DNA from: Patescibacteria group bacterium | GTDB lineage: Bacteria > Patescibacteriota > Microgenomatia > PFEM01 > JAHIFH01 | Length of the DNA: 64,000 bases | NCBI GenBank assembly: GCA_035529375.1 | Contig: DATKWU010000009.1 | Span: 289,111-353,110, forward strand | Direction: 5' to 3' | Part shown: in pieces, positions 1 to 64,000 of the stretch | How positions within the stretch are numbered: position 1 is the first letter of the stretch | Layout of the letters: every line of letters starts with the position of its first letter | Program-made: the position numbers and the translations under genes | Notes under the pieces: generated by a model | Seen by the model: the letters and a program-made list of their open reading frames with translations, nothing else | Database searches by the model: none | Told to the model about the DNA's origin: nothing

Positions 1-521
1 GTTAGAGTCACTTCTTTTTGTTTTTGAAAGCGTGGCAAGCCAAATTTAACCACTAAAAAAACAAGACCAATTACTACAATTAAACCTAAAATAATAGGCA
101 AAATCTTTTTTAATCCCCCTAAAGGAGATTTACTTTGAGAGTGATAAGCTTGGACCGGACCCGAAGGCTCTTCTGGGATTTCTTCAGGAGGAGATTCAAC
201 TGGAGCTTCAACTAAAGGTGGAACATTAGGAATTGGTATTTCTACTGGCGGTGTTTCTGGTAAAGAGGGTTCGGTTGACAGATCAGTTTCTTCTGGAACT
301 TCAGTCGTTTCGGGAATTTCAGTCATTGTCTCCTTCGGTAATTCTTCTGCCCCGAGTGCTGGAGTAATTTCAACTGCGGGTCTCTCTTCCTTCAAAGCTT
401 CGGCTAAATCAGTCTCCTCTCCCGATTTTTCCTCTTCTCTTTGCCAGGGGGGCTTCACATTTGAACTTGAATCCGGAAATGGCTTTTCTCCAAAAGTTCG
501 ATCTTGGTTTGGGTCAGGCAT
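1..521 (-). CDS. Partial ORF (runs off the window start): Pro/Glu-rich protein with a C-terminal hydrophobic anchor
   Basis: ATG at 519-521 on the minus strand (MPDPNQDRTFGEKPF...). The frame stays open to position 1. Composition is acidic/proline-rich (PETPPVEIPIPNVPPLVEAP), then a hydrophobic stretch (ILPIILGLIVVIGLVFLVV). It is absent from the ORF track, presumably because it is incomplete. Confidence 0.35.
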   Translation of the reverse strand, partial: MPDPNQDRTFGEKPFPDSSSNVKPPWQREEEKSGEETDLAEALKEERPAVEITPALGAEELPKETMTEIPETTEVPEETDLSTEPSLPETPPVEIPIPNVPPLVEAPVESPPEEIPEEPSGPVQAYHSQSKSPLGGLKKILPIILGLIVVIGLVFLVVKFGLPRFQKQKEVTL

Positions 522-544
522 ATCTTAATGTTATCATATAAAAA

Positions 545-2296
545 ATGAAGAACAAATTGCAAGCCATCCGTTTAAGGCTCTTATTCTCAATTATTTTGGC
601 GATGATTGCCTTTTTGAGTTTGGTTTTTATTAGTTATCACCTTGCTTATTGGCAAAAGATTTATCCAGGCGTAACTGTCCTTGATCAATCTGTTGGTAAC
701 CAAAATTTAGAGACTGCTAATTTCACTATCAGCCGGATTATTAATCAAGCTAGCCCTAGTGCTAACTTGACCCTAACCCTAGAAGAACGAACTTGGTCGC
801 TAGAATTAAGGGATCTCCAATACCAACCAGAAAAAACAGCCGAAAAAGCCTGGCAAATTGGTCGGAGCAACAATCCTCTGAAAAATCTCCAAGAAAAATA
901 TGAGGCCTGGATGGGTAAAATTAACCTTCCTTTGGAATATTCACTAGACAACGCTGTTCTTGATGAACAATTAGACCAAATCGCTGATCAGGTCTTTGTC
1001 CCGATGATCGAGCCGGCGATTAAAATAGACGCCCAAAAGCAAATTCAGATTGAACCTGGAAAATCAGGTTTAAACTTAGATAAAACCAGTTTATCTTCAA
1101 CGGTTAACTCTCAATTAACTTATTTGAACTTTGAATCCATTGGATTGCTAACAATTCAGGCTTCTCCCCAACTAACTGAAAAACAGATAGAAGAAACTCG
1201 ATCCCGAGCCGAAAAATTCCTTAATAAAAAACTCATCCTTATTAACAATGAAATGACTTGGGAATTAGATGATGAACAACTTATTCAACTACTTTCCTTT
1301 ACTAATGGTTTCAACCAAGAAAAGATTGCCAGCTGGTCAGCCAATCTTGCTTCAGCCATCAACCATCCACCTCAAAACGCGGCTTTTGAGTTCAATCAAG
1401 GCCGAGTCACCCAATTTCGAGCCGCTAAAGATAGTCTCAATCTTGAAGAACAAAAAACCATTGATTTGATTGCTCATTCTTTAACCGAATTGGAAAATAA
1501 TAAAGAAACAATCACGACTCAACTCCCGATTATCACCACGCCACCCCAAATTGCTACGGCCGAAGTTAACAATCTTGGTATTCAGCAATTAGTTGGTCGG
1601 GGTATCTCTTATTTCCGAGGTTCAATCAGTTCTCGAATTCACAACATCCAATTAGCGGCTTCGAGATTAAATGGCCTCCTGGTTGCCCCGGATGAAACTT
1701 TTTCCTTTAATCAATCCTTGGGTGAGGTTTCACCAACTACTGGTTTTCAACAAGCTTATATTATTAAAGAAGGTCGGACAGTTCTGGGCGATGGCGGTGG
1801 AGTTTGCCAAGTCTCCACCACTCTTTTTCGAGCCGCTTTAGATGCTGGCCTACCCATTATTGAACGCCAGGCTCATGCTTATCGCGTCGGCTATTATGAA
1901 CAAAATTCGACCGTCGGTTTGGATGCGACCGTCTTTGATCCAACGGCTGACTTAAAATTTAAGAACGATACCCCCGCCTACTTATTAATTCAGACTCAAA
2001 CTGACACTAAAAACCAAAAATTAACCTTTGAACTCTATGGAACCTATGATGGCCGAGTCACAACCATCTCCGAATCAAGAATTTGGGACCAAATCCCACC
2101 TCCCCCTGATCTTTATCAGGATGATCCTACTCTCCCGGCTGGCCGAATAAAACAGATTGATTGGCAAGCCTGGGGCGCGAAAGTTGCTTTTGACTATCGG
2201 GTTGAACATAACGGAGAAACTCTTCAAGACCGAACCTTTTATTCTAACTATCGTCCTTGGCAAGCAATTTACCTTCGGGGTACCGGCAATCAGTAA
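545..2296 (+). CDS. VanW-family protein with an N-terminal TM anchor
   Basis: N-terminal TM (LLFSIILAMIAFLSLVFISY). VanW-domain signature GDGGGVCQVSTTLFRAALDAGLPIIERQAHAY. Confidence 0.7.
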   Translation: MKNKLQAIRLRLLFSIILAMIAFLSLVFISYHLAYWQKIYPGVTVLDQSVGNQNLETANFTISRIINQASPSANLTLTLEERTWSLELRDLQYQPEKTAEKAWQIGRSNNPLKNLQEKYEAWMGKINLPLEYSLDNAVLDEQLDQIADQVFVPMIEPAIKIDAQKQIQIEPGKSGLNLDKTSLSSTVNSQLTYLNFESIGLLTIQASPQLTEKQIEETRSRAEKFLNKKLILINNEMTWELDDEQLIQLLSFTNGFNQEKIASWSANLASAINHPPQNAAFEFNQGRVTQFRAAKDSLNLEEQKTIDLIAHSLTELENNKETITTQLPIITTPPQIATAEVNNLGIQQLVGRGISYFRGSISSRIHNIQLAASRLNGLLVAPDETFSFNQSLGEVSPTTGFQQAYIIKEGRTVLGDGGGVCQVSTTLFRAALDAGLPIIERQAHAYRVGYYEQNSTVGLDATVFDPTADLKFKNDTPAYLLIQTQTDTKNQKLTFELYGTYDGRVTTISESRIWDQIPPPPDLYQDDPTLPAGRIKQIDWQAWGAKVAFDYRVEHNGETLQDRTFYSNYRPWQAIYLRGTGNQ

Positions 2297-2318
2297 AATA
2301 AATTATAATAGCAAAAAA

Positions 2319-3314
2319 ATGAAGATCTTAGGTATTGAAACTAGTTGTGACGAAACAGCGGCAGCCGTAGTCGAAAACGGCACTAAAATCCTTTCAAACG
2401 CAGTTGCTTCTTCGATCGAACTTCATCAAAAAACAGGTGGGATCATTCCCGAAGTAGCTGCCCGAGAACAAGTTCGGTGTATTATTCCGATTATCAAAGA
2501 AAGTCTCAAAAACAGTCAAGAAATTGATGCTTTAGCCGTAACTGTTGGCCCAGGTTTGATTGGTTCTCTTTTAGTCGGCGTCGAAACCGCTAAAACCTTA
2601 GCCTATGTTTGGAAAAAACCAATTATTCCCGTTAATCATCTCCAGGCGCACCTCTACGCTAATTGGTTAGAAAAAAAGAAACCTCAATTTCCAGCTATTG
2701 GTCTAGTTGTTTCTGGCGGCCACACTGATTTAGTTCTCTTAAAAAACCATACCAAAATAAAATGGCTTGGTGGTACCCGTGATGATGCGGCTGGTGAATG
2801 TTTTGATAAAACTGCTCGTCTTCTTAATTTAGGTTACCCTGGCGGTCCTAAAATCGCTAAATTAGCGGAAAAAGGTAATCCTCAAGCTTATGATTTACCC
2901 AGACCAATGATGAGACAGGAGAATTTGGATTGTTCTTTTTCTGGTTTAAAAACTGCGGTTATTAATCTTAAAAGAAAAGAGAAAAAAATTAACAAAGCTA
3001 ACTTAGCCGCTTCTATTCAACAAGCAATTATTGATGTTTTGGTTAAAAAAACAATCAGAGCAACAAGAAAACACCAAGTTAAAAGTGTTCTTCTCGCTGG
3101 GGGTGTAGCAGCTAATAAACAATTGCGAGAACAAATGGAAGTCGAAATCTCTAAATTAAAACCCCGGGTTAAATTTTTTGTCCCCTCACCCCAACTTTGC
3201 ACTGATAATGCTGCCTATATTGCTGCCCAGGCTTTTTTTAATTACCAACCTCTTCCTTGGCAAAAAATCCAAGCCAATCCTAGTCTCAGTATCGAAGAAG
3301 CTACTTCTTCTTAA
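2319..3314 (+). CDS. tsaD: tRNA N6-adenosine threonylcarbamoyltransferase TsaD (Kae1/Gcp family)
   Basis: MKILGIETSCDETAAAVVENG... plus GVAANKQLRE motifs. The track ORF starts at 2157 inside the upstream gene; the homologous N-terminus begins at ATG 2319. Confidence 0.9.
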   Translation: MKILGIETSCDETAAAVVENGTKILSNAVASSIELHQKTGGIIPEVAAREQVRCIIPIIKESLKNSQEIDALAVTVGPGLIGSLLVGVETAKTLAYVWKKPIIPVNHLQAHLYANWLEKKKPQFPAIGLVVSGGHTDLVLLKNHTKIKWLGGTRDDAAGECFDKTARLLNLGYPGGPKIAKLAEKGNPQAYDLPRPMMRQENLDCSFSGLKTAVINLKRKEKKINKANLAASIQQAIIDVLVKKTIRATRKHQVKSVLLAGGVAANKQLREQMEVEISKLKPRVKFFVPSPQLCTDNAAYIAAQAFFNYQPLPWQKIQANPSLSIEEATSS

Positions 3315-3858
3315 TTAAAAAAAGACCTAATTTGGGCAAAGCCAAACTGACTTCTAAGTTTAGGTTTTTAAGTTTAGTAGTCCACCAATTTGATTTTTTA
3401 ACATTAACATGCGTTGAGTCTAAAAGATAATGCTTACCCTCAAAAGGATTATCTTTAACGCAGATTTGAAGTAAAACATATTTCTGAGAAACCCGCAAAA
3501 GTTCTTTTAAAGCAAAATCTGTCCTCTTAACTTCGATATGTTCCATTAAGGCTAGACAAGTTACTACTTCAAACTGACTGTTTTTAAAAGGCAGTTTCAA
3601 GATATCCCCTATTTGACACCGGGCTTGAACAATTGGTTTTGCTTTTACAAATCCTTGAGAACTAATATCCACACCAAGAGCTTCAATTTTCCATTTCAAC
3701 GCCCATTTAACTAGCTTTCCCTCAGCACAACCCACATCAAGTAAATTTTTTGGTCTCAAGAATAATTTAATAAAAATGACATAAAAACAACTTTTAATCC
3801 CAGAAAAAAGAGGATTTCTTCTCTCAAAATAGGCTTGATTATAGCTTTTCCCTTTCAC
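3301..3858 (-). CDS. Class I SAM-dependent methyltransferase (small)
   Basis: Motif I LDVGCAEGKL, then VDIS and ALMEHIE. The track ORF extends to 4077 and overlaps the valS start; the extension has no recognisable features. The true start is probably internal (a GTG at 3858 gives a ~186-aa product); start uncertain. Confidence 0.55.
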   Translation of the reverse strand: MKGKSYNQAYFERRNPLFSGIKSCFYVIFIKLFLRPKNLLDVGCAEGKLVKWALKWKIEALGVDISSQGFVKAKPIVQARCQIGDILKLPFKNSQFEVVTCLALMEHIEVKRTDFALKELLRVSQKYVLLQICVKDNPFEGKHYLLDSTHVNVKKSNWWTTKLKNLNLEVSLALPKLGLFLIKKK

Positions 3859-3921
3859 TATAAATAGTTTAGCAGGCTTGAGACCAAGAACAAAGTCAGC
3901 TATAATTAGTCCAGCAAGTTT

Positions 3922-6132
3922 ATGGATAAAAATTACCAACCTCAAAAAGTTGAAAAGAAAATCTATCAATTTTGGGAAAAAAGTGGCTTTTTTACGCCTA
4001 AAATTGAACCCAAAAAGAAACCTTTTACCATTCTTCTTCCTTTGCCCAACGCTAATGATCCTCTCCACATGGGACACGCTATCTTTACGGTAGAAGATAT
4101 TTTAACCAGGTATCATCGAATGTTAGGTGAACCTACCCTTTGGCTGCCAGGGGGTGATCACGCAGGAATTGAAACCCAATTTGTTTTTGAAAAAGAACTG
4201 GCAAAAAAAGGTAAAAGCCGTTTTGACTTCGATAGAGAAACACTTTACAGAATGATTGCCGATTTTGCAGAGAAAAATCGAGATATCAACAAAAAGGAAT
4301 TAAGAAAGATGGGTTTTTCCCTTGACTGGACAAGATACCACTATAGTCTTGAACCCGAGATTATCGAGATTGTTTTTAAAACCTTCAGAAAATTACATCA
4401 AGATGATTTGATTTATCGAGGAGAGAGAATCGTTAATTACTGCACCCATTGTGGCACAGCTTTTTCCAATTTAGAAGTTAAATACAAAGAAAAGAGAGAT
4501 CATCTTTATTACCTTGATTATGGGCCTCTTCAGATTGCCACTACCAGACCAGAGACAATTTTTGCTGATGTTGCTGTCGCAGTCCATCCCGAAGACAAAA
4601 GATATAAAAAAATTACTGGGAAAAAGGCTACTATTCCCTTAATTAATAAAAAAATCCCGATTATAACCGATAAGGTCATTGATATTAAGTTTGGTACTGG
4701 GGCTTTAAAAGTAACGCCTGGCCACGATCAAATTGACTTTGAGATCGGCCAAAGGAATAACTTAAAAATTATCAAGGTCATCAATCAAGAGGGAAAAATG
4801 ATTAATCTTCCCAAAAAATACTTGGACATGAACATTAGTCAGGCTCGAGAAGAAACAGTTAAAGATCTGAAAAAAGAAAAAAAATTAGTAAAAACCGTAC
4901 CTCTCAAGCATATGGTAAGTTTTTGTTATCGATGTGGGACCACAATCGAACCACTGACCATGCCCCAATGGTTTGTTAAAACCAAACCCCTGGCCAAGCC
5001 TATTATTAAAGCAGTCAAAGAGGGTAAAACTAAAATTGTTCCTAAAAAACGGTTCGAGAAAATGTACTTTGACTGGATGGAGAATATCTACGACTGGAAT
5101 ATTAGCCGGCAAATTGTTTGGGGACCAAGAATCCCTGCCTGGTACTGCCTAGACTGTAATCCCGAGATAGTCATCGATTTTCTCGACAAAAAAAATAAAA
5201 AGACCTCAGGTAAATATAAGGATTTAAAAGAAGTGTTCAGCTTTACTGAAATCAAAAAAGGCCTTCAACAATTAATTGCTCCTAAAGAGGCGTCTTATTC
5301 ATTAGATAACCAGTTTTGCGAAAAATGTAAAGGTAAAAATATTCTTCAGGAAACAGACACTTTTGATACGTGGTTTCTATCTGGACAGTGGCCTATTTCT
5401 ACCTTAGGTTTTCCTGATAGTCAAGATTTTAAGTATTTTTATCCGACTTCTGTCTTAGATACACTTTGGGATATTCTTTTTTTCTGGGTAGCGCGAATGA
5501 TGATGCTTGGTTTTTACATGACCAAAGAGGTTCCCTTCCGCGTAGTTCATCTTCATGCGCGAGTGGTGGATGAACACGGACAAAAGATGAGCAAAAGCAA
5601 AGGGAATGTTATCAGCCCAACAGATATGATCGAAGAATATGGGGCCGACGCTTTAAGAATGGCCCTGACAGTTGGAGTTTCGCCAGGAAGTGACGTGGTT
5701 CTCTCCGATAATAAAGTTAGAGCCATGAGAAATTTTGCTAACAAAATCTGGAATGCCAGTCGGTTTATCTTATCCTACAAAGGAGAGGTTAAAAAAGACA
5801 AGAAAAATAAAGATGATCTGTGGATTTTAGGCGAATTGGAGAAAACTAACAAAAAAGTAACTAATCTAATTAATCGTTACCGTTTTGATCTGGCATCTGA
5901 AGAAATTTATCATTTCTTCTGGCATACCTTTTGTGATCAATATTTGGAAATGAGTAAAAAACGACGTGATGAAGCCCAGCCTACCCTGCTTTATACTCTG
6001 GAAACCAGTCTTAAACTCCTCCACCCTTTTATGCCCTTTATCACTGAGGAAATCTATCAACGTCTACCAAAACATAATCAAGCTCTTATTATCGAAAAAT
6101 GGCCAAAATTCCAAAAGGACTCAAAAAAGTAA
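3922..6132 (+). CDS. valS: Valine--tRNA ligase (short form, 736 aa)
   Basis: Class I aaRS HIGH-type motif PNANDPLHMGHA and KMSKS (KMSKSKGNVISP). ValS-type DTWFLSGQWPISTLGFP. Shorter than typical ValS; the C-terminal coiled-coil appears absent. Confidence 0.85.
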   Translation: MDKNYQPQKVEKKIYQFWEKSGFFTPKIEPKKKPFTILLPLPNANDPLHMGHAIFTVEDILTRYHRMLGEPTLWLPGGDHAGIETQFVFEKELAKKGKSRFDFDRETLYRMIADFAEKNRDINKKELRKMGFSLDWTRYHYSLEPEIIEIVFKTFRKLHQDDLIYRGERIVNYCTHCGTAFSNLEVKYKEKRDHLYYLDYGPLQIATTRPETIFADVAVAVHPEDKRYKKITGKKATIPLINKKIPIITDKVIDIKFGTGALKVTPGHDQIDFEIGQRNNLKIIKVINQEGKMINLPKKYLDMNISQAREETVKDLKKEKKLVKTVPLKHMVSFCYRCGTTIEPLTMPQWFVKTKPLAKPIIKAVKEGKTKIVPKKRFEKMYFDWMENIYDWNISRQIVWGPRIPAWYCLDCNPEIVIDFLDKKNKKTSGKYKDLKEVFSFTEIKKGLQQLIAPKEASYSLDNQFCEKCKGKNILQETDTFDTWFLSGQWPISTLGFPDSQDFKYFYPTSVLDTLWDILFFWVARMMMLGFYMTKEVPFRVVHLHARVVDEHGQKMSKSKGNVISPTDMIEEYGADALRMALTVGVSPGSDVVLSDNKVRAMRNFANKIWNASRFILSYKGEVKKDKKNKDDLWILGELEKTNKKVTNLINRYRFDLASEEIYHFFWHTFCDQYLEMSKKRRDEAQPTLLYTLETSLKLLHPFMPFITEEIYQRLPKHNQALIIEKWPKFQKDSKK

Positions 6133-6710
6133 AAATTCAACCAGTTAAGCCCTGGTTCGCTAACAAGATTACTGAAGCCAGAAAGCTGAGTGAACATCGA
6201 GCGGCAAGGGCAGCCCGCCGCTGGGGCGCCCCTACGGGTGTGGCTATCCTAATTTTGATTATCCTTGGTTCTCTCTTTACTCCTAAAGATAATTTCCAAA
6301 AGGCTAAAGATAATCTCCTTAAAAACCCTAAAGATTTCCAAGCCCAGATTACCCTAGCGGAAACACTTCTCGCCAATAACCAATTTGAGGAAGCAGAAAA
6401 AACCCTTCTTTTAGCAGAAAGCCAAATGAAACAGACTAATGAACAAATTCTCGGTGAGCAAACTAATTTAAAACTCGAAGAACTTTGGCAGAAAAAATCT
6501 TACTCAGATCCAAATGATATTGAAAAACTCATTGCGGCTTGGGAAAAAATTATTGAAGAGAAATCTGATTACCGTGACGGTTATCTTCAACTCGCTTATC
6601 TTTATTATCAACTTTACGAGAACGAAAAAGCAGAAAAGTATCTTAAAAAAGCGATTGAGTTAGATCTGAATTATCAACCGGCAAGAGCGCTTGAGAAGTT
6701 AATCCAATAA
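6099..6710 (+). CDS. TM-anchored TPR-like repeat protein
   Basis: Single TM (GVAILILIILGSLF), then TPR-like helical repeats (LAETLLANNQFEEAEK..., YLQLAYLYYQLYENEKAEKYLKKAIELD). Confidence 0.5.
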   Translation: MAKIPKGLKKVKIQPVKPWFANKITEARKLSEHRAARAARRWGAPTGVAILILIILGSLFTPKDNFQKAKDNLLKNPKDFQAQITLAETLLANNQFEEAEKTLLLAESQMKQTNEQILGEQTNLKLEELWQKKSYSDPNDIEKLIAAWEKIIEEKSDYRDGYLQLAYLYYQLYENEKAEKYLKKAIELDLNYQPARALEKLIQ

Positions 6711-6718
6711 TCAATCTT

Positions 6719-7465
6719 TTATTTATTATCTGATTCTTGACTCTTTTCTTTTTTTGCTGAGGTTTCTGGTTCTTTAGAGGGTTGTTTTTCTTTTTCCTCT
6801 CCGACTGGTTGCTTGGTCTCTTCTTCAGATGGTTTCTCTTCAACTTCTACTCCGACTGAGACTTCCTCTTCAGGTGGCGGGGCAATTTCCTCCTCTTCCG
6901 CTAGTGGTTCAATCTTAGCTAAAACTTCTTTCTCTAAAACTAATATTTTGATTCCTTTTGGTACCTTTAGGTCGGCGACAGAGACAACGTCATCTACTTT
7001 TTCTAAACTCGAAACGTCTAACTCTAACTTATCGGGTAATTCAGCAGGTAAAGCTTCAACTTCTACTTCAGTTAAGGGCTGAATTAAAATCCCTATTTTC
7101 CCTTTAACGGCAGGCGCTTCGCCGACCAATTCAATCGGGACTTCTATAGTTACTTTCTCTTTCAAATCTACTTGATAAAAATCTACATGAAGGGGCCGAT
7201 CGGTCACCGGATCGAGCTGAACATTATGAATTAGAATCGGACGAAACGTCTTTTCATCTTTGATCTTGAGTTTAACAATCCCTGTTTCTCCTGTTTCCCT
7301 ATAGGTATCAAGGAATAACTTGAGGTTAAGCTGAACAGCTAAAGACTTGACCTTCTTACCATAAATATTCGCAGGTAATAAATCCCCTTTTCGCAAGGAT
7401 TTAACTTTTCGACCAACAACTTTCCGTTTTTCGGCACTTAATTTTATTTCTTCTTTTTTCGCCAT
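6719..7465 (-). CDS. rplY: 50S ribosomal protein L25 / general stress protein Ctc with an acidic/Pro-rich C-terminal extension
   Basis: MAKKEEIKLSAEKRKVVGRKVKSLRKGDLLPANIYGK... is typical L25/Ctc. C-terminal low-complexity tail EEEEIAPPPEEEVSVGVEVEEKPSEEE... Confidence 0.85.
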   Translation of the reverse strand: MAKKEEIKLSAEKRKVVGRKVKSLRKGDLLPANIYGKKVKSLAVQLNLKLFLDTYRETGETGIVKLKIKDEKTFRPILIHNVQLDPVTDRPLHVDFYQVDLKEKVTIEVPIELVGEAPAVKGKIGILIQPLTEVEVEALPAELPDKLELDVSSLEKVDDVVSVADLKVPKGIKILVLEKEVLAKIEPLAEEEEIAPPPEEEVSVGVEVEEKPSEEETKQPVGEEKEKQPSKEPETSAKKEKSQESDNK

Positions 7466-7521
7466 AGCAAGCTCCTATCTTAGCATCCTTCTCCGCTCAA
7501 AACAAGAGTTAAGGAAAACCC

Positions 7522-10437
7522 TCAAAAGGAAACCTCAAAAACTAAATCCTGATTGAATTGAGGAGCAAAAATCACTAATCCTGAAGCTAAGCTTGCTTCT
7601 GGACGAGTCGAAACTACGATCGTCCCTGATGGCGGAACTAACCAAAGATTAAAAATTTTATCCTCAATACCCGGTTGCTTTTGGAGGTAAAGTAAATACT
7701 GATTGCCAGAATCTGCGGGTAACTTGTCAGCTAATTGATAGCTTATCTCGACTGTCTTCTTAGTTTGAATCGGCACTTCCACTAGAAAACCAAAAGACGA
7801 TTTTCCCTTTTCCTCAGTCTTATCAATTTTACCTTCATCGATTTCCTTTCCATCAATTACCACCCGCCTAAGCATTGTCTCCGGTGGCGTCAAAATCCGG
7901 AGATAATTCTTGTAATCCCCCGCTGGAAAAACTTCTGACTGACTCTGGTTATGGTAATCAATTCTTAAAACTTCTTCCACCTCTCCAGTCAAACTGAATT
8001 TAACCTGATGAGTTAGATTTCTCTTAACAAAATAGTTGGCTTTGTTGACACCATAATTAGATTCAACGATCATCAAATAATCAACCAAACACTTACCCTT
8101 CTCAGCCAAACAATTGACATTTCTTAATCCCCCATCCCAACTTAAATCAGCTAAAATTTTTGCCGCCTCCTGATTATTAAGGAAAATCAACAAATCCTTT
8201 GATTCGAGTGATTGATAGAAAGCCCGGCCGAGAGCCAACCATTTGTCACTCCCGGCTGTCCGAATTTCCTCAAAAAGAGCATTGGCTAAAGCTCCCAAAA
8301 AATCCCTTTTCTGAGTAGACCCGGGAAAGAAATTAACCTCAGAATAATATTCAGCTCTTTCAAAAAGGTTATCAGCATTAATTTCCTCCTGGTAATCAAT
8401 TAATTTAACTGGTCCAATTGTTTGTAAAATACGCTGGGCTAAAAATAAATCAATGCCAATAACTCCATCCACTTTCCTGCCAATTTCCTTTTCTAAAAAC
8501 CAGCTTGCCCGACTGGCAGAAACAGGAAAGTCCGGACTGAAATTAGAATCACGAAGATACCAACCGGCTTCACCAAGATAACGACGAATTGGTTCCGGCG
8601 GTTCAACATGGCCCTTAAGCTGACCGTCCGCAGAATAAACATCCAACACTTGAAAATCAATCAGCCTCCCCTCCTCTAAAGTCGCTAGAGCAAACGAACC
8701 GATAAAACCACCCGTTGGTCTCAATTCCATGTTATTTTGAAAGAGAATTAAATAAGTTTTCTTGGTATAAACGCCAGCTAAATCTGGCAATAACTTAACG
8801 CCTTCTTTGGCTTGTAAAAGCATTTCCCTAACAGACTTTAAGTTCTCCATTGGTTGATTATTAAATCTAGTAGCCAAGAATTGTTGGGCTCTGGGTTTTG
8901 ATTTTAATTGGCCCTCAAGATAAGATAATTCACGATAGGCCGAATCAATCCCAGCACTAATTTCAAAAGATAATTCTTGAATATCAACCTTTTGATTTTG
9001 AAAAATCGTCTGACCAACCTGACTCATCTCTTGAGCGATTTCACCTAGAATAACGACACTTCTGCCGGCCTGCTGACCGAGAGTCAAGTAACCTTCTATT
9101 TTATTTTGAAGTTTTCTTTGCCCTACAAAAGTAAGCAAAGGTCCAAGCGATTGTAAGTTTCCTTGAGTCCGATTGAAATCTCTTTTAGCGGCATTAGCCG
9201 AGGCAGTCGTCTTAGTGAAATTACCAGCCAAAGTATTTTGATAGGCCGCATAGAGATTTTTAATCCCCAAAAGGCTATTGAAAACCAAAAGGCCTGGCAA
9301 AGAAAAAACAATAAGTAAGAAGATTAAGGTTAAACCAATAATTAATTTTTTCTGTCGGCTAATTGAAAAATTTTTCTTTTTCTTAACTTTCCTTTCTTTT
9401 TTCTCAGTCTTTTTTTCTTTATCCTCTTTATCTTCTTCCGTCTCTCTTTTAACTTCCTTTTTAATTCTTTCCCGAAAATAGGCCAAGGTCTGTTCTAAAC
9501 CTCCACTTAAGTTAATTTTTGGTGTCCAATCTAACTTCCCTCCTTTACCCAAATCTGGCTCTAGTTCGAAAACAGGAAATTCTTCCTCAGCAACATATTC
9601 TATCTTCAAATTTTGACCAATAATATTTTGAAGTTGATGAGCCACTGATAAAACGGTTTCTTCCGTAGGATTTATGAGATTAAAGATTTTTCCTGAGGTG
9701 CCCGAGCTAAACATTGCTTTCGAAAGACCATAAACAACATCACTGATAAAAGTTGGTCTAATTCTTTGGGAACCATCCCCCGGGATAGCCAGAGATTCAT
9801 TTTTAACTGCCTGTTTAATCAGTTGGGTTAAAATTCCTCCTTGCTCTAAATTCATCCTCGGTCCGTAGACCCAATTGAGACGAACAATTCGTGCGTCTAT
9901 CTTCTCATTATCCATATATTCACTTACTAAGGCTTCGGCTGAACGCTTGGCTTCGGCAAAACTGGCCATTTTCGCTGCCGAACCTTGGCCAAAATAATCA
10001 ATTAATTTTTGGGTTGAGATCTTGGCTTCAAAAACTTTGGGACTTGATCCAAGTAAAAATTTAGCCCCAGTTTCTTCAGCCAACTTTAGAAGGTTGATTG
10101 TTCCGGAGACATTGGTCAAAAAGGTCTCCAGAGAAAAATCACTTTCACCAACATAAGGATCAAGGGCGGCTAAATGAAAGATATAATCAAGGCGACTAGT
10201 TTCTAAATTGAGTGGTTGATTGAGATTTTGTTTTACAAAAATGAAGTTTTTGTTATTAAGAAGATTAGCAATGTTTTTTTTAGAGCCAGTGATTAAATTG
10301 TCAAGACAGATAACTCGACAATTTTGTTGGACAAGCAACTCGCTAAGAAAAGAGCCGATAAAACCCGCACCGCCTGCCACTAAAATCAGTGGTCTGTCTT
10401 GAATGTTATCTGAATTGTGAAAAGATTTTTGGGTCAT
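7522..10437 (-). CDS. Fusion protein: N-terminal NAD-dependent sugar epimerase/dehydratase (SDR), TM segment, C-terminal DUF4012-like domain
   Basis: N-terminus ILVAGGAGFIGSFLSELL (Rossmann) ... YGPRM (YxxxK region). Lys-rich linker and TM (LIIGLTLIFLLIVFSLPGLLVF). C-terminal domain carries the RPTGGFIGS motif I recall as characteristic of DUF4012. Confidence 0.6.
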   Translation of the reverse strand: MTQKSFHNSDNIQDRPLILVAGGAGFIGSFLSELLVQQNCRVICLDNLITGSKKNIANLLNNKNFIFVKQNLNQPLNLETSRLDYIFHLAALDPYVGESDFSLETFLTNVSGTINLLKLAEETGAKFLLGSSPKVFEAKISTQKLIDYFGQGSAAKMASFAEAKRSAEALVSEYMDNEKIDARIVRLNWVYGPRMNLEQGGILTQLIKQAVKNESLAIPGDGSQRIRPTFISDVVYGLSKAMFSSGTSGKIFNLINPTEETVLSVAHQLQNIIGQNLKIEYVAEEEFPVFELEPDLGKGGKLDWTPKINLSGGLEQTLAYFRERIKKEVKRETEEDKEDKEKKTEKKERKVKKKKNFSISRQKKLIIGLTLIFLLIVFSLPGLLVFNSLLGIKNLYAAYQNTLAGNFTKTTASANAAKRDFNRTQGNLQSLGPLLTFVGQRKLQNKIEGYLTLGQQAGRSVVILGEIAQEMSQVGQTIFQNQKVDIQELSFEISAGIDSAYRELSYLEGQLKSKPRAQQFLATRFNNQPMENLKSVREMLLQAKEGVKLLPDLAGVYTKKTYLILFQNNMELRPTGGFIGSFALATLEEGRLIDFQVLDVYSADGQLKGHVEPPEPIRRYLGEAGWYLRDSNFSPDFPVSASRASWFLEKEIGRKVDGVIGIDLFLAQRILQTIGPVKLIDYQEEINADNLFERAEYYSEVNFFPGSTQKRDFLGALANALFEEIRTAGSDKWLALGRAFYQSLESKDLLIFLNNQEAAKILADLSWDGGLRNVNCLAEKGKCLVDYLMIVESNYGVNKANYFVKRNLTHQVKFSLTGEVEEVLRIDYHNQSQSEVFPAGDYKNYLRILTPPETMLRRVVIDGKEIDEGKIDKTEEKGKSSFGFLVEVPIQTKKTVEISYQLADKLPADSGNQYLLYLQKQPGIEDKIFNLWLVPPSGTIVVSTRPEASLASGLVIFAPQFNQDLVFEVSF

Positions 10438-10539
10438 TAATTTTCTTCACTATCATCATAACCCAAAAAAAAATTTCGTTCAACGAAAAAGCCCATAAGA
10501 AAAATTACTGTCCAGCACGTGAAAGAGTAGTTTAATATA

Positions 10540-10959
10540 TTAAAGTAGTCTTTTGTTAAGAGTTTGATTGACTAAAGTATCAGCCAATGAATTTTCTTTC
10601 CTTGGAATTAATTGATAAGAAACACCTTTCTCTAATTCTCTTTCCAATTGACGAACTTTAATAACTAAGTTTCTCATTTTAACTTCTTTAACTTTGAAAA
10701 GGCCATTAAGCTGATTGACCACTAATTTTGAGTCAAGAAAAAATTGGACGCCACTAACCGAAAATTTGGATTTGTCCACTAACCATTTTAAAGCTTCAAT
10801 TACTGCTTGATATTCTGCGACATTGTTAGTGGTTCTACCAATATATTTTCCTTGCTGATAGACAGTTTTCCCCATCTTGTCTTTAACAACAAAACCTATG
10901 GCCGCCGGGCCAGGATTGCCTCGGGATCCACCATCAGCGAAAACTAAAAAATCTTTTTT
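10540..10959 (-). CDS. rnhA: Ribonuclease HI
   Basis: FADGGSRGNPGPAAIGFVV and NNVAEYQAVIEAL motifs. Start placed at MKKDFLVF (the track ORF begins 13 codons earlier). Confidence 0.85.
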   Translation of the reverse strand, partial: KKDFLVFADGGSRGNPGPAAIGFVVKDKMGKTVYQQGKYIGRTTNNVAEYQAVIEALKWLVDKSKFSVSGVQFFLDSKLVVNQLNGLFKVKEVKMRNLVIKVRQLERELEKGVSYQLIPRKENSLADTLVNQTLNKRLL

Positions 10960-10963
10960 CATT

Positions 10964-12295
10964 TCAAAAAATCTTACCACGATTCTTAATAAATTCAACC
11001 ACTGTTTTTGGAAATTGAATAGGTGAAGGAATAATTCCTAATAAGCGGAAAATAAAAATTGTTGTAATTAACAAAACAAGTCCTTCAGTAAAAATGGTTA
11101 CGACCGCTGCCCCATAGTAAGAGAATTGAGGTATAATCAAAGCATTACTAACTACGTTAAAAATTAAAGCTCCAAAGGCAATGAAAAAATAACGACGCTG
11201 TTTTCCTAGGGCAACAATGGTATAGCCAGTTAGATGATTAAGATAGGCCAAGAAAAGAGCTATGGCTAATAATCTTAAAACAATGACAGAATCGCCAAAT
11301 TCCGAAAAACGTTTCTGGGTGATCAATTTAACAGCCAAAGGGGCAAAAAACCAGACACTAATCATTGCCGTCAAAGACATTAATAATAAAATGTCAAAAG
11401 ACTTCTGATAAATATTTTTTACTTTTTCTTTCCATTTATTCAAATCAGAATAGCGAGAGAGAACAGGAAGAAGAGCAATCATAAAATAAGCAGCTCCTAA
11501 AATTAAAACATCATAAATCCGATAGGCAGCCGCATAAATCCCTACTGCCCCACTGCCCTTAATTGAACCCAACATAACCGTATCAATTTTATTATCAATA
11601 GTAAAAATCAAAAGGATCGCCCCCATAGGGAAGGATTCAATTAACAATTGCTTGACAAATCCCCTATCGAATCGCCAATCAAATCTAATTGTCCTGGTAA
11701 CTAAGAAAAAACCAATCACTATTCCTATCAAATTAGCCAAAACAATCGCCCCAATAAGTGGGATTAATCCTTGGCCTTGCTGGACCAAGAGAAAGCTGAT
11801 TAACAAAATGAGAATACTGGTTACCAAATCAATTACGGTTTGTTTTTGGAGTTGTAATTTAGTTTGGAAAATAACTAACAAAGAGGCTTTGATTGTATTG
11901 AGAATTAAAATCAAAGAACCAAGCATAATTGCTTGGCGAACAATTAATGGTTGGTTTGTTTGAAGAGGAATAATAACCGCAGCGCCGACCATGATTAAAG
12001 CTGCCACTAAGGAAAAAAACATTCTTACTAAAAAGATATTAGCTAAAACTCGACCCTGATCTTTTCTTTCTTTGACTGCCTCACGGGCACCAATCGTAGC
12101 TGTTCCCCAATCGGCAAAAGCCCCAAAGATAATTGCTAAGGCAACCACATACATGTAGTTACCAAAACCTTCAGGTCCTAGATAACCAGTCAAAAGAATG
12201 GTTACCAATAAACCAAAAAAAACGGTAATCGCTTTAGTCCCAATCTGGACAGCTGTGTTAAAAGCTACTTTCTGAGAGAGATTCATTATTCCCAT
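10964..12295 (-). CDS. Polysaccharide/oligosaccharide flippase (MOP/Wzx-type polytopic membrane protein)
   Basis: ~12 predicted TM helices with MOP-flippase-like organisation. Start trimmed to MGIMNLSQ to avoid a 64-nt overlap with the upstream gene (uncertain). Confidence 0.65.
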   Translation of the reverse strand: MGIMNLSQKVAFNTAVQIGTKAITVFFGLLVTILLTGYLGPEGFGNYMYVVALAIIFGAFADWGTATIGAREAVKERKDQGRVLANIFLVRMFFSLVAALIMVGAAVIIPLQTNQPLIVRQAIMLGSLILILNTIKASLLVIFQTKLQLQKQTVIDLVTSILILLISFLLVQQGQGLIPLIGAIVLANLIGIVIGFFLVTRTIRFDWRFDRGFVKQLLIESFPMGAILLIFTIDNKIDTVMLGSIKGSGAVGIYAAAYRIYDVLILGAAYFMIALLPVLSRYSDLNKWKEKVKNIYQKSFDILLLMSLTAMISVWFFAPLAVKLITQKRFSEFGDSVIVLRLLAIALFLAYLNHLTGYTIVALGKQRRYFFIAFGALIFNVVSNALIIPQFSYYGAAVVTIFTEGLVLLITTIFIFRLLGIIPSPIQFPKTVVEFIKNRGKIF

Positions 12296-13521
12296 GATAA
12301 ACCAAAAACTATTGCCAATAAAAGCTGAGATTGTTGAAGAGTAAACCAATAATGATCAAAAAGACCTAATGACAAAACAACACTGAGAGCCAAAATTAAT
12401 TGCCAGGAGCTAGTTGTCAATAACCTTCTAAAAGTTAAACCGAGAAGCCAGAAGAAAATCAAAAGCCCAACGAAACCAGTTTCAGCTAAGATAAGTAAAT
12501 AAATATTATGGACTGGCTGCAACCAGTAAGTTGTTCCAAATTGCTGCCAATAAAAAGGCAATTGGGGAATAAAATTATTAAAACCAATACCTGAAAGGGG
12601 ATTAGCTCGTATCATTTTAATTGCCACTTGGGCTAGAGAAAAGCGCTGCCAAACAGTCTCCCTACCAGAGAGTGGTAAAGCGATCTGGTAGTAAAAACCA
12701 CTGATTAAGAGCAGACTAATAATGGTGATTATCACTAAAACTGACTTTCTCCTTTTTTGCCACTGATTCTTAATCACTAATCCTAGGCCAACTAAAATAC
12801 TTATTAGCCAAACAGAGCGAGAAAAAGAAAAAATAATGGCGACCCCACCTAAAATTAAGGCAAACCAGGTAATCACTTTTCTAAATCCTTGCCTTCTTAT
12901 ACCTAAGCCAATTAAAATCATTGAAACCAAAATAAAACCTGCCAAAACATTAGGATGGGGAAAAGTAGCGTAGGGTCGAAGAATTAAACGGCCACCAATA
13001 ATGGTTTTGGCAATTCCGGGCGTAATCAAACTAAAGTTCCTTTCTCCCAACCACCAAAAAAGACCACCAACCGTCCCCTGTTTAATAAATTGGGTTAAAG
13101 TAATTAAAGCACTATAAATTATTGCTCCGCTTAAAGGAAGAATAATCTCGTTTATTTTATATTGTTCTTTGAATACATAGAATCCAAGAAAGACAAACTC
13201 AATTACTTTAGCCAATTTGAAAATAGCCGCTTCTTTATTAGGAGCCAAAAGGGCATTGACCAAAAGAAAAAGAAAAATTGCTAAAAACCACCAATTATTT
13301 TTCAACCAATCGACAGCTTTTTTTAATCTTAACGGAGATCTCGTCTCAATCAACCAGAAAAGAAGAATAACAAAAACTAGCAAGTCAGTTAAATAAATAG
13401 TTGGGGATAGATAATCAATCGGTAGACCTAAAACTTGGGTCCATTCCGGCCAGAAATGGCGACCGAGCTGAATGGGCAATAAAAAAACTAAAAGCCCAAA
13501 CAAATAGCGATGTAATTTCAT
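12286..13521 (-). CDS. O-antigen ligase / Wzy_C-family polytopic membrane protein
   Basis: Multi-TM protein with a central loop IIFSFSRSVWL typical of the O-antigen ligase family. Adjacent to the flippase. Confidence 0.55.
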   Translation of the reverse strand: MKLHRYLFGLLVFLLPIQLGRHFWPEWTQVLGLPIDYLSPTIYLTDLLVFVILLFWLIETRSPLRLKKAVDWLKNNWWFLAIFLFLLVNALLAPNKEAAIFKLAKVIEFVFLGFYVFKEQYKINEIILPLSGAIIYSALITLTQFIKQGTVGGLFWWLGERNFSLITPGIAKTIIGGRLILRPYATFPHPNVLAGFILVSMILIGLGIRRQGFRKVITWFALILGGVAIIFSFSRSVWLISILVGLGLVIKNQWQKRRKSVLVIITIISLLLISGFYYQIALPLSGRETVWQRFSLAQVAIKMIRANPLSGIGFNNFIPQLPFYWQQFGTTYWLQPVHNIYLLILAETGFVGLLIFFWLLGLTFRRLLTTSSWQLILALSVVLSLGLFDHYWFTLQQSQLLLAIVFGLSWE

Positions 13522-13985
13522 AGCTTAGGCCGAACCACCACATACCGATTCCGGCCTTCTCCTTCAGAAACCGTTTCGATATCAGCCTCATCCGCTAGAA
13601 CTAGATGGATTATTCTCCTTTCAGAAGCAGGCATTGGTGGTAAAGATTGAGCCTCTTTAGAAAAACGCGCTTTTTGAGCCGCAATCTTAGCCATCTTCTC
13701 TAAAGTCTCTTGTCTTCTCTGACGGTAATCACCAACATTAACTGTTATCTTCACCCACTCTTCTCTTTTTCGATAAATAATCATGGCCACTATCCTTTGA
13801 ATTGCCCTTAAGGTTTCACCATGATAACCAATAAGAATACCAGGATCATTGGTCTCTAGTTGAATCTGGTAGAGTTCTTTATCTGAACTAACATCTACTT
13901 CTGCTTCAACCCCAAGAAGGTTAAGGAGATTTTTAACAATTTCTTTGATTTCTGTTATTTTTTGATCTTTAGTTTTTTGAGCCAT
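13518..13985 (-). CDS. jag: Jag/KhpB-like RNA-binding protein (KH + R3H domains)
   Basis: KH-like ILIGYHGETLRAIQ and R3H PPMPASERRIIHLVL. Conserved position next to yidC. Confidence 0.8.
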   Translation of the reverse strand: MAQKTKDQKITEIKEIVKNLLNLLGVEAEVDVSSDKELYQIQLETNDPGILIGYHGETLRAIQRIVAMIIYRKREEWVKITVNVGDYRQRRQETLEKMAKIAAQKARFSKEAQSLPPMPASERRIIHLVLADEADIETVSEGEGRNRYVVVRPKL

Positions 13986-14767
13986 GGTTCAACGCCGCCC
14001 CAACCGCCAATGAAATATTGTTGGATAATCATTATCAGCGAAAAGGCAGACCAATAGAGAACCAAACCAGAAGGAAAAGAATAACCAATAAGAATCGTCA
14101 ATAAAGGAAAAAGATAGGTCATTTGAGTTTGCATTGAAGTCGCCATATCATCAGCTTTACCTGGCGTTTTGGCTGCTTCTTTTTGGGCAGTGGCTAAAGC
14201 CGGCATCATCATTTTCGAAGAAATTAACTGCGACAAAGCAGCCGCTAATAAAAAGAAACCTGGCAGGGGAAAAGGCAAACCAGCGATTGGGAAAACATCT
14301 GGTTTCGCCAAATCTAAGTACAAAAATTTCGTATTGATGACTGTTTCTACTGGCAACCGTAATTGGGAATAAAGGATTTCGTTAAGTTTTTGAATAACAT
14401 CTCCATCAATCCTTAAAACCTGGATAAAAGCTTGATAAAGAGCAATTAAAACAATCAATTGAATAATTTGGGGAAAACAGCCAGCAGCCGGATTGGCTCC
14501 GTGTTTTTTATAAAGATCCATTTGGGCTTTGGTATAAGCTTGTTTATCCTTACCATATTTCTTTTTAAGCTTTTCCAGCTCAGGCGCGAGTTCTTTCATT
14601 TTATTAGTCGCTTTCATTGAAGATTGAGTTAAAGGTAAAAGAAGGAGGCGAATCCCAACGGTCAAAACAATAATTGCCAGACCAAAATTATGGAAAAGTA
14701 ACTGGTAAAGAAAAATCAAAGCGTTAACCAGGGGTTGATATAAAAGCAAGTGCCAGAGTTCTCTCAT
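13955..14767 (-). CDS. yidC: Membrane protein insertase YidC/Oxa1 (short form)
   Basis: PLLTILIGYSFPSGLVLYWSAFSLIMIIQQY is the conserved YidC C-terminal region; multi-TM. Confidence 0.9.
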   Translation of the reverse strand: MRELWHLLLYQPLVNALIFLYQLLFHNFGLAIIVLTVGIRLLLLPLTQSSMKATNKMKELAPELEKLKKKYGKDKQAYTKAQMDLYKKHGANPAAGCFPQIIQLIVLIALYQAFIQVLRIDGDVIQKLNEILYSQLRLPVETVINTKFLYLDLAKPDVFPIAGLPFPLPGFFLLAAALSQLISSKMMMPALATAQKEAAKTPGKADDMATSMQTQMTYLFPLLTILIGYSFPSGLVLYWSAFSLIMIIQQYFIGGWGGVEPWLKKLKIKK

Positions 14768-14787
14768 TTTAAATTTAACAAAATAAT

Positions 14788-15024
14788 TTATCTAACTGGA
14801 TCATCGCCTCCTTTGTTCCAGGGATGACACCTTATAATTCTTCTTAAGCCTAAAAGGCTGCCTCGGATTATACCATAGCGTTCGACTGCTTGATAGGTGT
14901 ATTCAGCACAAGTTGGCTGAAAACGACAGGCAGCATCCGACAAGAAAAAAAACTTAAGAAGCGATGAGCGAAAAAACCAGGATTTTTTGTAGGCTTTAAT
15001 TAGAGCCAAAAAGACTTTCTTCAC
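14788..15024 (-). CDS. yidD: Membrane protein insertion efficiency factor YidD
   Basis: [34 protein letters not shown] is the YidD signature. Sits between rnpA and yidC. Confidence 0.85.
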
Positions 15025-15363
15025 TTATTCAATCACCCCCACCTTGAGAAAAAGTTTCTTAATTTCCGCTCTAATCTCTTGATCATCAACATTAATAATC
15101 TTTTTTTTAGCTAAAAAAACAACATCAAAACTAGGTTTAATTTTTAAAGTCATAATCGTTTCACTTAATAATCTCTTCACTCGATTTCTCTTAACGGCTT
15201 TTTTATGAATTTTAGAGGAAATGATGAAACCAAAACGTGTTGGTTGGCTTTTACTAGATTTACTTACCTGGAGACTAAATAATTTTCCTTGAATAAGTCT
15301 GCCTTCTTTTTTAACTCGCTTTAATTCCGTTCTTAGGGGAAGACGGTATTTTTTAGGTAACAT
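15025..15363 (-). CDS. rnpA: Ribonuclease P protein component
   Basis: MLPKKYRLPLRTELKRVKKEGR... is basic RnpA-like. Conserved rpmH-rnpA order. Confidence 0.85.
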   Translation of the reverse strand: MLPKKYRLPLRTELKRVKKEGRLIQGKLFSLQVSKSSKSQPTRFGFIISSKIHKKAVKRNRVKRLLSETIMTLKIKPSFDVVFLAKKKIINVDDQEIRAEIKKLFLKVGVIE

Positions 15364-15501
15364 TTAAACATTAAGTTTCTTTCGTCCTTTAAGGCGGCGT
15401 CTTTTAATAACCTTCCTACTATTTCCTGTCTTCATTCTTGCTCGAAAACCGTGACTTTTCTTTCTTTTTTTACTTTTGGGTTGATAGGTTCGTTTTGGCA
15501 T
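15364..15501 (-). CDS. rpmH: 50S ribosomal protein L34 (45 aa; below the ORF-track cutoff)
   Basis: My translation of the minus strand gives [45 protein letters not shown]. This matches the L34 consensus (KRTxQP...HGFRxRM...GRxVLxxRRxKGR). It lies immediately upstream of rnpA. Confidence 0.85.
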
Positions 15502-15550
15502 AGTCTTAGGATACTAGGAAATAAATAAAGAAACAAGAGTATTTTCCTTC

Positions 15551-15579
15551 TTGACATTCTGTGGATAAGTTGTTTAAAC
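15551..15579 (+). promoter_or_regulatory. Putative dnaA promoter with an embedded perfect DnaA box (TGTGGATAA, i.e. TTATCCACA on the minus strand, at 15560-15568)
   Basis: TTGACA-17 nt-TTAAAC, with the consensus DnaA 9-mer between the hexamers, 40 nt upstream of the dnaA start codon. This is the classic autoregulatory arrangement. Confidence 0.45.
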
Positions 15580-15618
15580 TGGAAATCACCCCTGCTCCAC
15601 GGTAATTAATCTTTAAAC

Positions 15619-16998
15619 ATGGAAAAAGATAAACTCTGGCAAACCGTTTTAGAAAATTTAAAACTCACTCTCTCTTCAGCTAATTTCGCCACTTGGTTTC
15701 CCCAAACATTCATCAATAAGGTAAAAGAAGTTAATAAAGAACATCAGATTATCGAAATTGCTTCACCTTCTTCCTTTATTAGAGACACCATTGAAAATCG
15801 CTATTATGGTTTAATCAAAGAAGCTTTGGATAAAACAACAAAGAAAAAAAATGATTTGACCTTTATTATTAAACAGTCCAAGAAAACTAAAGGTGAAACT
15901 GTAAGGGCAACTAAAGAAGGGCCTCTCTTTGAAAAAACAAAACCAGAAAAATCGGTCACCCAGGAAGCGATCATTCGGGCCGGTCTCCGGCCAGATTTTA
16001 ATTTTGAAACTTTTGCTGTTAATACCACTAACCAAATGGCTCATGCAGCTGCCAGAGCAGTCGCTGACTCACCTGGTAAGGCCTACAACCCACTTTTCCT
16101 TTATGGTGGGGTTGGCGTTGGGAAGACTCATCTGATGCAAGCTATTGGAACGGCTGTCCTTGAACGCCGCCCAAGGACAAATATTATCTACTGTATGGGT
16201 GAGGAATTCACCACTGAAATTGTAGACGCTATTCGGAAGAAAACGACCAAACAATTTAAAGATAAATATCGATCGGCCAAGATCCTTTTAATTGATGATA
16301 TTCAATTTATTGCTGGAAAAACAACTGTTCAGGAAGAGTTCTTTCATACTTTCAACGCTATTTGGCGGGCCGGAGGCCAAATTGTGATGATTTCTGATCG
16401 ACGACCTGATGAAATTAGCAATCTTGAAAACCGTCTTCGCTCCCGTTTTGAAGGCGGCTTAATTATTGATATCCAAGATCCTGATTTTGAATTAAGAACA
16501 GCTATTGTCCTTATCAAAGCCCAACAGCGAAGAGTTAAATTGCCGATGGACGTTGCTCAGTTAATTGCCGGCAATATCACTTCTACTCGTCGTTTGGAAG
16601 GTTTTCTTATTCGTTTAATTACCGAAACAAAAACAAAAAACGAACCGATTACTCCCGAATTGGCTTCAGCTATCTTAGGCACAACTAACACTGAATCAAT
16701 ACCTAAAAGAATTGTTAAACCAAAAGAGGTTCTGAGCGCCGTCGCCGGTTTTTACAATTTTAAAAATCGCGACCTCCTAGGACCAAGAAGGCCAAAAAAA
16801 TTAGCCTTATGTCGTCAAGTCTTAATGTATCTTCTACGGACGGAATTAAAAATGCCTTTGATGGATATTGGTCAATTTCTTAATAATCGCGACCACACTA
16901 CGGTGATGTATGGGGTTGAAAAAATTACTAAACTTTTACCTGAATCTGAAGATTTACGAGTGGATATTGTGGGGATAAAACAAAAACTTTATGGATAA
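15619..16998 (+). CDS. dnaA: Chromosomal replication initiator DnaA
   Basis: AAA+ Walker A GGVGVGKTHLMQAIG, sensor motifs, and the C-terminal DnaA-box-binding domain (LGPRRPKKLALCRQVLMYLLR). Confidence 0.95.
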   Translation: MEKDKLWQTVLENLKLTLSSANFATWFPQTFINKVKEVNKEHQIIEIASPSSFIRDTIENRYYGLIKEALDKTTKKKNDLTFIIKQSKKTKGETVRATKEGPLFEKTKPEKSVTQEAIIRAGLRPDFNFETFAVNTTNQMAHAAARAVADSPGKAYNPLFLYGGVGVGKTHLMQAIGTAVLERRPRTNIIYCMGEEFTTEIVDAIRKKTTKQFKDKYRSAKILLIDDIQFIAGKTTVQEEFFHTFNAIWRAGGQIVMISDRRPDEISNLENRLRSRFEGGLIIDIQDPDFELRTAIVLIKAQQRRVKLPMDVAQLIAGNITSTRRLEGFLIRLITETKTKNEPITPELASAILGTTNTESIPKRIVKPKEVLSAVAGFYNFKNRDLLGPRRPKKLALCRQVLMYLLRTELKMPLMDIGQFLNNRDHTTVMYGVEKITKLLPESEDLRVDIVGIKQKLYG

Positions 16999-17198
16999 AA
17001 ATTTCTAGTTATTAACTTATCCACCAAAGAGTGAAAAATATTAACCAAGATTTGAACAAAAAGAAAAACCGAAAAGTAGGTTAATTGGCAAACAAATATT
17101 CACTTGTCAACAAACCAACAACAACAACAATTATTAATAATAAGATTAGGTCCTTGAGATCTTAAAAAATTAAAAGTAAAATTGGGGAGAAGCTTTAA
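16999..17198. promoter_or_regulatory. Candidate oriC / DNA-unwinding region between dnaA and dnaN
   Basis: 200-bp AT-rich intergenic region with a near-consensus DnaA box TTATCCACC (17017-17025), a weaker one at about 16991-16999, and an (AAC)n/AT-rich tract. Gene orientation switches here: minus-strand genes to the left, plus-strand dnaA/dnaN to the right. Confidence 0.4.
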
Positions 17199-18326
17199 AT
17201 GAAACTTTCAACTCTTCAAGAAAATCTTGCTAAAGGTTTAACAACAGCCAGTCGTTCGGTTGCTAGCCGGGCGCAGTTACCGGTTCTAAATAATATCCTT
17301 CTAGTAACTGACCGGGGTCGGTTAAAACTTTCGGCTACCAATTTAGAAACAGGTGTTAATTATTGGCTAGGAGCTAAGGTTGAGAAAGAAGGGACTCTCT
17401 CGGTTCCGGCTAAGGTTTTTACTGAATTTATTACTTCTTTACCAGCGGAAAAGGTTGAATTAGAAGCTAAAGAGAATAATTTGTTAGTTAATTGTGGTTC
17501 TTATCAAGCTGAATTTAATGGTTTAGCCGCCACTGAATTTCCCAAAATTCCTTCAATCAAGGGTAAGACTGATTTAAGTTTTGTTTCTACTGAATTAATT
17601 GAATCGATCAATCAGGTTGCTTTTGCGGCTGCCCAGGATGAAGGCCGGCCTGTTTTGACTGGCGTTTTGTTGGCGATTGAGGGTAAAAATTTAAGCTTAG
17701 TGGCTACGGATGGTTATCGTTTAAGTTTGAAAAAGATACCGAGTACTAAAGGAATTGCTCAATCTAAAGAATTGAAGAAAGGTTTGATTATTCCTTCGCG
17801 AACTTTGATTGAGTTAGCCCGAACGATTGGCGATTCTGGTCAAGGAAAAGATATTGGTTTGACCATCACAGAGAAATCAAATCAAGCCATTTTTTCCACA
17901 ACTGATATTGAGATAATCTCTCGTTTAATTGAAGGTAAGTATCCTGATTACAAACGGATTATTCCTGATAAAGGCAAGACAAATATTATTCTTGACACCA
18001 CTGAATTGACCAGAGCCATTCGAGTGGCTGCCATCTTTGCCAGGGAAGCAGCTAATATTATTCGCCTTAACATTGACAAAAAAGGTTTAGAAATTACCGC
18101 CAATACGGCTCAGGTAGGCCGAAACAGAGTTCGTCTTGAAGCTAAAGTCAGTGGTCCTGGTGGTAAGATTGCCTTTAATTCTCGTTATCTTTTGGATTTA
18201 TTAGGAGTGGCTAATAGTGAACAGATAAACTTAGAAATGGCTGGTTCTCTGAATCCAGGTGTTTTCACCCTGGTAGGTGAGAAGTCTTATCTCCACATTA
18301 TTATGCCGGTTAGAGTCCAAGAATAA
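17199..18326 (+). CDS. dnaN: DNA polymerase III beta sliding clamp
   Basis: Three-domain beta-clamp pattern (MKLSTLQENLAKGL..., ...GSLNPGVF). Canonical position after dnaA. Confidence 0.9.
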   Translation: MKLSTLQENLAKGLTTASRSVASRAQLPVLNNILLVTDRGRLKLSATNLETGVNYWLGAKVEKEGTLSVPAKVFTEFITSLPAEKVELEAKENNLLVNCGSYQAEFNGLAATEFPKIPSIKGKTDLSFVSTELIESINQVAFAAAQDEGRPVLTGVLLAIEGKNLSLVATDGYRLSLKKIPSTKGIAQSKELKKGLIIPSRTLIELARTIGDSGQGKDIGLTITEKSNQAIFSTTDIEIISRLIEGKYPDYKRIIPDKGKTNIILDTTELTRAIRVAAIFAREAANIIRLNIDKKGLEITANTAQVGRNRVRLEAKVSGPGGKIAFNSRYLLDLLGVANSEQINLEMAGSLNPGVFTLVGEKSYLHIIMPVRVQE

Positions 18327-18333
18327 ATTAGGA

Positions 18334-19413
18334 TTAAAAATGTTCTTGAGTAGGCTTCAAATACTCTGAAGAAATAGCTGGGAGAGTAAGAACAGCTTGA
18401 TAGCGATTACTATCTCTTAGAGTGACGTCACCTTTTAAAAGAAAAACTGGCTGGTGATATTCTTGAACTTCAGTGGTTTCGTAATAGGCAATTGAAACCG
18501 AGGAGATTTTGACTTCTCGGATTTCTTCTGGAAAAGGGATGATTTTATAGTCTCCGCTTTCAGTCATTAATTCAATGATTTGAGCTTGACCCTCTTTAAT
18601 TTCGTTGATAACTTCTTCATAAGATTTAAGAGGATATTGACTGATGACTTCCTGGTCTGTTTGGTGAAGCGAGAAAAAGAGATTAAGGAGATTGCCTTGG
18701 TTATCAACTTTAGCTTCAAGTAAATTTCGAACTTGACCAATGCCAACTAGAGGATAGCCATTAAGACTGGATTTAAAAGTGATATTAAAAATAGTGGCTT
18801 GATCAAGATTGATAACTGGGTTTAATTCCATTCCTACAGGAACAAAGCCGGTCATTACTTCCACCTCTGGCTTACTGGCAGTTAGGCCCCAGGTTTTAAT
18901 TTTTTCGGCTACTAGATCACCAATTTTGGTAGAACTAGTGGTTTGATTTTGGACTAAAGGACTTTTGCCGATAAAAGAAAATTGACCAGAAGAAAGATTG
19001 ACTTTAAGGTAATTTTCTTCCTCTCGCCAGATAAGAAAGTTTCCTTCTTTTCTTTGTTGTTCTTCGGGTGTTCCTAGAAAACCAAGGTCAACAATCATTT
19101 TCGAAAGACGAGAGAGAATTTCTTCCTGGGCGAATTTTTTGATTTGATAAACCGCTAGGGATTTAGGGAAACTGGCAAAATCATTTTCTGAGAGTAAAAC
19201 ATCGTAAATTGGTTCTTTACCCAGTGGTTGACTTAACTCTGATTGGGGTTGAGATAGAGAACCAAATTGAGGTGTTGGTAGGGGCTGAGAAGAAGGAGAG
19301 GTTGGTCGATAGATAAACCGGATGGCCAAAAGGCTGACCACGATAGTGGCTAGTAAAATGAAAAGCCAATAACGTTTAAAAAAATTAAGAATGTTTTCTT
19401 TTTTTATTGACAT
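18334..19413 (-). CDS. Hypothetical N-terminally TM-anchored extracytoplasmic protein (last gene of the T4SS-like operon; possible VirB8/PrgL-position protein)
   Basis: N-terminal TM WLFILLATIVVSLLAIRFIY, then a P/S-rich linker and a ~300-aa domain. The functional guess rests only on synteny with prgI-prgJ-prgK-prgL-type operons. Confidence 0.45.
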   Translation of the reverse strand: MSIKKENILNFFKRYWLFILLATIVVSLLAIRFIYRPTSPSSQPLPTPQFGSLSQPQSELSQPLGKEPIYDVLLSENDFASFPKSLAVYQIKKFAQEEILSRLSKMIVDLGFLGTPEEQQRKEGNFLIWREEENYLKVNLSSGQFSFIGKSPLVQNQTTSSTKIGDLVAEKIKTWGLTASKPEVEVMTGFVPVGMELNPVINLDQATIFNITFKSSLNGYPLVGIGQVRNLLEAKVDNQGNLLNLFFSLHQTDQEVISQYPLKSYEEVINEIKEGQAQIIELMTESGDYKIIPFPEEIREVKISSVSIAYYETTEVQEYHQPVFLLKGDVTLRDSNRYQAVLTLPAISSEYLKPTQEHF

Positions 19414-21932
19414 AGAGGTAAACCTTGACAGGCTTCGTCGACGCTGTGATATTCGCAGCTGTCACTACAAATTAAATAATCACAAGGATCAGGCGTTTTA
19501 CCGCCATCAATAAAGCAGTTTAATTCACCGCAGCTACTAAAGCCAAGGTGGAGGTGACAACCAGTTGATCTGGTGCCCGTAGAGCCAATGTAGCCGATAA
19601 TTTCGTCTCGCTCAATTGTTTGACCAGGACTAACTTCCCAGGACTCTAAGTGGGCGTAAAGACTATAGAGACCGTTGTGTTTAATAACCACATAATTACC
19701 ATAACCATCGGCTCGACCAGCGGCCTGGATAGTGCCTTTGGCGGTCGGATAAACAGCAATTCCACAGGAACTGGTTTTGGGCTGAGGTGTCACAATATCA
19801 ATACCAGTGTGATATTGACAGCAAGGAATGGCGGCAACAGGGTTGCTGCGGTAACCAAAATTTGATGAACAATAAGCAGCATTTCTAATTGGCCACTGAA
19901 AACCTAGACCAGCTGGAGGTTTGATAACCGGTGGTTCTTTTGGTGGTGGATAGGCTTGACTTATTTCTGTTGGGCCGATGGGAAGGATAAAAGCACCGGC
20001 GGTCGTCATAACAATAAAAAAGGTTAAAACCATGGAGGTACCAATTGTGCCCACCACTAGCAAAATAATGGCGCTACTAGAAATGGGGGCAACTGTTAAG
20101 GAGGTGAAGAAAGCAATTACGCCACCACCCAAGCCACCGACAATCGAACCAGCGCTGGCAACTCCCCAACCAATTAAACCAATAATCCCGACCGTAGCTA
20201 CTCCGACGCCAATAGCAACTAAAGGTCCAGAAAAGGAAAAGAGAGCGGCGATGCCGATGCCACCAAAAGCAAGGGCTAAAGATTTTTCTGGATCTCTAAG
20301 GACGGATTTGATTCCATCCCAGATACCTTGAAGACGAGCTTTGATAAAGTCGATGGCTTTACCAACCGCGAGACCAATGACTGTCCCTACTCCAGGCGCT
20401 AAGGCGGTTCCAGCGGCAGCAGCACCAAATTGAACACCTAACTTGGTGGCAATCCAAGTAGCGGCCTTAGTTACTAATTTACTGCTTAAGATTTTTTTGG
20501 CAATCGGGGTGAAAAATCTTCCCAACGACTTTTGGTAAAGAGTGACACCTAATTGTTTAAAGGATTCAAAACGACCAAAAGAAATGAATTTAATAATTCG
20601 GTTCGGTAAAGTGAATCGAATTATGTTTTTACCTGGACCAACGGTTATGGTTTCATAAATTCTGCTCCCTAGACCGATCTTATTTAGAACCTGATGGAGT
20701 CCCCAAGAGTAACCGCTTTTTTCTGACCAATCAGGAGCAGGTGAGGTTTGGTAAAAAATACCTGAGGCTTCATCTTGGGCAAGATGAAAGCCGGTTCGTT
20801 TGGGAAAGCTATACCACTGTTTGAGAATAGAGGCGGCCGGTTTATCTTGATAGTAAAAGGTTCTATCCGGACGAACGATTTTGATTTTTTGTTGGGCGCG
20901 GAATTTAAGGCCTTTATCGTTTAAATATCTGATAATAGGGTCACTGTCTTTTAAACCTAATTCTTTTAGCTTACTAATGGTGGTTTCAATATCTTCAGAA
21001 AAAACTCCTTTTTCAATCATTTCCCGCCATTCGGGGGTCATTTCAGGTGTTCCTGCCGCGATTCTCATTATGCCGACTGGTACGGCATAGGGAATTCTCC
21101 TGACATAAGAAACGCCCGCTTGGGGTTGGAGTAAAGAATAGAGAGTTAAGGAGGCGACACCATCGGTTTCGAGATTTAATTGTCTAATAATATCTTCAGG
21201 TAGTTTCAGATCTTCTGGTTTGATTGTTTTATCAGCAACGGCAGTCGCTTTCGCGATTCTTTCTCGAGGGGTTATAGCAACTTCTCTTGCTTGTTCTAGA
21301 GTATCTTTAGAAGCTTCTTCAACAAAATTTTCGGCAACAACTTTTGGTTCTTTCTCTCCAATCCTTCTTAAATTTTGGCTAATTTCTTTTTTGGTTTGGA
21401 CAAGGATTTGGTGATATTCTTCTTCGGTCAAAGCAACCTTAAGAGCGACAGGTTCGAGTTTGTCAGTAATGTTTTTGGTGATTTCTTCAGTGACTGCCTC
21501 TTGAAGGAGAGGATTATCTCTAAATTTTTCTGTGATTTTTTCAGATTGTTCGCCAATTTCCTGGGCAATTCTCTGCTGAAGAAGTTTAAATCTTTCTCGA
21601 TATTCAGGTGGGGCTTTTTCCGACTCTAGAATTTGACGTTTCTCTAGATATCGCTCGTAATCTTCTCTTAATTCTCGGACTTTAATGGGATCAAGAAGGC
21701 TGGTGTCTAGAACTTTATCACGGTCAGCTAGAAGATCAGCAATTTTATCAATTAGTTTGATAAGGAAGTCTTTGTCTTTGGGGCTAATATCAAGACTTTG
21801 AGCGGCGAAGACAACTTCGTTTTTGGCTTCGCCTTCATCTCCAAGTTCAGCCGGCCAGGTTCCCAATTGAAGAAAAAAAGCCAAACGTTGAATATGTTGG
21901 TAATACTCTTGAAGCTCTTCTTTATTCATCAA
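19404..21932 (-). CDS. Large membrane protein with a C-terminal M23 (LytM-type) peptidase domain; candidate T4SS-associated cell-wall hydrolase
   Basis: N-terminal coiled-coil, then Gly-rich TM helices (GAAAAGTALAPGVGTVIGLAVG..., IGIAALFSFSGPLVAIGVGVATVGIIGLIGWGVASAG). C-terminal M23 motifs YHTGIDIV, GNYVVIKHNGLYSLYAHL and GSTGTRSTGCHLHLG. Confidence 0.7.
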   Translation of the reverse strand: MMNKEELQEYYQHIQRLAFFLQLGTWPAELGDEGEAKNEVVFAAQSLDISPKDKDFLIKLIDKIADLLADRDKVLDTSLLDPIKVRELREDYERYLEKRQILESEKAPPEYRERFKLLQQRIAQEIGEQSEKITEKFRDNPLLQEAVTEEITKNITDKLEPVALKVALTEEEYHQILVQTKKEISQNLRRIGEKEPKVVAENFVEEASKDTLEQAREVAITPRERIAKATAVADKTIKPEDLKLPEDIIRQLNLETDGVASLTLYSLLQPQAGVSYVRRIPYAVPVGIMRIAAGTPEMTPEWREMIEKGVFSEDIETTISKLKELGLKDSDPIIRYLNDKGLKFRAQQKIKIVRPDRTFYYQDKPAASILKQWYSFPKRTGFHLAQDEASGIFYQTSPAPDWSEKSGYSWGLHQVLNKIGLGSRIYETITVGPGKNIIRFTLPNRIIKFISFGRFESFKQLGVTLYQKSLGRFFTPIAKKILSSKLVTKAATWIATKLGVQFGAAAAGTALAPGVGTVIGLAVGKAIDFIKARLQGIWDGIKSVLRDPEKSLALAFGGIGIAALFSFSGPLVAIGVGVATVGIIGLIGWGVASAGSIVGGLGGGVIAFFTSLTVAPISSSAIILLVVGTIGTSMVLTFFIVMTTAGAFILPIGPTEISQAYPPPKEPPVIKPPAGLGFQWPIRNAAYCSSNFGYRSNPVAAIPCCQYHTGIDIVTPQPKTSSCGIAVYPTAKGTIQAAGRADGYGNYVVIKHNGLYSLYAHLESWEVSPGQTIERDEIIGYIGSTGTRSTGCHLHLGFSSCGELNCFIDGGKTPDPCDYLICSDSCEYHSVDEACQGLPLCQ

Positions 21933-21947
21933 TTAAATAATAGCAGA

Positions 21948-23885
21948 TTACAACGGCGTTATCTCGGTTTTTTCTTCTCGGTCGGTGGTTTTGCTTTCTT
22001 GACTTTCGGTTTCCTTAGCTTCCTCTATTTTAAGTAGCTCCTCGGGTTTAGAGGTGATTAATTGGTGTTCTTCTTTTGAGGCAACCACTCTGATGGCAAC
22101 ATGATTAGGACCGGCAAAGAAAATACCTTCGCCGACATCAGCGCTTAAGAGAAGGTGTTTTTCACCCTCAGAGAGATAAAAGATTTCAGCAACCTTATCA
22201 ATAGCAGCCGGTGACATTTTCATTAAAGTTTGAATTGAAGAGTTTTGGATAATGGCTTTACCGTGTTCGGAAACCAGGAAATCCTCAACGTCTTGGGTAA
22301 TGGTAGTTAAGCCCAGATAATATTTTCTGGCTCTTTTGGCAATTGAGTAAAGGAAGTTGGCCGAATCTGGATACTGCATTAGATACCAAGCCTCATCAAC
22401 TATCAAAATTCTTTTTTTCATTTCTTTTTTGACCTTGGTCCAAATGTAGTCCAGAATAATAAACATGGCAATTGGTCTTAAAGCGTCTTCTAGATCCCTA
22501 ATCGAAAAAACAGTGAATTTATTTTTAATGTCCACGTTTGAGCGTTGATCAAAGATACCAGAGAAGGACCCTTTGACAAATTTTTCAATCCGGTCGGCCA
22601 AGGAGGAAGCTTCAGGCTCTTCCATACCTCTTAAAGCCTTATATAAATCTTCCATTAAAGGCGGTTCTTTTTTCTGGGTGGCTGGGTCTGGGGTAATCCC
22701 TTTCATTTTGTAAGTTAGGATTAAAGCTCGATCAAGAACCGCTTCTTCAGTGGCTGAAAGGTTGCCCATAATGACTTTAAATAGAGAGTGCAGAGAAAGA
22801 ATTTTTAGGCCTAATTCGTTCTCGCCTTCTTCATAAATCGCTGAGAGATCAAAAGGGTTGATTTTCGAGGGTGAATTAAAACCAAAGGTAATGTATTCAC
22901 CGCCAACTGCTTCGGCTAAAACTTTATATTCAGATTCGGGGTCAATGGCGATAATCTCCGTACCAAACAAAAGAGAACGTAAGGCTTCAAGTTTGACCAT
23001 GTAAGATTTCCCGGCTCCTGACTTGGCAAAGATGACTGAATTGGCGTTTTCCAGTGTAAAGCGGTCGAAAACAACCAAAGAATCATTATGTTCGTTAATT
23101 CCATACATGATCCCTTCATTGGCCGTTAATTCCGAGGAAGTAAAGGGAAAGGTGGTGGCCAAGGAAGTGGTATCCATATTTCGGGTGATCATCAGTCGGT
23201 CGACACAAGTTGGGATGGTAGCTCGAAAACCATCTTCCATTTGAAGAGTGGCGTGTTTAGAAATAATTAATAAAGAACCAAGAGCTGATTCAATTTCTTT
23301 GGAGGCTTGATTTAGTTCTTCGAGTGAATCGGCCGGAATGGTGATGTAAAGACCGAATTGGAAGAAACGTTCGGCACCTTTAACCAGCTGCTCTTGGAGA
23401 GTCCGGGCATCTTCAAGTTTGGCTTGGGTTGCCGGATCAACAATCTTACCACGCTGCATATCGGTTTGAATTTCCGCTTCCATTTCGGCAATCTTACGCC
23501 GCAATTCATCAAGGATTGATTTACCTTCAACCGGATAAACGTACATCGCCACGTCCAGGGAGTGATCAAAATTAATCAAGGGCGCTAGCCAATTAGCGGC
23601 CACAAAACGGGGATAGCCGGCCACAAATAAAGTTCTGAAATATTTATTGCCTATTTTCAAATGATCAAAGTCAACCTCAAGCGCACCAGGAGCAATCACG
23701 TCCTGAACAGAAACCATGCCTTCAGCGAGTTGGGTAATTGGGTCGACGGGTAGTTTGGTCACCACTTGAGGTGATTCAGGCATTTTTCCTTTTTCTTCTG
23801 GTTTACCCTGGGCCAAAGGCAGGCCAATCTTTGAAGACCCCTTTTTACTAATATCGGCGATTTTGTTAAGACCCGGTATTTTCAT
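21948..23885 (-). CDS. virB4: VirB4/TraE/PrgJ-family type IV secretion ATPase
   Basis: Walker A FAKSGAGKSY, Walker B ILIVDEAWYLM. N-terminal region GALEVDFDHLKIGNKYFRTLFVAGYPRFV is typical of Gram-positive VirB4-like ATPases. Size is similar to pIP501 TraE. Confidence 0.8.
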   Translation of the reverse strand: MKIPGLNKIADISKKGSSKIGLPLAQGKPEEKGKMPESPQVVTKLPVDPITQLAEGMVSVQDVIAPGALEVDFDHLKIGNKYFRTLFVAGYPRFVAANWLAPLINFDHSLDVAMYVYPVEGKSILDELRRKIAEMEAEIQTDMQRGKIVDPATQAKLEDARTLQEQLVKGAERFFQFGLYITIPADSLEELNQASKEIESALGSLLIISKHATLQMEDGFRATIPTCVDRLMITRNMDTTSLATTFPFTSSELTANEGIMYGINEHNDSLVVFDRFTLENANSVIFAKSGAGKSYMVKLEALRSLLFGTEIIAIDPESEYKVLAEAVGGEYITFGFNSPSKINPFDLSAIYEEGENELGLKILSLHSLFKVIMGNLSATEEAVLDRALILTYKMKGITPDPATQKKEPPLMEDLYKALRGMEEPEASSLADRIEKFVKGSFSGIFDQRSNVDIKNKFTVFSIRDLEDALRPIAMFIILDYIWTKVKKEMKKRILIVDEAWYLMQYPDSANFLYSIAKRARKYYLGLTTITQDVEDFLVSEHGKAIIQNSSIQTLMKMSPAAIDKVAEIFYLSEGEKHLLLSADVGEGIFFAGPNHVAIRVVASKEEHQLITSKPEELLKIEEAKETESQESKTTDREEKTEITPL

Positions 23886-24798
23886 CTTTATTAACAGCTT
23901 GTTTAACTAAACCATTAATTTGATTTCTAATTGAATCTTGATTTGGGATTATCTCCTCGGTTGTTGATGATTGGGCGGTTGAGTCGATTGGTGTTGTCTC
24001 AATCTTAATTTCTCCTTGAAGTGAGGTTGTTCTTCTAGGTGGTTCGGCTTGGCTTTCTGTTGTTTCCGGCATTGTTTTTGTTATTGAGCTTCTTTCTTGG
24101 GTTGTTTCCATAGCTGCTTCCATGATTGGTGTCTGGTATTGCTTAGAACCAGTCATTTGCTGACCTTTAACTTCAGGATTGTAAATATTGAAGTAGAGCT
24201 GAATAAGTTCCTGAGTGTTAAGCTGTTTGCCTTTGAGACCTAAACGAGCGAGTTGTCTTAAAATATGATCCCTTTTAGGATAGAGGTTGGTCTTGGCTTT
24301 TTGGAGAATGTAGCTCTTATCAAAAGGGAGTTTCTTTCTAGAAAAGGTAGAAGTGAGGATCTGTTTGACGCCTAGTTCTAAGGCACTCATGGGAATGACG
24401 AGATAAAACTTTTTATCAAGAACATTGTTTCTGGCAACCGTTTCTTCGATAAACTGGCGATATTTTTGAATCTGAATTTTAATCTCGTCTTTGGTTTCTT
24501 TTTCTTCGGCTCTTTTGATTAATTTAAGATAGCCGGAAATATCTTTTCTTTGGGAGCAAAGAACGATTTGAATAGAAAAAGTGAGTGAGTTTAGAAGGCC
24601 GGCATAAGCGTAGATGGTGGCTTCCTGTTCTCTTTCTGAAAGGAGACCAAAGTTAATCGCCGTGGTAGCAATCGCCAAACAACAGCTACCGTCTTTGAGA
24701 ATAACAATCCCGTCTTGGATATCCTCAATATCAAGATGTTCTTGAGTTGAAGCTCTAATCGGTATTTTGGTTGGATCAAGTGTTTTGGGCAGGTTCAT
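23866..24798 (-). CDS. Hypothetical protein, translationally coupled upstream of VirB4 (T4SS-associated)
   Basis: 310 aa with no TM helices. Overlaps the virB4 start by 20 nt and the upstream gene by 23 nt, suggesting operon coupling. Confidence 0.5.
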   Translation of the reverse strand: MNLPKTLDPTKIPIRASTQEHLDIEDIQDGIVILKDGSCCLAIATTAINFGLLSEREQEATIYAYAGLLNSLTFSIQIVLCSQRKDISGYLKLIKRAEEKETKDEIKIQIQKYRQFIEETVARNNVLDKKFYLVIPMSALELGVKQILTSTFSRKKLPFDKSYILQKAKTNLYPKRDHILRQLARLGLKGKQLNTQELIQLYFNIYNPEVKGQQMTGSKQYQTPIMEAAMETTQERSSITKTMPETTESQAEPPRRTTSLQGEIKIETTPIDSTAQSSTTEEIIPNQDSIRNQINGLVKQAVNKDENTGS

Positions 24799-25765
24799 GG
24801 ATTTTTCCTTTGGTGCGAATCTCTAAGGGTTCGACGATCGCGCCAGTAAGATTGGTTTTAATAATATCAAATTGATAACCTTCTTTTTCAGCTTCAATTT
24901 CGTATTGACCGTTATCTAGGGGAGTGACGCTTCGAAATTGGCCTAATTTATTAGTTTTCAGAGCCCTGACTGGAATTCCCTGAGTATTTCTGATTTCTAT
25001 AATCGCATTTTCAATAATTTTGCCCTCAAGGTCAAGAACCATTCCCACAAGAGTATTAGGTTGAGTAGGAGCTTGAGGAAAAGGTAGTTCAGGACTGAAT
25101 TTAGCTTCCACCGTGGGTTTTCTAGGTTGAGCTGGTTGTTTGGGTAAGACAAAAGGTTTTCTTTTGGGAGTACTTGTTTTTTGAGGATAGCTAATTTTTG
25201 GTTTAAAAGTTGTTTCAGGCTTGGTTATTGGTTGGAAAGGTTGCCGAATGGGCGGAATCTTTTCTGTTGGTTGAGCCATATTCGCCGGCATTTTGGTTAA
25301 TTGGAACATATTAAGAGATTTTTTAATAAAGTTTTCTTCTTGTTGGTCAAGTTGACTTTGAGATTCGGTTGGGAGAGTTGAGAGGTATTCTCTTAATTGT
25401 TTTTTATTTGGTGGTGGGGCGGCCTTTTTTTGAAAAACAACCTTTTTGTAACCAGTTTTGAAGATATCAGGCTCCTTAGCTTGTCTTTCCCAGACGAATT
25501 GAGTTGGTGAGAAAATAGCTTTGATAAAGGCAACAATCCACTTATCAAGCGGCCTTTCCTGAATCGGCATAAAAGCCATGGCAAAACCAAGAAAAACAGC
25601 CAGAGCCACCAAAGGCCATTTAATGATTGGCACGAGGGGAGTGGCATAGAGAATCAAGCCAATAATACAACCACCAGCCAAAAAGCCAAATTGTCGAACG
25701 GTCATATCACCAACCAGACGGAATTGGTAAGAAGAAATGTGTTGTGGTACTGGATGTTGTTCCAT
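24776..25765 (-). CDS. PrgI/VirB3-like small-TM-domain protein with a Pro-rich linker and a C-terminal extracellular domain
   Basis: N-terminal YQFRLVGDMTVRQFGFLAGGCIIGLILY plus a second TM (WPLVALAVFLGFAMAF), resembling PrgI-family (VirB3 analogue) topology. It is the first gene of the minus-strand operon. Confidence 0.4.
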   Translation of the reverse strand: MEQHPVPQHISSYQFRLVGDMTVRQFGFLAGGCIIGLILYATPLVPIIKWPLVALAVFLGFAMAFMPIQERPLDKWIVAFIKAIFSPTQFVWERQAKEPDIFKTGYKKVVFQKKAAPPPNKKQLREYLSTLPTESQSQLDQQEENFIKKSLNMFQLTKMPANMAQPTEKIPPIRQPFQPITKPETTFKPKISYPQKTSTPKRKPFVLPKQPAQPRKPTVEAKFSPELPFPQAPTQPNTLVGMVLDLEGKIIENAIIEIRNTQGIPVRALKTNKLGQFRSVTPLDNGQYEIEAEKEGYQFDIIKTNLTGAIVEPLEIRTKGKIHEPAQNT

Positions 25766-25867
25766 GACTACCTCTCTATTCTAAAGTGATTTTAAACTCG
25801 ATTCAACCGTTTCAAACTAGGTCAAATTACAAGGAAAATAGGGCAATTGTCGTTGAAAAGAGTTCTA

Positions 25868-25876
25868 TGATATAAT
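25868..25876 (+). promoter_or_regulatory. Extended -10 promoter element (TGATATAAT) directly upstream of the 768-aa ORF
   Basis: TGnTATAAT sits 10 nt upstream of ATG 25886, implying a very short leader. Confidence 0.3.
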
Positions 25877-25885
25877 CCAATCAGC

Positions 25886-28192
25886 ATGGCTGGAGAGGAA
25901 ACATATATTCCAAAACCTAAAGGTCTGGAGGAGATGACTGGAGGTAGTTTACCAGAAGGAAGAGACGAGGAAATTAGGAGAATGGTTGAAGAAAGACCAA
26001 TTAGCGGTGGTCAGGATGTGCCTGAGGATGAAGGCAAGGTTGATATTAGTGAATTAGTTAAAGCCCAGGTAGAAGCGGCGGTCGCTAGTGTGAGAACGGA
26101 ATTATCAGACCAAATTTCTGGTTTACAAACCAAACTTCAAGTGAGTGAAGCCCAAAAAGAGGCTTTAGAAAAGAGAATGGAAGGTTTAGAGGGTATCGAG
26201 GGGCTAAAAAGACCACTTAATAAAATTCTTAAGGCAATAGAGAGAACGGCTGTGGGAGCAGAAAGAACTGCGGCTAGTGGACAGGCTTCGTCTGAAAGAC
26301 TTTTAATCCCCGAATCAGAAAGGCCCAAAACAAAAGAAGGCTGGGCTGATTTGGCAAGAGAAGAATTAACAGTTTTAAGAGATCGAGGTGAATCCCCTTA
26401 TTCTCCTTTTCTATGGGGAGAGAGACCTGAAGTTAAAAGAGTTCTTGAGAGTATTCCTAAAAAAGATTGGGAAGGTATTTCAGCTAAAGAATGGGAAAAA
26501 TTACAAAAAGAATTAGAAAAAGAGATTTGGGTGATTCAAAAAGAAGACGGTTTAGCAACCCAGTGGTCTCAAAGGTCTAGTAATTTAAAAGCGTTAGGAG
26601 AATTAACTGACCTTATTTCGGCCACGGGAGTAGCCTTAGATCCCGAAAAACTAAATGCCTTATCTAGTCTTGCTCCAGCCAAGACACCCGAGTATCTAAA
26701 AGAAGAAGGAAAAGAAATTATTCCTGAGGGAGAAAGTATGTCTATCCAGGTTAGTAGAGCCCTTCACATTTACGCTAAATATTTTGGTGTTTGGGCTGAG
26801 GAGATAGCTAATGAGATGGATAAACCAGGGGGAATAGAAGATAGACTAAGAACAAGGTGGCTAAAAGGTGACTTTAGCAAGGATAAAAAGAAATGGGGGA
26901 AAGCGGTTGATGACGAGATAGATGCGTTTGATTATCGAAATAATTCTAAACTAAGTAAAGCGGGTAAAGAAGTTTTAGAGAGATTAGGATTCGGTAGTGA
27001 CGGAAAAATTCCTTATAAAACTTTACAAGAAATTTTTAAAGAGATGCCTGATGAGGCTAGTAAGGAAAGGAAATATCAAGATTTGAAGAAGCAGATTGAT
27101 GATGCTGTTAAAGCTAAAGATACAGGTGGTCTTTCTCTGGCTGAACTTTTCGATAGAAATATATTTTGTCAAAATATTAATGTAAGTGAATCAAGATATA
27201 CTCAGTGGTTAGTGGCAATGCTCGCTGGTAGTGAATATGCTGGTGAGTCGGCTATGAGATTTTTAAGATATACCGGTGAATCAGGGGAGATGAATACAAC
27301 TCATGTTCCAGGCGCTTGGGTGAGTGATGGTTTTACTCGTATTCCTTGGATAGAAAGAAGAAGGTTGTCAGAAGCGAGGAAGAGGCGAGTCCGTGGCCCT
27401 AATATAACTTTAGGCAGGTATAAATTTCCTATTGAAAGAGAGGGAAAAGAAAGAGGTCTATGCCACAGTTGGGTAAGAGAAGCAGAAGTTAAAATTGGAG
27501 ATAAAAAGATGAAAATAATTGAGCTTTTAAGAGGCGATAATCGTTGGTTTCATGAGATTCCTTGGGACCAATTGGGTCAAGAGACTTATATTAGTAATTT
27601 TACTTTGGCTGTCACTCACGGTGTGAATATTTTTGGATTACTTACCAATCCTAATATTGAATTAACTGGAAGAGAGGGATTACTTAGTCAAGCAGAAGAA
27701 TTAAAAAAATTAAATAAATCGATGCAATATTCATTTAAAGACTGGGAAAGTGGGGAAATCGCTCTCAAAAAAGAAGACGGGACACCAATAGATGGTGATG
27801 GTGGTTGGGAGAAGAGAGAGAATTGGGCTCAATATTGGTTAGAAAAAGTTAAGTCTATAAAAGGATTGTCTGCGTTTGGGAAAAGTCTATGGAGTCCTTG
27901 GTTTACTTTTTACCTTGGGGCAATTTATGAACATCATCCGAATCGAAATCTTCCCCAAAGGGAAATTCATTCCCCCACCGGAATCTATAGGAAGAGAAAA
28001 ATTCCCCATTCTCGAAGATGGAATGAAGAAAGAGAGACGGCTGAGGGAGGGCGTATCTATAGGGAAAATTCGGTTGCCGATTTTATCGGTGAGGGAGTAG
28101 AGCAAGAAGTTTTAACTCCAGGGGAAGCAGAACTTCTTATAGCTGTTTGCCAGATATCTAAAGTAAAAAAAGCCGATATTTTGGGTCTTTAA
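25886..28192 (+). CDS. Hypothetical 768-aa soluble protein encoded on the opposite strand inside the T4SS-like locus
   Basis: No TM segments; charged and coiled-coil N-terminal third. I recognise no ATPase or relaxase motifs. Confidence 0.5.
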   Translation: MAGEETYIPKPKGLEEMTGGSLPEGRDEEIRRMVEERPISGGQDVPEDEGKVDISELVKAQVEAAVASVRTELSDQISGLQTKLQVSEAQKEALEKRMEGLEGIEGLKRPLNKILKAIERTAVGAERTAASGQASSERLLIPESERPKTKEGWADLAREELTVLRDRGESPYSPFLWGERPEVKRVLESIPKKDWEGISAKEWEKLQKELEKEIWVIQKEDGLATQWSQRSSNLKALGELTDLISATGVALDPEKLNALSSLAPAKTPEYLKEEGKEIIPEGESMSIQVSRALHIYAKYFGVWAEEIANEMDKPGGIEDRLRTRWLKGDFSKDKKKWGKAVDDEIDAFDYRNNSKLSKAGKEVLERLGFGSDGKIPYKTLQEIFKEMPDEASKERKYQDLKKQIDDAVKAKDTGGLSLAELFDRNIFCQNINVSESRYTQWLVAMLAGSEYAGESAMRFLRYTGESGEMNTTHVPGAWVSDGFTRIPWIERRRLSEARKRRVRGPNITLGRYKFPIEREGKERGLCHSWVREAEVKIGDKKMKIIELLRGDNRWFHEIPWDQLGQETYISNFTLAVTHGVNIFGLLTNPNIELTGREGLLSQAEELKKLNKSMQYSFKDWESGEIALKKEDGTPIDGDGGWEKRENWAQYWLEKVKSIKGLSAFGKSLWSPWFTFYLGAIYEHHPNRNLPQREIHSPTGIYRKRKIPHSRRWNEERETAEGGRIYRENSVADFIGEGVEQEVLTPGEAELLIAVCQISKVKKADILGL

Positions 28193-28370
28193 ACTTTTCT
28201 AAAGAAATTTTCAAGAAATTGCCTTTTCAAAGAGGGAGCGTCGTTGGGTTTTTGAGGAGCTACTTTTTCTAAGACATCTTTTTTGGTTATTTTAAGAACA
28301 ATTTTCCCGGTTTCAGTAATTGGTCTTACTACTCTCTTGATGCTATTTTCCATTTGATCTACAACGCTTT

Positions 28371-29909
28371 TTAACCTGAGACTTTTTTACTAAGTACTTC
28401 AATAACGCTCGAAATGCCCGTTTCTAAGCTTTTTGGTTTCTCGCCGCTTCCCCTTCCCTCCTTTCCCCATGTGATTCTTTCTGCTATTTTTGGACCAGCA
28501 CCCATCATCGCCATACCTGCTACTCCCCTTATTGGACCAACTGCTTCGCCAATAGCTGCTCCATATTCAAACGGCTTACCGGCAAGAAAAGCTTTAATTA
28601 TATCTGTGACTTTTGGGGTGAGGGCAAGAATGCCAATACTAATAAAGAGCATAATGATGGTCGATATAACATTAGCTGAACCCAAATTCCGAAATGCTGC
28701 AACAAGATCCTCTAAAAAAGTAGAACTGGTATTACCTTCGATACTGCTTACAACTAAGCTTCCTAAATTAGATTTTCTAAAAAGCGGAGCAATAGCCAAA
28801 TAACCAGAGAGAAAAATCATTGCTATCGTGGCTGGCAGAACAACTAAGTTGGCAATGAGATTTCTAAACCAGCTGGAAATAGCGTTACTTCCTGGCAGAA
28901 TACCAACTAATATTTCGAAGGGAGCAAAAATTAAATGAAGGACAACCATAACATAGGCCTTTAAGAGTGCCCATAAGATACGGATGTAGATAATAAGAAA
29001 AATGATAGCCAAAAGAAAAAGAATTGTTACGTTTAAGCCTATTATCATAGGAGATATAGGCCATAAGATAATGCTAGTAATTATGGTAGGGGTAGAAGTG
29101 ATAATGGTAAAGGTTAGAAAAGTAGCAAAGGCAGGCCCGAGTAAGATTATGAAGATACCAGCAGCCAAATGACTAGCATCAGTAACAGCTTGAGCAGTAA
29201 TTAGTCGAGAGAGCCATTGAGGAAAATTCGGGTCTGTATCAGGGATGTGTTTGAAAGTAAAAATAATCAGATTTGTAAAGACCCACATAAAATCAATCAT
29301 GAGGCCAACGATTGCGTAAGAGAAGGTTATTAAAATAAGGCCAATGACTACTTTTGGAAGAGCTGATTGAATGGTGATTACAGTTTGAGGATTGATTTTA
29401 ACCCGGAACATAATAGCAAACCCCATAAAGACAAGGATGAGAACAAAGAAAACATAGGTAATATTTCGAAAGGTTTTCCAGAGAGGGAGATAGTCAGCCA
29501 TTCGTTCGAATCCAGTATCTTCTTGGGCGTAGGTTGGTTTGACAACTCTCAGTTTTTCACCGATGCTTGCTAAATATTGAATCCCAGAAGCAGGCGGGGT
29601 AGCGTAAATATAGGCGATAAAACTGCCGATAGTTCTAATCATTCCTGTTTGGTTTTGGTTTTGTTCTCCCTGGTTCAAGACAACACCGAAAATAAAATGA
29701 ACGATCGAGCCAAAGATTGCTTTGATTGTTTCGTAAACAAAACTTTGGAGGTTCATTTCTTCTGAATTGATAGCGCTTTCAAATTGAAATTGGTAAGTAC
29801 TTTCAGGTGTGGAAAATGCTTGAATCGGGCCAGATAAGATAAAGGAGAATAGAAAGAAGAAAAGGAGAGTTAGAGTAATTTTTTTCTTGGTAAATAATTT
29901 GGTTAACAT
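28371..29909 (-). CDS. VirB6/TrbL-like polytopic membrane protein (candidate T4SS channel subunit)
   Basis: Signal/TM N-terminus, then at least 8 TM helices with large loops and a hydrophilic C-terminal tail. This architecture resembles VirB6/PrgH-like proteins. Confidence 0.4.
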   Translation of the reverse strand: MLTKLFTKKKITLTLLFFFLFSFILSGPIQAFSTPESTYQFQFESAINSEEMNLQSFVYETIKAIFGSIVHFIFGVVLNQGEQNQNQTGMIRTIGSFIAYIYATPPASGIQYLASIGEKLRVVKPTYAQEDTGFERMADYLPLWKTFRNITYVFFVLILVFMGFAIMFRVKINPQTVITIQSALPKVVIGLILITFSYAIVGLMIDFMWVFTNLIIFTFKHIPDTDPNFPQWLSRLITAQAVTDASHLAAGIFIILLGPAFATFLTFTIITSTPTIITSIILWPISPMIIGLNVTILFLLAIIFLIIYIRILWALLKAYVMVVLHLIFAPFEILVGILPGSNAISSWFRNLIANLVVLPATIAMIFLSGYLAIAPLFRKSNLGSLVVSSIEGNTSSTFLEDLVAAFRNLGSANVISTIIMLFISIGILALTPKVTDIIKAFLAGKPFEYGAAIGEAVGPIRGVAGMAMMGAGPKIAERITWGKEGRGSGEKPKSLETGISSVIEVLSKKVSG

Positions 29910-29956
29910 GATTCAATTCAACGATAACATTCCCTAAAAATTATTTCAACTTACTT

Positions 29957-32941
29957 TTATTGAACAATTGTTCCCCATAGCCATTGCAAAAGGTTTTTAC
30001 CTTCGTCTTTGGGTACAAGTGATTTAGTTACCCATTCTTTGGCTAATTGAACACCACCAAGGTAGTTGTAATAGAATCTGCCTTCTGAGGGAGTAATATC
30101 TTCTGGGCTTTGGCTGTCTTTGTAATAGAACTGAATTTCACTGGCCGCATCCATTTCTCGGAATTCCGGCCAGGTGGCTGGGCGGAAAATATTAAAGAGA
30201 CCATTGGTGTCTAATTTACCGGTTTGTTCCCAGATCTGGGTTAGGTAAGGATGAAGGAGACGGGTGCCAAAATCCCTTTTAACCGATCTCTCAATAATCT
30301 CCTTGCAGGGATCTTTACATTTCTCGCACTCGTTAGGATCTTTTGATTTAGGGTCGAGTACGCAACCAGGAATTGGTTTACAATCGAGACCTTCTTGACG
30401 GCACTTTTCGTATTCAGGATTTTCCCAAGCATCAACAGCTACCAGAGGAATATTGATTTTGCATTCTTCATCACAACAAAGCTTGTCATTATCATTAGGG
30501 TCTGTAATCGCTGGCAATTCACAGTTAGATACTTGAACAAGAGGACCAGAAACACCACAAGTTGCTGGCGGTTCATAAGGTTCGCCTTTGCAAGAACCTG
30601 TTCCGTTCTCATCAAGAGTCATACAACAACCTTCACTAACTCCAACGTGTCCAGTGGAAGTTCCAATATTATAGTTGATGGCACTGACATTAATGCAAGC
30701 TGTTCCGCCAGGTCCAGGAGAACCTATGTGGTATTCTAGACCCGGACCGAGATTGTTTATTCCCATGAATTGGCCGTTGATTTCCACCCAGACATGACCA
30801 TCACCAGAGGCATCAATAATGATTGTACAGCCTCCTCCTGAACAAGTGATAGACCTAATATTAATACTTGAACATTGGTCGCCGTCAGGATCACAGCCAC
30901 TAGCTTGAGCTAGAAGTTTTTTCTCTCCTGGTGAAGCGATAATAAGGCTTGTTTGATTTTGGGCATACATTAAACTGCTATCCCATTGCGTTAAAAGCAT
31001 GTTATTTAGTTCCTGAGTGGCTTCATTCAGGCGAGCAACATGAGGAACATCTTCTACCTGCGGTTCAATATTTTTGGGAATATCATCAGATTTATAGCCG
31101 TAATAGGGCATAATCCAGCCAATGGTATCATCACGACTGATCAAGGGAGCGACCACCCAGAGATTGGACCATTTACCGTTTTCTGCTTCTTTCCATTCTT
31201 GATATTTTATTTCGTAATTTTCCTCTTCAGGGTCTGGAGGAAGATGATCAGCCAGACTCGTTAAAGTGCTGGTAGCTCCAGTTTCGTCCCAATGAGAAAT
31301 TTTAATAGGGGAACTATCAAGAATAGTCTTAACTCCAGCAATCAAAGCATCATCCAAGGGATTTAAAGTTTTATCACTAAAGAGACAGTAGTTAGAAAAT
31401 TCTTCAGCCTTTTTAACGACAATATTACTACCTGTTAGTTTTCCTGCTATTGTGATAAGGGCTTCCGCCCAAAAAGGCGCGTCCCAACAAAGGCGGCCAA
31501 TATAATTAAGGTTGTAATCGTGAACGCCACCTTCGTGGATATTTTTTTCTATAGTTTCTTTTGCTCTCTTGACCATGTTTTTCTTCAGCTCGTCTTGGTA
31601 GGCCATAGGGGTTAATTTGCGAAGAACACCAGCGTGGTTAACCCAATCTAGCCAGTATTGCCCATAGTTCTGGTAGTATTCATTGGTTCCTTCGAAGTAG
31701 TCAGCCAAATATTTTTGTTCGTAATCGGATTTATCATCAACGCCCTCGCCTTTATAACCAACAAAAGGGATAGTGGTATCTGAAGGATCGATAGTGACGA
31801 TTCCCCCCCATTTTCTACTGACACAATGAGGCGGTTCTTCAGTGCCGTCACCCCGTTCATAAGTAACGGTATCGTGAACTGTAAAACTCGTGGCGCATGA
31901 AGGACAGTAATTGTGGGTATCGTCACAAGAATCGCAAGGAACCGGTCGGGAATCATAATCGCCGCCGTCGGAGGGGTTACAGGTGGGTGGCGGGGCGACA
32001 ACGACATAAGGTGATGGGGTAGGGATGGGAAAGGGAATAAATTCAAAATCAGGAATAATTCCTTCAAGCAAGGCCGCATAAAGTTGAAAATAGAAAAATG
32101 CCAATTTGGGATTACCAAAAATATCTACTAAGCCAAAACCCGGTCCGCCGAAGTCCGAAAAGGTATACCAAAGAACGGTCGCCACCTCATTACCGAATTC
32201 TCGGGCAACTAATTCATAAACGGCTTTAAGATAATCAGCCTGGAGTTGTTGATCAGCTACTTCCCAGCCAAATTCAGTTATCCAGAGAGGTTTACCCTCT
32301 GAGACCGCTAAAAAATTTAAAAGAGTTTGTCTAACTAGATTGATGTCAAGAGTGTAGGGGTGAACCCCAACCCCATCAGCCGGCAAGCCACCAGCAATTT
32401 CAATTACTTTTATTAGATAATTTGGGTCGCCAGCCACCATTCCTCCGGTGACAACAAAACTATTTGAATTTTCATTTATAGCGTTATAGGCAGCTGCCAA
32501 AAGGGCGGCATAATTTCCAGGGGGAATATAAATTGAGGCAACATTATTTTGAGCGTCTTGCTCATTCCAGATTTCATAAGCGGCTACCCTATCCCCGAAG
32601 CGAGCTGCGGTCTCAGCTGCCATGTTGGCAAAATTATTTACATAATTAGAATTAATTTCTAAGTTTGGCGGCCAAAGTGTTTGCTGGTTTAGAACCATAA
32701 CAACATCGATTCCCGCCTGATTAAGTTCATTTATATAGGAATCGTAGTTGAAACCAGAATCGGGCACATAAACAAATCTTACCCAACTAGCCCCCAGAGC
32801 TTGAAGGTCGCTGGCACTTGGTCTTGATTGGGGATTAATAGGACCAATATTAATCCCCGCGCCCCCTGCTTGAGCAGAAACTTTTTGGGGAGAAACAAGG
32901 AAAAAGAAAAGTAGTAATATTCCTAGGCAGATTTTTTTCAT
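29957..32941 (-). CDS. Secreted 994-aa protein: N-terminal clan GH-A (GH5-like TIM-barrel) glycoside hydrolase domain plus Cys-rich C-terminal modules
   Basis: Signal peptide MKKICLGILLLFFFLVSPQKVSAQA. Catalytic-acid-like motif YEIWNEQD and nucleophile-like LWITEFGWE. Downstream clusters of paired Cys (CDSCDDTHNYCPSC, CCDEECK, CEKCKDPCK). Confidence 0.6.
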   Translation of the reverse strand: MKKICLGILLLFFFLVSPQKVSAQAGGAGINIGPINPQSRPSASDLQALGASWVRFVYVPDSGFNYDSYINELNQAGIDVVMVLNQQTLWPPNLEINSNYVNNFANMAAETAARFGDRVAAYEIWNEQDAQNNVASIYIPPGNYAALLAAAYNAINENSNSFVVTGGMVAGDPNYLIKVIEIAGGLPADGVGVHPYTLDINLVRQTLLNFLAVSEGKPLWITEFGWEVADQQLQADYLKAVYELVAREFGNEVATVLWYTFSDFGGPGFGLVDIFGNPKLAFFYFQLYAALLEGIIPDFEFIPFPIPTPSPYVVVAPPPTCNPSDGGDYDSRPVPCDSCDDTHNYCPSCATSFTVHDTVTYERGDGTEEPPHCVSRKWGGIVTIDPSDTTIPFVGYKGEGVDDKSDYEQKYLADYFEGTNEYYQNYGQYWLDWVNHAGVLRKLTPMAYQDELKKNMVKRAKETIEKNIHEGGVHDYNLNYIGRLCWDAPFWAEALITIAGKLTGSNIVVKKAEEFSNYCLFSDKTLNPLDDALIAGVKTILDSSPIKISHWDETGATSTLTSLADHLPPDPEEENYEIKYQEWKEAENGKWSNLWVVAPLISRDDTIGWIMPYYGYKSDDIPKNIEPQVEDVPHVARLNEATQELNNMLLTQWDSSLMYAQNQTSLIIASPGEKKLLAQASGCDPDGDQCSSINIRSITCSGGGCTIIIDASGDGHVWVEINGQFMGINNLGPGLEYHIGSPGPGGTACINVSAINYNIGTSTGHVGVSEGCCMTLDENGTGSCKGEPYEPPATCGVSGPLVQVSNCELPAITDPNDNDKLCCDEECKINIPLVAVDAWENPEYEKCRQEGLDCKPIPGCVLDPKSKDPNECEKCKDPCKEIIERSVKRDFGTRLLHPYLTQIWEQTGKLDTNGLFNIFRPATWPEFREMDAASEIQFYYKDSQSPEDITPSEGRFYYNYLGGVQLAKEWVTKSLVPKDEGKNLLQWLWGTIVQ

Positions 32942-33246
32942 TATTCAAACTTAAACTCAAGCAATCCTTCGATGCCAGTAAAGTCAGCAATGAATTTAAG
33001 AATGAACCAAGCAATGATAATCAAGACTAGACCAAGAATGGCATAGGTAATTGTGTTCCTTGCTGATTCAACTGCCTTAGGATCACCACCAGAAGTCAAC
33101 CATTTGAAGCCACCAAGAATAATCATGATGAAAGTAGCAATTCCGGCTAAACGAATAGCCAAATTTAGAAGATTCCACATGATTTGAATTAGGTCTGAAA
33201 TTCGAGCTGGATCTTCCATTAAACTAACTTTACAACACCAAAACAC
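32941..33246 (-). CDS. VirB2/TrbC-like pilin-type small membrane protein (paralog 1 of 8)
   Basis: TM1 (GIATFIMIILGGFKWL), loop TSGGDPKAVESARN, TM2 (ILGLVLIIIAWFILKFI). Shares a family motif with the other seven paralogs. Confidence 0.5.
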   Translation of the reverse strand: MFWCCKVSLMEDPARISDLIQIMWNLLNLAIRLAGIATFIMIILGGFKWLTSGGDPKAVESARNTITYAILGLVLIIIAWFILKFIADFTGIEGLLEFKFE

Positions 33247-33319
33247 CTACCGTCAAGGGTAGGTGTCGGTACGCACTTTAATTATTTAAACCGCTTCTAT
33301 ATAAGGATTAGATTCTTTA

Positions 33320-33697
33320 TTATTTAATCGTTGGAATTGCTAGTCCGGTGAGAATATGAATTCCAAAGAATGTCTCCAATAATCTAATGATGGCCCAGGA
33401 GGCAAAAACAATTGCTAGACCAATTAGAGCGGCCGTGAGCGTGCTTTGAGCATTGGCCGTTCCTTCTTTGTCACCACCAGAGGTAATCCATTTAATCCCA
33501 CCAATGATGAGAAAGAAAAAGGAAATCAGAGCTGCCACTACCAAGAGCAATTTAATAGCAGCAGAAATTATACCCGGAATAGTAATAGTGCCTAAAGCCC
33601 CAAAGTCTTCACCTGTAGGTAAGATGCTAATGGTATCACTAGCCGCCAAAGCAGGAGCAATCATTAAGTAATTTGTCAATTCTTTAATTTTCTTCAT
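33320..33697 (-). CDS. VirB2/TrbC-like pilin-type small membrane protein (paralog 2)
   Basis: Signal peptide MKKIKELTNYLMIAPALAAS, then TM1 and the loop WITSGGDKEGTANAQSTLTAALIGLA, then TM2. Confidence 0.5.
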   Translation of the reverse strand: MKKIKELTNYLMIAPALAASDTISILPTGEDFGALGTITIPGIISAAIKLLLVVAALISFFFLIIGGIKWITSGGDKEGTANAQSTLTAALIGLAIVFASWAIIRLLETFFGIHILTGLAIPTIK

Positions 33698-33716
33698 TTT
33701 TTCACCCCCTTTCCTT

Positions 33717-34115
33717 TTATTTGATTAGATAAGGCGAAATATCAAAAAAGAGATTCTCGAGCGCCTCAATCCCAAAGAAACTCCCAATTAATTTGATTAT
33801 AGCAAAGACAGCAAAAAGAGCAATTAGACCAACAATCGCACTGACGACTTTACCTCGGGCTGACTCTAGAGCCGCCTTGTCGCCGCCAGCGGTCATCCAT
33901 TGAATCGCCCCAACCACCAGAAAAATGAAAGCAACGATAACCCCGACGATAAGAAGAATGGCGATAATATTACCCAGGAAAAGGTTAATAATATCAAGGC
34001 CTTCACCAGTACCAACCAGAGGATTAAGAGCAGGATTGTAAATACCTTCTTGGTATTCGCCTGCGCCTCCTCCTTCACCTGGTGTCGCAGCAGCTAAATA
34101 GATTTTTTCTATCAT
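33717..34115 (-). CDS. VirB2/TrbC-like pilin-type small membrane protein (paralog 3)
   Basis: WMTAGGDKAALESARGKVVSAIVGLI between two TM helices. N-terminus MIEKIYLAA is shared with paralog 4. Confidence 0.5.
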   Translation of the reverse strand: MIEKIYLAAATPGEGGGAGEYQEGIYNPALNPLVGTGEGLDIINLFLGNIIAILLIVGVIVAFIFLVVGAIQWMTAGGDKAALESARGKVVSAIVGLIALFAVFAIIKLIGSFFGIEALENLFFDISPYLIK

Positions 34116-34117
34116 TT

Positions 34118-34507
34118 TTAGGGCCCTAGTTGTTCAATAATTTCTTGAGGATTAAGAATGTCAAATCCTAAAAAATTGCCGATAAGAGAAATAAGAGCAT
34201 AGGCGAGAACAATAACAATCAGGCCAGTCAAGCCATTACTGATTCTTTTAGTAGCCCCTTCAACTGCTTTAGAATCACCACCAGCCGTTAAATAGCCAAA
34301 AGCGCCGATAACAAGAATGAAGAAGAACCAAATACCGGCAATAACGGTCATAATGCCGATGATTTTTGAAAGGATTGAAGTGAAGTGTCTGGCGGCAACA
34401 CCAACATTACTGAATCGGTAGAGAGCTCCCCAGGGACCGAAACCTTCACTGGGGTCTCCGCCAATGGGACCAAGATCAACTTCAGCGGCAAAGATTTTTT
34501 CTATCAT
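34118..34507 (-). CDS. VirB2/TrbC-like pilin-type small membrane protein (paralog 4)
   Basis: YLTAGGDSKAVEGATKRISNGLTGLI between two TM helices. N-terminus MIEKIFAA. Confidence 0.5.
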   Translation of the reverse strand: MIEKIFAAEVDLGPIGGDPSEGFGPWGALYRFSNVGVAARHFTSILSKIIGIMTVIAGIWFFFILVIGAFGYLTAGGDSKAVEGATKRISNGLTGLIVIVLAYALISLIGNFLGFDILNPQEIIEQLGP

Positions 34508-34510
34508 TTT

Positions 34511-34864
34511 TTAAGGCCCGTAAATTTTCGGATTAAGAATGGCGCTGGCATTGCCAAATAACAAATAACCAAAAATGGCAGCTAGAACAAAAGAGCCCAG
34601 AATAAACAAAAGCCCCATCAGTGATTGCCAGATTCTCGCCCAAGCTGCCCCCATTTTTTTAGGATCATCACCCGCACTTAAAAAACCATAGCCGGCAATG
34701 ATTAAGTTAAAAAAAGCAAAAAGACCGCCGACAACAATTAAAAGACGGATAATATTATTCAAAAACTTGATCATCCCAAAATTTGGCCCAGGCTCGCCAG
34801 CATAGCCAGTAATCCCCATTTTGGTAAAAGGATTTTCAATGGCTCCAAAAATTTCGAAAATCAT
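34511..34864 (-). CDS. VirB2/TrbC-like pilin-type small membrane protein (paralog 5)
   Basis: FLSAGDDPKKMGAAWARIWQSLMGLL between two TM helices. Confidence 0.5.
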   Translation of the reverse strand: MIFEIFGAIENPFTKMGITGYAGEPGPNFGMIKFLNNIIRLLIVVGGLFAFFNLIIAGYGFLSAGDDPKKMGAAWARIWQSLMGLLFILGSFVLAAIFGYLLFGNASAILNPKIYGP

Positions 34865-35229
34865 ATGCCTAAACCCCCACTAAGAAAATCAATACCGGTA
34901 ATAACTTTAATAATTTGTATTATCCAATAACTGGCAAAAATAATCAAGAAACCAATTAGAGCGGCGGTCACCGCCTGGGTTCCTTTAGCCGCTCCCTCAG
35001 GATTTTCCTGGCCAGCGCTGATAAGGAACATCAACCCACCACCAATCAGAAGAAAGAAGAGAATAATACCAGCTAAAACATAGATGTTGGGTAGAAGATT
35101 GGAGATAATGCCCCCCAAAGTCATACTCGTACTCAAACCTGAGTGTTCGCCAAAAAGGGCTTTGCCAATTTCGAAATTCTGCATCACATTTAGTCTATCA
35201 ATATCAAATTTAAGTGTCAACTTTTGCAA
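34861..35229 (-). CDS. VirB2/TrbC-like pilin-type small membrane protein (paralog 6, divergent loop)
   Basis: FLISAGQENPEGAAKGTQAVTAALIGFL between two TM helices. 4-nt overlap with paralog 5. Confidence 0.45.
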   Translation of the reverse strand: MQKLTLKFDIDRLNVMQNFEIGKALFGEHSGLSTSMTLGGIISNLLPNIYVLAGIILFFLLIGGGLMFLISAGQENPEGAAKGTQAVTAALIGFLIIFASYWIIQIIKVITGIDFLSGGLGI

Positions 35230-36326
35230 GTGGTCAAGATTTTGTTATACTTCTCGCCATGGAAGCAAAGGCTTATCTTCAAGATTACGTTAAAAAAACA
35301 GAGCCACTATTAGATTCCTTTTTTAAAACTAAGGAGAAAGAAGCGGCTGAGATTTCACCCCTGGCCGCAGAAATGATGAGAATTTATCGTCAGTTTATGG
35401 GTGGCAAAAACATTCGTGGAGCTCTGGTCAAATTAGGTTATGAATGTTTTGGTGGTAAGAATGAAAAAGCGATTCTTGAAGCCTCTTTAATGGTGACTCT
35501 GACTCACGCTTTTATTTTAATCCATGATGACGTGATGGATCGGGATGTCTTAAGAAGGAACAAACCAACCATTCATGTTCAATATAGTAATCTCTACAGA
35601 AAACGTCATCAAGATAAAAGAGATCAGGCCGAGCATTATGGTCTGAGTATGGCGATTGATCTTGGTGATATTGGTTTTACTCTGGCCCATCTCCTTTTGG
35701 TTGATACCGATTTTAGTGATGAGATTAAAACCAGAGTTTTGAGAAGATTTAATCAACAGATTTTGACAACCGCTTTTGGTCAGGCTCTTGATGTCACTCT
35801 TGAAGCCACTGATAAGCTCTCAGAAAAAGATATTACCAAGATTCATCATTACAAAACAGCCGACTACACGGTTACTGGTCCCTTACAGTACGGGGCTTTG
35901 TTCGCTGGTGCAAATGAAAAGGAAATAAAAAAGATAGGGAAATTTGGTTTACCAGTTGGGATTGCTTTTCAGTTGCGGGATGATGAATTAGGTCTTTTTG
36001 CTGATGAAAAAATTTTAGGCAAACCAATTGGCAGTGATGTTAAGGAAAACAAAAACACAATTCTTCATCTTAAGGTTCTAGGATTAGCTAAGGGAAAAGA
36101 GAAACAATTTATTCAACAAGTTTATGGCAAGAAGAATCTGACTAAAAAAGAACTGGAAAGAGTCAGGCGGATTACTGAAGAGACTGGGGTTTTAGCTTAT
36201 TCCCAAAAAATGGCGAAGAGTTTGGTTGAAAAAGGCAAGAAATATATTTCCCAAATTACTCGGAAACCTGAATTAGCCGATACTTTAAGAAAAATGGCTG
36301 ATTTTATGATTGAACGCGAGAGTTAG
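35214..36326 (+). CDS. Polyprenyl diphosphate synthase (trans-isoprenyl diphosphate synthase; GGPP/FPP-synthase-like)
   Basis: First Asp-rich motif LIHDDVMDRD and second FQLRDDELG. Confidence 0.85.
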   Translation: MSTFASGQDFVILLAMEAKAYLQDYVKKTEPLLDSFFKTKEKEAAEISPLAAEMMRIYRQFMGGKNIRGALVKLGYECFGGKNEKAILEASLMVTLTHAFILIHDDVMDRDVLRRNKPTIHVQYSNLYRKRHQDKRDQAEHYGLSMAIDLGDIGFTLAHLLLVDTDFSDEIKTRVLRRFNQQILTTAFGQALDVTLEATDKLSEKDITKIHHYKTADYTVTGPLQYGALFAGANEKEIKKIGKFGLPVGIAFQLRDDELGLFADEKILGKPIGSDVKENKNTILHLKVLGLAKGKEKQFIQQVYGKKNLTKKELERVRRITEETGVLAYSQKMAKSLVEKGKKYISQITRKPELADTLRKMADFMIERES

Positions 36327-36328
36327 GA

Positions 36329-37120
36329 GTGGTAGAATCCAGTCCGATGCCGAAAAAAACTTCTAAGACCAAAATAGATAAAAAAAATCTTCCCAGACAT
36401 ATTGGCATTATTATGGATGGTAACCGACGTTGGGCTGCAAAAAGAGATTTGACACCAATGGAAGGCCACCAAGCCGGAGTCAAAGCCCTAATCAAAATTG
36501 TGGATTATTGTTTGGATCTGAAGATAGAAACCTTAACGATTTATGCTCTCTCAACCGAAAATTGGCGGAAAAGAGCCAAGAAAGAAGTGGAAGGACTTTT
36601 TAACTTGTTGGTCAGAGCCGTGGAAGAGAAAAAAGAAGAGTACAAAGAAAAAGGCGTCAAGTTAGTGGTTTTAGGCAATTTTCAGGCTTTTCCTAGGAAA
36701 GTCGTTCGGGCGATTGAAGAGATGTTAGCCATTGTTAAAACTCATGAGAGATTAAAGGTCAATGTCGCTTTAAATTATGGCGGTCGAGACGAAATTATTA
36801 GGGCCATCAAGAAAATTGTTGAAGATGAAGTTCCGCCCAAAAAGATTAATGAAAAAATGTTTGGTAAATTCCTTTACACTAATGGCGAACCAGACCCCGA
36901 CTTAATTATTCGGACTGGCGGCGAATCAAGGCTTTCTAATTTTCTTCTCTGGCAATCTAGCTATTCCGAGCTTTATTTTACTAAAACTCTTTGGCCAGAC
37001 TTTTCTCCAGCCAAGCTCGACAAAACAATTCTTGCTTATCAAAAGCGGACCAGAAGATTTGGTGGGGGTACGTTTGCTATCTACAGGAAGAAAGCTAAAA
37101 AATCTTCAAGCCAAAAATAA
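36329..37120 (+). CDS. uppS: Undecaprenyl-diphosphate synthase (cis-prenyltransferase)
   Basis: HIGIIMDGNRRWA and RTGGESRLSNFLLWQSSYSELYF are UppS hallmarks. Confidence 0.9.
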   Translation: MVESSPMPKKTSKTKIDKKNLPRHIGIIMDGNRRWAAKRDLTPMEGHQAGVKALIKIVDYCLDLKIETLTIYALSTENWRKRAKKEVEGLFNLLVRAVEEKKEEYKEKGVKLVVLGNFQAFPRKVVRAIEEMLAIVKTHERLKVNVALNYGGRDEIIRAIKKIVEDEVPPKKINEKMFGKFLYTNGEPDPDLIIRTGGESRLSNFLLWQSSYSELYFTKTLWPDFSPAKLDKTILAYQKRTRRFGGGTFAIYRKKAKKSSSQK

Positions 37121-37415
37121 CTTCCAAAATTTGAATCAGCCAATAGGCAACAAAAATAATAACAAAGCCGATGACAGCGCCCGTGAGTCTTCCTTTAGCT
37201 GACTCCATTTTCTTTGGGTCACCAGCCGAAGTCATCATTTCAAAGCCAGCCCAAATCAGGATTAAAAGCAAAGCCAAACCAGCCAAAGCAAAAATATAGG
37301 GGATCAGGTCATTGATAATATTGCTAATATTCCCACTGGCAAATGCAAAGCTAGGTGGATCATTAATTGATTCGCCGCCAGGAAAAGTTAAAGCTAATTT
37401 TTTCATTTTATTCAA
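37095..37415 (-). CDS. VirB2/TrbC-like pilin-type small membrane protein (paralog 7)
   Basis: MMTSAGDPKKMESAKGRLTGAVIGFV between two TM helices. Confidence 0.5.
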   Translation of the reverse strand: MNKMKKLALTFPGGESINDPPSFAFASGNISNIINDLIPYIFALAGLALLLILIWAGFEMMTSAGDPKKMESAKGRLTGAVIGFVIIFVAYWLIQILEVIFGLKIF

Positions 37416-37761
37416 ATCCTGGGATAGCTAATATTTCCACTCCAATAATTCTTAAAATAAAAACAGCAAAAACAATTAGTAAGAGACCAGAGATCGCCGA
37501 AGTGATGAGCTCTTTACCTGATTGGACTTTTTCCGGATTACCTCCAGAAGTTAAGACCTGAAGCCCTCCAAAGATAATTAAGAGAGTAGCAATCCCACCG
37601 CCAATACCAATGGCGAAAGCTAGAATTCTACTAACGAAAGCTTGGGGACTTTCAACATTAATTGGCCCAATGGCGGTATTAATAATTGCTTCAGCTAGGG
37701 TTGGACTGGCGAGAATAAAAATTAAAGCAAACAATAAGACGGTCACAGCTAGTTTTTTCAT
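37408..37761 (-). CDS. VirB2/TrbC-like pilin-type small membrane protein (paralog 8)
   Basis: Clear signal peptide MKKLAVTVLLFALIFILASPTLAEA. The mature part is TM1 - VLTSGGNPEKVQSGKELITSAISGLL - TM2, a two-TM pilin-like topology. Confidence 0.5.
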   Translation of the reverse strand: MKKLAVTVLLFALIFILASPTLAEAIINTAIGPINVESPQAFVSRILAFAIGIGGGIATLLIIFGGLQVLTSGGNPEKVQSGKELITSAISGLLLIVFAVFILRIIGVEILAIPGFE

Positions 37762-37837
37762 CAGCTAAAGTTTAACATAATTCCTTTTCAAGAGGCAACC
37801 TAAGTTGAATTAGCCTCTATGATATACTTTTATCAGA

Positions 37838-39541
37838 ATGAAAAAGGTAAAAGTTTTGATCAGTCTCTTAATGGCTTCTTCAATTTTAATTTTTCTTTTT
37901 TCTCATTCTTTTATTGTTCAGGCTGCTTGTCCGGAAAGTGATTATGATTGTCAATTTGAGGAAATTCAAAAAATCATTGATGCTCTCGCCCCAGCCCACG
38001 AACAAAACAAAACCGAATTAGCCAAACTTAAAACTCAATTAGCCGATCTTCAGAAAAGGCTTGATGCCATTACCTTGGGTTTGAAACAGCTTGAGAAGAG
38101 TATTCTTGAGAGGGAGGTTGATTTGGCTTTTCAGGAAAAAATTTTAGCGGCTAAGGTAAGAAGTTATTATATTCAAAGCCAAAAATCTTCTCCCTTTCTC
38201 TTGTTTTTGTCTTCGAATAATGCTCAAGAACTGGCTCGAGAATTAGCTTTCCGGCTTAAAGTTGTTAATCAAGACAGATTGACGATTGTTCAAATTTCGG
38301 CTGATTTGAAGAAACTTCAAGAGGATAAGATTACTTATGAGCGAAGTCAAGCGAGTTTAGCCCAAGCCCAAAAACAGGTTGATGATCGGGCCACTTTTTT
38401 AGAAGGAGAAGTCGAGAAGGTTGAGTCAGCCATTGCCTCTTTGACCGCTAAGCAACAACAAATATTAGCCCAAAAATTAGCCAGTTTAAATCTTCCCACC
38501 ACCTTAGGTGCTGGGCCTTTGGTTTGTGTTGATGATCGAGATCGAGATCCTGGTTTTCGTCCCGCTTTTGCTTTTTTTACTTACGGGATTCCTCATCGAG
38601 TGGGGATGAATCAATACGGAGCTTACGGTCGGGCCAAGGCCGGTCAATCATACCAAGAGATTCTTAAAATTTATTACGAAGGGATTACGATTGAAAAGAA
38701 ACCCAACGTTAGTCTCCAAGTTCAAGGTTATGGAGCGATGCCTTTAGAACAGTATTTATTAGGGATTTACGAGATGCCTGAAAGTTGGCCAATCGAAGCC
38801 CAAAAAGCTCAAGCGGTGGCGGCCCGGTCTTATGCCTTGGCCTATACTGACAATGGGTCTAAAGAAATTTGCACCAGTCAACAATGCCAAGTTTATAAGG
38901 GAGGCAATAAAGGCGGTAATTGGGAAGCAGCGGTCAAAGCAACAGAAGGCGAAGTTGCCGTTCATAGCGGTCAGGTGATTACTGCTTGGTATGCTTCAAC
39001 CGCTGGTGGTTACACTTTTTTTTCTTCTGATGTCGGTTGGAGTCAGCGGCCTTGGACCAAAAGATTACGAGACACCAGTGGTGAAGTCAGTAGTTTTGCT
39101 GATCTTCAGGGTAAAGCCTATGATAAAGACTCACCTTGTTTTTATGCGGCTCAAGGTTGGCGGAAAGAGTATGCTAGTTCTGCCTGGTTAAAATCTGAAG
39201 AAGTGACTGATATTATCAATGTTCTGCTTTTAGCTAAAGCTGATCCTTCAAGTCAACAACACCTGGCCCAGGTGGATAAACCTAATCCTGATGGAGTGGA
39301 TACTTGGGATGCTGGTCGAGTTAAACAAGAATTAAAGAGTCGAGGGATTACCCCTTTTGATAATGTCTCTAGTGTTTCTGTCGGTTGGGACAATGGTCTG
39401 GGAAGAACAACCTCTGTCAGTGTTTCTGGCAGTGCTGGTAATCAAACTTTTGATGGTCCGGAGTTCAAAAACTTTTTTAATCTTCGAGCGCCGGCTAATA
39501 TCCAGATTGTTGGGCCGTTGTTTAATGTTGAGAAAAAGTAG
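37838..39541 (+). CDS. Secreted SpoIID/LytB-domain protein with an N-terminal coiled-coil (putative peptidoglycan lytic enzyme / amidase enhancer)
   Basis: Signal peptide. Coiled-coil (LADLQKRLDAITLGLKQLEKSILEREVDL). SpoIID/LytB motifs GMNQYGAYGRAKAGQSYQEILKIYY, AQKAQAVAARSYALAY...CTSQQCQVYKGG and WYASTAGGYT. Confidence 0.75.
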   Translation: MKKVKVLISLLMASSILIFLFSHSFIVQAACPESDYDCQFEEIQKIIDALAPAHEQNKTELAKLKTQLADLQKRLDAITLGLKQLEKSILEREVDLAFQEKILAAKVRSYYIQSQKSSPFLLFLSSNNAQELARELAFRLKVVNQDRLTIVQISADLKKLQEDKITYERSQASLAQAQKQVDDRATFLEGEVEKVESAIASLTAKQQQILAQKLASLNLPTTLGAGPLVCVDDRDRDPGFRPAFAFFTYGIPHRVGMNQYGAYGRAKAGQSYQEILKIYYEGITIEKKPNVSLQVQGYGAMPLEQYLLGIYEMPESWPIEAQKAQAVAARSYALAYTDNGSKEICTSQQCQVYKGGNKGGNWEAAVKATEGEVAVHSGQVITAWYASTAGGYTFFSSDVGWSQRPWTKRLRDTSGEVSSFADLQGKAYDKDSPCFYAAQGWRKEYASSAWLKSEEVTDIINVLLLAKADPSSQQHLAQVDKPNPDGVDTWDAGRVKQELKSRGITPFDNVSSVSVGWDNGLGRTTSVSVSGSAGNQTFDGPEFKNFFNLRAPANIQIVGPLFNVEKK

Positions 39542-39585
39542 TTATCTTGTTTCTCTTGGATCTGAAATGATAAAATACTAGAACA

Positions 39586-40257
39586 ATGCCTGATATTTAT
39601 ATTGCTAAAGACAAAGAAAAAAAAGCTGCTGAAGAAACGTCTAAATCTAAAAAAGAAAAAACCGAGTCAGTTGCTGATAAACTTAAGAATCAAAGAACAA
39701 CCAATCCTTTTGCTTCTTTAGTGATTCGGCCCCAAAAACTTACTTTTGAGACTCAAGATAAAGAAGAAAAGGTAATTCTTTTAGCTCGCCAGCACCTGAT
39801 TACTAATATTAAATGGATTTTAGCCGCCGTGGCCATGCTTTTTGGGCCAAGCCTTATCTTTATGATTTTTCCTGATTTTTTTAGTTCTTTTCGATACCGA
39901 TCGCTTTTGAATTTAGTTTGGTATTTATTAACTTTTTCTTTTGTTTTTCAACGCTTTCTCAGATGGTTTTTCAATGTTAGTATCATCACTGATGAGAGAG
40001 TGGTTGATATTGACTTTCCTAGTCTTCTTTATCGAGATATCTCCAGCACCAAAATTGATATGATTCAGGATGTCAGTGTTAAGATGGGTGGTTTTGTTCG
40101 TTCCCTTTTTAATTATGGTGATGTCCACATTCAAACAGCGGCTGAACAAAAAGAGTTTATCTTTGAAGCAATTTCCCAGCCTGAGAGAGTAATTAAGATT
40201 CTTAATGAGCTGATTACTGAAGAGGAACAGGAGAAAATAGAAGGGAGGGTACGATGA
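39586..40257 (+). CDS. Hypothetical two-TM membrane protein
   Basis: Lys/Glu-rich N-terminus, then two adjacent TM helices (ILAAVAMLFGPSLIFMIF / LVWYLLTFSFVF) and a ~90-aa C-terminal domain. Confidence 0.5.
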   Translation: MPDIYIAKDKEKKAAEETSKSKKEKTESVADKLKNQRTTNPFASLVIRPQKLTFETQDKEEKVILLARQHLITNIKWILAAVAMLFGPSLIFMIFPDFFSSFRYRSLLNLVWYLLTFSFVFQRFLRWFFNVSIITDERVVDIDFPSLLYRDISSTKIDMIQDVSVKMGGFVRSLFNYGDVHIQTAAEQKEFIFEAISQPERVIKILNELITEEEQEKIEGRVR

Positions 40258-40496
40258 CGCCTTTCGAAAGGTTGATTGAACAATTGGTAACCGTCAGTTT
40301 TAGTTTCCATTGGGTTTTTAAAGCGATTCTCTTAATCGGGATGTTTTTCTATTTGGCTTTTGGCGTGATTGTTGTTCGTCAGGTAAGCTTGATGGCCAAG
40401 ACTCTCAACGGCGCTTTTGCCTCGCCAATTAAGGTGATTGCCTGGATTCAATTGGGACTGATTATTGGTTTATTTTTGATTATTCTTCTTGCTTAA
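40254..40496 (+). CDS. Small (80 aa) two-TM membrane protein, translationally coupled
   Basis: Overlaps the upstream stop codon by 4 nt. Two hydrophobic helices. Confidence 0.4.
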   Translation: MTPFERLIEQLVTVSFSFHWVFKAILLIGMFFYLAFGVIVVRQVSLMAKTLNGAFASPIKVIAWIQLGLIIGLFLIILLA

Positions 40497-40502
40497 CGAG
40501 TA

Positions 40503-42431
40503 ATGAAAAAATTTCTTCTCGAAACTGCCAAAATCGTCGGAACCACCACTGACCAAGCCTGGTCACAAGTTCACACTTTTTCTCCGACCGAAGAGAAAAA
40601 ATTAGCCAGACGTGGTCAATTTTTAGCGGTCATCAGTCTCTCTGGATTGGAAGAAGGGATTGAAACTGTGACGGTTGGAAAAGAAATTCTTTCTCGTCTT
40701 CATGAAGAATATTATGGTCATTTAGAAGCAAAGGCAATTGACCAATTAAAAAAAGCCTTAGAACAAGTAACAAGAGAAACAGAAGGCGAAGTTCAAATAG
40801 AGATTGAAGCCGCGGTTTTAATAGGCGAAATAATCTATTTTGCGGTGGCCGGTGAGGGCAGGATTTTGGTTCAGCGAGAAGGGAAAACGGCGACGGTTTT
40901 ATTGGGAAATAAAGGTGAAGTCGAAATAGCCAGTGGCCGGGTGGTTAAAGATGATGTTTTTCTTTTGGGTAATCCAAGATTTTTTTCTTTTCTCGCCGAA
41001 GGCGCTATTAGTGCCGCTCTATCAATGGGCTCGGTTAATGAGGCGGCTGAATCATTAACACCAATGGTTCATGGCCAGGAAAAAGACGGGATTGCAGCCG
41101 CCGTTATTTCAAAAATTATTGGTCCAAAAGAAGAAGAGGTGCCAACGACCACACCCTCAGATAAAGAACAGGAGAAGCCAGGCGAGTCTTCTTTTAAAGT
41201 CTCGGGTTTAAAAACAGGTTTAAAAGATAAATTGACTGATTGGTTAAAAGTCGGAGCAAAAATAGGACGAGGATTTCTTTTCAAGATTGAAAAAAAACTT
41301 AAGCGCCGGGCAATTTACTTAGAAAAAGAAAATAAAGAAAAGGAAAAAACCCGTCGAACTTTAATCACTATTGCTGCTATTTTACTTGTTTTGCTAATGG
41401 TCAGCATTGTCTTAGGGATCAGGCAGCGAGGCCGAGGTCAGACGAGCAGCGGTCAAAACGCTATTTTACAACAGGCTCAGATTAAGAAAGAAGAAGGCGA
41501 GGCTTTGATTGATCTTAATCCGATTAGAGCTCGCCAATTATTACTTGAAGCAAGAGATTTAATTGATGAGATTGAGCCTGAAGAAGCGAATCAGGCCGTC
41601 CTTGATTTTCGGGAAGAATTAGAAGCTTCCCTTTCTTTGGTGATGCGGGAGCATGAGGTCGAACCAAAAGCTTTCTTTGAATTAGGTATTATTAAGGATG
41701 GGGCGAAAGGGGATGATTTAGCGGTTTCAGGCAAGGAATTAATTCTTTTTGATCGCGGTAAACAGGCTATTTACAGCTTGGAGATAGACAGCAAAAAGTC
41801 GGCGATCCTAGCTGGTGGAGAGAACTTAGCCGATGGTCACCAAGTGGCCGCCTTTTTACCGAAAATTTTTCTTTTAACCGAGAGAGGGATTGTCCAATTT
41901 GATAAAGAGACTAAAAGAGAAGAATTGGTTATTGAGACTGATGAGGAATGGGGAGAAATTGTTGATTTAAGAGCCTTCGGCGGCAATCTTTATTTGCTTG
42001 ATAAAAAAGGCGAGATTTGGAAATATCCGGGGATTGAAGGGGGTTTTGGGGCTTACCGGCGTTGGCTTCAAGGAAGCGAGGTCGATTTTAGTAATGCCGT
42101 GGGGATGAGTATTGACGCTTCGGTCTGGATTCTCAAAAGCAATGGTTCTGTTCTTAAATACACTCAGGGATTGAAGGATGGTTTTACGATTTCTGGCTTA
42201 GACAAGTCTTTTAGTAATCCGACCGCTATTTTTACTGACGATGACCAGGAGAATCTTTACATTCTTGATCAAGGTAATTCCCGAGTGGTAGTGATCAATA
42301 AATCTGGGGAATATTATTCTCAGTATCGTTGGGAAGGGATGAACCAGGTCACTAGTTTAATGGCCTCGGAAGAAGAGGGCAAGATTTTCCTTCTGGCGGG
42401 TGATAAGATTTATCAGATTGACCTAAAATAA
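40503..42431 (+). CDS. Hypothetical 642-aa protein with a central TM segment
   Basis: N-terminal ~270-aa cytoplasmic domain, TM (LITIAAILLVLLMVSIVLGI), then a C-terminal ~300-aa domain with repeated beta-strand-like segments. Confidence 0.5.
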   Translation: MKKFLLETAKIVGTTTDQAWSQVHTFSPTEEKKLARRGQFLAVISLSGLEEGIETVTVGKEILSRLHEEYYGHLEAKAIDQLKKALEQVTRETEGEVQIEIEAAVLIGEIIYFAVAGEGRILVQREGKTATVLLGNKGEVEIASGRVVKDDVFLLGNPRFFSFLAEGAISAALSMGSVNEAAESLTPMVHGQEKDGIAAAVISKIIGPKEEEVPTTTPSDKEQEKPGESSFKVSGLKTGLKDKLTDWLKVGAKIGRGFLFKIEKKLKRRAIYLEKENKEKEKTRRTLITIAAILLVLLMVSIVLGIRQRGRGQTSSGQNAILQQAQIKKEEGEALIDLNPIRARQLLLEARDLIDEIEPEEANQAVLDFREELEASLSLVMREHEVEPKAFFELGIIKDGAKGDDLAVSGKELILFDRGKQAIYSLEIDSKKSAILAGGENLADGHQVAAFLPKIFLLTERGIVQFDKETKREELVIETDEEWGEIVDLRAFGGNLYLLDKKGEIWKYPGIEGGFGAYRRWLQGSEVDFSNAVGMSIDASVWILKSNGSVLKYTQGLKDGFTISGLDKSFSNPTAIFTDDDQENLYILDQGNSRVVVINKSGEYYSQYRWEGMNQVTSLMASEEEGKIFLLAGDKIYQIDLK

Positions 42432-42432
42432 A

Positions 42433-42876
42433 GTGAAAGTTATTAACCGTCGAGCTCGCTATGATTACTATCTTTTAGAGAAGTTTGAAGCAGGCATTGC
42501 CTTAACTGGCTCAGAGGTCAAATCAGTTAAGGCAAGCAAACTAAGCCTTAACGAAGGCTTTGTTAAGATAATTGGAGGCGAGGCTTGGTTACTTAATGCC
42601 TATATCAACCCTTATCCTTATGCCGATAATCGAGATTATGATTCCAAGCGTAACCGGAAGCTGCTTTTACATAAAAACGAGCTCCTAAAATTAAGCCAGC
42701 AAACTAAGGAAAAGAATTTGACGATTGTACCTGTTTCGTGCTATACTAAGGGTCGAAAAATCAAACTAGAGATTGCCTTAGCTAGAGGGAAAAAGAAGTA
42801 TGATAAAAGAGAAACAAAGAAACGCAAGGCAATTGAAAGAGAAATTGAACAGACATTAAAAGATAAGGGGATGTAA
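42433..42876 (+). CDS. smpB: SsrA-binding protein SmpB
   Basis: VINRRARYDYYLLEKFEAGIALTGSEVKSVK... is an SmpB signature. GTG start. Directly upstream of the tmRNA. Confidence 0.9.
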   Translation: MKVINRRARYDYYLLEKFEAGIALTGSEVKSVKASKLSLNEGFVKIIGGEAWLLNAYINPYPYADNRDYDSKRNRKLLLHKNELLKLSQQTKEKNLTIVPVSCYTKGRKIKLEIALARGKKKYDKRETKKRKAIEREIEQTLKDKGM

Positions 42877-43236
42877 GTCTCGACGGGAAGGGTTCTTTAA
42901 AAACAGCAAGCCGACCTGAAATAAGCCGTTAAAAGGTTTCAAAAAAAATATAACTGGCAACCCAAAAGTTGCTAATTATGCTTATGCTTACGCTTAAAAG
43001 CGCTTGGGCATAAGCCATTCATAGTTTTTTCTCCTGGTGAGAAACTATGGGTGACAACCCAGCCAGGATACAATTCAATTGGTTTGGCTAGACTGATTGA
43101 GCCAAGTTTAATTAGCCTTGGTTTTAACTTTCCGGTTGACAGGATCAGGTTAAGACGACAATTAAGAGTCAACTAAGCTTGTAGAAGTTTTTAGAAATTC
43201 TTTTCGGACGCCGGTTCACTCCGGCCATCTCCACCA
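42867..43236 (+). ncRNA. ssrA: tmRNA (ssrA), ~370 nt, not in the ORF track
   Basis: 5' end GGGGATGTAAGTCTCGACGGGAAGG (compare E. coli GGGGCUGAUUCUGGAUUCGACGGGAU). 3' tRNA-like end GGACGCCGGTTCACTCCGGCCATCTCCACCA. The 7-bp acceptor pairing GGGGATG/CATCTCC is preserved. Internal tag ORF GGC AAC CCA AAA GTT GCT AAT TAT GCT TAT GCT TAC GCT TAA (42956-42997) encodes GNPKVANYAYAYA*. Confidence 0.75.
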
Positions 43237-43277
43237 GATCATCTTTAATTCTTAATAGACTTAAGAAATAGAAACTA

Positions 43278-43447
43278 ATGAAAGAGGGGGGTCCCACCGC
43301 TGCCGAAATCATCGCAATTTATGACGAAGTCCGTGGTTACTTCCGGACTCCTCAGGCAATTAAAGGTATCTCTCCTGAGAAAGAAGAAAAACTTCCTACT
43401 AAACAAACTCCTGAACAAGTCCAAGATAAAACTTCTCCTAAGAAATA
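43278..43447 (+). CDS. Possible small ORF (56 aa) between tmRNA and comF
   Basis: My translation gives MKEGGPTAAEIIAIYDEVRGYFRTPQAIKGISPEKEEKLPTKQTPEQVQDKTSPKK. No homology evidence. It is below the ORF-track length cutoff. Confidence 0.2.
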
Positions 43448-43468
43448 AACCCTGTTAAAATTAGTTTA

Positions 43469-44137
43469 ATGCTGCTCGATCTCTTTTTTCCTCGTCGTTG
43501 TTTGGGTTGTGGTGCTTGGGGTAATTACTTTTGTCGAGATTGCCAGCAAGAGATTAAAACCATCAAACTCCAGATTTGCCCGATTTGTCAAAAACCAGCT
43601 CTTCAAGGTCAGACTCATCCAGTTTGTCAAACGCCTTACTCTCTTGATGGTTTAACTTCAATTTTCACTTTTGAAGGGGTGATTAAAGAAGCGATTGGCA
43701 AATTAAAGTATTGGTTAATTACGGATCTAATTGAGGAACTGGTGGCTCTTAGTGTTGATCAAATGCCTCGTAAATTAACCCGATCTTTAATTCTCGTTCC
43801 CATTCCCCTTCATCCGCGCCGCCAACGCTGGCGAGGTTTTAATCAAGCAGAGCTTTTAGCAAAGATTCTAGGTAAACAGTTTAATTGGCAGATCTCCACT
43901 GATTATCTAATCCGTTCTAAAGCCACTCAACCCCAAATTAAGTTAAAAAGCAAAGAAAGAAAAATAAATGTTCAAAAAGCTTTTAAACTTAATCCCAAAG
44001 CTAGAGCTAAAGTGAGAAACAAAAAATTGATTGTTTTTGATGATGTTTGGACGACTGGTTCCACTCTACGTCAGGCTGCACAGGTTTTAAAAAGAGCCCA
44101 GGCTCAAGAGGTTTGGGGTTTGACCTTAGCTAGGTGA
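43469..44137 (+). CDS. comF: ComF-family protein (double zinc ribbon + phosphoribosyltransferase domain)
   Basis: N-terminal CLGCGAWGNYFCRDC...CPIC zinc ribbons. C-terminal PRTase PRPP loop LIVFDDVWTTGSTLRQA. Confidence 0.8.
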   Translation: MLLDLFFPRRCLGCGAWGNYFCRDCQQEIKTIKLQICPICQKPALQGQTHPVCQTPYSLDGLTSIFTFEGVIKEAIGKLKYWLITDLIEELVALSVDQMPRKLTRSLILVPIPLHPRRQRWRGFNQAELLAKILGKQFNWQISTDYLIRSKATQPQIKLKSKERKINVQKAFKLNPKARAKVRNKKLIVFDDVWTTGSTLRQAAQVLKRAQAQEVWGLTLAR

Positions 44138-44173
44138 AAAAAGGCTAGTTTTTTGCTAAAATAGGAACCATTA

Positions 44174-44262
44174 GGAAGGATGCCAGAGTGGTTAAATGGG
44201 ACGGTTTGCTAAACCGTTGGTCTGAAAGGACCGCGTGGGTTCGAATCCCACTCCTTCCGCCA
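44174..44262 (+). tRNA. tRNA-Ser (anticodon GCU), type II with long variable arm, CCA encoded
   Basis: GGAAGGATGCCAGAGTGGTTAAATGG... Anticodon loop TTGCTAA. Variable arm TGGTCTGAAAGGACCGC. T-arm GTGGGTTCGAATCCCAC. Acceptor GGAAGGA/TCCTTCC. Confidence 0.85.
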
Positions 44263-44349
44263 GGTGGGGTGCCGGAGCGGCTAAACGGCCCGGTCTTGAA
44301 AACCGTGGAGAAAGCAATTTCTACGTGGGTTCGAATCCCACCCCCACCG
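44263..44349 (+). tRNA. tRNA-Ser (anticodon UGA)
   Basis: GGTGGGGTGCCGGAGCGGCTAAACGG... Anticodon loop CTTGAAA. Long variable arm. GTGGGTTCGAATCCCAC. Acceptor GGTGGGG/CCCCACC. Confidence 0.85.
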
Positions 44350-44402
44350 CCTCTCCCATCATTAACAAAAATTTGCTATCATAGAAATAAGGAAAACTAA
44401 TT

Positions 44403-44927
44403 ATGCCTGCTCAAAACAATCAACCAGAAATAAAACCACGTACTTTAAAAACTTTGTTAGCCTGGAAAGCACCAGAACGACATTTTAAAAAGCGAACGCG
44501 GGAATATTTTACAACCATTGGCGCGATTATCTTTTTAATTGGTGTTATTCTCCTTTTCCTCCAAGAATGGCTTTTGATTGTCGTGATGGTGGCTTTGGTT
44601 TTTGTGGCCTACATTCTTTCGACAGTAGCGCCGCGGGAAGTAGAACATCAAATTACTAATCGATGGATTGTGACCGGTGGGAGGAGATATTATTGGGAAC
44701 AATTAGGCCGTTTTTGGTTTACTGAAAAGCAGGGCCAAGAAGCTTTGATGGTCGAAACATTTTTTGGTTTACCCGGCCGTTTAATCTTGCTCTTAGGCGA
44801 GGTTAAGAAAGATCAGGTTAAGAAAATTCTCTCTGAATACCTCCCCTTTGAGGAACCAGAAAAAACCTGGATCGATAATGCTAGCGATTGGATCTCGCGG
44901 CGGGTTCCTTTAGAGTCGTCTTCTTAA
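44403..44927 (+). CDS. Hypothetical two-TM membrane protein
   Basis: Hydrophobic pair IGAIIFLIGVILLFL / LLIVVMVALVFVAYILS. Sits between tRNA genes. Confidence 0.5.
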   Translation: MPAQNNQPEIKPRTLKTLLAWKAPERHFKKRTREYFTTIGAIIFLIGVILLFLQEWLLIVVMVALVFVAYILSTVAPREVEHQITNRWIVTGGRRYYWEQLGRFWFTEKQGQEALMVETFFGLPGRLILLLGEVKKDQVKKILSEYLPFEEPEKTWIDNASDWISRRVPLESSS

Positions 44928-44933
44928 GAATCA

Positions 44934-45007
44934 GCGCCCGTAGCTCAATTGGACAGAGCATCTCGTTGCGGACGAGAAGGTTGTGAGTTCGAGTCTCACT
45001 GGGCGCA
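44934..45007 (+). tRNA. tRNA-Arg (anticodon reads GCG; atypical)
   Basis: GCGCCCGTAGCTCAATTGGACAGAGCATCTCGTTGCGGACGAGAAGGTTGTGAGTTCGAGTCTCACTGGGCGCA. Anticodon loop TTGCGGA. Confidence 0.75.
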
Positions 45008-45012
45008 CTTGT

Positions 45013-45099
45013 GGTGGGATGCCGGAGTGGTCTAACGGGCTGGTTTCGAAAACCAAGCGTTCTGTAAAGGACACGGGGGTTCGAATCCCTCTCCCACCG
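45013..45099 (+). tRNA. tRNA-Ser (anticodon CGA)
   Basis: GGTGGGATGCCGGAGTGGTCTAACGG... Anticodon loop TTCGAAA. Long variable arm. TTCGAATCC T-loop. Acceptor GGTGGGA/TCCCACC. Confidence 0.85.
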
Positions 45100-45107
45100 C
45101 TTTGCAG

Positions 45108-45181
45108 GCGCTCGTAGTTCAATTGGATAGAACGTCGGATTCCGGATCCGAAAGTTGGGGGTTCGAATCCCTTCGGGCGCA
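45108..45181 (+). tRNA. tRNA-Arg (anticodon CCG)
   Basis: GCGCTCGTAGTTCAATTGGATAGAACGTCGGATTCCGGATCCGAAAGTTGGGGGTTCGAATCCCTTCGGGCGCA. Confidence 0.8.
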
Positions 45182-45184
45182 CCG

Positions 45185-45661
45185 ATGACCAAGAAAAAAC
45201 CAGTTAAAAGGGAATTTTCCGCTGGTGGGGTGGTTTTCAAAAAAGAAAAGAAAAAAACTCTTTGGCTAATCATTCAACCTGAAATTAAGGATGAACTTTG
45301 GCGTCAAGACAGATGGCAGCTGCCTAAAGGTTGGATTGATGAGGGTGAAACTGGTTCTCAGGCGGCTTTAAGAGAAGTTAAGGAAGAAGGCGGTGTTGAA
45401 GTTGAGGTAATTGAAAAAATCGGTCGGATTAATATTTTCTTTTACAACGAAGAAAAGCAGAAGGTCCTTAAAAACATTGTTTTTTTCTTAATGGAATACC
45501 AAAAGGGAAGCATCAGAAATCATTCTTGGGAAACAAAAGAAGCGATTTGGTTGCCTTTTCAAAAGGCTTCCAAGAGATTAACTTTTGATTCAGAGAAGAA
45601 AATTTTAAAAAAAGCCAAAGAACTTTTAGAAGCAAAAGAGAAACAACCGAAACTGATTTAG
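45185..45661 (+). CDS. NUDIX hydrolase
   Basis: Nudix box GWIDEGETGSQAALREVKEEGGVEV. The start codon is placed after the tRNA-Arg; the track ORF begins at 45155 inside the tRNA. Confidence 0.8.
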   Translation: MTKKKPVKREFSAGGVVFKKEKKKTLWLIIQPEIKDELWRQDRWQLPKGWIDEGETGSQAALREVKEEGGVEVEVIEKIGRINIFFYNEEKQKVLKNIVFFLMEYQKGSIRNHSWETKEAIWLPFQKASKRLTFDSEKKILKKAKELLEAKEKQPKLI

Positions 45662-45747
45662 GAGAGGTGGCAGAGTGGTCAAATGCGCACGCTTGGAAAG
45701 CGTGTATGGCGGCAACGTCATCGTGGGTTCGAATCCCACTCTCTCCG
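45661..45747 (+). tRNA. tRNA-Ser (anticodon GGA)
   Basis: GGAGAGGTGGCAGAGTGGTCAAATGC... Anticodon stem-loop CACGC-TTGGAAA-GCGTG. Long variable arm. GTGGGTTCGAATCCCAC. Confidence 0.85.
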
Positions 45748-45791
45748 CTAGTCTGCGGAAATAATGCGGTAAATATGCAGGAAATAATTTT

Positions 45792-47594
45792 ATGCCAGAT
45801 GATCAATTAGAAGAAATTCGGCGAAAAATCGATATCATTGAACTGATTAATGAATACACGCCTTTAAAGAAAACCGGCCGTAATTTCAAGGCGCTTTGTC
45901 CTTTTCATTCAGAAAAAATTCCTTCTTTTGTCGTTTCGCCAGAAAGACAGATTTTTAAATGTTTTGGCTGTGGGGCTGGTGGCGATATCTTTAGATTTTT
46001 AATGCTGACTGAAAACATGGAGTTTGGTGAGGCCCTGCGGACTTTGGCGAAACGAGCCGGGGTTAAATTACGTCATTACCAACCTTCAGAAGGGGAAAAA
46101 CAGAAACAACTTTTTTATGAAATTAATCATTTAGCCAGTGAATATTATCATTATCTTTTAACCAAACATGCGGCCGGTCGGAAAGCTTTGAACTACATTT
46201 TGGGTCGGGGAATTACCCGCGAGTCTTTGGCTCGTTTTAAGATTGGCTATTCGCCTAATTTATGGGAAGCCCTTCAGGATTTTTTGGTTAAAAAGAAAAA
46301 TTATCGAGGTGAAGATTTGGAAAAAGCCGGCTTGGTGATTAAGAGTCAAAGGGGTCGGGGTTTTTATGATCGTTTTCGGGGGAGATTGATGTTCACTTTA
46401 CGAGATCATCGGAATAATGTGGTTGGTTTTGCCGGTCGAACCTTGGATCCTAAGCAAGAAGAAGCCAAATACATTAACACTCCAGAGACCTTGGTCTATC
46501 ATAAATCAGACTTGCTTTATGGTTTAGTCGAGACCAAAGAAGCCATTAAAAAAGAGGATGAAGCCATTGTGGTTGAAGGCGAACTTGATGCCGTTTCTTC
46601 TTTACAGGCAGGGGTGGAAAATGTCGTCGCCCTTAAAGGCACGGCTTTAACCCAAGGTCAGATAGATTTAATTAGTCGGTTTACCGAGAATCTTATTTTA
46701 GCCTTGGACCGAGACTTGGCGGGTGATCAGGCGGCTCGTCGGGGGATTGAATTAGCGGATGCTGCTAATCTAGCCATTAGAGTGGTCGAATTAGAAGGGG
46801 GTAAAGATCCTGATGAAGTCGCTCAAAAGAACCCAAGTCAGTGGCGTCAATTAGTTAAACAAGCCGTCCCTATTTATGATTACTTTATTGATTCGGCTTT
46901 GAATCGGTTTGATGGTCGAACTGCAGACGGGAAGCGAAAAATCAGCCTGGAGTTAATTCCGGTTTTAGCCAAAATTAGCAACAAGGTGGTTCAGGCTCAT
47001 TACGTCCGTTTGTTGGCGGAGCGATTCAGAGTTGATGAAGAAGCGGTGGTGGCGGAAATGGCGAAATTTATTGATAAAGAAAGCGCTAAAGCACCTTTAG
47101 AGAGAACTGATTACAAGAAAGAGGAAAAGCTAAGTCGTCAGGAAATTTTGGAAGAACATTTATTAGCCCTGGCGTTTCAATCAGGCAACTGGCCGCTCTT
47201 AAGAAAAAGAAAGATTCAGGCCTTGATCAAAACGTCTCACTTTCAGAAGATTGTTGAGGTTTTAGGTAAGTATCTAAAGCGCTATAAAACTTTTGAGAGC
47301 CAGCGCTTGGCCAAGCTGTTGCCCGCCGAATTAAAAGAAACCTTTGACAAACTTTATTTACTGGAAATGGTCGATTTGCTGGAGAACGAAGAAAAGCTGG
47401 AGAAAGAAATTGAAAAAACAAAAAAAGAATTAGAAAAGCTTGATTCAAGAGGAAGATTAAGAGAAATCGGTCAAGAAATCAGCGGTTCAGAAAGAAAAGA
47501 AAAACCTAATCAGACAGAAAAAAAGAAATTAAACAAACTCCACGAACAGTTTCGAGATTTATCTGGAGAATTAGCTAAACTTGAAGCCGAGTGA
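45792..47594 (+). CDS. dnaG: DNA primase DnaG
   Basis: CHC2 zinc finger [30 protein letters not shown]. Toprim EGELDAVS...DRD...GG. Confidence 0.9.
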
Positions 47595-47622
47595 AAATTG
47601 TAATAATCTAGAAGCAAGAAAA

Positions 47623-48708
47623 ATGGCCAAAAAGAGAGTTGATACCAAAAAAATCATTGAAAAAGGAGGAAAGCAGGGTTTCATTACCCAAGAAGAAATC
47701 CTCAAGCTTTTTCCTGATGCCGAAGAAAGGGTCGAAGAATTAGACGAACTCTACGCTAATTTATTGGCTGAAGGGGTTGATGTTTTTGAATCCGTTACTG
47801 AAGAAGAGATGGCTGAAGATGAAAAAGCGACCACGGAATTAGCTAAAGAACTAGAGGTTCTAGCGACCCTGGAAGACAAAACCCTAACCGATCCGGTCCG
47901 AATGTACCTTAAAGAAATAGGGAGAATACCTCTTTTAACGGCGGAGCAAGAAATTGACCTTGCTCAAGGAGTGGAGAAAGGCAGTCGGGCGGCTAAAAAG
48001 AAATTGATTCAATCCAACTTAAGACTGGTGGTTTCGATTGCCAAAAAGTATGTAGGTAGAGGGATGAGCTTCCTTGATCTTATTCAAGAAGGTAATCAAG
48101 GTTTGATGAGAGCGGTAGAAAAATATGATTGGCGGCGAGGCTATAAATTCTCCACTTACGCCACCTGGTGGATTAGACAGGCGATTACCCGAGCGATTGC
48201 TGACCAAGCCAGAACCATTAGAATTCCGGTTCATATGGTCGAAACGATTAACAAACTGATTCGAACCTCAAGAAAACTAGCTCAACAATTAGGCCGAGAA
48301 CCAATGGCTGAGGAAATTGGTAAAGAAATGGAACTCGAGCCAGATCGAGTCAGAGAGATTTTTAAGATTGCCCAAAACACCACTTCCTTAGAAAAACCAG
48401 TCGGTGATGAAGAAGATTCTCTTTTAGGTGATTTTATCGAAGACACCTCTCAACCTTCACCAGTGGACCAAGCTTCAAAACAGCTCTTAAAAGAAAACAT
48501 TGAAGAAGTTTTAGAAAGCCTTTCGGACAGAGAAGCCAGAGTCTTGAAAATGAGATTTGGTTTAGATGGTTATCAACCAATGACCTTAGAAGAAGTAGGC
48601 AGAGAATTTGGGGTGACCAGAGAAAGAATTAGACAAATTGAAGCCAAAGCCCTAAGAAAACTCAAACACCCTTCAAGAAGAAAAAAACTTCAGGATTATC
48701 TTGAGTAA
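47623..48708 (+). CDS. rpoD: RNA polymerase sigma factor RpoD (primary sigma-70 family)
   Basis: Region 2 [56 protein letters not shown]. Region 4 [31 protein letters not shown] at 47623 preferred over the TTG at 47581 given in the track. Confidence 0.9.
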
Positions 48709-48726
48709 GAGCGATAGTTACTCAAC

Positions 48727-49449
48727 TTGATTTACTTTGTTCGATATGCTAAAAATGGATTAATGGGGTATGCAGGTAAGTTAGAAGAAAAAAGACAAGC
48801 TCTTGAACTTCGCCAAAAAGGCATTTCTTATGGTGAAATCCAAAAAAAAGTTCCAGTTTCTAAAGACACACTCAGTCGTTGGTGTCGAGATGTAATCCTG
48901 GTTCCCTCTCAGATGGAGAGATTGAAAAAGAGAAGACTAAGAGGAGCAGAGAAGGGAAGAATAATTGGTGCAAAAAAACAACAACGGGATCGAATTAAAA
49001 GAACCAAAAGATTAATAAAGGAAGGCAAAAGAGAAGTTGGAAAATTGGCCAAGAGAGATAGATTTACGGCTGGAATAGCCCTTTATTTGGGTGACGGGTA
49101 CAAATCAGATAAAAGCATTGGTTTTTCAAATTCTAATCCTCAAATAATTTCTTTTATGATGAGATGGTTTCGGGAGTTTTGCCAAGTTCCTGAAGAAAAA
49201 TTTCGTGGACAAATTTGGATTCATGAAGGTTTGGATGAATTGAAAGCAAGAAGATATTGGTCGAAAATTACCAGTATTCCAATAGGTCAGTTTCAAAAAA
49301 GTTATATTGCTAAGAATAAAAAAGAAAGCAGAAAAGTTAGGAAAAAATTACACGATTATGGTGTATTTGCAATTAGAATCTCTAGTGCGGAGAGACAGAG
49401 AAAAATTCTTGGTTGGATAGCTGGTATTTTAGGCAAGGAATTAGTATAA
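48727..49449 (+). CDS. HTH-domain protein with a LAGLIDADG-like motif (candidate free-standing homing-endonuclease-like protein)
   Basis: N-terminal HTH (LELRQKGISYGEIQKKVPVSKDTLSRWCRD). Basic linker. Then TAGIALYLGDGYKSDKSIGFSNSNPQIISFMMRWF, which resembles the LAGLIDADG block. Ends 20 nt before the intron-containing tRNA. Confidence 0.45.
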   Translation: MIYFVRYAKNGLMGYAGKLEEKRQALELRQKGISYGEIQKKVPVSKDTLSRWCRDVILVPSQMERLKKRRLRGAEKGRIIGAKKQQRDRIKRTKRLIKEGKREVGKLAKRDRFTAGIALYLGDGYKSDKSIGFSNSNPQIISFMMRWFREFCQVPEEKFRGQIWIHEGLDELKARRYWSKITSIPIGQFQKSYIAKNKKESRKVRKKLHDYGVFAIRISSAERQRKILGWIAGILGKELV

Positions 49450-49468
49450 TATCGTTGTATTTTGACAA

Positions 49469-49753
49469 TCCGCGGTAGCTCAATGGTAGAGCGACTGCCT
49501 GTCAATTTGGCAGCTTTTCGCTGAAAGGCGAATTGAAAAACCGGGTGAATTCAGGGAAACCTAAATCTTTTTGATATGGTAATCCTGAGCCAAGTCCGCC
49601 CAGGCGGAAAGGTGCAGAGACTAGGTGAGTACACCTTAAAGCGCCCGGCACCTAAAGCTTAAAGCTACGGTGATGAGATAGTCCACACCTTTTGGAAACA
49701 AAGGGATTTGTGTAAGCAGTTGGTTGTAGGTTCGAATCCTACCCGCGGAGCCA
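49469..49753 (+). tRNA. tRNA (Asp-GUC or Asn-GUU; exon junction ambiguous) interrupted by a ~210-nt group I intron in the anticodon loop
   Basis: 5' half TCCGCGGTAGCTCAATGGTAGAGCGACTGCCTGTCAA (acceptor, D-arm, 5' anticodon stem ACTGC, loop CTGTC...). 3' half (A)AGCAGTTGGTTGTAGGTTCGAATCCTACCCGCGGAGCCA (3' anticodon stem GCAGT, T-arm, acceptor CCGCGGA pairing perfectly with TCCGCGG, discriminator G, CCA). The two halves are separated by ~210 nt. Confidence 0.7.
49504..49715 (+). other. Group I self-splicing intron (putative) within the tRNA anticodon loop
   Basis: Contains the conserved group I core elements R (GCAGAGACTAGG, 49615-49623) and S (GATGAGATAGTCCAC, 49676-49684), whose GACTA/TAGTC segments can form P7. 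The sequence GGCAG at intron nt 4-8 is complementary to the exon anticodon-stem CTGCC (possible P1/IGS). Exact boundaries +/-3 nt. Confidence 0.55.
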
Positions 49754-51298
49754 GTTGGAACTTAATATACCAAGTTTAGCCTCATTCAAAACTTGGAGTG
49801 CCGGAGTGTATTCGACCTCCATTATTTTCTTATCTTGTACCCATATCTTTTGGAAGAAAAAGTGTAAATAAGCACGCTTGTGATCAATGTCCGAATCCTC
49901 ATAGGTTTGAACAATATTTCGAGTTAGTTTAAGTACTTCATTTATGATCGAAGTATCAATGGTATTGGTCTTATCCTGTTCCACAAGTTCTTTCTGAATG
50001 ACTAGAGCTTCTGCATCTAGTTGAGTATTATATTTTTGGAGTTGTTCGACAGGAAGTTTGTTATCAAAGTAGTCTTTTTCAATCTTTATTCTTTTTTGGT
50101 CAACTGCATCCCTTTTGTTATATAGAGCTTTTTTAGCGCGCTGAATACGATCAATACTTTCGTCATAAACACGAGTGATATTGGTTTCTACTGCTTGGAT
50201 GAATTCATCAGTAAAGGCTAGCTTATCGACCTCTTGTTTTACTTGGTCCTCAAGATTAGTGAGTAATACATATCTTGAAGGGCAACCACCACGCTTACCA
50301 GTTTGAGAGCAGTGATACATTCCAATCTTTCCATTACCAGTTTTATATTTTTCGTGATAATGCCACTCTGCAACATAACGTCTGCCACAGTCTTTGCAAA
50401 AGACAACGCCCCGAAGAAGAAAGTTGTGTTTTCTCTTGCGAAGACCATAATCGCCTTTTTCTGAGAGTATCTTTTGAACTAAATCAAAAGTCTGCTTATC
50501 AACTAGAGGTTCGTGTTTCCCCATACCTTCATGTCCTCCGTGTTTCATCCAACCCCAATAAAATGAATTCTTAAGCATATTGCCAACAATAGAGTATTGA
50601 ATCGGTTTCCCTTTTCTACCTGTTACTCCATTTTTGTGGAGGTACTGGCGAATATCATAAATTGCATAGTCACGAGTTGCATACAATTTATAAGCCTGTC
50701 GAACAAAAGGAGCTATAGCAGGATCAGGAATGACAATCTTTTTGTCGTAAGAGCCTTCAGGATTTTTATTGACAACATTTAAGTAACCCAATGGCGCCCA
50801 CGAAGGATAATATCCTGCTTTAAACTTTTCAGAAGCTGTTTGTTTGACCTTGTAGCTAGTCATACGAGGAAAGAAAGCGTTCATTACCGCCATCATTTCA
50901 TTCATGGTTCTACTTACTGGATCACCATTAATTACTCCTGAAAGAGGAACGATTTTAACTCCACATTTTTCTAGTTCGCTAACAATGAAACAGTATTCGA
51001 AAGTGTCACGAGAGAGTCGGGATATGTCTTGCACAACAAGATACGCAATATCTTTTTTGTAACATCTACTTAGTAATGCTTGGAAGCTTGGTCTGTTTAA
51101 AGTAGTACCTGAAATCCCATTATCAACGTAGCAATCCTCAGCTAGGTACCCACCTAACTCTTGAATCTTCTCTAGTGCCTTTATTTGTTGGGTTTCAATA
51201 CTAAGATTATCTACCTGATCCATTGTGGACACTCTAGCGTAGATGATGCATTTTGGTTTACTTCCGTGATCGCTATTTATATCTTGTTTTAACTGCAT
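49739..51298 (-). CDS. Large serine recombinase (resolvase-type catalytic domain + recombinase domain + zinc ribbon), integrase of the element
   Basis: N-terminal IYARVSTMDQ catalytic-Ser motif and SRLSRD. Large C-terminal domain with CKDCGRRY...C zinc ribbon and a coiled-coil. Its 3' end overlaps the left direct repeat and the tRNA 3' exon. Confidence 0.85.
   Translation of the reverse strand: MQLKQDINSDHGSKPKCIIYARVSTMDQVDNLSIETQQIKALEKIQELGGYLAEDCYVDNGISGTTLNRPSFQALLSRCYKKDIAYLVVQDISRLSRDTFEYCFIVSELEKCGVKIVPLSGVINGDPVSRTMNEMMAVMNAFFPRMTSYKVKQTASEKFKAGYYPSWAPLGYLNVVNKNPEGSYDKKIVIPDPAIAPFVRQAYKLYATRDYAIYDIRQYLHKNGVTGRKGKPIQYSIVGNMLKNSFYWGWMKHGGHEGMGKHEPLVDKQTFDLVQKILSEKGDYGLRKRKHNFLLRGVVFCKDCGRRYVAEWHYHEKYKTGNGKIGMYHCSQTGKRGGCPSRYVLLTNLEDQVKQEVDKLAFTDEFIQAVETNITRVYDESIDRIQRAKKALYNKRDAVDQKRIKIEKDYFDNKLPVEQLQKYNTQLDAEALVIQKELVEQDKTNTIDTSIINEVLKLTRNIVQTYEDSDIDHKRAYLHFFFQKIWVQDKKIMEVEYTPALQVLNEAKLGILSSNWLRG
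49748..49771. repeat. Left copy of the 24-bp direct repeat GAGCCAGTTGGAACTTAATATACC (tRNA 3' end + 18 nt); putative attL
   Basis: Exact 24/24 match to 60378-60401. The match extends (with a 1-nt indel) by AAGT. Confidence 0.6.
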
Positions 51299-51349
51299 AT
51301 GTTTTACTTACTTCTAAGTGAAATGCCCTATATCTATATGATCAAGCAT

Positions 51350-51658
51350 TTACTCACTAAAGGCACTCCGTAAGGGCTTTCTGATTCGTTCTTCCTGTAC
51401 TTGATCAATTAACAACTGACACCATTGTTGGGCAAGACTATCAATGTCGATACGGGGGGTAGTATCTTTAGAAAAAGGCAACGGGCAAGATAACTGTGTC
51501 GCTTTAGTGGGCTTGTTAACCCTTCCTTTTATCCCTCTTTTTGATTTCATAAGGGCAGGTGTACTACTTTTTTCATTTCTATTAACTTTTTTATTAGAGT
51601 CTTGAAACTCAAGGCTATTGACTCTTGAAATAGTGTTGTTTTCTAATTTTGTAGTCAT
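51350..51658 (-). CDS. Hypothetical small basic protein (element cargo)
   Basis: 102-aa ORF, K/R-rich (SKRGIKGRVNKPTKA). Confidence 0.4.
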   Translation of the reverse strand: MTTKLENNTISRVNSLEFQDSNKKVNRNEKSSTPALMKSKRGIKGRVNKPTKATQLSCPLPFSKDTTPRIDIDSLAQQWCQLLIDQVQEERIRKPLRSAFSE

Positions 51659-51689
51659 AGGTTTATAGTCAATAAATCAATACAATCTT

Positions 51690-52421
51690 TTAGTTTTCTG
51701 AGCTAATAATTAAATGTTTCTGATATTCATTCCAATCACCATCAAAAAACACATCGACAATATTTTTCTCTTGTTCATTATTTTCGATTGCTACCTTTTC
51801 AGTTACGTTTTCATCAATCCACCTCATATCATCAGGAGTCAAACCTTCATAATGACCTTCTTTATAAATCTTTTGATATTCGGAGTCGCTTCTAACATCT
51901 TGTTGAATAAGAACCATCCTATTAGAACCAATAGGAAAAGAACCTAACTCACCCTTAAAGGAACCTAAAGCTTTAGAGGGTATATTCAAGGCCAAATCCG
52001 TTACTTTTTTAGGAATTATTTTCGCTTTTTCAGGATAAAAACAGACATTTTGAAGAATATTATCGAGAGTTTGAGAAAGTTTTTCCGATTTAGCAAAGTC
52101 AGCCGCTCTGCCTCCAAATGAAACACCGTATCGTTCAGGGAATTTTATTTTGAAAACTGATCTTTTCTTATCAACTATTTCAATGAAGCTTTTATTAAGA
52201 AGTCCATTACGCCAATCATTAACAGTTTCAATACCTTTATTGAAATATTCTGCTACGACTTCGGGATAAGCGATGAATTGACCATAGTTATCGTGTTTAT
52301 GGTCAAAATCCATTGAGTCTAGGTAGTATTCAAACAATAGAAATTCTTGAGAGGTTAAGATTCTCTTTTGCAGGAGAATCCATCTGTTTCTGTGTGTTAC
52401 TCGATAACCATTTAACTTCAT
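51690..52421 (-). CDS. Hypothetical protein (element cargo)
   Basis: 243-aa ORF. No recognisable motifs. Confidence 0.45.
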   Translation of the reverse strand: MKLNGYRVTHRNRWILLQKRILTSQEFLLFEYYLDSMDFDHKHDNYGQFIAYPEVVAEYFNKGIETVNDWRNGLLNKSFIEIVDKKRSVFKIKFPERYGVSFGGRAADFAKSEKLSQTLDNILQNVCFYPEKAKIIPKKVTDLALNIPSKALGSFKGELGSFPIGSNRMVLIQQDVRSDSEYQKIYKEGHYEGLTPDDMRWIDENVTEKVAIENNEQEKNIVDVFFDGDWNEYQKHLIISSEN

Positions 52422-52485
52422 GAGAACATTCTCTCTAAAAGCAAATGGGAGTTTTATACCGATTCAGAAGCCTGTAAATTGCAGG

Positions 52486-53271
52486 TTAGCGAGTGAGAAG
52501 ATTGGAATATGTTTTTACTGCCTTGAGAACATCAAGATCAGTGGTCAATTCGTTCTCGTATTTTTTGACGTATTCATCGGCTATTTGTTGATATGTTTTT
52601 CCTTTTATCCTCTCCCAGTACCATTCACGGTATTTTCGAGTGTTAGGAGTAACATCAACTCTTGGTCTATAGTATGACAATCGCTTATCAGTTTTCATCA
52701 GTTCTTTTGCTTTGCGGAATTCTTCTTTTACTTCCTCATAAGTGGATGTTGGGGACACAAATATTGCAACTCGTTCAAATGTTTCCCATGCCCCCATTTC
52801 ACCGAAATTAACCACTTTTGCTTCCGTGGGTTTAAAGTGTTTGTCATCAACTGCACCGCAGAATATTGCTTGTTCGATAGCTTCGACAAAATAGGTTGGC
52901 CTGTTAAATTCAAAGCAGATAAAGTTACATTCAGCATCTAGCATTATTGGTATATCGTTTTTGATACTAATAAGTTCGTAGAAATTAGGAAATGACTCCT
53001 CAAGTTCGCCGATTTTAGAATACTTAGCCAAGTTAACCTCAACAGCTTCTTGAAAATGTGTGTCGAACAGATGTGAATCAAATTCTTCGTCAAAATCATT
53101 AACAGAGAATAAGTTGGGAACAAAATATGTCCTTCTTAGGTCAGGAAGTAAATCAATGAAGGCAGGCTTGTCGAACAGGAAAGCAAGCTCTTGATAGTAA
53201 ACGTCGTTGTTTGTTCTTATGTCGATTTTGAAGTCTTGAAGATAGGCTTTGTCGTTCTTTCTAATTTTCAT
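52486..53271 (-). CDS. Hypothetical protein (element cargo)
   Basis: 261-aa ORF. No recognisable motifs. Confidence 0.45.
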   Translation of the reverse strand: MKIRKNDKAYLQDFKIDIRTNNDVYYQELAFLFDKPAFIDLLPDLRRTYFVPNLFSVNDFDEEFDSHLFDTHFQEAVEVNLAKYSKIGELEESFPNFYELISIKNDIPIMLDAECNFICFEFNRPTYFVEAIEQAIFCGAVDDKHFKPTEAKVVNFGEMGAWETFERVAIFVSPTSTYEEVKEEFRKAKELMKTDKRLSYYRPRVDVTPNTRKYREWYWERIKGKTYQQIADEYVKKYENELTTDLDVLKAVKTYSNLLTR

Positions 53272-53379
53272 AATTGTCTGTTTCTATTCTACTAAAAAGA
53301 GTCATCGGTTACGATGACTCTTATAAAAATTACGAAAGATTAAAAGAGAGTGGATTATTTATTTCACAAATAGTATTGA

Positions 53380-55107
53380 TTAGTTACTAGTGTGTTGTGG
53401 GGCTCTTTTTAATAGATTGAGTAGTTCTCCTTTTTGAATTTGAGCTACTTGTTCGGGCATAAGAGTAAACGAAAATTTAGGATTATCTGATTCGGCTGCT
53501 AAAATAGCCGTACCGATTCTTGTATCATCAATATAAATACTCACAAAATAAATTCCTGGTTTTGGTATTTTAAAAATCATATCACCATCTACGGGACTGA
53601 TGACAAAACTGGAAGAAGAAACAACTGTGGCTGTGTCAACAAGAAATGACTCTCTTGTTGAAGCATTAACTAGCCTAATTTCAAGATGATGCGTTCCTAT
53701 TGGTAGCCTAAAAGCACTTGCAATATGTGCTCTGAGCGGAAGTGGATAGTTTTTCCAGTACGACACCATAAATTGATTTTCAAACTTTAGATAGGATTCT
53801 TCGTATATGGACTTTTCACAGATAGTAAAGTAAACCAGTTCAGCTTTGCCAGACTTTTCAATCACTTCGTCTACGCATTTCCTTAAATGATCCATCATTA
53901 TTTCTTGTTGTTTTTTCATAAACACATCTTTTTTATCAGGGGAGGGAACATCTTCTTTAACATGACCAAAATACATTGCACGCCTTCCTATTAATTGTTT
54001 GTCAATATAACATTCCAATATTGCTGGACCAGGTTTTTCTACGGATAAGTAAATCTTGGAAACAGTATCAATTTCTTCTGGTAAATACTCAATGTGAACA
54101 TCTTGACTATATACTTCTTTTTCTTCGAAATTTTTCAATACGAATCTTAGCTTATGATCACCAGCAGAACCCCAAAGACCAACTGCCGCAATTAACTCAA
54201 CCGAAAAAGGGAATTTATGCGAAGCAATATTCGTTAGTGGATTAAAAAATTCAATAGTTCCTGGACTAATTTTAATTCCGGTGCAAGTTAAAAAATAAGT
54301 TAGGTGCCATTTAACAGCTGATTCTCCAGGAGGCATTTCAAAATCATGAAACTGTAACCTTTTTGCAGGTTCAGTGATTAATTTTATTGGCTCAACTAGT
54401 TGAGTGGTTATATTTTTAGTTAAATCGTGTTGCGTCCAAACACCCTTTTCCATTTCAATGCTTTTAGAGTTAGGTTCTTTATCTGGGTCAATGTCAACAA
54501 ATCCATACCACAAGGGTCTTATCCCATCTGATTCGATTAAGATTGTCTGGAATAATCCCCCAACGGTATCTATTCCCTGTCTTCCTAACTCACTTCCTAG
54601 ATTAATGTAGAGCAAATCAGCCTTTTGTTTTAAAGATTGATTAGGTTTTTCAAATAGGTTTGCGTTTTTTCGAAGATAACCAGCAACGATATTACCTGAA
54701 CCAATAACTGTAAATCCTTCATTGACTTTTTGGGGAGCAAAGGATGGAAACTCAAAAGAAGATACTTCAATTTTGCCTGAATTATTAATTGTTCCAAGGA
54801 TAAAAGCTAAGGGCTCTTTTATTTTTTTATAATAGAATTTTGCTATCCTACATAGCTCTGATACCATTACGTTAGGAATATTTAACTTTGATTTTTTCTT
54901 TAGCGTTCCTCTTAGGCTATTTATCACTAACGCTGCTGTTTTAACATCACCAGCGTATCCAATTACCATTCTATTTCCTAAAGGCAATATTTTTTGTAAT
55001 TTATCCTCAAGAATGTTAGCGTTGATTCTTTTATCCACCCAAGTCGCTCGGCTATCAGAAATCATCACTGTTCCTTCTTTGAATTTGTAGGCTAAAACCA
55101 TTGTCAT
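53380..55107 (-). CDS. HslV/proteasome-beta-like Ntn-hydrolase domain fused to a ~370-aa C-terminal domain of unknown function (element cargo)
   Basis: N-terminus M-TMVLAYKFKEGTVMISDSRATW (Thr directly after the initiator Met, D-x-R/Q-AT). RMVIGYAGDVKTAALVINSL and TVIGSGNIVAGYL parallel HslV TTIVSV...AGDGQATLG, VIAGFAGGTADAFTLFE and IAIGSGGNYALSAA. Confidence 0.6.
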   Translation of the reverse strand: MTMVLAYKFKEGTVMISDSRATWVDKRINANILEDKLQKILPLGNRMVIGYAGDVKTAALVINSLRGTLKKKSKLNIPNVMVSELCRIAKFYYKKIKEPLAFILGTINNSGKIEVSSFEFPSFAPQKVNEGFTVIGSGNIVAGYLRKNANLFEKPNQSLKQKADLLYINLGSELGRQGIDTVGGLFQTILIESDGIRPLWYGFVDIDPDKEPNSKSIEMEKGVWTQHDLTKNITTQLVEPIKLITEPAKRLQFHDFEMPPGESAVKWHLTYFLTCTGIKISPGTIEFFNPLTNIASHKFPFSVELIAAVGLWGSAGDHKLRFVLKNFEEKEVYSQDVHIEYLPEEIDTVSKIYLSVEKPGPAILECYIDKQLIGRRAMYFGHVKEDVPSPDKKDVFMKKQQEIMMDHLRKCVDEVIEKSGKAELVYFTICEKSIYEESYLKFENQFMVSYWKNYPLPLRAHIASAFRLPIGTHHLEIRLVNASTRESFLVDTATVVSSSSFVISPVDGDMIFKIPKPGIYFVSIYIDDTRIGTAILAAESDNPKFSFTLMPEQVAQIQKGELLNLLKRAPQHTSN

Positions 55108-55252
55108 AACTCTCTTTTTCCTCCTCTTGTATTATATCCGAACTATGAGTTTATATACCCGAATAAATTTATTACAATACAAAAAGAAAACTAAAGAAAA
55201 TTCAACCTTTGTCGTTGTGTTATTTCCCCATTTTTGGTTTAATATAAACCAT

Positions 55253-58000
55253 ATGAGCAACATGGGAGAACCATTATCAGGAGCAACACCACTTGAAGCA
55301 ATAAAACCGCCAGTTGTTGCCACTTCTCCAGAAAATCAACCCATTAACCCACTTGCTGAACAATACCAATCTAAAGCACAAGAACTAAAGATTAAACCTG
55401 TGCAGAGTGGTGAGTGGATTGCAACTGATGGCGTTGAATATATTCAATGGGGTGATGAGAAACATCAGTTTGCTTCCAATACAGATGAACAAACTTTCCC
55501 AACCAGATTAAATCAAGTCGGAACCTATGATTCTAATAATGGCACGCTTGCTTTTGTTGATGAAAAAGGCGTAATGCATGCAGGACACTCAACGGATGCA
55601 AATTTTCAAGCATTAGAACAGGCAGGATATAGACGTGGTGGTATTTGGGTTCCATTCTCCAACGGAGAAGTGCCAGCAGATCCAGAATTAAGAAAGCAAT
55701 ATATAGAACTTAGGGAAAAGGGGAGAGAAATAAATAAAAAAGCAAATATTGAACGACACCTTCATGTTTATAGTGAAACCGCTGAGAGAAAAGGAATAAA
55801 ACCTGTTGAGGGGGGTCTGTTTATGATGGTTGATGGTATTGAATACAGACATTGGGGAAACGAAACAGGGACAATAGACACCAATACAGACGGTTATAAC
55901 ATGGCTATTCGAAGAGTTGAACAAGTGGGAACTTTCGATGGTAATAACGGAAGAATGGCTTTTGTGGATGGACAAGGAAGAATGTGGGCTGGTGCAGCTA
56001 CTAGCGAAAACTATGAAGCAATAAATAAAGCTGGTTATACAAGGGGTGGTATCTGGGTTCCCTTCTCTAATGGAGAAATGCCAACCGATAGAGCAACTTA
56101 CGAACAACTAAGGGATGTTTTAACTGGAAAACACGCAGAACAATTAAAAGCCGAAAGGGATGCTAGGGTTGAAGAAATAATTGAAGGAAGAAAAGTTTTA
56201 TTTGGTGATACTGCGATATTGCCAGATAGGAACGAACTATTTGTCAAAGTTGCAGATAGAGCAGAGCGACAATACATAAACGAAGCTGAATTAGTTAAGG
56301 AAAAGTTACAACCCAGAACTGAAAAAGATAACGCTGGTTTTGAACGAAGTATATATACAATTAACGGTGTTACCTTTTCTTTTAAAGGTCGAGAAGAATT
56401 ACCAACTTATCAAACATTAACAAGTTCAAGAACTACGCTATTGGGAGAGGCTCCGAATTGGGTTGAAGTAGAAGATTATCAAAAATATCAAGAACAATTA
56501 AGACAAACTCAAACCCAAGAAGGTGCTACACAACATTTTGTAACAAATAAAACGCTTCTAGGTGTTGTTGAATTAGCAATAACATTAGGAAGTAAAGATA
56601 GTTCACTAACACAACTTCGTGGGGAATTATATAAAGGAGTTTATAGCCAAAGAGCATTGACACTATTAGATGCTTTAGTTGATTCTAATTATGGTGATTC
56701 GATCAGATATGGTGGTAAACCAGAAAGCCAAGCTGAAGCGGTGGTTTTATTATCTTTACTTGGTGATATTCAAGCACAAACTGCTGTTGCTGAAAATGTT
56801 GAGTCGCAAAGAGAATACGAGACAAGCAAACAAGCTCATCGTGAGCGAAGAAAAATTGACAATGAACCATTAAAACCACAGGAATTGTGTGCCGTACATG
56901 CTACAAGGTATAAGCCAGAAGCTACAGAAGATGGGGATTTTTTAATTCCTACTACTTTTGATGCAACTAAAGGAAAGGTATTGCGAAATACAGTTCACAC
57001 AGCGTTAAATCACAAAGTTGCAGGTCATATGTATGGTTCTTGGGGCGATGCGGGATATGTGGTTATTTCGCCATTTGAGAAAATGATGGAAGCAAATGGA
57101 GTTCCAGCAGTTTTGAATACCGTTGATACCTATTGGGCAACTAACCCTGGCGAACCATTAGTTTTTGCTAACGGAACTCTTGTGGCTCCTGGTGGTAATG
57201 AAGTTCAAGGATTGTATCAGCAAGAAGGAAATGTTGTAAAGTTTAAATCGTCTGGTTTAGATAGACAGGATTTAATAAATCTAACTGCCTATTCTAGGCA
57301 AAATGGTTATCAAGATAGTTTTTCAAGAAGTATAGACGAAGCATTAAGCGGAGCGTTACATCCTTATGGTTCTGCTATGGAATTAGCAGATCAGTGGGAT
57401 TTTAGTACTACCCAACTAGCTCTAAATCAATTCCTTTACCATGCAGATAATAGTTATGGTCATCAACCTGCACTTCTAAATTTGTTGACAGTAGAAATTG
57501 AGGGTCAACCGGAATCAAATATCGAAACCAGACTCAAAAATTTAATTGAGCAGTCAGGGGCAATATCGGGATTAAAGCCAGAAGTTACTGATAAAGATAG
57601 TGCTGTTACTACATTTGCAAAAACTCTCGCTGATAGAATTAGGTCAACAATGTTTTCTGAATTGAATGAGTTAACGGTTAGGGAGGCAATTAGACAGAGG
57701 GGATTTGCAGTTCAACCTGGAGGAATGTGGGCTTGGGGTGATAGTTGGACGGTAACTGCAGAAACAGGTGCTTTAGGAGAAGAATTAGGAGTGCCTGTTG
57801 GAGCGCATACCAACATGGTAGACCATACGTTAACAGAAAGATTTTCTGGAGCGATTAGTCAAGCCACAGAGGGAGAACGTGGTAATGGGAAATTTAATTG
57901 GACAAAATATAATGCAAACTATGATGATTTAGTAAAGGACTTGGACCCAAAAACTCGCAGAGTTCTTTATGCTTCAGGACTTTTGACCGCTAGAGGATAA
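55253..58000 (+). CDS. Large hypothetical protein with two tandem ~125-aa repeats (element cargo; divergent from the Ntn-hydrolase gene)
   Basis: Repeat 1 GVEYIQWGDEKHQF...NNGTLAFVDEKGVMHAGHSTDANFQALEQAGYRRGGIWVPFSNGEVP. Repeat 2 GIEYRHWGNETGTI...NNGRMAFVDGQGRMWAGAATSENYEAINKAGYTRGGIWVPFSNGEMP. Start moved to ATG 55253 (MSNMGEPLSG), preceded by TTGGTT-17-TATAAA. The track ORF from 55127 would leave only 19 bp to the divergent gene. Confidence 0.55.
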   Translation: MSNMGEPLSGATPLEAIKPPVVATSPENQPINPLAEQYQSKAQELKIKPVQSGEWIATDGVEYIQWGDEKHQFASNTDEQTFPTRLNQVGTYDSNNGTLAFVDEKGVMHAGHSTDANFQALEQAGYRRGGIWVPFSNGEVPADPELRKQYIELREKGREINKKANIERHLHVYSETAERKGIKPVEGGLFMMVDGIEYRHWGNETGTIDTNTDGYNMAIRRVEQVGTFDGNNGRMAFVDGQGRMWAGAATSENYEAINKAGYTRGGIWVPFSNGEMPTDRATYEQLRDVLTGKHAEQLKAERDARVEEIIEGRKVLFGDTAILPDRNELFVKVADRAERQYINEAELVKEKLQPRTEKDNAGFERSIYTINGVTFSFKGREELPTYQTLTSSRTTLLGEAPNWVEVEDYQKYQEQLRQTQTQEGATQHFVTNKTLLGVVELAITLGSKDSSLTQLRGELYKGVYSQRALTLLDALVDSNYGDSIRYGGKPESQAEAVVLLSLLGDIQAQTAVAENVESQREYETSKQAHRERRKIDNEPLKPQELCAVHATRYKPEATEDGDFLIPTTFDATKGKVLRNTVHTALNHKVAGHMYGSWGDAGYVVISPFEKMMEANGVPAVLNTVDTYWATNPGEPLVFANGTLVAPGGNEVQGLYQQEGNVVKFKSSGLDRQDLINLTAYSRQNGYQDSFSRSIDEALSGALHPYGSAMELADQWDFSTTQLALNQFLYHADNSYGHQPALLNLLTVEIEGQPESNIETRLKNLIEQSGAISGLKPEVTDKDSAVTTFAKTLADRIRSTMFSELNELTVREAIRQRGFAVQPGGMWAWGDSWTVTAETGALGEELGVPVGAHTNMVDHTLTERFSGAISQATEGERGNGKFNWTKYNANYDDLVKDLDPKTRRVLYASGLLTARG

Positions 58001-58065
58001 CTATAGAAAAGAAAAAAGACCAATGATTAGTCGGTCTTCTTTCGAATATACCTTTTCCAAATTTC

Positions 58066-58317
58066 TCACTTTTTGGAAACTGCTTCTTTTTTAATTTTAA
58101 CCTCTTTAATTTCGTTATTCACCGTTGTTGTTTCTTGAACCTGTTTTGCTTCTAGTTTCTTTGCTTTGCGTCTTGCTAAATATTCCTTGTGTTTGGCACG
58201 ACCTTTTTCACTTTGTTGGTAGCGAAGCCTTGCCTCTTTCCCTTTTGAACTTTGAGCGTATTTTTTTTGGGCTTGTGTCCAACCTTTCTGTTTTTTGTTT
58301 TTAGTCGTTTCTTCCAT
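58066..58317 (-). CDS. Small lysine-rich basic protein (83 aa; element cargo)
   Basis: Strong SD AAGGAGGTGA 7 nt upstream of the ATG. K/R-rich (KKQKGWTQAQKKYAQSSKGKEARLRYQ...). The alternative overlapping frame 58176-58418 lacks an SD. Confidence 0.5.
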   Translation of the reverse strand: MEETTKNKKQKGWTQAQKKYAQSSKGKEARLRYQQSEKGRAKHKEYLARRKAKKLEAKQVQETTTVNNEIKEVKIKKEAVSKK

Positions 58318-58520
58318 GTTTTCGTCACCTCCTTACTTGGTCTAAATGTGTTAATATAATAATTATCAAACACCCTATAAAAGGGTTCACGGGGTAAGAC
58401 TAGGTAAGACGGGGGCAATTCTTCAAGGTTTAGTAAAAGTTCGTAGTGTTTCCTGAAAATTAGGACAATAAAAGAAAATTATGAAAATATCTTTTTATTG
58501 TTATTAATTAAGGAGGCATT

Positions 58521-59429
58521 ATGAAAAATATTTCAATATTATTTCCCAAATCGGAGTTTACGTCCGATCAACTGCAAAAATTAGGTTTCGCAGGACAAGT
58601 TTCTTTTATAGAAAGTGGTAGTGAGAGTTCACTAAAAGATTTAATTAAGCTCTCAAAAGATGCCGACATACTTGCGTTTAGCCCAGATAAAATTGGCAAG
58701 TGTGCTTCAGAATGGTTGCTCAAAATACTTGAAGCCTCACCGAAAGTAAAAGGGTTAGCTTTAAATACAACCCATGCTAACTATGTTGATATGGGTTATT
58801 GCAACGAAAGACGCATAAGAGTTTTTACAATTCTTGATGACTCTGCTGAGGCAATCGCCGAGCATGTCATATTACTTATCTTAGGCTGTGCTAAAAGATT
58901 GTTTATTAATGATCGAAGAACTTACAGGCGAAAGTACCAACCAGAACTAGGATTTGAAATCAGAGGTAAAAGCCTAGGCGTTATCGGTTCAAATTTGGAG
59001 GCGCAAAGGGTTGTGTCGCTAGCAAAAGCAATAGGAATGACAGTATATGCGACAGAACGCCTTGAGGGAGCAATTAGGAAACCATCCGTGCTTCAATCAG
59101 ACATTATTACAATTCATTTACCTGATACAGAAGAAAATAAAAAGTATTTGTCTAAAGAAAAAATTGCACTACTAAAAGATGGGGCGATTGTCATAAATCT
59201 TTCGAGCAGGGATATAGTCGATGAAAAAGCTATGGCGGAAGCATTAAAGAAAAGACTGGTTGACCAATATGCTTTTGAGGCGGAAAGCATGAAGAAATCA
59301 CCGCTTGGGGAAAGTGAATTTGCTCTAATGTTTAAGCCATTTTGTAAATTCACAAAAGAATCACTTAGGAGAAACAGGAGTCTGTGGGTCATAAATATTT
59401 CTAACTTGGCTGGGAAACCGACTTCCTAA
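58521..59429 (+). CDS. D-isomer-specific 2-hydroxyacid dehydrogenase-family protein (NAD-binding domain; possibly non-catalytic)
   Basis: GKSLGVIGSNLEAQRVVSLAKAIGMTVYATER (Rossmann), then ITIHLPDTEENKKYLSKEKIALLKDGAIVINLSSRDIVDEKAMAEAL, which matches the 2-Hacid_dh_C pattern. SD AAGGAGG. Confidence 0.55.
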   Translation: MKNISILFPKSEFTSDQLQKLGFAGQVSFIESGSESSLKDLIKLSKDADILAFSPDKIGKCASEWLLKILEASPKVKGLALNTTHANYVDMGYCNERRIRVFTILDDSAEAIAEHVILLILGCAKRLFINDRRTYRRKYQPELGFEIRGKSLGVIGSNLEAQRVVSLAKAIGMTVYATERLEGAIRKPSVLQSDIITIHLPDTEENKKYLSKEKIALLKDGAIVINLSSRDIVDEKAMAEALKKRLVDQYAFEAESMKKSPLGESEFALMFKPFCKFTKESLRRNRSLWVINISNLAGKPTS

Positions 59430-59595
59430 CCGAGTATATGCGATAGAAATCAATTGTGAGCCATTCTTATAAGAGGTGAAACAATGCGATACCTAAAACA
59501 GGTATCTTTCATTCGTTTAGCCTCAAACGCTTGTTTAATCGCATTGTACGAGGTTATCGCTATGGTAATTAGCCTGAAAGTATTAAAATATAGCT

Positions 59596-60255
59596 ATGGA
59601 CATGTTTATTAAATGGCTATCAGAAAATTACGGGTGGGTTGTAAGCCTACTGATACAAGGCTTTATCGCATATCATGTTTTCTTTCTTTCTCAGAAGTTA
59701 TCAAGTAAGGCTAGATTAGAACATAAAGAATCGATAAAGCGTAAGGCAGATGAGTTGTTGTCAGAAGTACGAAGGAAAAAACTAAATAGTGAGGTTTATT
59801 TAGTAAACATTAATAGATATTTCAAAGACTACCCATCAAACACAGAAAAAAGATTTGAAGGATATTCCCATATCAGAGCTGAAATAAAATCAACAAGATT
59901 TGATGGAATTGAGTTTTTTGCTGAACCACCCGTAGAAGTGTATAAAAAATCAAACGGAAGCCTATCTTTCAAGGGGACTAAGAAAGAAAAAGTATTTAAT
60001 GCTTATCCCGTTGGGGTTGTTCCTTATGAGTGGATTGAACATGTTGATATAAGTGGGGATGAATACGCTTATGTTCCATTATTCTATTGTTACTACAAAG
60101 GCAAAACAAACTGGAAGTTTTGGAAACGCTTCTTATTCTTTGGCTACCCCTATAAAAAGATGCTCTACTATAAATTGAGTGATGTGTATGACGAAAGAAA
60201 TGATCCTAGCGAAATGAAGTACTCGTATATCGATCAACCTATTGGGAAATTCTAA
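59596..60255 (+). CDS. Hypothetical N-terminally TM-anchored protein (element cargo)
   Basis: TM WVVSLLIQGFIAYHVFFL. Aromatic-rich C-terminus. Confidence 0.45.
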   Translation: MDMFIKWLSENYGWVVSLLIQGFIAYHVFFLSQKLSSKARLEHKESIKRKADELLSEVRRKKLNSEVYLVNINRYFKDYPSNTEKRFEGYSHIRAEIKSTRFDGIEFFAEPPVEVYKKSNGSLSFKGTKKEKVFNAYPVGVVPYEWIEHVDISGDEYAYVPLFYCYYKGKTNWKFWKRFLFFGYPYKKMLYYKLSDVYDERNDPSEMKYSYIDQPIGKF

Positions 60256-60264
60256 CTAACCGCC

Positions 60265-60382
60265 AGGCAAGGTTTCACTTTTTCTATTTCCTCTCTGATT
60301 TGAGCTACAAGCCTAAAGTCAGAGAAAGCCTTGATAATACAAGATAATTGCGTGGTTATATTAGAGGTGCGATCCTCGAGCC
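60265..60382. repeat. ~120-bp att-proximal sequence, copy A (partner at 63124-63250, ~70% identity)
   Basis: AGGCAAGGTTTCACTTT...CCTTGATAATACAAGATAATTGCGTGGTTATATTAGAGGTGCGATCCTCGAGC versus AGGCAAGGCTTCACTTT...CCTTGATAATATGGGAAAAACTCTTGGTTATATTAAGGTTTCGCCCTTCGAGC. Confidence 0.4.
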
Positions 60383-60401
60383 AGTTGGAACTTAATATAC
60401 C
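60378..60401. repeat. Right copy of the 24-bp direct repeat; putative attR
   Basis: Identical to 49748-49771. Confidence 0.6.
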
Positions 60402-60541
60402 CAAGTGCTTGTTAATACTTCAATAAAAACAAGCCTTAAATCGCCTCTAATAAAATCCCTTAGTTGTAAGGAAAAGTTGAAGCTAAACTTATAATTTTCT
60501 TTTGCTTGAGGTAAAATATAGGAAAGTGATATATTAGCGGT

Positions 60542-61003
60542 ATGAACAAAAATCTTTGGAACAAACAGACATTTTTGACTCTTGCCGGTATGTTGGCATT
60601 ATTTGCCGGACTTGCCGCCTTTTTTTATTATGAAGGCCTTGCGGGCAGGCCAATATACCTATTTGCAATAATAGCAGTGGCTGTTATCGTCGCTGCCGTT
60701 GCCGCGGTTTATTTGTACCTGTTGTCAAAGGGTAAAATCCAGCAAACAGGTCCGGATTACCGTTCTCTTTTTTTCTTGGGCCTTATGTTTTTTATCTTCG
60801 GCTCGCCAGAAAACCCTGCCTTTTATGCTATTGGCCTTGTGTTTGTTATTGCCGCTTTGGTCAACAGAAAGAAATGGAAAAAACAGCCCAAGCTAAGCGA
60901 ATTATCCCCAGCTCAAAGAAAATTCAGAATTGCCCTGATGATAGCTTTGGGGTTTTTGGTATTGGCTGGTTTTGTGGCTTGGTGGTGGTTCGATAAAATG
61001 TAA
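60542..61003 (+). CDS. Hypothetical polytopic membrane protein (4 TM)
   Basis: Four hydrophobic helices. Basic loop NRKKWKKQPK. Confidence 0.5.
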   Translation: MNKNLWNKQTFLTLAGMLALFAGLAAFFYYEGLAGRPIYLFAIIAVAVIVAAVAAVYLYLLSKGKIQQTGPDYRSLFFLGLMFFIFGSPENPAFYAIGLVFVIAALVNRKKWKKQPKLSELSPAQRKFRIALMIALGFLVLAGFVAWWWFDKM

Positions 61004-61061
61004 GTGTTGAAAATAAGTGCAAGACTAAATTTTCAATATTTGTTATTATGAACTTAACAAT

Positions 61062-61457
61062 ATGCAAAGCAGTGAATGGTATCAGCAATTAATTAGACCG
61101 TCGTGGTCTCCACCGTCTTGGCTTTTTGGTCCGGTTTGGACTTTTCTATATATTTTAATCGCTGTTTCCTTTTTTAAAGTATTTCAACTAACTTTTCAAA
61201 AAAAAGCCGCGTTTATTGTCGCACTCCCGTTTATTCTTAATCTCATCTTTAACTTTGCATTTACTCCCTTACAATTTGGATTAAGAAACAACTTTCTAGC
61301 TGCAATTGACATCCTCCTTGTTTTGGGCACTCTTGTTTGGGCAATGATTGCCATTTATCCTCATGCAAAATGGATTACTTTTATTCAAATTCCATATTTA
61401 TTGTGGGTTAGTTTTGCGACTGTTTTGCAGTTAACAATTACTTATTTAAATCGTTAA
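61062..61457 (+). CDS. TspO/MBR-family (tryptophan-rich sensory protein)-like membrane protein, short
   Basis: WYQQLIRPSWSPPSWLFGPVWTFLYILIA matches the TspO N-terminal signature. Only 131 aa. Confidence 0.55.
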   Translation: MQSSEWYQQLIRPSWSPPSWLFGPVWTFLYILIAVSFFKVFQLTFQKKAAFIVALPFILNLIFNFAFTPLQFGLRNNFLAAIDILLVLGTLVWAMIAIYPHAKWITFIQIPYLLWVSFATVLQLTITYLNR

Positions 61458-61458
61458 G

Positions 61459-61851
61459 ATGTTTATAAAAACTTATTTAATCACCCTGCCGGTATTTTTG
61501 GCAATCGACTTGGTTTGGCTGAGCCTAATCGCCAGGAAATTTTACGCCCAATACCTAGGTTATTTGATGAAGACAAATGTCAATTTTGCGGCAGCTGGCC
61601 TATTTTATTTGCTGTTTGTGGTTGGTTTGGTGATTTTCTCGGTTCTACCGGCACTAGAGAAAAATTCTTGGATTCAGGCTCTTTTTTTGGGAGCTTTACT
61701 CGGACTTGTCTCCTATGCCACCTATGATTTAACGAATTTAGCTACAATCAAAGACTGGCCGTTGTTGGTTACGATTGTAGACATAGTATGGGGAACAGTT
61801 TTGGGGGCCTCAGTTTCTCTGATTAGCTATTTTATTGCCACAAAAATATAG
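61459..61851 (+). CDS. Small polytopic membrane protein (DUF2177-like; assignment tentative)
   Basis: Four TM helices. 2-nt gap after the upstream gene. Confidence 0.4.
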   Translation: MFIKTYLITLPVFLAIDLVWLSLIARKFYAQYLGYLMKTNVNFAAAGLFYLLFVVGLVIFSVLPALEKNSWIQALFLGALLGLVSYATYDLTNLATIKDWPLLVTIVDIVWGTVLGASVSLISYFIATKI

Positions 61852-61857
61852 AAGAAA

Positions 61858-62634
61858 TTATCCTTTTTGAGGTAGGGGGATTAAAATACTAGTTTTCTTT
61901 TTATAATTCTGATACTTCTTGTTATCAGCAAATTTTTTGTCATATCTTTTTTCGAGTGGGGGAATGCCACTAACGAATAAGAGTATGAAGGTGATAAAAA
62001 ATGGGCCAATGATGGTTAACCATGACATTCCCCGGATGAAGGGTAGAACGAAAATAAATATTCCCCACCAACAAAGCATTTCCCCAAAATAATTAGGATG
62101 TCTTGAGTATTTCCACAAGCCCGTTTGAATCCACAGATTTTTATTCTTTGGCTTGTTTTTGAAGCTGAACTTTTGCCAATCAGAAATTGTTTCAATTATT
62201 AAGCCCAGAGCCCAAATTGCAACTCCTAAAATCATAATAAAATTTATTGTTTTATGTTCGGTGATACTTAATAAATAAATTGATGGCAGCATGATTGCCC
62301 AGACGACTAGGCCTTGGAAGAGCCAAAACTTTAAAAATTGGAGTGGTTTTTCTCTGATATTGTCAAAACGACTATCCTTTTTAATTTTTAAGATTCTAAT
62401 TAGGAGGTAAGAAATAAGTCTTATACCCCAAAAAATAACCATTACCGTTAGTAATATCTGGTAAAAATAGAATGTCTGGTTTTTAAGAAGGAATAGAAAA
62501 GCAAGTATAATAAAGGTCAGACCGTAGGTAAAATCAGTAAACTTGTCTGTTTTAAAAGAACTGGCTAAAACAAAAAATATGAGATTTATTCCTAGGCTGA
62601 CAAGTAAAGCTAGAAGGTAAATATTTATCATCAT
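61858..62634 (-). CDS. DUF1295/ICMT/PEMT-like polytopic membrane protein (steroid-5-alpha-reductase-like fold family)
   Basis: C-terminal WKYSRHPNYFGEMLCWWGIFIF (RHPxYxGE motif) after about 6 TM helices. Confidence 0.55.
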   Translation of the reverse strand: MMINIYLLALLVSLGINLIFFVLASSFKTDKFTDFTYGLTFIILAFLFLLKNQTFYFYQILLTVMVIFWGIRLISYLLIRILKIKKDSRFDNIREKPLQFLKFWLFQGLVVWAIMLPSIYLLSITEHKTINFIMILGVAIWALGLIIETISDWQKFSFKNKPKNKNLWIQTGLWKYSRHPNYFGEMLCWWGIFIFVLPFIRGMSWLTIIGPFFITFILLFVSGIPPLEKRYDKKFADNKKYQNYKKKTSILIPLPQKG

Positions 62635-62668
62635 GTCTTTATTATAAGTAAAATAAAGAATTATTGAT

Positions 62669-63106
62669 ATGCGATTATGGAGCCTACATCCTAAGTATTT
62701 TGATACAAAAGGTTTAGTTGCGGTCTGGCGAGAAAGTTTGCTGGCAAAAAAGGCTTTACAGGGTAAAACAAAAGGTTATACCAAGCACCCACAACTTATC
62801 CGCTTCAAAAATCACCCTTCTCCTTTAGAAGCTATTGATTGTTATTTATCTCACATATTCTTTGAGGCCAAAAAAAGAGGCTATAACTTTGAGAGAAGGA
62901 AAATTGGTAGGGTTTCTAGAAATATTAAGAAAATAAAAGTAACTTCAGGCCAAGTCGATTATGAGCTTAATCATTTAAAAAACAAGCTAAGGAAAAGAGG
63001 CTCTACCTTATGCAATAAAACAGTTAAAACTAAAAAGATTAAAGTTCACCCGTTATTTACAATCGTCATCGGTGACATTGAACCCTGGGAAAGACAAAAG
63101 CCCTGA
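62669..63106 (+). CDS. Pyrimidine-dimer DNA glycosylase-like protein (T4 endonuclease V-related family)
   Basis: N-terminus MRLWSLHPKYFDTKGLVAVWRESLLAKKALQGKTKGYTKHPQLIRF matches the family signature. Confidence 0.55.
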   Translation: MRLWSLHPKYFDTKGLVAVWRESLLAKKALQGKTKGYTKHPQLIRFKNHPSPLEAIDCYLSHIFFEAKKRGYNFERRKIGRVSRNIKKIKVTSGQVDYELNHLKNKLRKRGSTLCNKTVKTKKIKVHPLFTIVIGDIEPWERQKP

Positions 63107-63123
63107 AATGACTATTTTAGGAA

Positions 63124-63250
63124 GTTAAAGCTAGGCAAGGCTTCACTTTGGCAATCTCTTCCCTCAATTCCTGTACAAACCTGAAATCTTCAAAAACCTT
63201 GATAATATGGGAAAAACTCTTGGTTATATTAAGGTTTCGCCCTTCGAGCT
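63124..63250. repeat. ~120-bp att-proximal sequence, copy B (degenerate)
   Basis: See copy A. It ends ...CCCTTCGAGCTAGCC, a degenerate version of the attR junction ...ATCCTCGAGCCAGTTGG. Confidence 0.4.
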
Positions 63251-63304
63251 AGCCTCAGAAAGCTCCATTTATTGGATTTTTTTGGTCTGATATAATAAAA
63301 ACAT

Positions 63305-63792
63305 ATGAATACAGATTTAACTCCTGAGGAGAAAGGATTAGTAGAATACTCAAAAAAGCAGTTGTTAAATACAACAAAATCCGTCACGCAAATGGTGGTA
63401 TAGACACTCTTTATGCTTTCGTTTTATCAGATAGAGGTAACATCCACGATGGTGCGTGTTACGAGCCCAACATCGCTCAAGCCACTGTTTGTGGGGAACG
63501 AAGTGCTATTGCTAATATGGTTTTGCAGGAGTCATATAAAGCTAAAATTAAAAGTATTGTAATAGCAGACCCAGTCCCAGAAGTTCAGGAACGCGGGACA
63601 CCGCCTTGTGGGACTTGTAGACATCTTATTTGGTCTCACGGAACACCAGAAACGACAGTTATCCTTATGCAATATATTCCAGGTAAAGACGGTTGGACTT
63701 TCCCGAAGTTAGAGAAATATACGATAAAGGACTTTTACCCGCTTCCCTATGAGCCGAAGGAAAGACTTTGGGACAATTGGCAACCCAAGTAG
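63305..63792 (+). pseudogene. cdd: Cytidine deaminase (cdd) with an apparent -1 frameshift near an A6 run (pseudogene or sequencing/assembly error)
   Basis: Frame A runs ATG 63305 MNTDLTPEEKGLVEYSKKQ... to stop 63401-63403. Frame B is open 63328-63792 and carries the CDA zinc motifs CGERSAI and PCGTCRH. The frames overlap around AAAAAA at 63352-63357. The track shows only the C-terminal 91 aa (63517-63792). Confidence 0.45.
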
Positions 63793-64000
63793 CCAGAGGT
63801 TTATGTCAATACGAATGCTGGTTTGCTTTGGTTAATTCCGAAATTTTCAAACATAATTTTGATGTCATTTAGGGTAATATCAAACTCAATATTTCTGTTG
63901 CAGAATAAGTCCTTTAGGGGGAGCCAGGAATAGAAAAGCCCAATTTAATGGGCTTTTCTGATTTGGTAAAATAGGAGTATGGGAAAGGAAAATGATATTT

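Follow-up and report, generated by a model that had tools for sequence, protein, structure and literature searches.

The region at positions 18334-39541 is very probably an MPF_FATA-like (Gram-positive-style) type IV secretion/pilus locus of a CPR bacterium, within a window (the whole stretch of DNA that was analysed) of 64,000 nucleotides. With equally high confidence, we assign it to the origin-proximal chromosomal type IV secretion systems (T4SS) typical of Patescibacteria, here in a Microgenomates-class genome, derived from MPF_FATA conjugation machinery and repurposed. Clusters of this kind, pilin-rich T4SS that are present in nearly all ultrasmall Patescibacteria (CPR), are real and important, and have already been described in papers from 2023-2025. 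The initial annotation had proposed a Gram-positive-style T4SS or pilus-like locus, a reading that is borne out by family searches, a predicted VirB6/DotA fold, the genomic relatives and published descriptions (PMC12102498, PMC10633639, PMC12857230). The coordinates of the open reading frames were confirmed and agree with gene predictions made independently for this contig. The features are:

18334-19413, minus strand: TM-anchored extracytoplasmic 359-aa protein, a single TM helix at the N terminus; 10-nt overlap with the M23 gene
19404-21932, minus strand: membrane M23 metallopeptidase, 842 aa (Pfam Peptidase_M23 4e-20 at residues 707-799)
21948-23885, minus strand: VirB4-type ATPase, 645 aa (NCBIfam conju_CD1110 equivalog, 400.5 bits, cutoff 325)
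23866-24798, minus strand: TrsD-like protein, 310 aa; 23-nt overlap with PrgI, 20-nt overlap with VirB4
24776-25765, minus strand: PrgI/VirB3-like protein, 329 aa (Pfam PrgI E 1e-8, 36.1 bits, gathering score 27)
25886-28192, plus strand: hydrophilic 768-aa protein, between the VirB6-like gene and PrgI, divergent from PrgI over a 120-bp spacer
28371-29909, minus strand: VirB6-like polytopic membrane protein, 512 aa (predicted VirB6/DotA fold)
29957-32941, minus strand: secreted 994-aa protein with a signal peptide, an N-terminal clan GH-A-like domain and a Cys-rich C-terminal two thirds
32941-33246, minus strand: VirB2-like pilin paralog 1, 101 aa (PF18895 T4SS_pilin 2.5e-11; two hydrophobic helices)
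33320-33697, minus strand: VirB2-like pilin paralog 2, 125 aa (PF18895 5.5e-7; in register with the other paralogs)
33717-34115, minus strand: VirB2-like pilin paralog 3, 132 aa (PF18895 1.1e-4, below gathering score; in register)
34118-34507, minus strand: VirB2-like pilin paralog 4, 129 aa (PF18895 1.8e-8)
34511-34864, minus strand: VirB2-like pilin paralog 5, 117 aa (PF18895 2.5e-4, below gathering score; in register)
34861-35229, minus strand: VirB2-like pilin paralog 6, 122 aa (PF18895 2.8e-4, below gathering score; in register)
35214-37120, plus strand: polyprenyl diphosphate synthase and undecaprenyl diphosphate synthase (UppS) (Pfam polyprenyl_synt 1e-53, Prenyltransf 3e-80)
37095-37415, minus strand: VirB2-like pilin paralog 7, 106 aa (PF18895 1.9e-14 and TrbC/VirB2 PF04956 9e-7, both above gathering scores)
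37408-37761, minus strand: VirB2-like pilin paralog 8, 117 aa (PF18895 1.6e-10; clear signal peptide; three hydrophobic segments including the signal peptide)
37838-39541, plus strand: secreted SpoIID-domain protein, 567 aa (Pfam SpoIID 3.5e-20; signal/anchor segment at residues 1-31; N-terminal coiled coil)

The genes for PrgI, the 310-aa protein, VirB4, the M23 peptidase and the 359-aa protein form a near-abutting or overlapping minus-strand run, as first described, with successive gaps of -23, -20, +15 and -10 nt. In the PrgI/VirB3-like membrane protein, encoded beside VirB4, two TM helices at the N terminus (hydrophobic block at residues 21-70) are followed by a Pro/Lys-rich linker and, at the C terminus, by a CarboxypepD_reg-like beta-sandwich (Pfam E 4e-7, slightly under the gathering score). 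The helices and the PrgI match above the gathering score agree with the earlier identification of this protein as a PrgI/VirB3-like TM protein. Of 80 related loci, 73 yielded a homolog, and most of these homologs retain both halves.

The 310-aa protein was left uninterpreted in the initial annotation; judging from its profile matches, it is a TrsD-like protein, a split-off N-terminal domain of VirB4. It matches the NCBIfam families VirB4_plasma (positions 128-292, E 3e-8), TrsD (3e-5) and CD1110 (positions 11-123), all below cutoff, and has a weak precomputed Pfam TraC-like match. TrsD and the N-terminal region of VirB4_plasma are matched by 54 of the 55 members of its family (best 1e-13), all below the curated cutoffs, and homologs occur in 75 of the 80 related loci. 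The adjacent ATPase aligns to positions 179-733 only of the conju_CD1110 profile, and the usual N-terminal domain is absent. A separate TrsD-like protein beside an N-terminally short VirB4 is found in the Patescibacteria-clade T4SS. The claim of a VirB4 ATPase stands on the equivalog match and on both nucleotide-binding motifs, Walker A (AKSGAGKS, residue 287) and Walker B (ILIVDE, residue 493); Pfam also reports P-loop_TraG (4e-29), AAA_10 and CagE_TrbE_VirB. Among the curated models it fits best a Firmicutes MPF_FATA-type VirB4 (CD1110, from a Firmicutes ICE), and its nearest relatives tentatively suggest a placement in the Patescibacteria clade. VirB4 is 67-98% identical across the best 80 Microgenomates-type loci. 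Among these best 80 genomic relatives are Microgenomates- and Patescibacteria-named MAGs, the others being metagenome bins with implausible titles, and no cultivated non-CPR organism is included.

The M23 protein has a hydrophilic N-terminal part of ~500 aa, a multi-TM block (~505-654) and an extracytoplasmic Cys-rich M23 domain, with 12 Cys past residue 660. Both metal-binding motifs are intact (HxxxD as HTGID at 708, HxH as HLH at 793), as anticipated for the membrane M23 peptidase proposed earlier. Homologs lie downstream of VirB4 in related loci, and the protein is likely the cell-wall-opening enzyme in the role of PrgK/VirB1. Together with the SpoIID protein, it would provide the wall hydrolase activity of a T4SS, being an analog of VirB1 in function and not its homolog.

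The initial annotation had compared the operon with the prgI-prgJ-prgK-prgL order of Gram-positive conjugation systems. This holds for PrgI, VirB4 and the wall hydrolase, but not for the last gene: rather than being VirB8/PrgL-like, the 359-aa protein has three alpha/beta subdomains with a fold of the YycI/YycH/YpeB (PepSY-like) type. No VirB8-like (NTF2-fold) bitopic protein was found at the locus. The 359-aa gene and the M23 gene travel together as a two-gene module and, from this synteny and the fold, we propose that the 359-aa protein is a partner or regulator of the peptidase. It shares with YpeB (of YpeB-SleB) and YycH/YycI of Bacillus an N-terminal TM anchor and tandem PepSY/YycI-like extracytoplasmic domains and, like YpeB, is encoded beside and co-inherited with a cell-wall hydrolase. 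However, it has no sequence similarity to these proteins, and its partner is an M23 peptidase rather than the SleB lytic transglycosylase or the WalK kinase.

The VirB6-like, glycosidase-like and pilin genes had been placed downstream of this operon. They are in fact upstream of PrgI on the minus strand; the polarity initially given was wrong, and the divergent plus-strand gene for the 768-aa protein had been overlooked. The identification of a VirB6-like polytopic protein is supported by the predicted structure of the 512-aa protein, which has a VirB6/DotA fold; Pfam and another sequence search gave no VirB6 match. Between this gene and the pilins lies the gene for the 994-aa protein. The description of the latter as a giant secreted glycosidase/Cys-rich protein is consistent with its signal peptide, clan GH-A-type motifs (WNE at residue 125, TEF at 222), weak Glyco_hydro_cc matches (Pfam E 0.0026; PDB 6uav E 0.36) and Cys distribution (27 of 28 beyond residue 300). 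Divergent homologs occupy the same position in four related loci (L002, L003, L009 and L016).

Eight VirB2/TrbC-like pilin paralogs had been recognized, and all eight small proteins match PF18895 (E 2e-14 to 3e-4), four above and four below the gathering score. TrbC/VirB2 is also matched by two of them, one above the gathering score. The paralogs share 24-38% identity with pilin 1, and each of the eight has two hydrophobic helices flanking a (S/A)GGDP loop, the two-helix architecture of VirB2. Such an array near virB4 is a feature of the Patescibacteria-clade T4SS. That the eight proteins would assemble into a pilus is a reading from the genes. Unlike the components of a type IV pilus or competence pseudopilus, the small proteins carry no G/FxxxE prepilin motif, and the window encodes no PilB/PilT-like P-loop protein. 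The SpoIID domain also agrees with the SpoIID/LytB lytic protein described earlier; the protein is a putative peptidoglycan-cleaving enzyme whose position suggests that it belongs to the system.

The locus is abutted by dnaN, with rnpA, yidC, jag and dnaA adjacent, and the cumulative GC-skew minimum lies at ~14-16 kb of the window. The order pilins, 994-aa protein, VirB6-like protein, divergent gene, PrgI, TrsD, VirB4, M23, 359-aa protein, dnaN, in a yidC-dnaA-dnaN context, is common to Shapiro-, Curtiss-, Woese-, Ames-, Gottesman- and Chisholmbacteria MAGs, and synteny with dnaN, dnaA and yidC is fixed in most of the best 80 loci. Compared over the same 49 genomes, VirB4 has a median identity of 71%, DnaA of 48% and DnaN of 42%. 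The conserved dnaN-dnaA-yidC arrangement in dozens of Microgenomates MAGs and the stronger conservation of VirB4 than of DnaA indicate that the cluster is a core chromosomal machine and not a mobile element.

These observations bear on the reading of the locus as an integrated conjugative element, or its remnant, that sends DNA to other cells. VirB4, TrsD and PrgI have homologs among the conjugation proteins of Firmicutes ICEs and plasmids, relaxases occur in a minority of Patescibacteria (PMC12102498), and a serine recombinase gene lies at 49739-51298. However, the recombinase, the nearest one, is ~10 kb away, past SmpB, tmRNA, tRNAs, DnaG and RpoD; no integrase is adjacent, the GC content of the locus is that of its flanks, and its location beside dnaN-dnaA-yidC is fixed over many candidate phyla. 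As had been noted from the sequence, the window lacks a VirD4 coupling ATPase (type IV coupling protein, T4CP) and a relaxase (MOB): ORFs of at least 130 aa gave no Pfam or NCBIfam match to either, and in the window only dnaA and VirB4 encode a genuine Walker A motif. The conjugative reading is thus strongly disfavoured and we consider it very improbable; with neither component nearby, the locus probably does not serve conjugation, in line with the initial annotation. VirD4-like genes are far from virB4 in most Patescibacteria according to a 2025 survey (PMC12102498), and a coupling protein may be encoded elsewhere in this genome.

That survey, by Quinonero-Coronel et al. in Microb Genom, describes this architecture, with pilin arrays, a location near dnaA and no relaxase, over 2,407 Patescibacteria assemblies (PMC12102498), and we see no essential difference from the present locus. 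The Microgenomatia systems likewise have VirB4 with a separate TrsD, PrgI/VirB3 and M23 peptidoglycan hydrolases near virB4, are close to dnaA/dnaN with neither relaxase nor T4CP near virB4, and frequently carry pilin arrays (2-11 genes). VirB6 is scarce in Microgenomatia by HMM, while here a VirB6/DotA fold is predicted for the conserved 512-aa protein. To our knowledge, that paper describes neither the YycI-like partner of the peptidase nor the hypervariable divergent gene.

Synteny with reported CPR loci extends to Southlakia epibionticum ML1 (SEML1_0006-0019), which cannot grow epibiotically without its T4SS genes and pilins (Wang et al. 2023, Cell; PMC10633639). Its T4SS is also origin-proximal, has the same minus-strand order of PrgI, ~300-aa protein (0009), VirB4 and large membrane peptidase, and includes VirB6-like proteins and a PF18895 pilin array. 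In contrast, Southlakia has a lysozyme/CHAP protein (0006) in the place of the YycI-like protein, a Hedgehog/DD-peptidase rather than an M23 domain, an NTF2-like (VirB8-like) protein (0012) that has no counterpart found here, VirB6-like proteins of ~1000 aa rather than 512 aa, and six pilins rather than eight.

Gram-positive conjugative T4SS (pCF10 prgI-prgJ-prgK-prgL, C. difficile CTn CD1110-type, pGO1 trs) share homologous PrgI, VirB4 and TrsD, a wall hydrolase after VirB4, a monoderm envelope and the lack of VirB7, VirB9 and VirB10. They reside on mobile elements, have a relaxase, T4CP, oriT and surface adhesins, and lack VirB2 pilins, whereas the locus described here has pilins, lacks T4CP, relaxase and a VirB8/PrgL fold, and is a fixed chromosomal core locus. 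The VirB system of R388 and Agrobacterium (MPF_T) and Legionella Dot/Icm, with DotA, resemble it in VirB2-type pilins, VirB3-VirB4 pairing and the predicted VirB6/DotA fold, the last with no sequence-level similarity. Unlike them, it has no outer-membrane core complex, VirB5, VirB8, VirB11 or VirD4.

The kind of locus is already published, and pilin arrays, dnaA proximity and the missing relaxase are known from Wang 2023, Quinonero-Coronel 2025 and a 2025 FEMS review (PMC12857230). The modest additions are a predicted VirB6 fold in a class where HMM/profile searches rarely detect VirB6, a YycI/YpeB-like peptidase partner where VirB8 was expected, and a hypervariable divergent gene slot between VirB6 and PrgI: three leads and one well-resolved Microgenomates example, which leave the published picture unchanged. 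The T4SS of Patescibacteria, the first for which essentiality to its own carrier bacterium was shown, is likely central to the host-bound life of a large fraction of uncultivated bacteria.

Following the R388/pKM101 paradigms, PrgI/VirB3, the TrsD-like protein and VirB4 would form the energising module and the VirB6-fold protein the membrane platform. PrgI and TrsD would hold VirB4 at the membrane, from which it would pull pilins and polymerise them on this platform into a pilus or conduit; the M23 and SpoIID enzymes would open the gap by which this structure crosses the wall. The candidate envelope-active set comprises three members: the M23 peptidase with its YycI/YpeB-like partner, the SpoIID protein and the secreted GH-A-like Cys-rich protein. 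Because no coupling ATPase or relaxase is linked to this strongly conserved core locus, we favour a role in host-cell contact and protein or nutrient exchange over conjugation. The DNA uptake or host attachment suggested in the initial annotation agrees with published speculation.

Uptake could also be the main task, with DNA, nucleotides or other host molecules drawn inward through the pilus by a ComB- or Ced-like importer that feeds a biosynthesis-poor cell. A ComFC-like gene (43469-44137) lies 4 kb past the locus, the coupling protein normally required by export systems is absent, and the T4SS has been speculated to be a nucleotide supply or uptake conduit (PMC11665869; PMC12857230). VirB4 has weak similarity to the archaeal DNA importer CedB (E 2e-12, 47 bits), but the score is far under the cutoff (46.6 versus 700; CedD, 23.8 versus 600) and the best match is a conjugative VirB4. 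No equivalents of CedA, ComB8, ComB9 or ComB10, nor any DNA-binding or translocase component, were found in the locus. In Southlakia, deletion of comEC abolishes competence but not viability, while the T4SS is essential (PMC12857230); the essential role is therefore not ComEC-dependent transformation. We regard an importer as unlikely.

The remaining gene of the locus encodes the 768-aa protein, which has no Pfam or NCBIfam family and no TM helix, and only 14 relatives among 1.84 billion cluster representatives. We collected 28 loci with a divergent ORF of 354-1678 aa close upstream of PrgI. Most of these ORFs lie between the VirB6-like gene and PrgI, and they mostly lack mutual BLAST similarity. 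The family of the 768-aa protein and that of L002/L009 are linked by hhalign (residues 452-534, 94% probability, E 1.4e-7). The slot is thus a hypervariable site inside an otherwise extremely conserved locus.

A fast-evolving hydrophilic protein in a conserved slot that shares its promoter region with the PrgI operon, and three wall-active enzymes in or at the locus, would fit a system that mainly exports proteins (lytic enzymes or effectors) onto or into the host, with the 768-aa or the glycosidase-like protein as cargo or host-specificity factor. Effector delivery has likewise been speculated (PMC10633639; PMC11665869). The tails of the slot proteins are slightly more positive than background (p about 0.009, uncorrected), but this weak signal is absent in the 768-aa protein's own family, and the slot is heterogeneous, with ClpB in one locus and a T4CP-like protein beside PrgI in another (L071). 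Moreover, the window encodes no T4CP for substrate recruitment, and the 994-aa and SpoIID proteins carry Sec signal peptides and so need no T4SS for export. Export as the main function is a tentative possibility. A more specific proposal, quite unlikely as it stands, is that in the Microgenomates T4SS the place of the VirB8 scaffold was taken by the co-inherited pair of membrane M23 peptidase and YycI/YpeB-like regulator, the latter gating the opening of the wall, with the 768-aa protein as a fast-evolving host-specificity factor or substrate; if true, this would give a genomic handle on what the secretion system handles.

Finally, the pilin array is broken by the plus-strand polyprenyl synthase and UppS genes, which qualifies the initial description. 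These housekeeping genes lie inside the array but probably do not belong to the machine. UppS also adjoins pilins in L009 and L058, the latter with a SpoIID homolog near pilins 7 and 8 and UppS, and is found near the end of the locus in L075.

The ORFs initially annotated at 18334-39541 as a locus resembling a type IV secretion system (T4SS) were recovered both in our own ORF map and in independent gene calls on the same contig:

25765-24776, minus strand, PrgI-like gene, first of a packed unit
24798-23866, minus strand, ORF of p310 (310 aa, TrsD-like), second gene of the packed unit
23885-21948, minus strand, VirB4, third gene of the packed unit
21932-19404, minus strand, M23 peptidase p842 (842 aa), fourth gene of the packed unit
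19413-18334, minus strand, p359 (359 aa, TM-anchored), last gene of the packed unit
25886-28192, plus strand, p768 gene, divergent from PrgI across a 120-bp spacer
29909-28371, minus strand, p512 (512 aa, polytopic, VirB6-like), second minus-strand unit
32941-29957, minus strand, p994 (994 aa, secreted), second minus-strand unit
35229-32941, minus strand, six pilin genes, second minus-strand unit
35214-37120, plus strand, polyprenyl diphosphate synthase gene and UppS gene, both embedded in the oppositely oriented pilin array
37761-37095, minus strand, two further pilin genes, on the far side of the polyprenyl synthase and UppS
37838-39541, plus strand, SpoIID gene, after the last two pilin genes

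From PrgI through p310, VirB4 and M23 to p359, the gaps are -23, -20, +15 and -10 nt. The pilins, p994 and p512 had been placed downstream; this second unit in fact lies upstream of PrgI, and the divergent gene for the 768-aa protein (25886-28192) was missing from that account.

The locus abuts dnaN, beginning less than 10 bp from its stop codon, and dnaN is followed by dnaA, rnpA, yidC and jag. These genes occupy 13518-18326 (rnpA at 15025-15363; jag/KhpB with KH and R3H domains), and together with a cumulative GC-skew minimum at about 14-16 kb they mark the replication-origin region. The other flank holds SmpB, tmRNA, tRNAs, a ComFC-like gene, DnaG and RpoD. Within 42433-45748, SmpB is directly followed by the tmRNA (tag GNPKVANYAYAYA), the ComFC-like gene combines a double zinc ribbon with a phosphoribosyltransferase, and six tRNAs (four Ser and two Arg) form a cluster.

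In 185,579 species genomes, a VirB4 search found more than 433 relatives. The best 80 of these (loci L001-L080) are 67-98% identical and include all records named Microgenomates or Patescibacteria MAGs, the groups named being Shapiro-, Curtiss-, Woese-, Ames-, Gottesman- and Chisholmbacteria. Many of the 80 records are titled 'uncultured Gammaproteobacteria', 'Pseudomonadales', 'Bathyarchaeia archaeon', 'Clostridia bacterium' or 'Nevskiaceae', which are probably placeholder or wrong taxonomy labels. The conserved order is pilins, p994-like gene, VirB6-like gene, divergent gene, PrgI, TrsD and VirB4, followed by (M23, p359), dnaN, dnaA and yidC. Across the 49 related loci with all markers, median identity to the window genes is 71% for VirB4, 52% for YidC, 48% for DnaA and 42% for DnaN, and VirB4 identity exceeds that of both DnaA and DnaN in 48, a comparison that carries the caveat that loci were chosen by their VirB4 match. 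The constraint on VirB4 is unusually strong for a secretion ATPase. The locus is a strongly constrained set of core genes and not a mobile element; its reading as an ICE was rejected on the grounds of synteny and conservation. UppS also adjoins pilin genes in L009 and L058, and lies near the locus end in L075.

The PrgI assignment passes the Pfam threshold (E 1e-8). Classical PrgI/VirB3 proteins run to only about 100 aa; here, an additional, conserved C-terminal beta-sandwich (CarboxypepD_reg-like, residues about 238-300) follows a Pro/Lys-rich linker, and the charge distribution suggests that this domain is cytoplasmic. VirB4 was also correctly named, scoring 400 bits against a cutoff of 325 with the NCBIfam equivalog of the CD1110 type (Firmicutes ICE), in an alignment confined to profile positions 179-733. 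The TrsD model and the N-terminal regions of two VirB4 models match p310 (below curated cutoffs), and the same matches recur in 54 of 55 p310 orthologs (best E 1e-13, all below curated cutoffs). From these profile matches, p310 is predicted to supply the missing N-terminal part of VirB4.

All eight annotated pilin paralogs match PF18895 (T4SS_pilin), four of them above threshold, and two match TrbC/VirB2, one above threshold. Each has an (S/A)GGDP loop flanked by two hydrophobic helices, and identity to the first paralog is 24-38%. The description of p842 as a membrane M23 peptidase is sound: a hydrophilic N-terminal half leads through a multi-TM block to an M23 domain in which the HxxxD and HxH motifs are intact. 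In the closest relative (L001:3867-6547, VirB4 98% identical) the M23 gene is present as two ORFs of 467 and 372 aa, a split that may reflect a frameshift, an assembly error or pseudogenisation. SpoIID, likewise as annotated, has a clear domain match. For p994, annotated as a secreted, Cys-rich glycosidase, the signal peptide and the Cys-rich C-terminal two thirds are present, and the glycosidase part gives only weak Glyco_hydro_cc matches. WNE and TEF motifs occur at clan GH-A glycosidase spacing, making a glycosidase-like function plausible but weakly supported. Beyond SpoIID, three plus-strand genes occupy 39586-42431. Their products are a membrane protein of 223 aa, a protein of 80 aa with two TM segments, and a protein of 642 aa that has a single TM helix and whose C-terminal region is NHL/beta-propeller-like on a weak NCBIfam match. 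In L058 the largest of the three has a homolog next to SpoIID and pilins, and all three genes may be accessory parts of the T4SS.

Profile searches with the p310, p359 and p512 families against PDB sequences gave nothing useful, so fold comparison was needed. The predicted structure of p359 (pLDDT 85.7) has a TM helix at its N-terminus together with three alpha/beta subdomains, and its only significant Foldseek matches are 5coz and YycI. The initial annotation of p359 as PrgL/VirB8-like is therefore unsupported, and a VirB8 identity was rejected on the basis of the fold. A repeat homolog search seeded with the alignment of the p359 family gained six distant sequences and no more. Overlap and synteny both connect p359 to the peptidase. 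The two genes share 10 nt in the window. In four Chisholmbacteria-like loci (L055, L062, L064 and L080; about 3300-7750), p359 is encoded upstream of PrgI and not, as in the window, downstream of VirB4; VirB4 there directly abuts dnaN. An M23-like gene immediately precedes p359 in L055 and L064, also upstream of PrgI, indicating that the pair moved as a unit. By analogy with YpeB-SleB and PepSY propeptides, we propose that p359 may be a partner or regulator of the M23 peptidase.

This kind of system is already known. The origin-proximal T4SS of Southlakia (SEML1_0006-0019) is essential for epibiotic growth, resembles Gram-positive conjugative systems, requires its pilins and has no recognisable coupling protein or relaxase (Wang et al. 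2023, PMC10633639). The window shares the Southlakia gene order (PrgI, 0009, VirB4, large peptidase), whereas the Southlakia NTF2-like protein, 0012, has no counterpart found in the window. A survey of 3,035 genomes nested a Patescibacteria VirB4 clade in MPF_FATA and reported TrsD, PrgI, M23-containing hydrolases and pilin arrays of 2-11 genes (especially in Microgenomatia), located the T4SS near dnaA and dnaN, and found relaxases absent, VirB8 rare and VirB6 scarce in Microgenomatia by HMM search (Quinonero-Coronel et al. 2025, PMC12102498). Besides the parts list shown here, our analysis adds a predicted VirB6 fold assignment in Microgenomates, a putative YycI/YpeB-like partner of the peptidase where VirB8 was expected, and a hypervariable divergent slot.

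As first reported, coupling protein and relaxase families are absent from window ORFs of at least 130 aa; the genuine Walker-A ORFs within the window are dnaA and VirB4 only. Reviews call the T4SS function "completely unknown" and speculate on effector delivery or pilus uptake (PMC12857230, PMC11665869). Loss of ComEC leaves Southlakia viability unaffected (PMC12857230), so the essential role of its T4SS is not ComEC-dependent transformation. By analogy with R388-type systems, VirB4 with PrgI and TrsD would power assembly of the VirB2-like pilins on a VirB6 platform, and the pilus would cross the wall through a gap cut by the M23 and SpoIID enzymes. We favour a machine that would serve host contact and exchange, not conjugation. 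The initial observation is confirmed, and its interpretation (a Gram-positive-style T4SS and pilus locus, probably not conjugative) is essentially right.

The slot, the divergent-gene position between the VirB6-like gene and PrgI, holds p768 in the window, for which neither a family nor a TM helix was found and only 14 relatives occur among 1.84 billion cluster representatives. We gathered 28 related loci with an ORF of 354-1678 aa in the same position and orientation, including:

L002:5622-7544, L009:6173-7999, L076:4044-6185 and about 25 other loci, opposite strand, large, hydrophilic slot genes
L071:3071-5254, minus strand, T4CP-like ATPase in the slot next to PrgI (TrwB_AAD_bind, TraG-D_C, DUF87; Walker A GKTGTGKS)
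L061:4135-7758, minus strand, ClpB in the slot (Pfam scan)

These ORFs mostly lack mutual BLAST similarity, and clustering leaves most as singletons. An iterative HMM from the p768 family added just one syntenic gene (L076), and only hhalign joined two slot-gene groups: the p768 and L002/L009 families align across roughly 70 residues (94% probability, E 1.4e-7). The L002 ortholog escaped BLAST detection although its VirB4 is 87% identical. The slot gene is usually an ORFan, evolving far faster than its neighbours. A Pfam scan of the 28 slot genes found no domain in about 24; the matches include one ClpB, one protein with a PP2C domain and one T4CP-like protein, so the slot does not hold a single clean family. 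Speculatively, its product could be a substrate or a host-specificity factor. Positively charged C-terminal tails, a T4SS-substrate trait, gave a weak signal in slot proteins (p about 0.009 against a crude ORF background) that is absent in p768's own family and is therefore not counted as evidence. A scan for promoter and terminator consensus sequences found scarcely more than shuffled sequence would give (50 versus 38.6 expected; 24 versus 19.8) and only suggests divergent promoters in the 120-bp PrgI/p768 spacer.

Elsewhere in the window, a large serine recombinase (49739-51298, minus strand) lies at the edge of a lower-GC stretch (0.35-0.37; region 49739-58000) that contains a proteasome-like/DUF6941 protein (53380-55107) and a 957-aa ORF without a family match. 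The stretch is possibly a small integrated element with no connection to the T4SS.

Follow-up and report, generated by a model that had tools for sequence, protein, structure and literature searches.

The locus lies in a stretch of 64,000 nucleotides (the window) from the chromosome of a member of the Patescibacteria (Microgenomates), where a T4SS cluster adjoins dnaA/dnaN. At its centre is an operon with the order prgI (VirB3-like), trsD-like, virB4, peptidase and g359, which is convergent with dnaN (Table 1). Seven VirB2-like pilin genes (an array of six is delimited in Table 1) and a polytopic membrane protein share the cluster with the prgI-virB4 operon, and this layout agrees with that described for CPR T4SSs (PMC12102498). 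The peptidase ORF coincided exactly with the 842-aa frame of the original prediction, on the minus strand, and its upstream neighbour indeed encoded a VirB4-like ATPase (CD1110 family). The 15-nt overlap between the two genes that had been proposed turned out to be a gap: 15 nt separate the TAA stop of virB4 from the TTG start of the peptidase gene. The real overlap, of 10 nt, is with g359, which co-occurs with the hydrolase gene. Translation from the TTG at 21932 gives 842 aa and from the next codon, an ATG at 21929, 841 aa. An NCBI protein of the latter length, annotated as 'peptidoglycan DD-metalloendopeptidase family protein' in a Patescibacteria MAG, is 100% identical.

Table 1. Features of the peptidase gene and of the surrounding T4SS cluster (positions in the window; aa numbering from the TTG start).
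Feature	Position	Strand	Basis or remark
PrgI (VirB3-like) with CarboxypepD_reg-like domain, first operon gene	24776..25765	-	
TrsD-like protein, equivalent of the VirB4 N-terminal part	23866..24798	-	PMC12102498
VirB4-like ATPase, CD1110 family, upstream neighbour	21948..23885	-	E 1.4e-119
Whole ORF, T4SS-linked membrane M23 peptidase	19404..21932	-	842 aa from TTG
N-domain, aa 1-470 (boundary ~470)	20523..21932	-	AF2 pLDDT mostly 85-97
Lys-rich amphipathic pre-membrane helix, aa 458-501	20430..20561	-	family column statistics
Polytopic Gly-rich membrane module, aa 502-650	19983..20429	-	hydrophobicity, family conservation
Pro-rich linker, aa 651-679, PIGPTEISQAYPPPKEPPVIKPPAGLGFQ	19896..19982	-	
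Peptidase_M23 (LytM-type) catalytic domain, aa 680-800	19533..19895	-	Pfam, PDB phmmer, AF2, Foldseek
HxxxD zinc-ligand motif, H708-T-G-I-D712	19797..19811	-	alignment to NMB0315
Catalytic His761, in YAHL	19650..19652	-	alignment to NMB0315
HxH motif, H793-L-H795	19548..19556	-	alignment to NMB0315
Cys-rich C-terminal extension, aa 801-842, 7 Cys (stop codon included)	19404..19532	-	
g359, bitopic membrane protein, YycI-like ectodomain	18334..19413	-	
g512, polytopic membrane protein, conserved in related T4SS loci	28371..29909	-	
VirB2-like T4SS pilin gene array (PF18895)	32941..35229 (six)	-	

The C-terminal part of the protein had been predicted to be a LytM/M23 domain, and the Pfam search bore this out: PF01551 Peptidase_M23 matched aa 707-799 with 72.4 bits (cut-off 28.7; E 3.6e-20). 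The motifs quoted in support of it (YHTGIDIV, YAHL and CHLHLG) are also real: HTGID, YAHL and HLH aligned position by position with NMB0315 (3slu), an active M23 peptidase, and the metal-binding and catalytic residues H708, D712, H761, H793 and H795 were all present. A phmmer search of PDB sequences matched the domain to 3slu/6muk (E 1e-17), AF2 modelled the M23 beta-sheet fold with pLDDT > 90, and Foldseek returned only M23 structures for it, with E ~4e-8 to 6jmx, 6muk, 3slu, LytM and lysostaphin and target TM-scores up to 0.8. Across the whole peptidase, Pfam, NCBIfam and PHROGs detected M23 only, with no transglycosylase, muramidase, CHAP or NlpC/P60 domain. The C-terminal extension was modelled with pLDDT about 90 and is kept in the closest homologues. 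Judged by its residues, the protein is apparently an active M23 endopeptidase.

At the other end, the N-domain consists mostly of helices, apart from a small alpha/beta portion at aa 349-440, does not contain Cys, lacks a signal peptide and had zero matches in Pfam, PHROG and PDB sequences. A long N-terminal coiled coil had been proposed for this region; AF2 predicted mostly short helices instead (pLDDT ~85-97). The domain varies across the members of the family described below, is missing in some of them, and is presumed to be cytoplasmic.

Between the two ends, the proposal of Gly-zipper-like transmembrane helices agreed with five Gly-rich hydrophobic segments (~505-523, 551-569, 571-589, 597-615 and 622-650). 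A weaker hydrophobic stretch at aa 502-530 precedes 100 Gly-rich residues (aa 551-650) that lack any charged residue, and (S/T)GAFI(L)P, a conserved motif, closes the module. In front of it, the Lys-rich helix is conserved in the family at K468, K479, K488/489, K497 and G499. The AF2 confidence was low in the membrane region (pLDDT 30-60), and the first segment is marginal, with a summed apparent insertion free energy of about +4 kcal/mol (Hessa scale) and a basic loop after it (K+R 4.5). The number of spans matters for orientation: with four spans instead of five, the M23 domain would be cytoplasmic. Nevertheless, we favour its location on the outer face of the membrane because of the asymmetry of Cys and charge across the module. 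The pre-membrane segment of family members carries on average 8.6 K+R against 0.7 D+E, while the linker after the membrane is net acidic and Pro-rich. Similarly, the family N-domains contained 18 Cys in 35,328 residues and the C-terminal heads 614 in 20,566 (0.05 and 2.99 per 100 aa, respectively), and in the peptidase itself 12/12 Cys fell within aa 688-841, with zero N-terminal of aa 688.

In order to define the family independently of its catalytic domain, a profile of aa 1-660, which excludes M23, was run with HMMER exhaustively against 1.84 billion cluster representatives. The search yielded 85 proteins in total, a small family that has so far been seen in Microgenomates. Its hallmarks, all found in the window's peptidase, are the Lys-rich helix, the Gly-rich polytopic module with (S/T)GAFI(L)P at its end and, behind it, a wall-hydrolase head rich in Cys. 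The heads differ among members: 39 were M23, 15 CHAP and 4 C39-like, and the rest had no Pfam match. Such exchangeable heads on one scaffold are expected if the scaffold holds a T4SS cell-wall hydrolase in place. Of 35 related genome loci, 16 had the family gene immediately behind virB4 and 3 had it just upstream of prgI; in a metagenome contig (L001) it likewise came right after virB4. A neighbourhood of division genes, which would have spoken against a T4SS function, was looked for in the related loci: the family gene was never beside such genes, ftsEX linkage was not found, and the relatives sat in T4SS operons (~20 loci).

From this T4SS synteny, the absence from division-gene neighbourhoods and the exchangeable heads, we therefore conclude that the peptidase is probably the cell-wall-opening subunit, functionally equivalent to VirB1/PrgK, of a T4SS of the monoderm-conjugation type that is encoded on the chromosome, beside the replication origin, of this Microgenomates bacterium. 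The synteny and the interchangeable wall-hydrolase heads likewise support the original prediction of a channel-associated peptidoglycan hydrolase. Such a subunit could work as follows. The gene overlap, the 15-nt gap and the common strand suggest that the peptidase is co-transcribed with prgI, trsD-like, virB4 and g359. Its Cys-free N-domain (~470 aa) would remain in the cytoplasm while the Lys-rich helix and the five Gly-rich segments insert in the membrane, probably, as gene order suggests, beside the VirB3/VirB4/VirB6 translocon. The Pro-rich linker would then hold the Cys-rich M23 zinc endopeptidase, whose catalytic residues are in place, on the outside, where local cutting of peptidoglycan peptide cross-links may allow the channel and a VirB2-like pilus to cross the wall.

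A different target for the same enzyme has to be weighed, namely the wall of the host. Acting mainly there, where epibiont and host touch, the head would serve penetration, feeding or attachment and be a determinant of host range instead of remodelling the wall of its own cell. The peptidase evolves far faster than the VirB4 motor: compared with related loci, the window's VirB4 was 81-92% identical and its peptidase only 25-43%. Heads were also swapped among close relatives, with a different M23 subtype in L004 (87% VirB4 identity) and a non-M23 Cys-rich head on a protein lacking the N-domain in L010 (83%). Moreover, in the one species tested, S. epibionticum, the CPR/Patescibacteria T4SS is essential for epibiotic growth and lifestyle (PMC10633639). 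However, a polytopic anchor fixes the enzyme in the membrane of its own cell, and a linker of only ~30 residues would give the head a short reach. In addition, the envelope-exposed g359, g512 and g994 diverge as fast as the peptidase, so the fast evolution is not specific to it, and we regard a main action on the host wall as unlikely. With similarly low expectation, the locus could be seen as a cassette system, in which heads (M23, CHAP, C39-like and others) on a T4SS-docked scaffold are exchanged between close epibionts because they act on, or are tuned to, host peptidoglycan at the contact site, while the N-domain couples to the VirB4/TrsD motor of a system with no VirD4. If true, the system would be a host-range determinant of CPR epibiosis.

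The anchor itself raises another explanation, in which the protein is primarily a translocon component: its membrane module would supply the VirB6-like channel subunit missing from Microgenomates T4SSs, with a hydrolase fused to it. In HMM surveys, VirB6 homologues were scarce or undetected in Microgenomatia (almost none), and VirB1-type hydrolases were rare near virB4 outside Paceibacteria (PMC12102498). The Gly-rich module is also the most conserved portion of the family and is retained even in members without the N-domain. However, in a test for similarity to TrbL/VirB6 or PrgH, aa 441-680 had no Pfam match at E<=10 and none in NCBIfam, and five short Gly-rich segments are a small platform for a channel. 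A more conventional candidate, g512, has more membrane segments and occurs in the same clusters; although Pfam gives no match for it, g512 would be the likelier VirB6 equivalent, and we assign a low probability to a channel role of the module.

Whether the head cuts at all was considered as well. The M23 domain might be non-catalytic, serving as a regulator, a peptidoglycan-binding or a structural module, as in PrgK, EnvC, NlpD, DipM and SpoIIQ. The only characterised T4SS LytM domain, that of PrgK, is degenerate and regulatory (PMC11323569), DipM, EnvC and SpoIIQ were among the structural matches, and the canonical HxxxD motif is absent from many members of the family whose head is M23. In contrast, the five zinc-binding and catalytic residues are present here and aligned to active enzymes, and apart from the M23 protein no wall hydrolase was recognised in the prgI-to-g359 operon (Pfam, NCBIfam). 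A non-catalytic role is therefore very improbable, and the degenerate LytM regulator type (EnvC/NlpD/DipM/PrgK-LytM/SpoIIQ) was rejected since the zinc ligands are all retained. A housekeeping endopeptidase of elongation or division (MepM/ShyA-like), placed near the T4SS and the replication origin by chance, is scarcely credible: by sequence, the domain comes nearest to housekeeping DD-endopeptidases such as MepM, ShyA/ShyC and NMB0315, but the T4SS linkage is kept in ~20 loci without ftsEX or division linkage, overlaps or very short gaps join the gene to its T4SS neighbours, and the scaffold is family-specific with a head exchangeable for CHAP or C39-like.

A wall-opening subunit as we propose it would assign this role in Microgenomates T4SSs to a defined small family, in a group of systems, those of CPR, whose parts are otherwise poorly assigned. 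The scaffold combines a previously undescribed N-domain with the Gly-rich polytopic module, and its head is exchangeable, an apparently active M23 being the commonest. The locus also offers the five catalytic residues, an expressible soluble domain and the partner gene g359 as concrete targets, and raises the testable question of whether the enzyme cuts its own wall or that of the host.

The best sequence and structure matches of aa 680-800, with identical metal and catalytic residues, were NMB0315 (3slu/6muk), ShyA, MepM and Campylobacter Pgp3 (6jmx). Unlike the window's peptidase, these enzymes serve housekeeping or cell shape in the periplasm, carry LysM or other domains at the N-terminus, and are neither membrane-polytopic nor T4SS-linked; the Cys-rich extension is absent from them. 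Some proteins of phage ejection and tape-measure type with a C-terminal M23 (for example the cyanophage A4 pre-ejectosome, 9k2v, and PHROG tape-measure families) resemble the peptidase in architecture, as long, helical or membrane-active proteins of a trans-envelope conduit whose M23 head cuts the wall. The resemblance is confined to the M23 domain (whole-chain TM-scores about 0.13-0.16, rmsd around 30 A), the N-domain and membrane module had no PHROG match, and we treat it as an analogy, homology not having been shown.

Presumed role and kind of operon location are shared with the monoderm T4SS wall hydrolases TraG (pIP501), CwlT (ICEBs1), TcpG (pCW3) and Orf14 (Tn916). In these, a glycosidase (SLT, muramidase or glucosaminidase) is paired with CHAP or NlpC/P60, and they have neither an active M23 nor a polytopic anchor (PMC12857230); every T4SS wall hydrolase characterised so far differs from the peptidase in having a glycosidase domain. 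PrgK of pCF10 (Enterococcus faecalis), a VirB1-like T4SS hydrolase of the 'DELTA class' (PMC11323569, PMC12857230), is composed of LytM, MUR and CHAP domains and encoded after prgI and prgJ (PMC11323569). Both are large proteins encoded after VirB3-like (prgI) and VirB4 (prgJ) genes, with an N-terminal cytoplasmic domain (presumed here), a membrane anchor and an extracellular hydrolase that includes a LytM/M23 fold (probably outward here). PrgK differs in having one transmembrane helix, a degenerate LytM with no HxxxD/HxH and no metal, a muramidase as its active domain and an additional CHAP domain, whereas the window's peptidase has a ~5-segment anchor and an intact M23 as its only recognisable enzyme domain; outside M23, sequence similarity between the two was not detected.

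By position and published Foldseek neighbours, the peptidase can also be likened to SEML1_0007 of Southlakia epibionticum ML1 (Saccharibacteria), a protein of 1113 aa that is essential by Tn-seq (PMC10633639 Table S2; PMC12102498). It is likewise a large CPR T4SS protein with a C-terminal peptidoglycan peptidase fold, encoded right after virB4 in the order prgI, trsD-like, virB4 (PMC10633639; PMC12102498), and a CPR 'Peptidase M23 domain-containing protein' is among the structural neighbours given for it (PMC10633639 Table S2). Its head, however, has a Hedgehog/DD-peptidase (M15-type) fold rather than M23, and it is followed by SEML1_0006 (lysozyme and cysteine-protease), while g359 follows the peptidase here. 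The original prediction had called an M23 enzyme at this place a different solution. This holds against the classical SLT, lysozyme and CHAP hydrolases, but not against the degenerate LytM of PrgK and the known S. epibionticum peptidase after virB4. Altogether, a peptidase downstream of virB4 was already known and the locus does not represent a new kind of system; what differs is an unusual enzyme on an unusual anchor.

The 842-aa ORF encoding the M23 protein was confirmed exactly and lies on the minus strand. It starts with a TTG at 21932, with an ATG one codon downstream, and an identical public protein of 841 aa, from a Patescibacteria-group MAG, is named 'peptidoglycan DD-metalloendopeptidase family protein' at NCBI. 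The C-terminal LytM/M23 domain of the original prediction was recovered by Pfam as Peptidase_M23 (aa 707-799, 72.4 bits against a cut-off of 28.7, E 3.6e-20), the sole Pfam domain in the protein; the NCBIfam matches were all partial and below threshold (M23 enzymes such as MepM, ShyA/C, Pgp3 and DipM). When the C-terminal 179 aa were compared with PDB sequences by phmmer, the best match was NMB0315 (3slu/6muk, E 1e-17), an active peptidase in which the same residues match the proposed HTGID, YAHL and HLH motifs. This alignment indicates that H708, D712, H761, H793 and H795 are all present. The cysteines noticed in the C-terminal domain are the only ones in the protein, all 12 falling within aa 688-841.

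As originally described, the gene lies directly downstream of virB4, in fourth place within a compact run of five minus-strand genes. Instead of the claimed 15-nt overlap, we found a 15-nt gap between the virB4 TAA stop and the TTG start; the overlap, of 10 nt, is with the gene of g359, the next in the run. The run stops 7 nt short of the convergent dnaN, beyond which lie dnaA, jag/khpB, yidC and rnpA. Scans for promoters and terminators across 18.0-26.2 kb scored no higher than expected from shuffling, and none of the large ORFs of the window showed a domain of a coupling protein or relaxase. Patescibacteria T4SSs are related to the monoderm MPF_FATA type, lie near dnaA/dnaN, carry pilin arrays and usually lack a relaxase, and the window cluster matches this published picture (PMC12102498; PMC12857230).

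Features of the T4SS cluster and of its surroundings in the window
Feature	Coordinates	Strand	Remarks
NAD-dependent epimerase/dehydratase + DUF4012 fusion	7522-10437	-	971 aa
DnaN	17199-18326	convergent with five-gene run
g359	18334-19413	-	bitopic membrane protein
M23 protein	19404-21932	-	842 aa
VirB4	21948-23885	-	CD1110 family, E 1.4e-119
TrsD-like protein	23866-24798	-	equivalent of VirB4 N-terminus
prgI (VirB3-like)	24776-25765	-	PF12666
ORF between prgI and g512	25886-28192	+	768 aa
g512	28371-29909	-	polytopic membrane protein, 512 aa, signal-like N-terminus
g994	29957-32941	-	secreted, very Cys-rich, 994 aa; weak N-terminal Glyco_hydro_cc match
Six tandem VirB2-like pilin genes	32941-35229	-
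Seventh VirB2-like pilin gene	37408-37761	-	2 kb from array
Protein with SpoIID (lytic transglycosylase-type) domain	37838-39541	+	567 aa; adjoins seventh pilin gene
tmRNA gene and six-tRNA cluster (Ser x4, Arg x2)	42867-45748
Large serine recombinase	49739-51298	-	Resolvase + Recombinase + Zn ribbon

Several other genes of the cluster deserve mention. The membrane protein g512 is kept in related clusters and has no TrbL/VirB6 profile match; it may represent the 'missing' VirB6 of Microgenomatia. The Cys-rich g994 is kept in the related T4SS clusters L003, L004, L008 and L030 and could be the glycan-cutting partner absent from the M23 protein itself. The 768-aa ORF on the opposite strand had no match in Pfam, NCBIfam or PHROG and no homologue in 36 related loci, and looks like a lineage-specific insertion within the cluster. 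Outside the cluster, the serine recombinase gene borders a low-GC stretch (50-55 kb, 0.35-0.37), with the tmRNA and tRNA genes upstream, and this region may be an integrated element. The epimerase-DUF4012 fusion gene adjoins Wzy_C (O-antigen ligase-like), polysaccharide-flippase and RNase H/RVT_3 genes.

A word-index search returned a sole divergent full-length relative (P0004, 43% identity), whose 6.6-kb contig keeps the gene order prgI, trsD-like, virB4, M23-protein homologue and g359. The non-M23 part (aa 1-660) was then used as a 4-sequence profile in an exhaustive search of 1.84 billion cluster representatives, yielding a family of 85 proteins at E<=1e-3 (37 at E<=1e-30), mostly of 750-1150 aa; where a member's source is named, it is Shapirobacteria or the 'Microgenomates group'. 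Conservation is highest in the membrane module, with the residues K468, K479, K488/489, K497, G499, G575 and G582 and an (S/T)GAFI(L)P motif at its end; in several members the N-domain is missing, which leaves about 40 aa together with the module and a head. The head at the C-terminus can be exchanged: a Pfam scan of all 85 assigned 39 heads to M23, 15 to CHAP and 4 to Peptidase_C39-like, and the remaining ones are Cys-rich, some of them two-domain, with no Pfam match. In many M23-headed members (P0008, P0029, L004 11988-14645 and others) an insert of about 100 aa with a DUF7507-like beta-sandwich precedes the M23 domain; these lack the canonical HxxxD, 'AIDI' aligning with 'GIDI' and the His being displaced. 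Heads with 'MAISQMEASG' (P0012 type, also in locus L010) had seemed SLT-like by eye only and gave no Pfam match, so this assignment was dropped. A phage origin of the whole protein was also rejected, since only the M23 domain resembles phage families. A link to the Saccharibacteria protein SEML1_0007 was sought with an alignment of 14 membrane-module sequences in a word-index search, which gave a single trivial match, low-complexity words having probably saturated the candidates.

To place the family in its genomic context, GTDB genomes were scanned with VirB4 and all ORFs of the resulting 35 loci (Shapirobacteria, Beckwithbacteria, Woesebacteria and unclassified Patescibacteria) were searched with hmmsearch and phmmer. 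In 16 genome loci, and likewise in the metagenome contig L001 and in the window, the family gene directly follows virB4 on the same strand; next come, in most cases, a g359 homologue and the convergent dnaN. A second arrangement has virB4 directly abutting dnaN; in three loci of this kind (L015, L021 and L033) prgI is immediately preceded by a distant family member whose head is CHAP or has no Pfam match. Proximity to division genes, set beforehand as the genomic finding that would speak against the T4SS reading, was seen in none of the loci searched. What looked like a 'split' orthologue in L002, the closest relative, resulted from a stretch masked with N. Many of the L002-L036 records, GTDB species-representative MAGs with a typical CPR locus (prgI-trsD-virB4 by dnaN), bear the titles 'uncultured Gammaproteobacteria', 'Pseudomonadales' or 'Bathyarchaeia', which are probably wrong source labels.

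Identity between the window and related loci reached 81-92% for VirB4 and 55-79% for DnaN, compared with 25-43% for the M23 protein. Values for g359, g512 and g994 were similarly low, and in loci L001-L008 all envelope-exposed T4SS proteins were 25-52% identical. Head type differed even between close relatives: L004 (87% VirB4 identity) carries a different M23 subtype with the beta-sandwich insert, and L010 (83%) a non-M23 Cys-rich head with no N-domain. As a separate observation, conservation between the window genome and its relatives is higher for VirB4 than for DnaN, and either an unusually strict constraint on VirB4 or its lateral exchange among Microgenomates could be the cause.

The AF2 model of the M23 protein, built on the 85-sequence alignment, had a mean pLDDT of 79 (mostly 85-97 for the N-domain, aa 1-470; above 90 for M23 and the Cys-rich tail; 30-60 for the membrane region). 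The long N-terminal coiled coil of the original prediction was not demonstrable, the model showing many short helices within a confidently modelled domain. Foldseek matches in PDB and BFVD were confined to the M23 domain, and the N-domain and membrane module had no match in Pfam, PHROG or PDB-profile searches. In the region of the proposed Gly-zipper-like helices, aa 551-650 are Gly-rich and free of charged residues, and a weaker hydrophobic segment (aa ~502-530) and a Lys-rich stretch lie N-terminal to them. A Hessa-scale scan gave five candidate spans (505-523, 551-569, 571-589, 597-615 and 622-650), the first being marginal at about +4 kcal/mol. With a cytoplasmic N-terminus, five spans place M23 outside and four inside, so that direct topology prediction is indecisive. 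Across the family, cysteines account for 18 of 35,328 residues in N-domains (0.05%) against 614 of 20,566 in heads (2.99%); the pre-membrane segment holds 8.6 K+R against 0.7 D+E, and the linker after the membrane is rich in Pro and carries a net acidic charge. The recognisable head types (M23, CHAP and C39-like) are usually extracytoplasmic. Cysteine asymmetry, charge asymmetry and head types together argue strongly, if indirectly, that the M23 domain is very probably external.

Because of the prgI-J-K-L order, g359 was considered as a PrgL/VirB8-like partner. This idea was abandoned: its confident AF2 model (pLDDT 86.5) had EUBREC_2869 (5coz) and YycI (2o3o) as best PDB matches, with no VirB8, TraM, PrgL or TcpC structure among them. 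In related loci the gene of g359 is found together with that of the hydrolase. YycI is a WalK regulator, and a predicted YycI-like ectodomain beside a wall hydrolase may indicate that the enzyme is regulated.

Altogether, the M23 protein is best explained as the wall-opening subunit of the T4SS, functionally equivalent to VirB1/PrgK, and its original reading as a channel-associated peptidoglycan hydrolase is supported by the domain, the intact catalytic residues, the operon position, the conserved T4SS linkage and the modular make-up of the family. The conserved polytopic module would hold the protein at the T4SS machine, the M23 head would cut peptide cross-links, not glycan strands, and the N-domain may have a role as well. 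The head, variable as it is between relatives, might act on the host wall and determine host range, which we consider unlikely and which would be compatible with wall opening. It is less probable still that the polytopic membrane module is a VirB6 surrogate, a part for which g512 is also a candidate. A non-catalytic LytM is highly improbable with the catalytic residues intact, and an unrelated housekeeping endopeptidase can practically be dismissed in view of the T4SS linkage.

PrgK, the wall hydrolase of the pCF10 T4SS, is encoded after prgI and prgJ and combines a cytoplasmic N-domain and one transmembrane helix with LytM, MUR and CHAP; its LytM is degenerate and regulatory, and the active enzyme is the muramidase (PMC11323569). 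The M23 protein resembles VirB1/PrgK-type hydrolases in every contextual respect, as its position had suggested. M23 is its sole recognisable enzyme domain and, lacking a glycosidase or CHAP domain, it falls outside the VirB1/TrsG/CD419 type in the strict sense. In Southlakia epibionticum, the gene directly after virB4 encodes SEML1_0007, an essential 1113-aa protein with a C-terminal Hedgehog/DD-peptidase fold; a CPR 'Peptidase M23 domain-containing protein' is among the structural neighbours listed for it (PMC10633639). A CPR T4SS survey explicitly mentions this peptidase and an extra M23 domain in some CPR VirB1 homologues (PMC12102498). A peptidase after virB4 in CPR is thus already in the literature. 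The notion of M23 as a different solution holds against the classical SLT/lysozyme/CHAP hydrolases, with the qualification that PrgK has a LytM domain too, though a degenerate one (PMC11323569). What appears to be new is the delineated Microgenomates scaffold family, its polytopic Gly-rich anchor and N-domain without known match and a cassette-like head exchange in which a catalytically intact M23 would be the commonest form. These findings are of use in the annotation and dissection of CPR T4SSs.

Follow-up and report, generated by a model that had tools for sequence, protein, structure and literature searches.

Arrays of genes encoding VirB2-like pilins have been described in Patescibacteria before, in Southlakia epibionticum (SEML1_0014-0019; Wang et al., 2023, PMC10633639) and as 441 arrays, each of 2-11 genes, from 383 assemblies, most commonly in Microgenomatia (Quiñonero-Coronel et al., 2025, PMC12102498). 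As presented in the array passages of these papers, such arrays match PF18895, sometimes together with PF04956, comprise several divergent paralogues (within-array identity about 25-30%) that follow one another in tandem or have a non-pilin gene between them, and accompany a chromosomal MPF-FATA-like T4SS near dnaA/dnaN. In these passages both accounts favour variation and host adaptation, with speculation on host range. Divergent tandem VirB2-family genes also lie beside a T4SS that serves host interaction rather than conjugation in Bartonella (Trw, trwL) and in Anaplasma and Ehrlichia, where, as cited in the corresponding passage of PMC12102498, they are thought to provide antigenic variation or broader host-surface binding.

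The VirB2/TrbC/TraA pilins (PF04956) of the Agrobacterium T-pilus, RP4 and the F-pilus are likewise small proteins whose two hydrophobic helices flank a short polar turn, and are encoded with VirB3 and VirB4 homologues. These known systems occur in diderms and rely on one major pilin, to which some add a VirB5 tip protein, whereas the array treated here encodes eight paralogues in a monoderm. It lies in a 64-kb window (the whole stretch of DNA analysed) from the class Microgenomatia, shares the features just listed for the published patescibacterial arrays and is an array of that known kind, of which the window is one more example. A fixed order of eight groups, purifying selection, the expression signals of one group (G2) and the ectodomain of another (G8), all described below, do not figure in the passages on arrays, synteny and orthologs of PMC10633639 and PMC12102498.

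Layout of the array and its T4SS neighbourhood

The array consists of eight minus-strand paralogues of 92-132 aa (W1-W8, of groups G1-G8), each with a T/S-x-G-G-D-P-x-K turn that connects two hydrophobic helices. The features of the region are:

19404-21932, minus: membrane-anchored M23 peptidoglycan hydrolase (PF01551, 72.4 bits; TM segments at 554-652)
21948-23885, minus: VirB4-like ATPase, CD1110 family (NF045971, 400.5 bits, cut-off 325; PF19044, PF12846, PF03135)
23866-24798, minus: TrsD/TraC-like protein, the VirB4 N-terminal domain as a separate gene (NF041427 TrsD; N-terminal regions of NF045975 and NF045971; PF26593 TraC-like in precomputed annotations)
24776-25765, minus: PrgI (VirB3-like) with a C-terminal beta-sandwich domain (PF12666, 36.1 bits)
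28371-29909, minus: 512-aa polytopic protein, candidate divergent VirB6-like channel subunit (signal peptide; about 8-10 TM by hydropathy)
29957-32941, minus: 994-aa secreted protein (signal peptide, 28 Cys; weak similarity to a glycoside-hydrolase catalytic core, PF11790, E 0.0026, below cut-off)
32941-33219, minus: W1, group-1 pilin, 92 aa from ATG, as in public assemblies (PF18895, 43.9 bits)
33242-33267, minus: terminator-like hairpin with T-rich tail, directly 3' of W2
33320-33697, minus: W2, group-2 pilin, 125 aa, predicted major pilin (PF18895, 30 bits; strongest Shine-Dalgarno of the array)
33717-34115, minus: W3, group-3 pilin, 132 aa (PF18895, 22.6 bits, E 1.1e-4)
34118-34507, minus: W4, group-4 pilin, 129 aa, without signal peptide (PF18895, 34.7 bits)
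34511-34864, minus: W5, group-5 pilin, 117 aa (PF18895, 21.5 bits, E 2.5e-4)
34861-35184, minus: W6, group-6 pilin, 107 aa from ATG, the ORF reaching a TTG at 35229 (PF18895, 21.3 bits, below cut-off, E 2.8e-4)
35214-37120, plus: interruption of the array by two non-pilin isoprenoid genes, polyprenyl synthetase (35214-36326, PF00348) and undecaprenyl-diphosphate synthase UppS (36329-37120, PF01255)
37095-37406, minus: W7, group-7 pilin, 103 aa from ATG, 106 aa from a TTG at 37415 (PF18895, 53.9 bits; PF04956, 29.5 bits)
37408-37761, minus: W8, group-8 pilin, 117 aa, signal peptide and pilin hairpin (PF18895, 41.3 bits)

All eight ORFs and their loop sequences are as given in a preliminary description of this DNA. 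Its upper size bound of 132 aa also holds, but its lower bound of 101 aa does not, three N-termini having been over-extended to GTG or TTG starts: public gene calls place ATG starts at 33219, 35184 and 37406 and yield proteins of 92, 107 and 103 aa. The former GTG start of W1 is overlapped by the terminator-like hairpin (33267-33242), and a promoter-like site for W6 lies at 35220-35192. Nor are all eight genes adjacent: six are contiguous (32941-35229), but the last two (37095-37761) are set apart by the two plus-strand genes. Since G7 and G6 adjoin directly in 22 related loci, this insertion is lineage-specific. Intergenic gaps between the pilin genes of the groups are 1-4 nt, except for about 60 nt around G2; in the window, the W5 start overlaps the W6 stop (ATGA), and the W1 stop overlaps by 1 nt (TAATG) the start of the next gene, that of the 994-aa protein, which is translationally coupled to W1.

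The array belongs with a chromosomal monoderm-type (MPF-FATA-like) T4SS that adjoins dnaA/dnaN and the replication origin, with the PrgI, TrsD-like, VirB4 and M23 hydrolase genes all on the array's strand next to dnaN/dnaA. It had been placed beside a VirB4/VirB6 system, which is right in that T4SS genes are nearby, but VirB4 is 9 kb away and no protein, the 512-aa protein included, matches VirB6 in Pfam or NCBIfam. The 512-aa protein, which matches no Pfam or NCBIfam model of any kind, is conserved and a candidate VirB6-like subunit; an orthologue of it comes after the array in almost every locus long enough to include that position. A large protein likewise holds the position of the 994-aa protein in related loci. 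The M23 hydrolase may play a VirB1-like role in opening the cell wall. Among those ORFs of the window that were scanned against Pfam, no relaxase turned up. Relatives repeat the gene order SpoIID-[2 pilins]-[6 pilins]-large secreted protein-polytopic protein-PrgI-TrsD-VirB4, and pilin arrays are linked to T4SS genes in the window and in every related locus examined.

Family, fold and topology

Of the 553 ORFs in the six reading frames of the window, an HMM built from the eight proteins recovers exactly those eight (E 1e-33 to 1e-40), with no ninth member in a search up to E = 10. Since all eight also match PF18895 (T4SS_pilin) independently, five above the gathering score and three below, their resemblance is far beyond chance. 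W7, as the sole one of the eight, also passes PF04956 (TrbC/VirB2; cut-off 27.9 bits), which W8 matches weakly. Homologues number at least 3706; all of the best 120 listed carry the PF18895 annotation, and NCBI names some of them 'pilin', which here is a homology name. The proposed assignment to a T4SS pilin family is borne out, and, as judged from sequence, the eight small membrane proteins are by family real VirB2-like T4SS pilins. W7 further resembles part of a pLS20 conjugation membrane protein, as well as NF045849, the 'Mbov_0395 family pilin-like conjugal transfer protein' of Mycoplasma ICEs (39 bits, just under the cut-off of 40; E 4.6e-10; 72/80 profile positions aligned). That family is also a two-helix protein of about 80 residues from a monoderm conjugative system, but it is single-copy and borne on a mobile element, whereas the window holds an eight-gene chromosomal set.

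An AlphaFold2 model of W7 (pLDDT 79.9) is a two-helix hairpin (H27-59 and H64-98, turn at S60-D63), and designed helical hairpins also contain this 'GDP' turn. Each subunit would thus be a membrane helical hairpin in which T/S-x-G-G-D-P-x-K forms a tight inter-helix turn, a Gly C-cap followed by an Asp-Pro N-cap. Sequence-profile and fold searches recovered no conjugative pilin among solved structures, a two-helix hairpin being too simple to discriminate. The earlier likening of this turn to AGGGTDP of Agrobacterium VirB2 is positionally wrong: AGGGTDP lies at the mature N-terminus (residues 50-56, directly behind the signal peptide and ahead of helix 1), whereas the W7 loop falls on the shared TrbC profile at about VirB2 residues 82-92, between the helices, where VirB2 has no counterpart of the motif.

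W8 shares the VirB2 layout of a signal peptide and two helices (hydrophobic segments 4-22, 46-64 and 93-111). Clear Sec signal peptides were initially reported for two of the proteins, but only that of W8 is clear; that of W2 is short and weak, and the remaining six proteins have none; W2 orthologues in other genomes carry proper signal peptides. Most array pilins differ from VirB2-type pilins in lacking a Sec leader. Because Cys-rich domains are fused in related loci directly behind the signal peptide (L005:436-1137, L010:6712-7278, L012:352-1341) and at C-termini (L003:1784-2383, L012:8583-9050), both termini probably face outward, with the turn cytoplasmic and, in an assembled fibre, towards the lumen. 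This topology assumes that the leaderless pilins (seven of the eight lack a proper Sec signal peptide) translocate N-tails of 25-50 residues outward.

Orthology and gene order

The same array is present in related genomes. Across 80 species-level Microgenomatia loci, which bear several candidate phyla-level names and were picked for carrying a G5 orthologue, so that genomes without the canonical set would be missed, the paralogues form eight orthologous groups (group HMMs from six related genomes), and 70 loci keep the order G8..G1. The closest counterpart of a pilin in a different genome belongs to that pilin's own group in 573 of 575 cases, and median identity is 32-47% between orthologues versus 26.6% between paralogues within one genome (23-47% between members of the present array). 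In five other genomes the orthologues are 1:1 reciprocal-best and in the same order, except for one G3 that fails reciprocity and two lineage-specific extra copies; such copies are seen for G2 and G8. W3 has reciprocal-best orthologues in 5 genomes, those of W5 and W6 are 72-76% and 74-87% identical, and W4, whose conserved N-terminal motif (MIEKIFAAE...GFGPWG) recurs in homologues, is identical to NCBI VMY36_02910. With identities of 59-87%, the pilin orthologues roughly equal PrgI and TrsD (62-71%) in conservation and greatly exceed the adjoining 994-aa and 512-aa proteins (33-51%). The eight pilins look like an anciently diverged, fixed and conserved set, not a rapidly varying repertoire.

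Proposed roles of the paralogues and competing readings

Since only group 2 combines a strong Shine-Dalgarno (SD) sequence with a downstream terminator, W2 and its group are predicted to be the major, abundantly made pilin, and the other seven would be low-copy minor pilins. The SD of W2 (AAAGGAAAGGGGGUGAA) reaches -12.0 kcal/mol. By a first-ATG start heuristic, an SD of -8 or stronger precedes 49% of G2 genes across genomes versus 1-6% in the other groups and 6% of background ORFs. About half of the G2 genes have no strong SD. A hairpin with a T-tract lies 3' of G2 in 23 of 59 related loci with a G2>G1 gap of 25-300 nt (~40%), the sequences being unrelated, versus 2 of 50 control G3>G2 gaps of similar size; both kinds of element are consensus-type signals. 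Group 8 is a candidate display or tip pilin for host recognition, as most of its members pair a signal peptide with a variable Cys-rich ectodomain: 52 of 65 have a strong N-terminal hydrophobic region, 48 of 65 at least four Cys, and the median length is 208 aa. W8 is a minimal version, its orthologues usually carrying the ectodomain between signal peptide and hairpin. Type IV pili and type II secretion pseudopili also comprise major and minor pilins (e.g. GspG with GspH-K), and from gene organisation we infer a likeness in logic only: one highly expressed subunit, conserved, low-expressed and non-interchangeable paralogues in one operon of conserved order, and one member with an extra tip-function domain. 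Type IV pilins are not homologous, having a single N-terminal helix with a globular domain, a prepilin peptidase leader and a different assembly ATPase family.

It could be that the paralogues are interchangeable variants, any of which could build the fibre while the repertoire broadens or switches the host, as the preliminary description supposed, as PMC12102498 speculates and as has been suggested for the arrays of Bartonella (Trw) and Anaplasma (VirB2). The great divergence of the paralogues would suit this, as would tails at both termini that vary most and would be surface-exposed, the extra G2 and G8 copies, and a G8 ectodomain of greatly varying length. However, the duplications are ancient, with 1:1 groups in fixed order in about 80 Microgenomatia species, and selection on the pilins is purifying (dN/dS 0.06-0.24 at dS 0.15-0.46; neighbouring genes 0.06-0.13). 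DNA repeats between paralogues are short and degenerate, and neither the array nor the rest of the 64-kb window holds recombination-grade long repeats, silent cassettes or invertible elements. Moreover, since the array genes are translationally coupled in one operon, they would be co-expressed rather than switched. We disfavour the variant reading as improbable; compared with the Bartonella, Anaplasma and Ehrlichia arrays as described in the literature that PMC12102498 cites, the copies in the window stand out as class-wide 1:1 orthologues under purifying selection. Each array member also scores essential in Southlakia, where all six pilins, the last gene included, are individually GD/ES/ES in Tn-seq (Table S1 of PMC10633639). 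For upstream pilin genes, such a score could stem from polar effects of the insertions.

Far less credible still is that these are holin-, bacteriocin- or immunity-like peptides sharing only a two-TM topology, a notion effectively refuted by the Pfam matches (PF18895 for all eight, PF04956 for W7) and by the constant presence of PrgI, TrsD and VirB4 alongside the pilins in related loci; the surroundings of the array hold no genes for lysis or bacteriocins. Nor is the family unrecognised, as had been considered, given its Pfam entry, the NCBI names and the arrays described in PMC10633639 and PMC12102498. A doubtful but more serious possibility is that the hairpins stay in the cytoplasmic membrane or wall zone as part of a hetero-oligomeric channel with VirB3, VirB4 and the VirB6-like protein, forming no fibre. 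In Gram-positive conjugation systems, the small proteins with two TM segments are usually regarded as membrane-resident channel parts. The likeness of W7 to NF045849 and to the pLS20 protein fits this, tandem-fused pilin domains occur within single ORFs (P0001, P0003, P0006), and a fixed set of eight conserved, non-interchangeable subunits is no less expected of a defined complex than of a polymer. Monoderm T4SSs have also been reported to lack pili (PMC12857230 and PMC12102498). Against membrane residence, high-expression signals on one paralogue are more in keeping with a subunit that polymerises than with a complex of fixed stoichiometry, Cys-rich extracellular additions of up to several hundred residues on G8 and some other groups suggest surface display, and W7 passes the TrbC/VirB2 model, a family whose characterised members polymerise.

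On balance we lean towards a pilus-like conduit built by VirB2-like pilins of a chromosomal monoderm-type T4SS, a fixed set of eight groups with G2 as the major pilin, seven minor pilins and G8 as the tip candidate. To our knowledge, no T4SS of a patescibacterium, or of any monoderm, has ever been seen to bear a pilus. Building on the observed family membership, T4SS linkage, orthology with fixed order, purifying selection and expression signals, we infer the topology, the major and minor roles and the existence of any fibre. In the conduit reading, the VirB4 ATPase with its separate TrsD-like N-domain, PrgI/VirB3, the VirB6-like candidate and the M23 hydrolase would pull the pilins from the membrane, and the extracted pilins may polymerise into a conduit through the wall to the host cell. 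The eight pilins would then not be interchangeable, but would divide the labour among their orthologous groups.

Layout and family of the pilin array

All eight minus-strand ORFs of the preliminary description are present in the window, as are the eight loop sequences quoted for them. Of the 553 six-frame ORFs in the window, an HMM built from these paralogues (W1 to W8, from lowest to highest coordinates) picks out just these eight, with nothing further up to E = 10. The genes had been called adjacent, which holds for W6 to W1; W8 and W7, however, are set apart by two plus-strand genes.

Features of the pilin locus
37761-37095, minus strand: W8-W7 block, two pilin genes
35214-37120, plus strand: polyprenyl synthetase and UppS, non-pilin genes between W7 and W6
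35184-32941, minus strand: W6-W1 block, six pilin genes
33267-33242, minus strand: terminator-like hairpin 3' of W2
29957-32941, minus strand: 994-aa secreted protein with a signal peptide and 28 Cys, its start overlapping the W1 stop (TAATG)
28371-29909, minus strand: 512-aa polytopic protein (signal peptide, about 8-10 TM segments), with an orthologue 3' of the array in almost every related locus

The starts first proposed for W1, W6 and W7 lie too far upstream: the public gene calls give 92, 107 and 103 aa, and W7 begins at ATG, not TTG. W6-W5-W4-W3-W2-(hairpin)-W1 and the genes for the 994-aa and 512-aa proteins form one tightly coupled operon, with junctions of 1-4 nt or overlaps. Over their first 29 nt, junction included, W3 and W4 are 86% identical. 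With six plus two pilin genes, two non-pilin genes between them and a VirB4, the locus agrees with the description of patescibacterial VirB2-like pilin arrays in PMC12102498.

PF18895 (T4SS_pilin) is the top Pfam match for all eight paralogues, which can all be aligned to one another. W1 (43.9 bits), W2 (30.0), W4 (34.7), W7 (53.9) and W8 (41.3) lie above its gathering score of 26.6 bits, and W3 (22.6), W5 (21.5) and W6 (21.3) fall below it, at E values of 1e-4 to 3e-4. A profile of the eight sequences retrieves at least 3706 database proteins; among the matches listed, which come from Patescibacteria and Microgenomates MAGs and in some cases bear the NCBI name "pilin", the 120 best all carry a PF18895 annotation. 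PF04956 (TrbC/VirB2; gathering score 27.9 bits) is exceeded by W7 alone (29.5 bits), with W8 at 16.8 bits (E 0.0078), no match for the other six and 65.7 bits for authentic VirB2. The placement in a T4SS pilin family was correct. The Mbov_0395 pilin-like conjugal transfer model NF045849 (cut-off 40 bits) gives sub-threshold scores for W7 (39.0) and W4 (19.8), and a tblastn search of 72,556 plasmids with W7 found no match. Three database homologues (P0001, P0003 and P0006) are single ORFs of 217-226 aa with two or three tandem T4SS_pilin domains, being either real fusions or assembly or frameshift artefacts; real fusions would suggest contact between neighbouring paralogues.

Each paralogue has two hydropathy peaks, as expected of a two-helix conjugative pilin. 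The AlphaFold2 model of W7 is a helical hairpin (residues 27-59 and 64-98; pLDDT 79.9 overall and at least 88 across the helices) whose turn is S60-A61-G62-D63, with Pro64 opening helix 2; the positions conserved across the family are T59, G61, G62, D63, A70 and G80. When the eight-sequence profile was run against PDB sequences, it returned only de novo designed helical hairpins with "GDP" loops and recovered no known pilin structure; comparison by fold likewise showed no similarity to a solved pilin. Given these look-alikes, the T/S-x-G-G-D-P-x-K element fits a helix C-cap followed by an N-cap turn. An hhalign comparison of a 119-sequence family alignment with authentic Agrobacterium VirB2, taken from a Ti plasmid, found nothing, a single target sequence making this a weak test. 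The likeness previously drawn to the AGGGTDP element of VirB2 is not one of positional homology, since the W7 turn falls about 30 residues downstream of that element in the approximate shared TrbC register. AGGGTDP occupies VirB2 residues 50-56, directly past the signal-peptide region and ahead of the first mature helix. On the TrbC profile, VirB2 residues 30-117 map to positions 13-98 and W7 residues 21-94 (106-aa numbering) to positions 27-95; this approximate mapping sets the W7 turn against VirB2 residues of about 82-92, where helix 1 ends and the inter-helix loop lies.

Clear Sec signal peptides had been reported for two of the proteins; only W8 has a clear one, and that of W2 is weak. 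W1 and W3 to W7 lack one, several opening with a short MIEKIFAAE- or LLAQ-type motif. Such conserved motifs (MIEKIFAAE, MKEILLAQ, MIKILLAQ) begin many pilins of the orthologous groups G3 and G4 (compare W3, 33717-34115, and W4, 34118-34507); they resemble the end of a signal peptide, their 3-5 hydrophobic residues being too few for Sec targeting. In related loci, Cys-rich domains are fused behind signal peptides and at C-termini, which suggests from the predicted architecture that both pilin termini are extracytoplasmic, the topology of F- and T-pilins.

Orthology, gene order and selection

The array recurs in five orthologous loci of other genomes, found by exact-sequence look-ups, and in 80 loci obtained when each GTDB species, represented by a single genome, was scanned with the alignment of group 5 orthologues. 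The five share one layout: SpoIID, two pilins, opposite-strand UppS (alone or with further isoprenoid genes), six or seven pilins, a large secreted protein, a polytopic protein, an opposite-strand gene, and then PrgI, TrsD and VirB4. With one exception, the G3 orthologue of locus L010, which proved not to be reciprocal-best, the window paralogues have a same-position reciprocal-best orthologue in each of the five genomes covering them. In the two closest genomes, orthologue identity is 59-87% (except for W3 in locus L003, 39%), and in the other three it is 34-78%; paralogues are 23-47% identical. Compared with the two closest genomes, the window shows identities of 81-87% for VirB4, 78% for UppS, 70-71% for TrsD and 62% for PrgI, and only 33-51% for the 994-aa and 512-aa proteins.

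The 80 loci bear names such as Gottesman-, Shapiro-, Woese-, Blackburn-, Beckwith- and Roizmanbacteria, and their 614 pilin ORFs were sorted with eight group HMMs (G1 to G8, each group holding the window paralogue of the same number). The order G8-G7-G6-G5-G4-G3-G2-G1 is collinear in 70 of them, the exceptions being mostly local duplications; the nearest neighbour in another genome belongs to the same group in 573 of 575 cases, and median identity is 32-47% between orthologues versus 26.6% between paralogues of one genome. Pilin dN/dS is 0.06-0.24, against 0.06-0.13 for neighbouring genes (window versus the close relative L013, dS 0.15-0.46). DNA repeats among the paralogues span just 20-69 nt at 62-86% identity; in the lack of long repeats, recent duplication or gene conversion was rejected. 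The duplications are ancient, and purifying selection maintains each copy, which argues against a system of turnover and variation. The array does not show the profile of variation arrays of the Bartonella Trw or pilE/pilS type (lineage-specific amplification, rapid turnover or diversifying selection, recombination substrates).

About half of the 80 loci (L013-L092) come from MAG records titled "uncultured Gammaproteobacteria bacterium" or "Pseudomonadales", titles that look like placeholders or errors given the Microgenomatia gene content (pilin array, PrgI, and SpoIID and SmpB synteny). The UppS insertion of the window is lineage-specific, since G7 directly abuts G6 in 22 other loci. Opposite-strand isoprenoid genes, including UppS and polyprenyl synthetase, recur between G7 and G6, as in the window, L005 (1414-7935) and L012 (1660-7839). 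L005 adds two more UppS-type prenyltransferases and amino-acid-kinase-family and NUDIX genes, and L012 has a NUDIX gene besides kinase and decarboxylase genes of the mevalonate pathway. Lipid-associated pilins are one speculative example of what this linkage might reflect.

The secretion locus and its surroundings

Chromosomal markers beside the T4SS cluster
15619-16998, plus strand: dnaA
17199-18326, plus strand: dnaN

After dnaN, the minus strand encodes a bitopic protein of 359 aa, a peptidoglycan hydrolase of the M23 type that includes a membrane domain, VirB4, a TrsD-like protein and PrgI; a divergently oriented gene for a 768-aa protein lies between PrgI and the pilin operon. The array is thus co-encoded with mating-pair-formation genes, PrgI (VirB3-like), TrsD-like, VirB4 and the hydrolase lying 9-15 kb from the pilins on the same strand. 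PrgI, TrsD-like and VirB4 are found in related loci wherever the sequence reaches far enough, and the hydrolase was detected in none of the related loci examined. The locus had been called a VirB4/VirB6 system. The VirB4 ATPase is present (NF045971, 400 bits), but VirB6 is not detectable with Pfam or NCBIfam. VirB6 is described as "missing" in Microgenomatia in PMC12102498, and the 512-aa protein, which matches no Pfam or NCBIfam model and whose identity as VirB6 finds no Pfam support even at E up to 10, is a candidate for this divergent "missing" VirB6. VirB4 is split into two genes overlapping by 33 nt (21948-24798, minus strand): a 310-aa protein corresponds to TrsD and to the N-terminal parts of VirB4 models, and the C-terminal two-thirds are matched by a 645-aa ATPase. 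In L010 the VirB4 orthologue (17622-20369, GCA_964530385.1; 1218 aa) contains an intein bearing a LAGLIDADG endonuclease domain. The 994-aa protein has a weak, sub-threshold match to a glycoside-hydrolase catalytic core (PF11790, E 0.0026) and evolves fast, at 33-48% identity where VirB4 shows 81-87%.

A mobile conjugative element was considered and rejected: the locus lies between dnaA/dnaN and smpB, tmRNA, dnaG and rpoD, its synteny is class-wide, and no relaxase or coupling protein matched among the roughly 50 window ORFs of about 130 aa or more scanned with Pfam (five such ORFs were left out). Origin-proximal placement beside dnaA/dnaN (15619-18326) is known for patescibacterial T4SSs, PMC12102498 noting T4SS genes near dnaA, and recurs in Southlakia (SEML1_0001-0019).

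The genome, an NCBI MAG named "Patescibacteria group bacterium" with locus tags VMY36_029xx, has Microgenomates as its closest named relatives; further assemblies of it are ENA ERZ27256828 and JGI 3300031565. Elsewhere in the window, at 42867-45748 on the plus strand, tmRNA (tag GNPKVANYAYAYA) adjoins smpB, followed by a cluster of six tRNAs, four Ser and two Arg. A large serine recombinase with Resolvase, Recombinase and Zn-ribbon domains (49739-51298, minus strand) adjoins several ORFs without family matches and may mark an integrated element. A 575-aa protein (53380-55107, minus strand) joins an N-terminal proteasome-subunit-like domain to a C-terminal DUF6941-like region, and a 971-aa protein (7522-10437, minus strand), an NAD-dependent sugar epimerase/dehydratase fused to a DUF4012 domain, adjoins Wzy-like and flippase-like polysaccharide genes.

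Proposed division of labour and the predicted pilus

Two of the groups stand out. G8 proteins have a median length of 208 aa (range 82-592; medians of the other groups are 107-126 aa), with a strong N-terminal hydrophobic leader in 52 of 65 members and at least four Cys in 48 of 65. By its predicted architecture, G8 is a signal peptide and a variable Cys-rich ectodomain joined to the pilin hairpin, W8 being a minimal form without ectodomain. Intergenic gaps are 1-4 nt across the array but about 60 nt on either side of G2. A hairpin with a T-tract follows G2 in 23 of 59 loci, in unrelated sequences, versus 2 of 50 equally long G3>G2 gaps, and 49% of G2 genes have a strong Shine-Dalgarno site (at least as strong as -8 kcal/mol), compared with 1-6% in each other group and 6% of 624 non-pilin ORFs; that of W2, at -12.0 kcal/mol, is the strongest in the window. 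From these G2-specific signals we infer an abundantly made major subunit in G2 and minor pilins in the other groups. In Southlakia, PMC10633639 scores all six array genes individually GD/ES/ES, gives the last of them 0 insertions after selection from 13 input sites, and lists an unlinked pilin as non-essential. These scores fit non-redundancy of the paralogues; for the upstream genes polarity could account for them.

We consider it on balance probable that a fixed VirB2-like set builds a pilus-like conduit in which G2 forms the shaft and G8 serves for display or as the tip. The hairpins would first be inserted in the membrane and then be pulled out of it by VirB4/TrsD, PrgI and the VirB6-like protein; the M23 hydrolase would open the wall, and the pilins would assemble through the opening. 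A more specific scenario, which we put forward tentatively, is a heteromeric conjugative-type pilus or conduit with a G2 shaft, six minor pilins and a G8 display pilin, with signal peptide, whose variable ectodomain, rich in Cys, would set host recognition. It is rather unlikely, in our judgement, that the same eight proteins instead form a membrane-resident channel complex without a fibre. We know of no fibre observed in any patescibacterium. A patescibacterial T4SS pilus is treated as only a possibility in the literature (PMC12857230).

That the paralogues are interchangeable variants for antigenic or host-range variation, as the preliminary description suggested, is improbable: class-wide orthology and fixed gene order contradict it, and the low dN/dS and the short repeats speak against it. 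Roles in antigenic variation and host adaptation are also proposed, by analogy with Bartonella and Anaplasma, in Quiñonero-Coronel et al. (2025; PMC12102498), a survey of 3,035 genomes with PF18895 and PF04956 that places the arrays most abundantly in Microgenomatia and Saccharimonadia, at about 25% mean within-array identity. Least credible by far are unrelated membrane peptides, in view of the PF18895 matches of all eight paralogues. Since the literature already describes both the arrays and this interpretation, the array and its first reading reproduce published work; as it is in print that such arrays exist, belong to this family and are linked to T4SSs, that of the window is one more member and its discovery is modest in itself. 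What is added is the class-wide orthology with fixed order, and the predictions that W2 is the major pilin and W8 the display pilin. This evidence contradicts the idea of a variation system and leads to predictions that can be tested directly.

Few machines have been shown to be essential when a cultivated patescibacterium grows as an epibiont; the T4SS is one of them, and its function has been called "completely unknown" (PMC11665869). The pilin array is what distinguishes it from other monoderm T4SSs. If the array encodes a fixed set of major and minor pilins, G2 would be the subunit to seek in fibres, G8 with its ectodomain a candidate determinant of host specificity, and single paralogues would be predicted unable to replace one another. 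Divergent tandem gene families, moreover, need not mean antigenic variation. Should the heteromeric pilus prove true, it would be the first pilus of any monoderm T4SS and the first T4SS fibre with a minor-pilin system resembling type IV pili and type II pseudopili in its logic.
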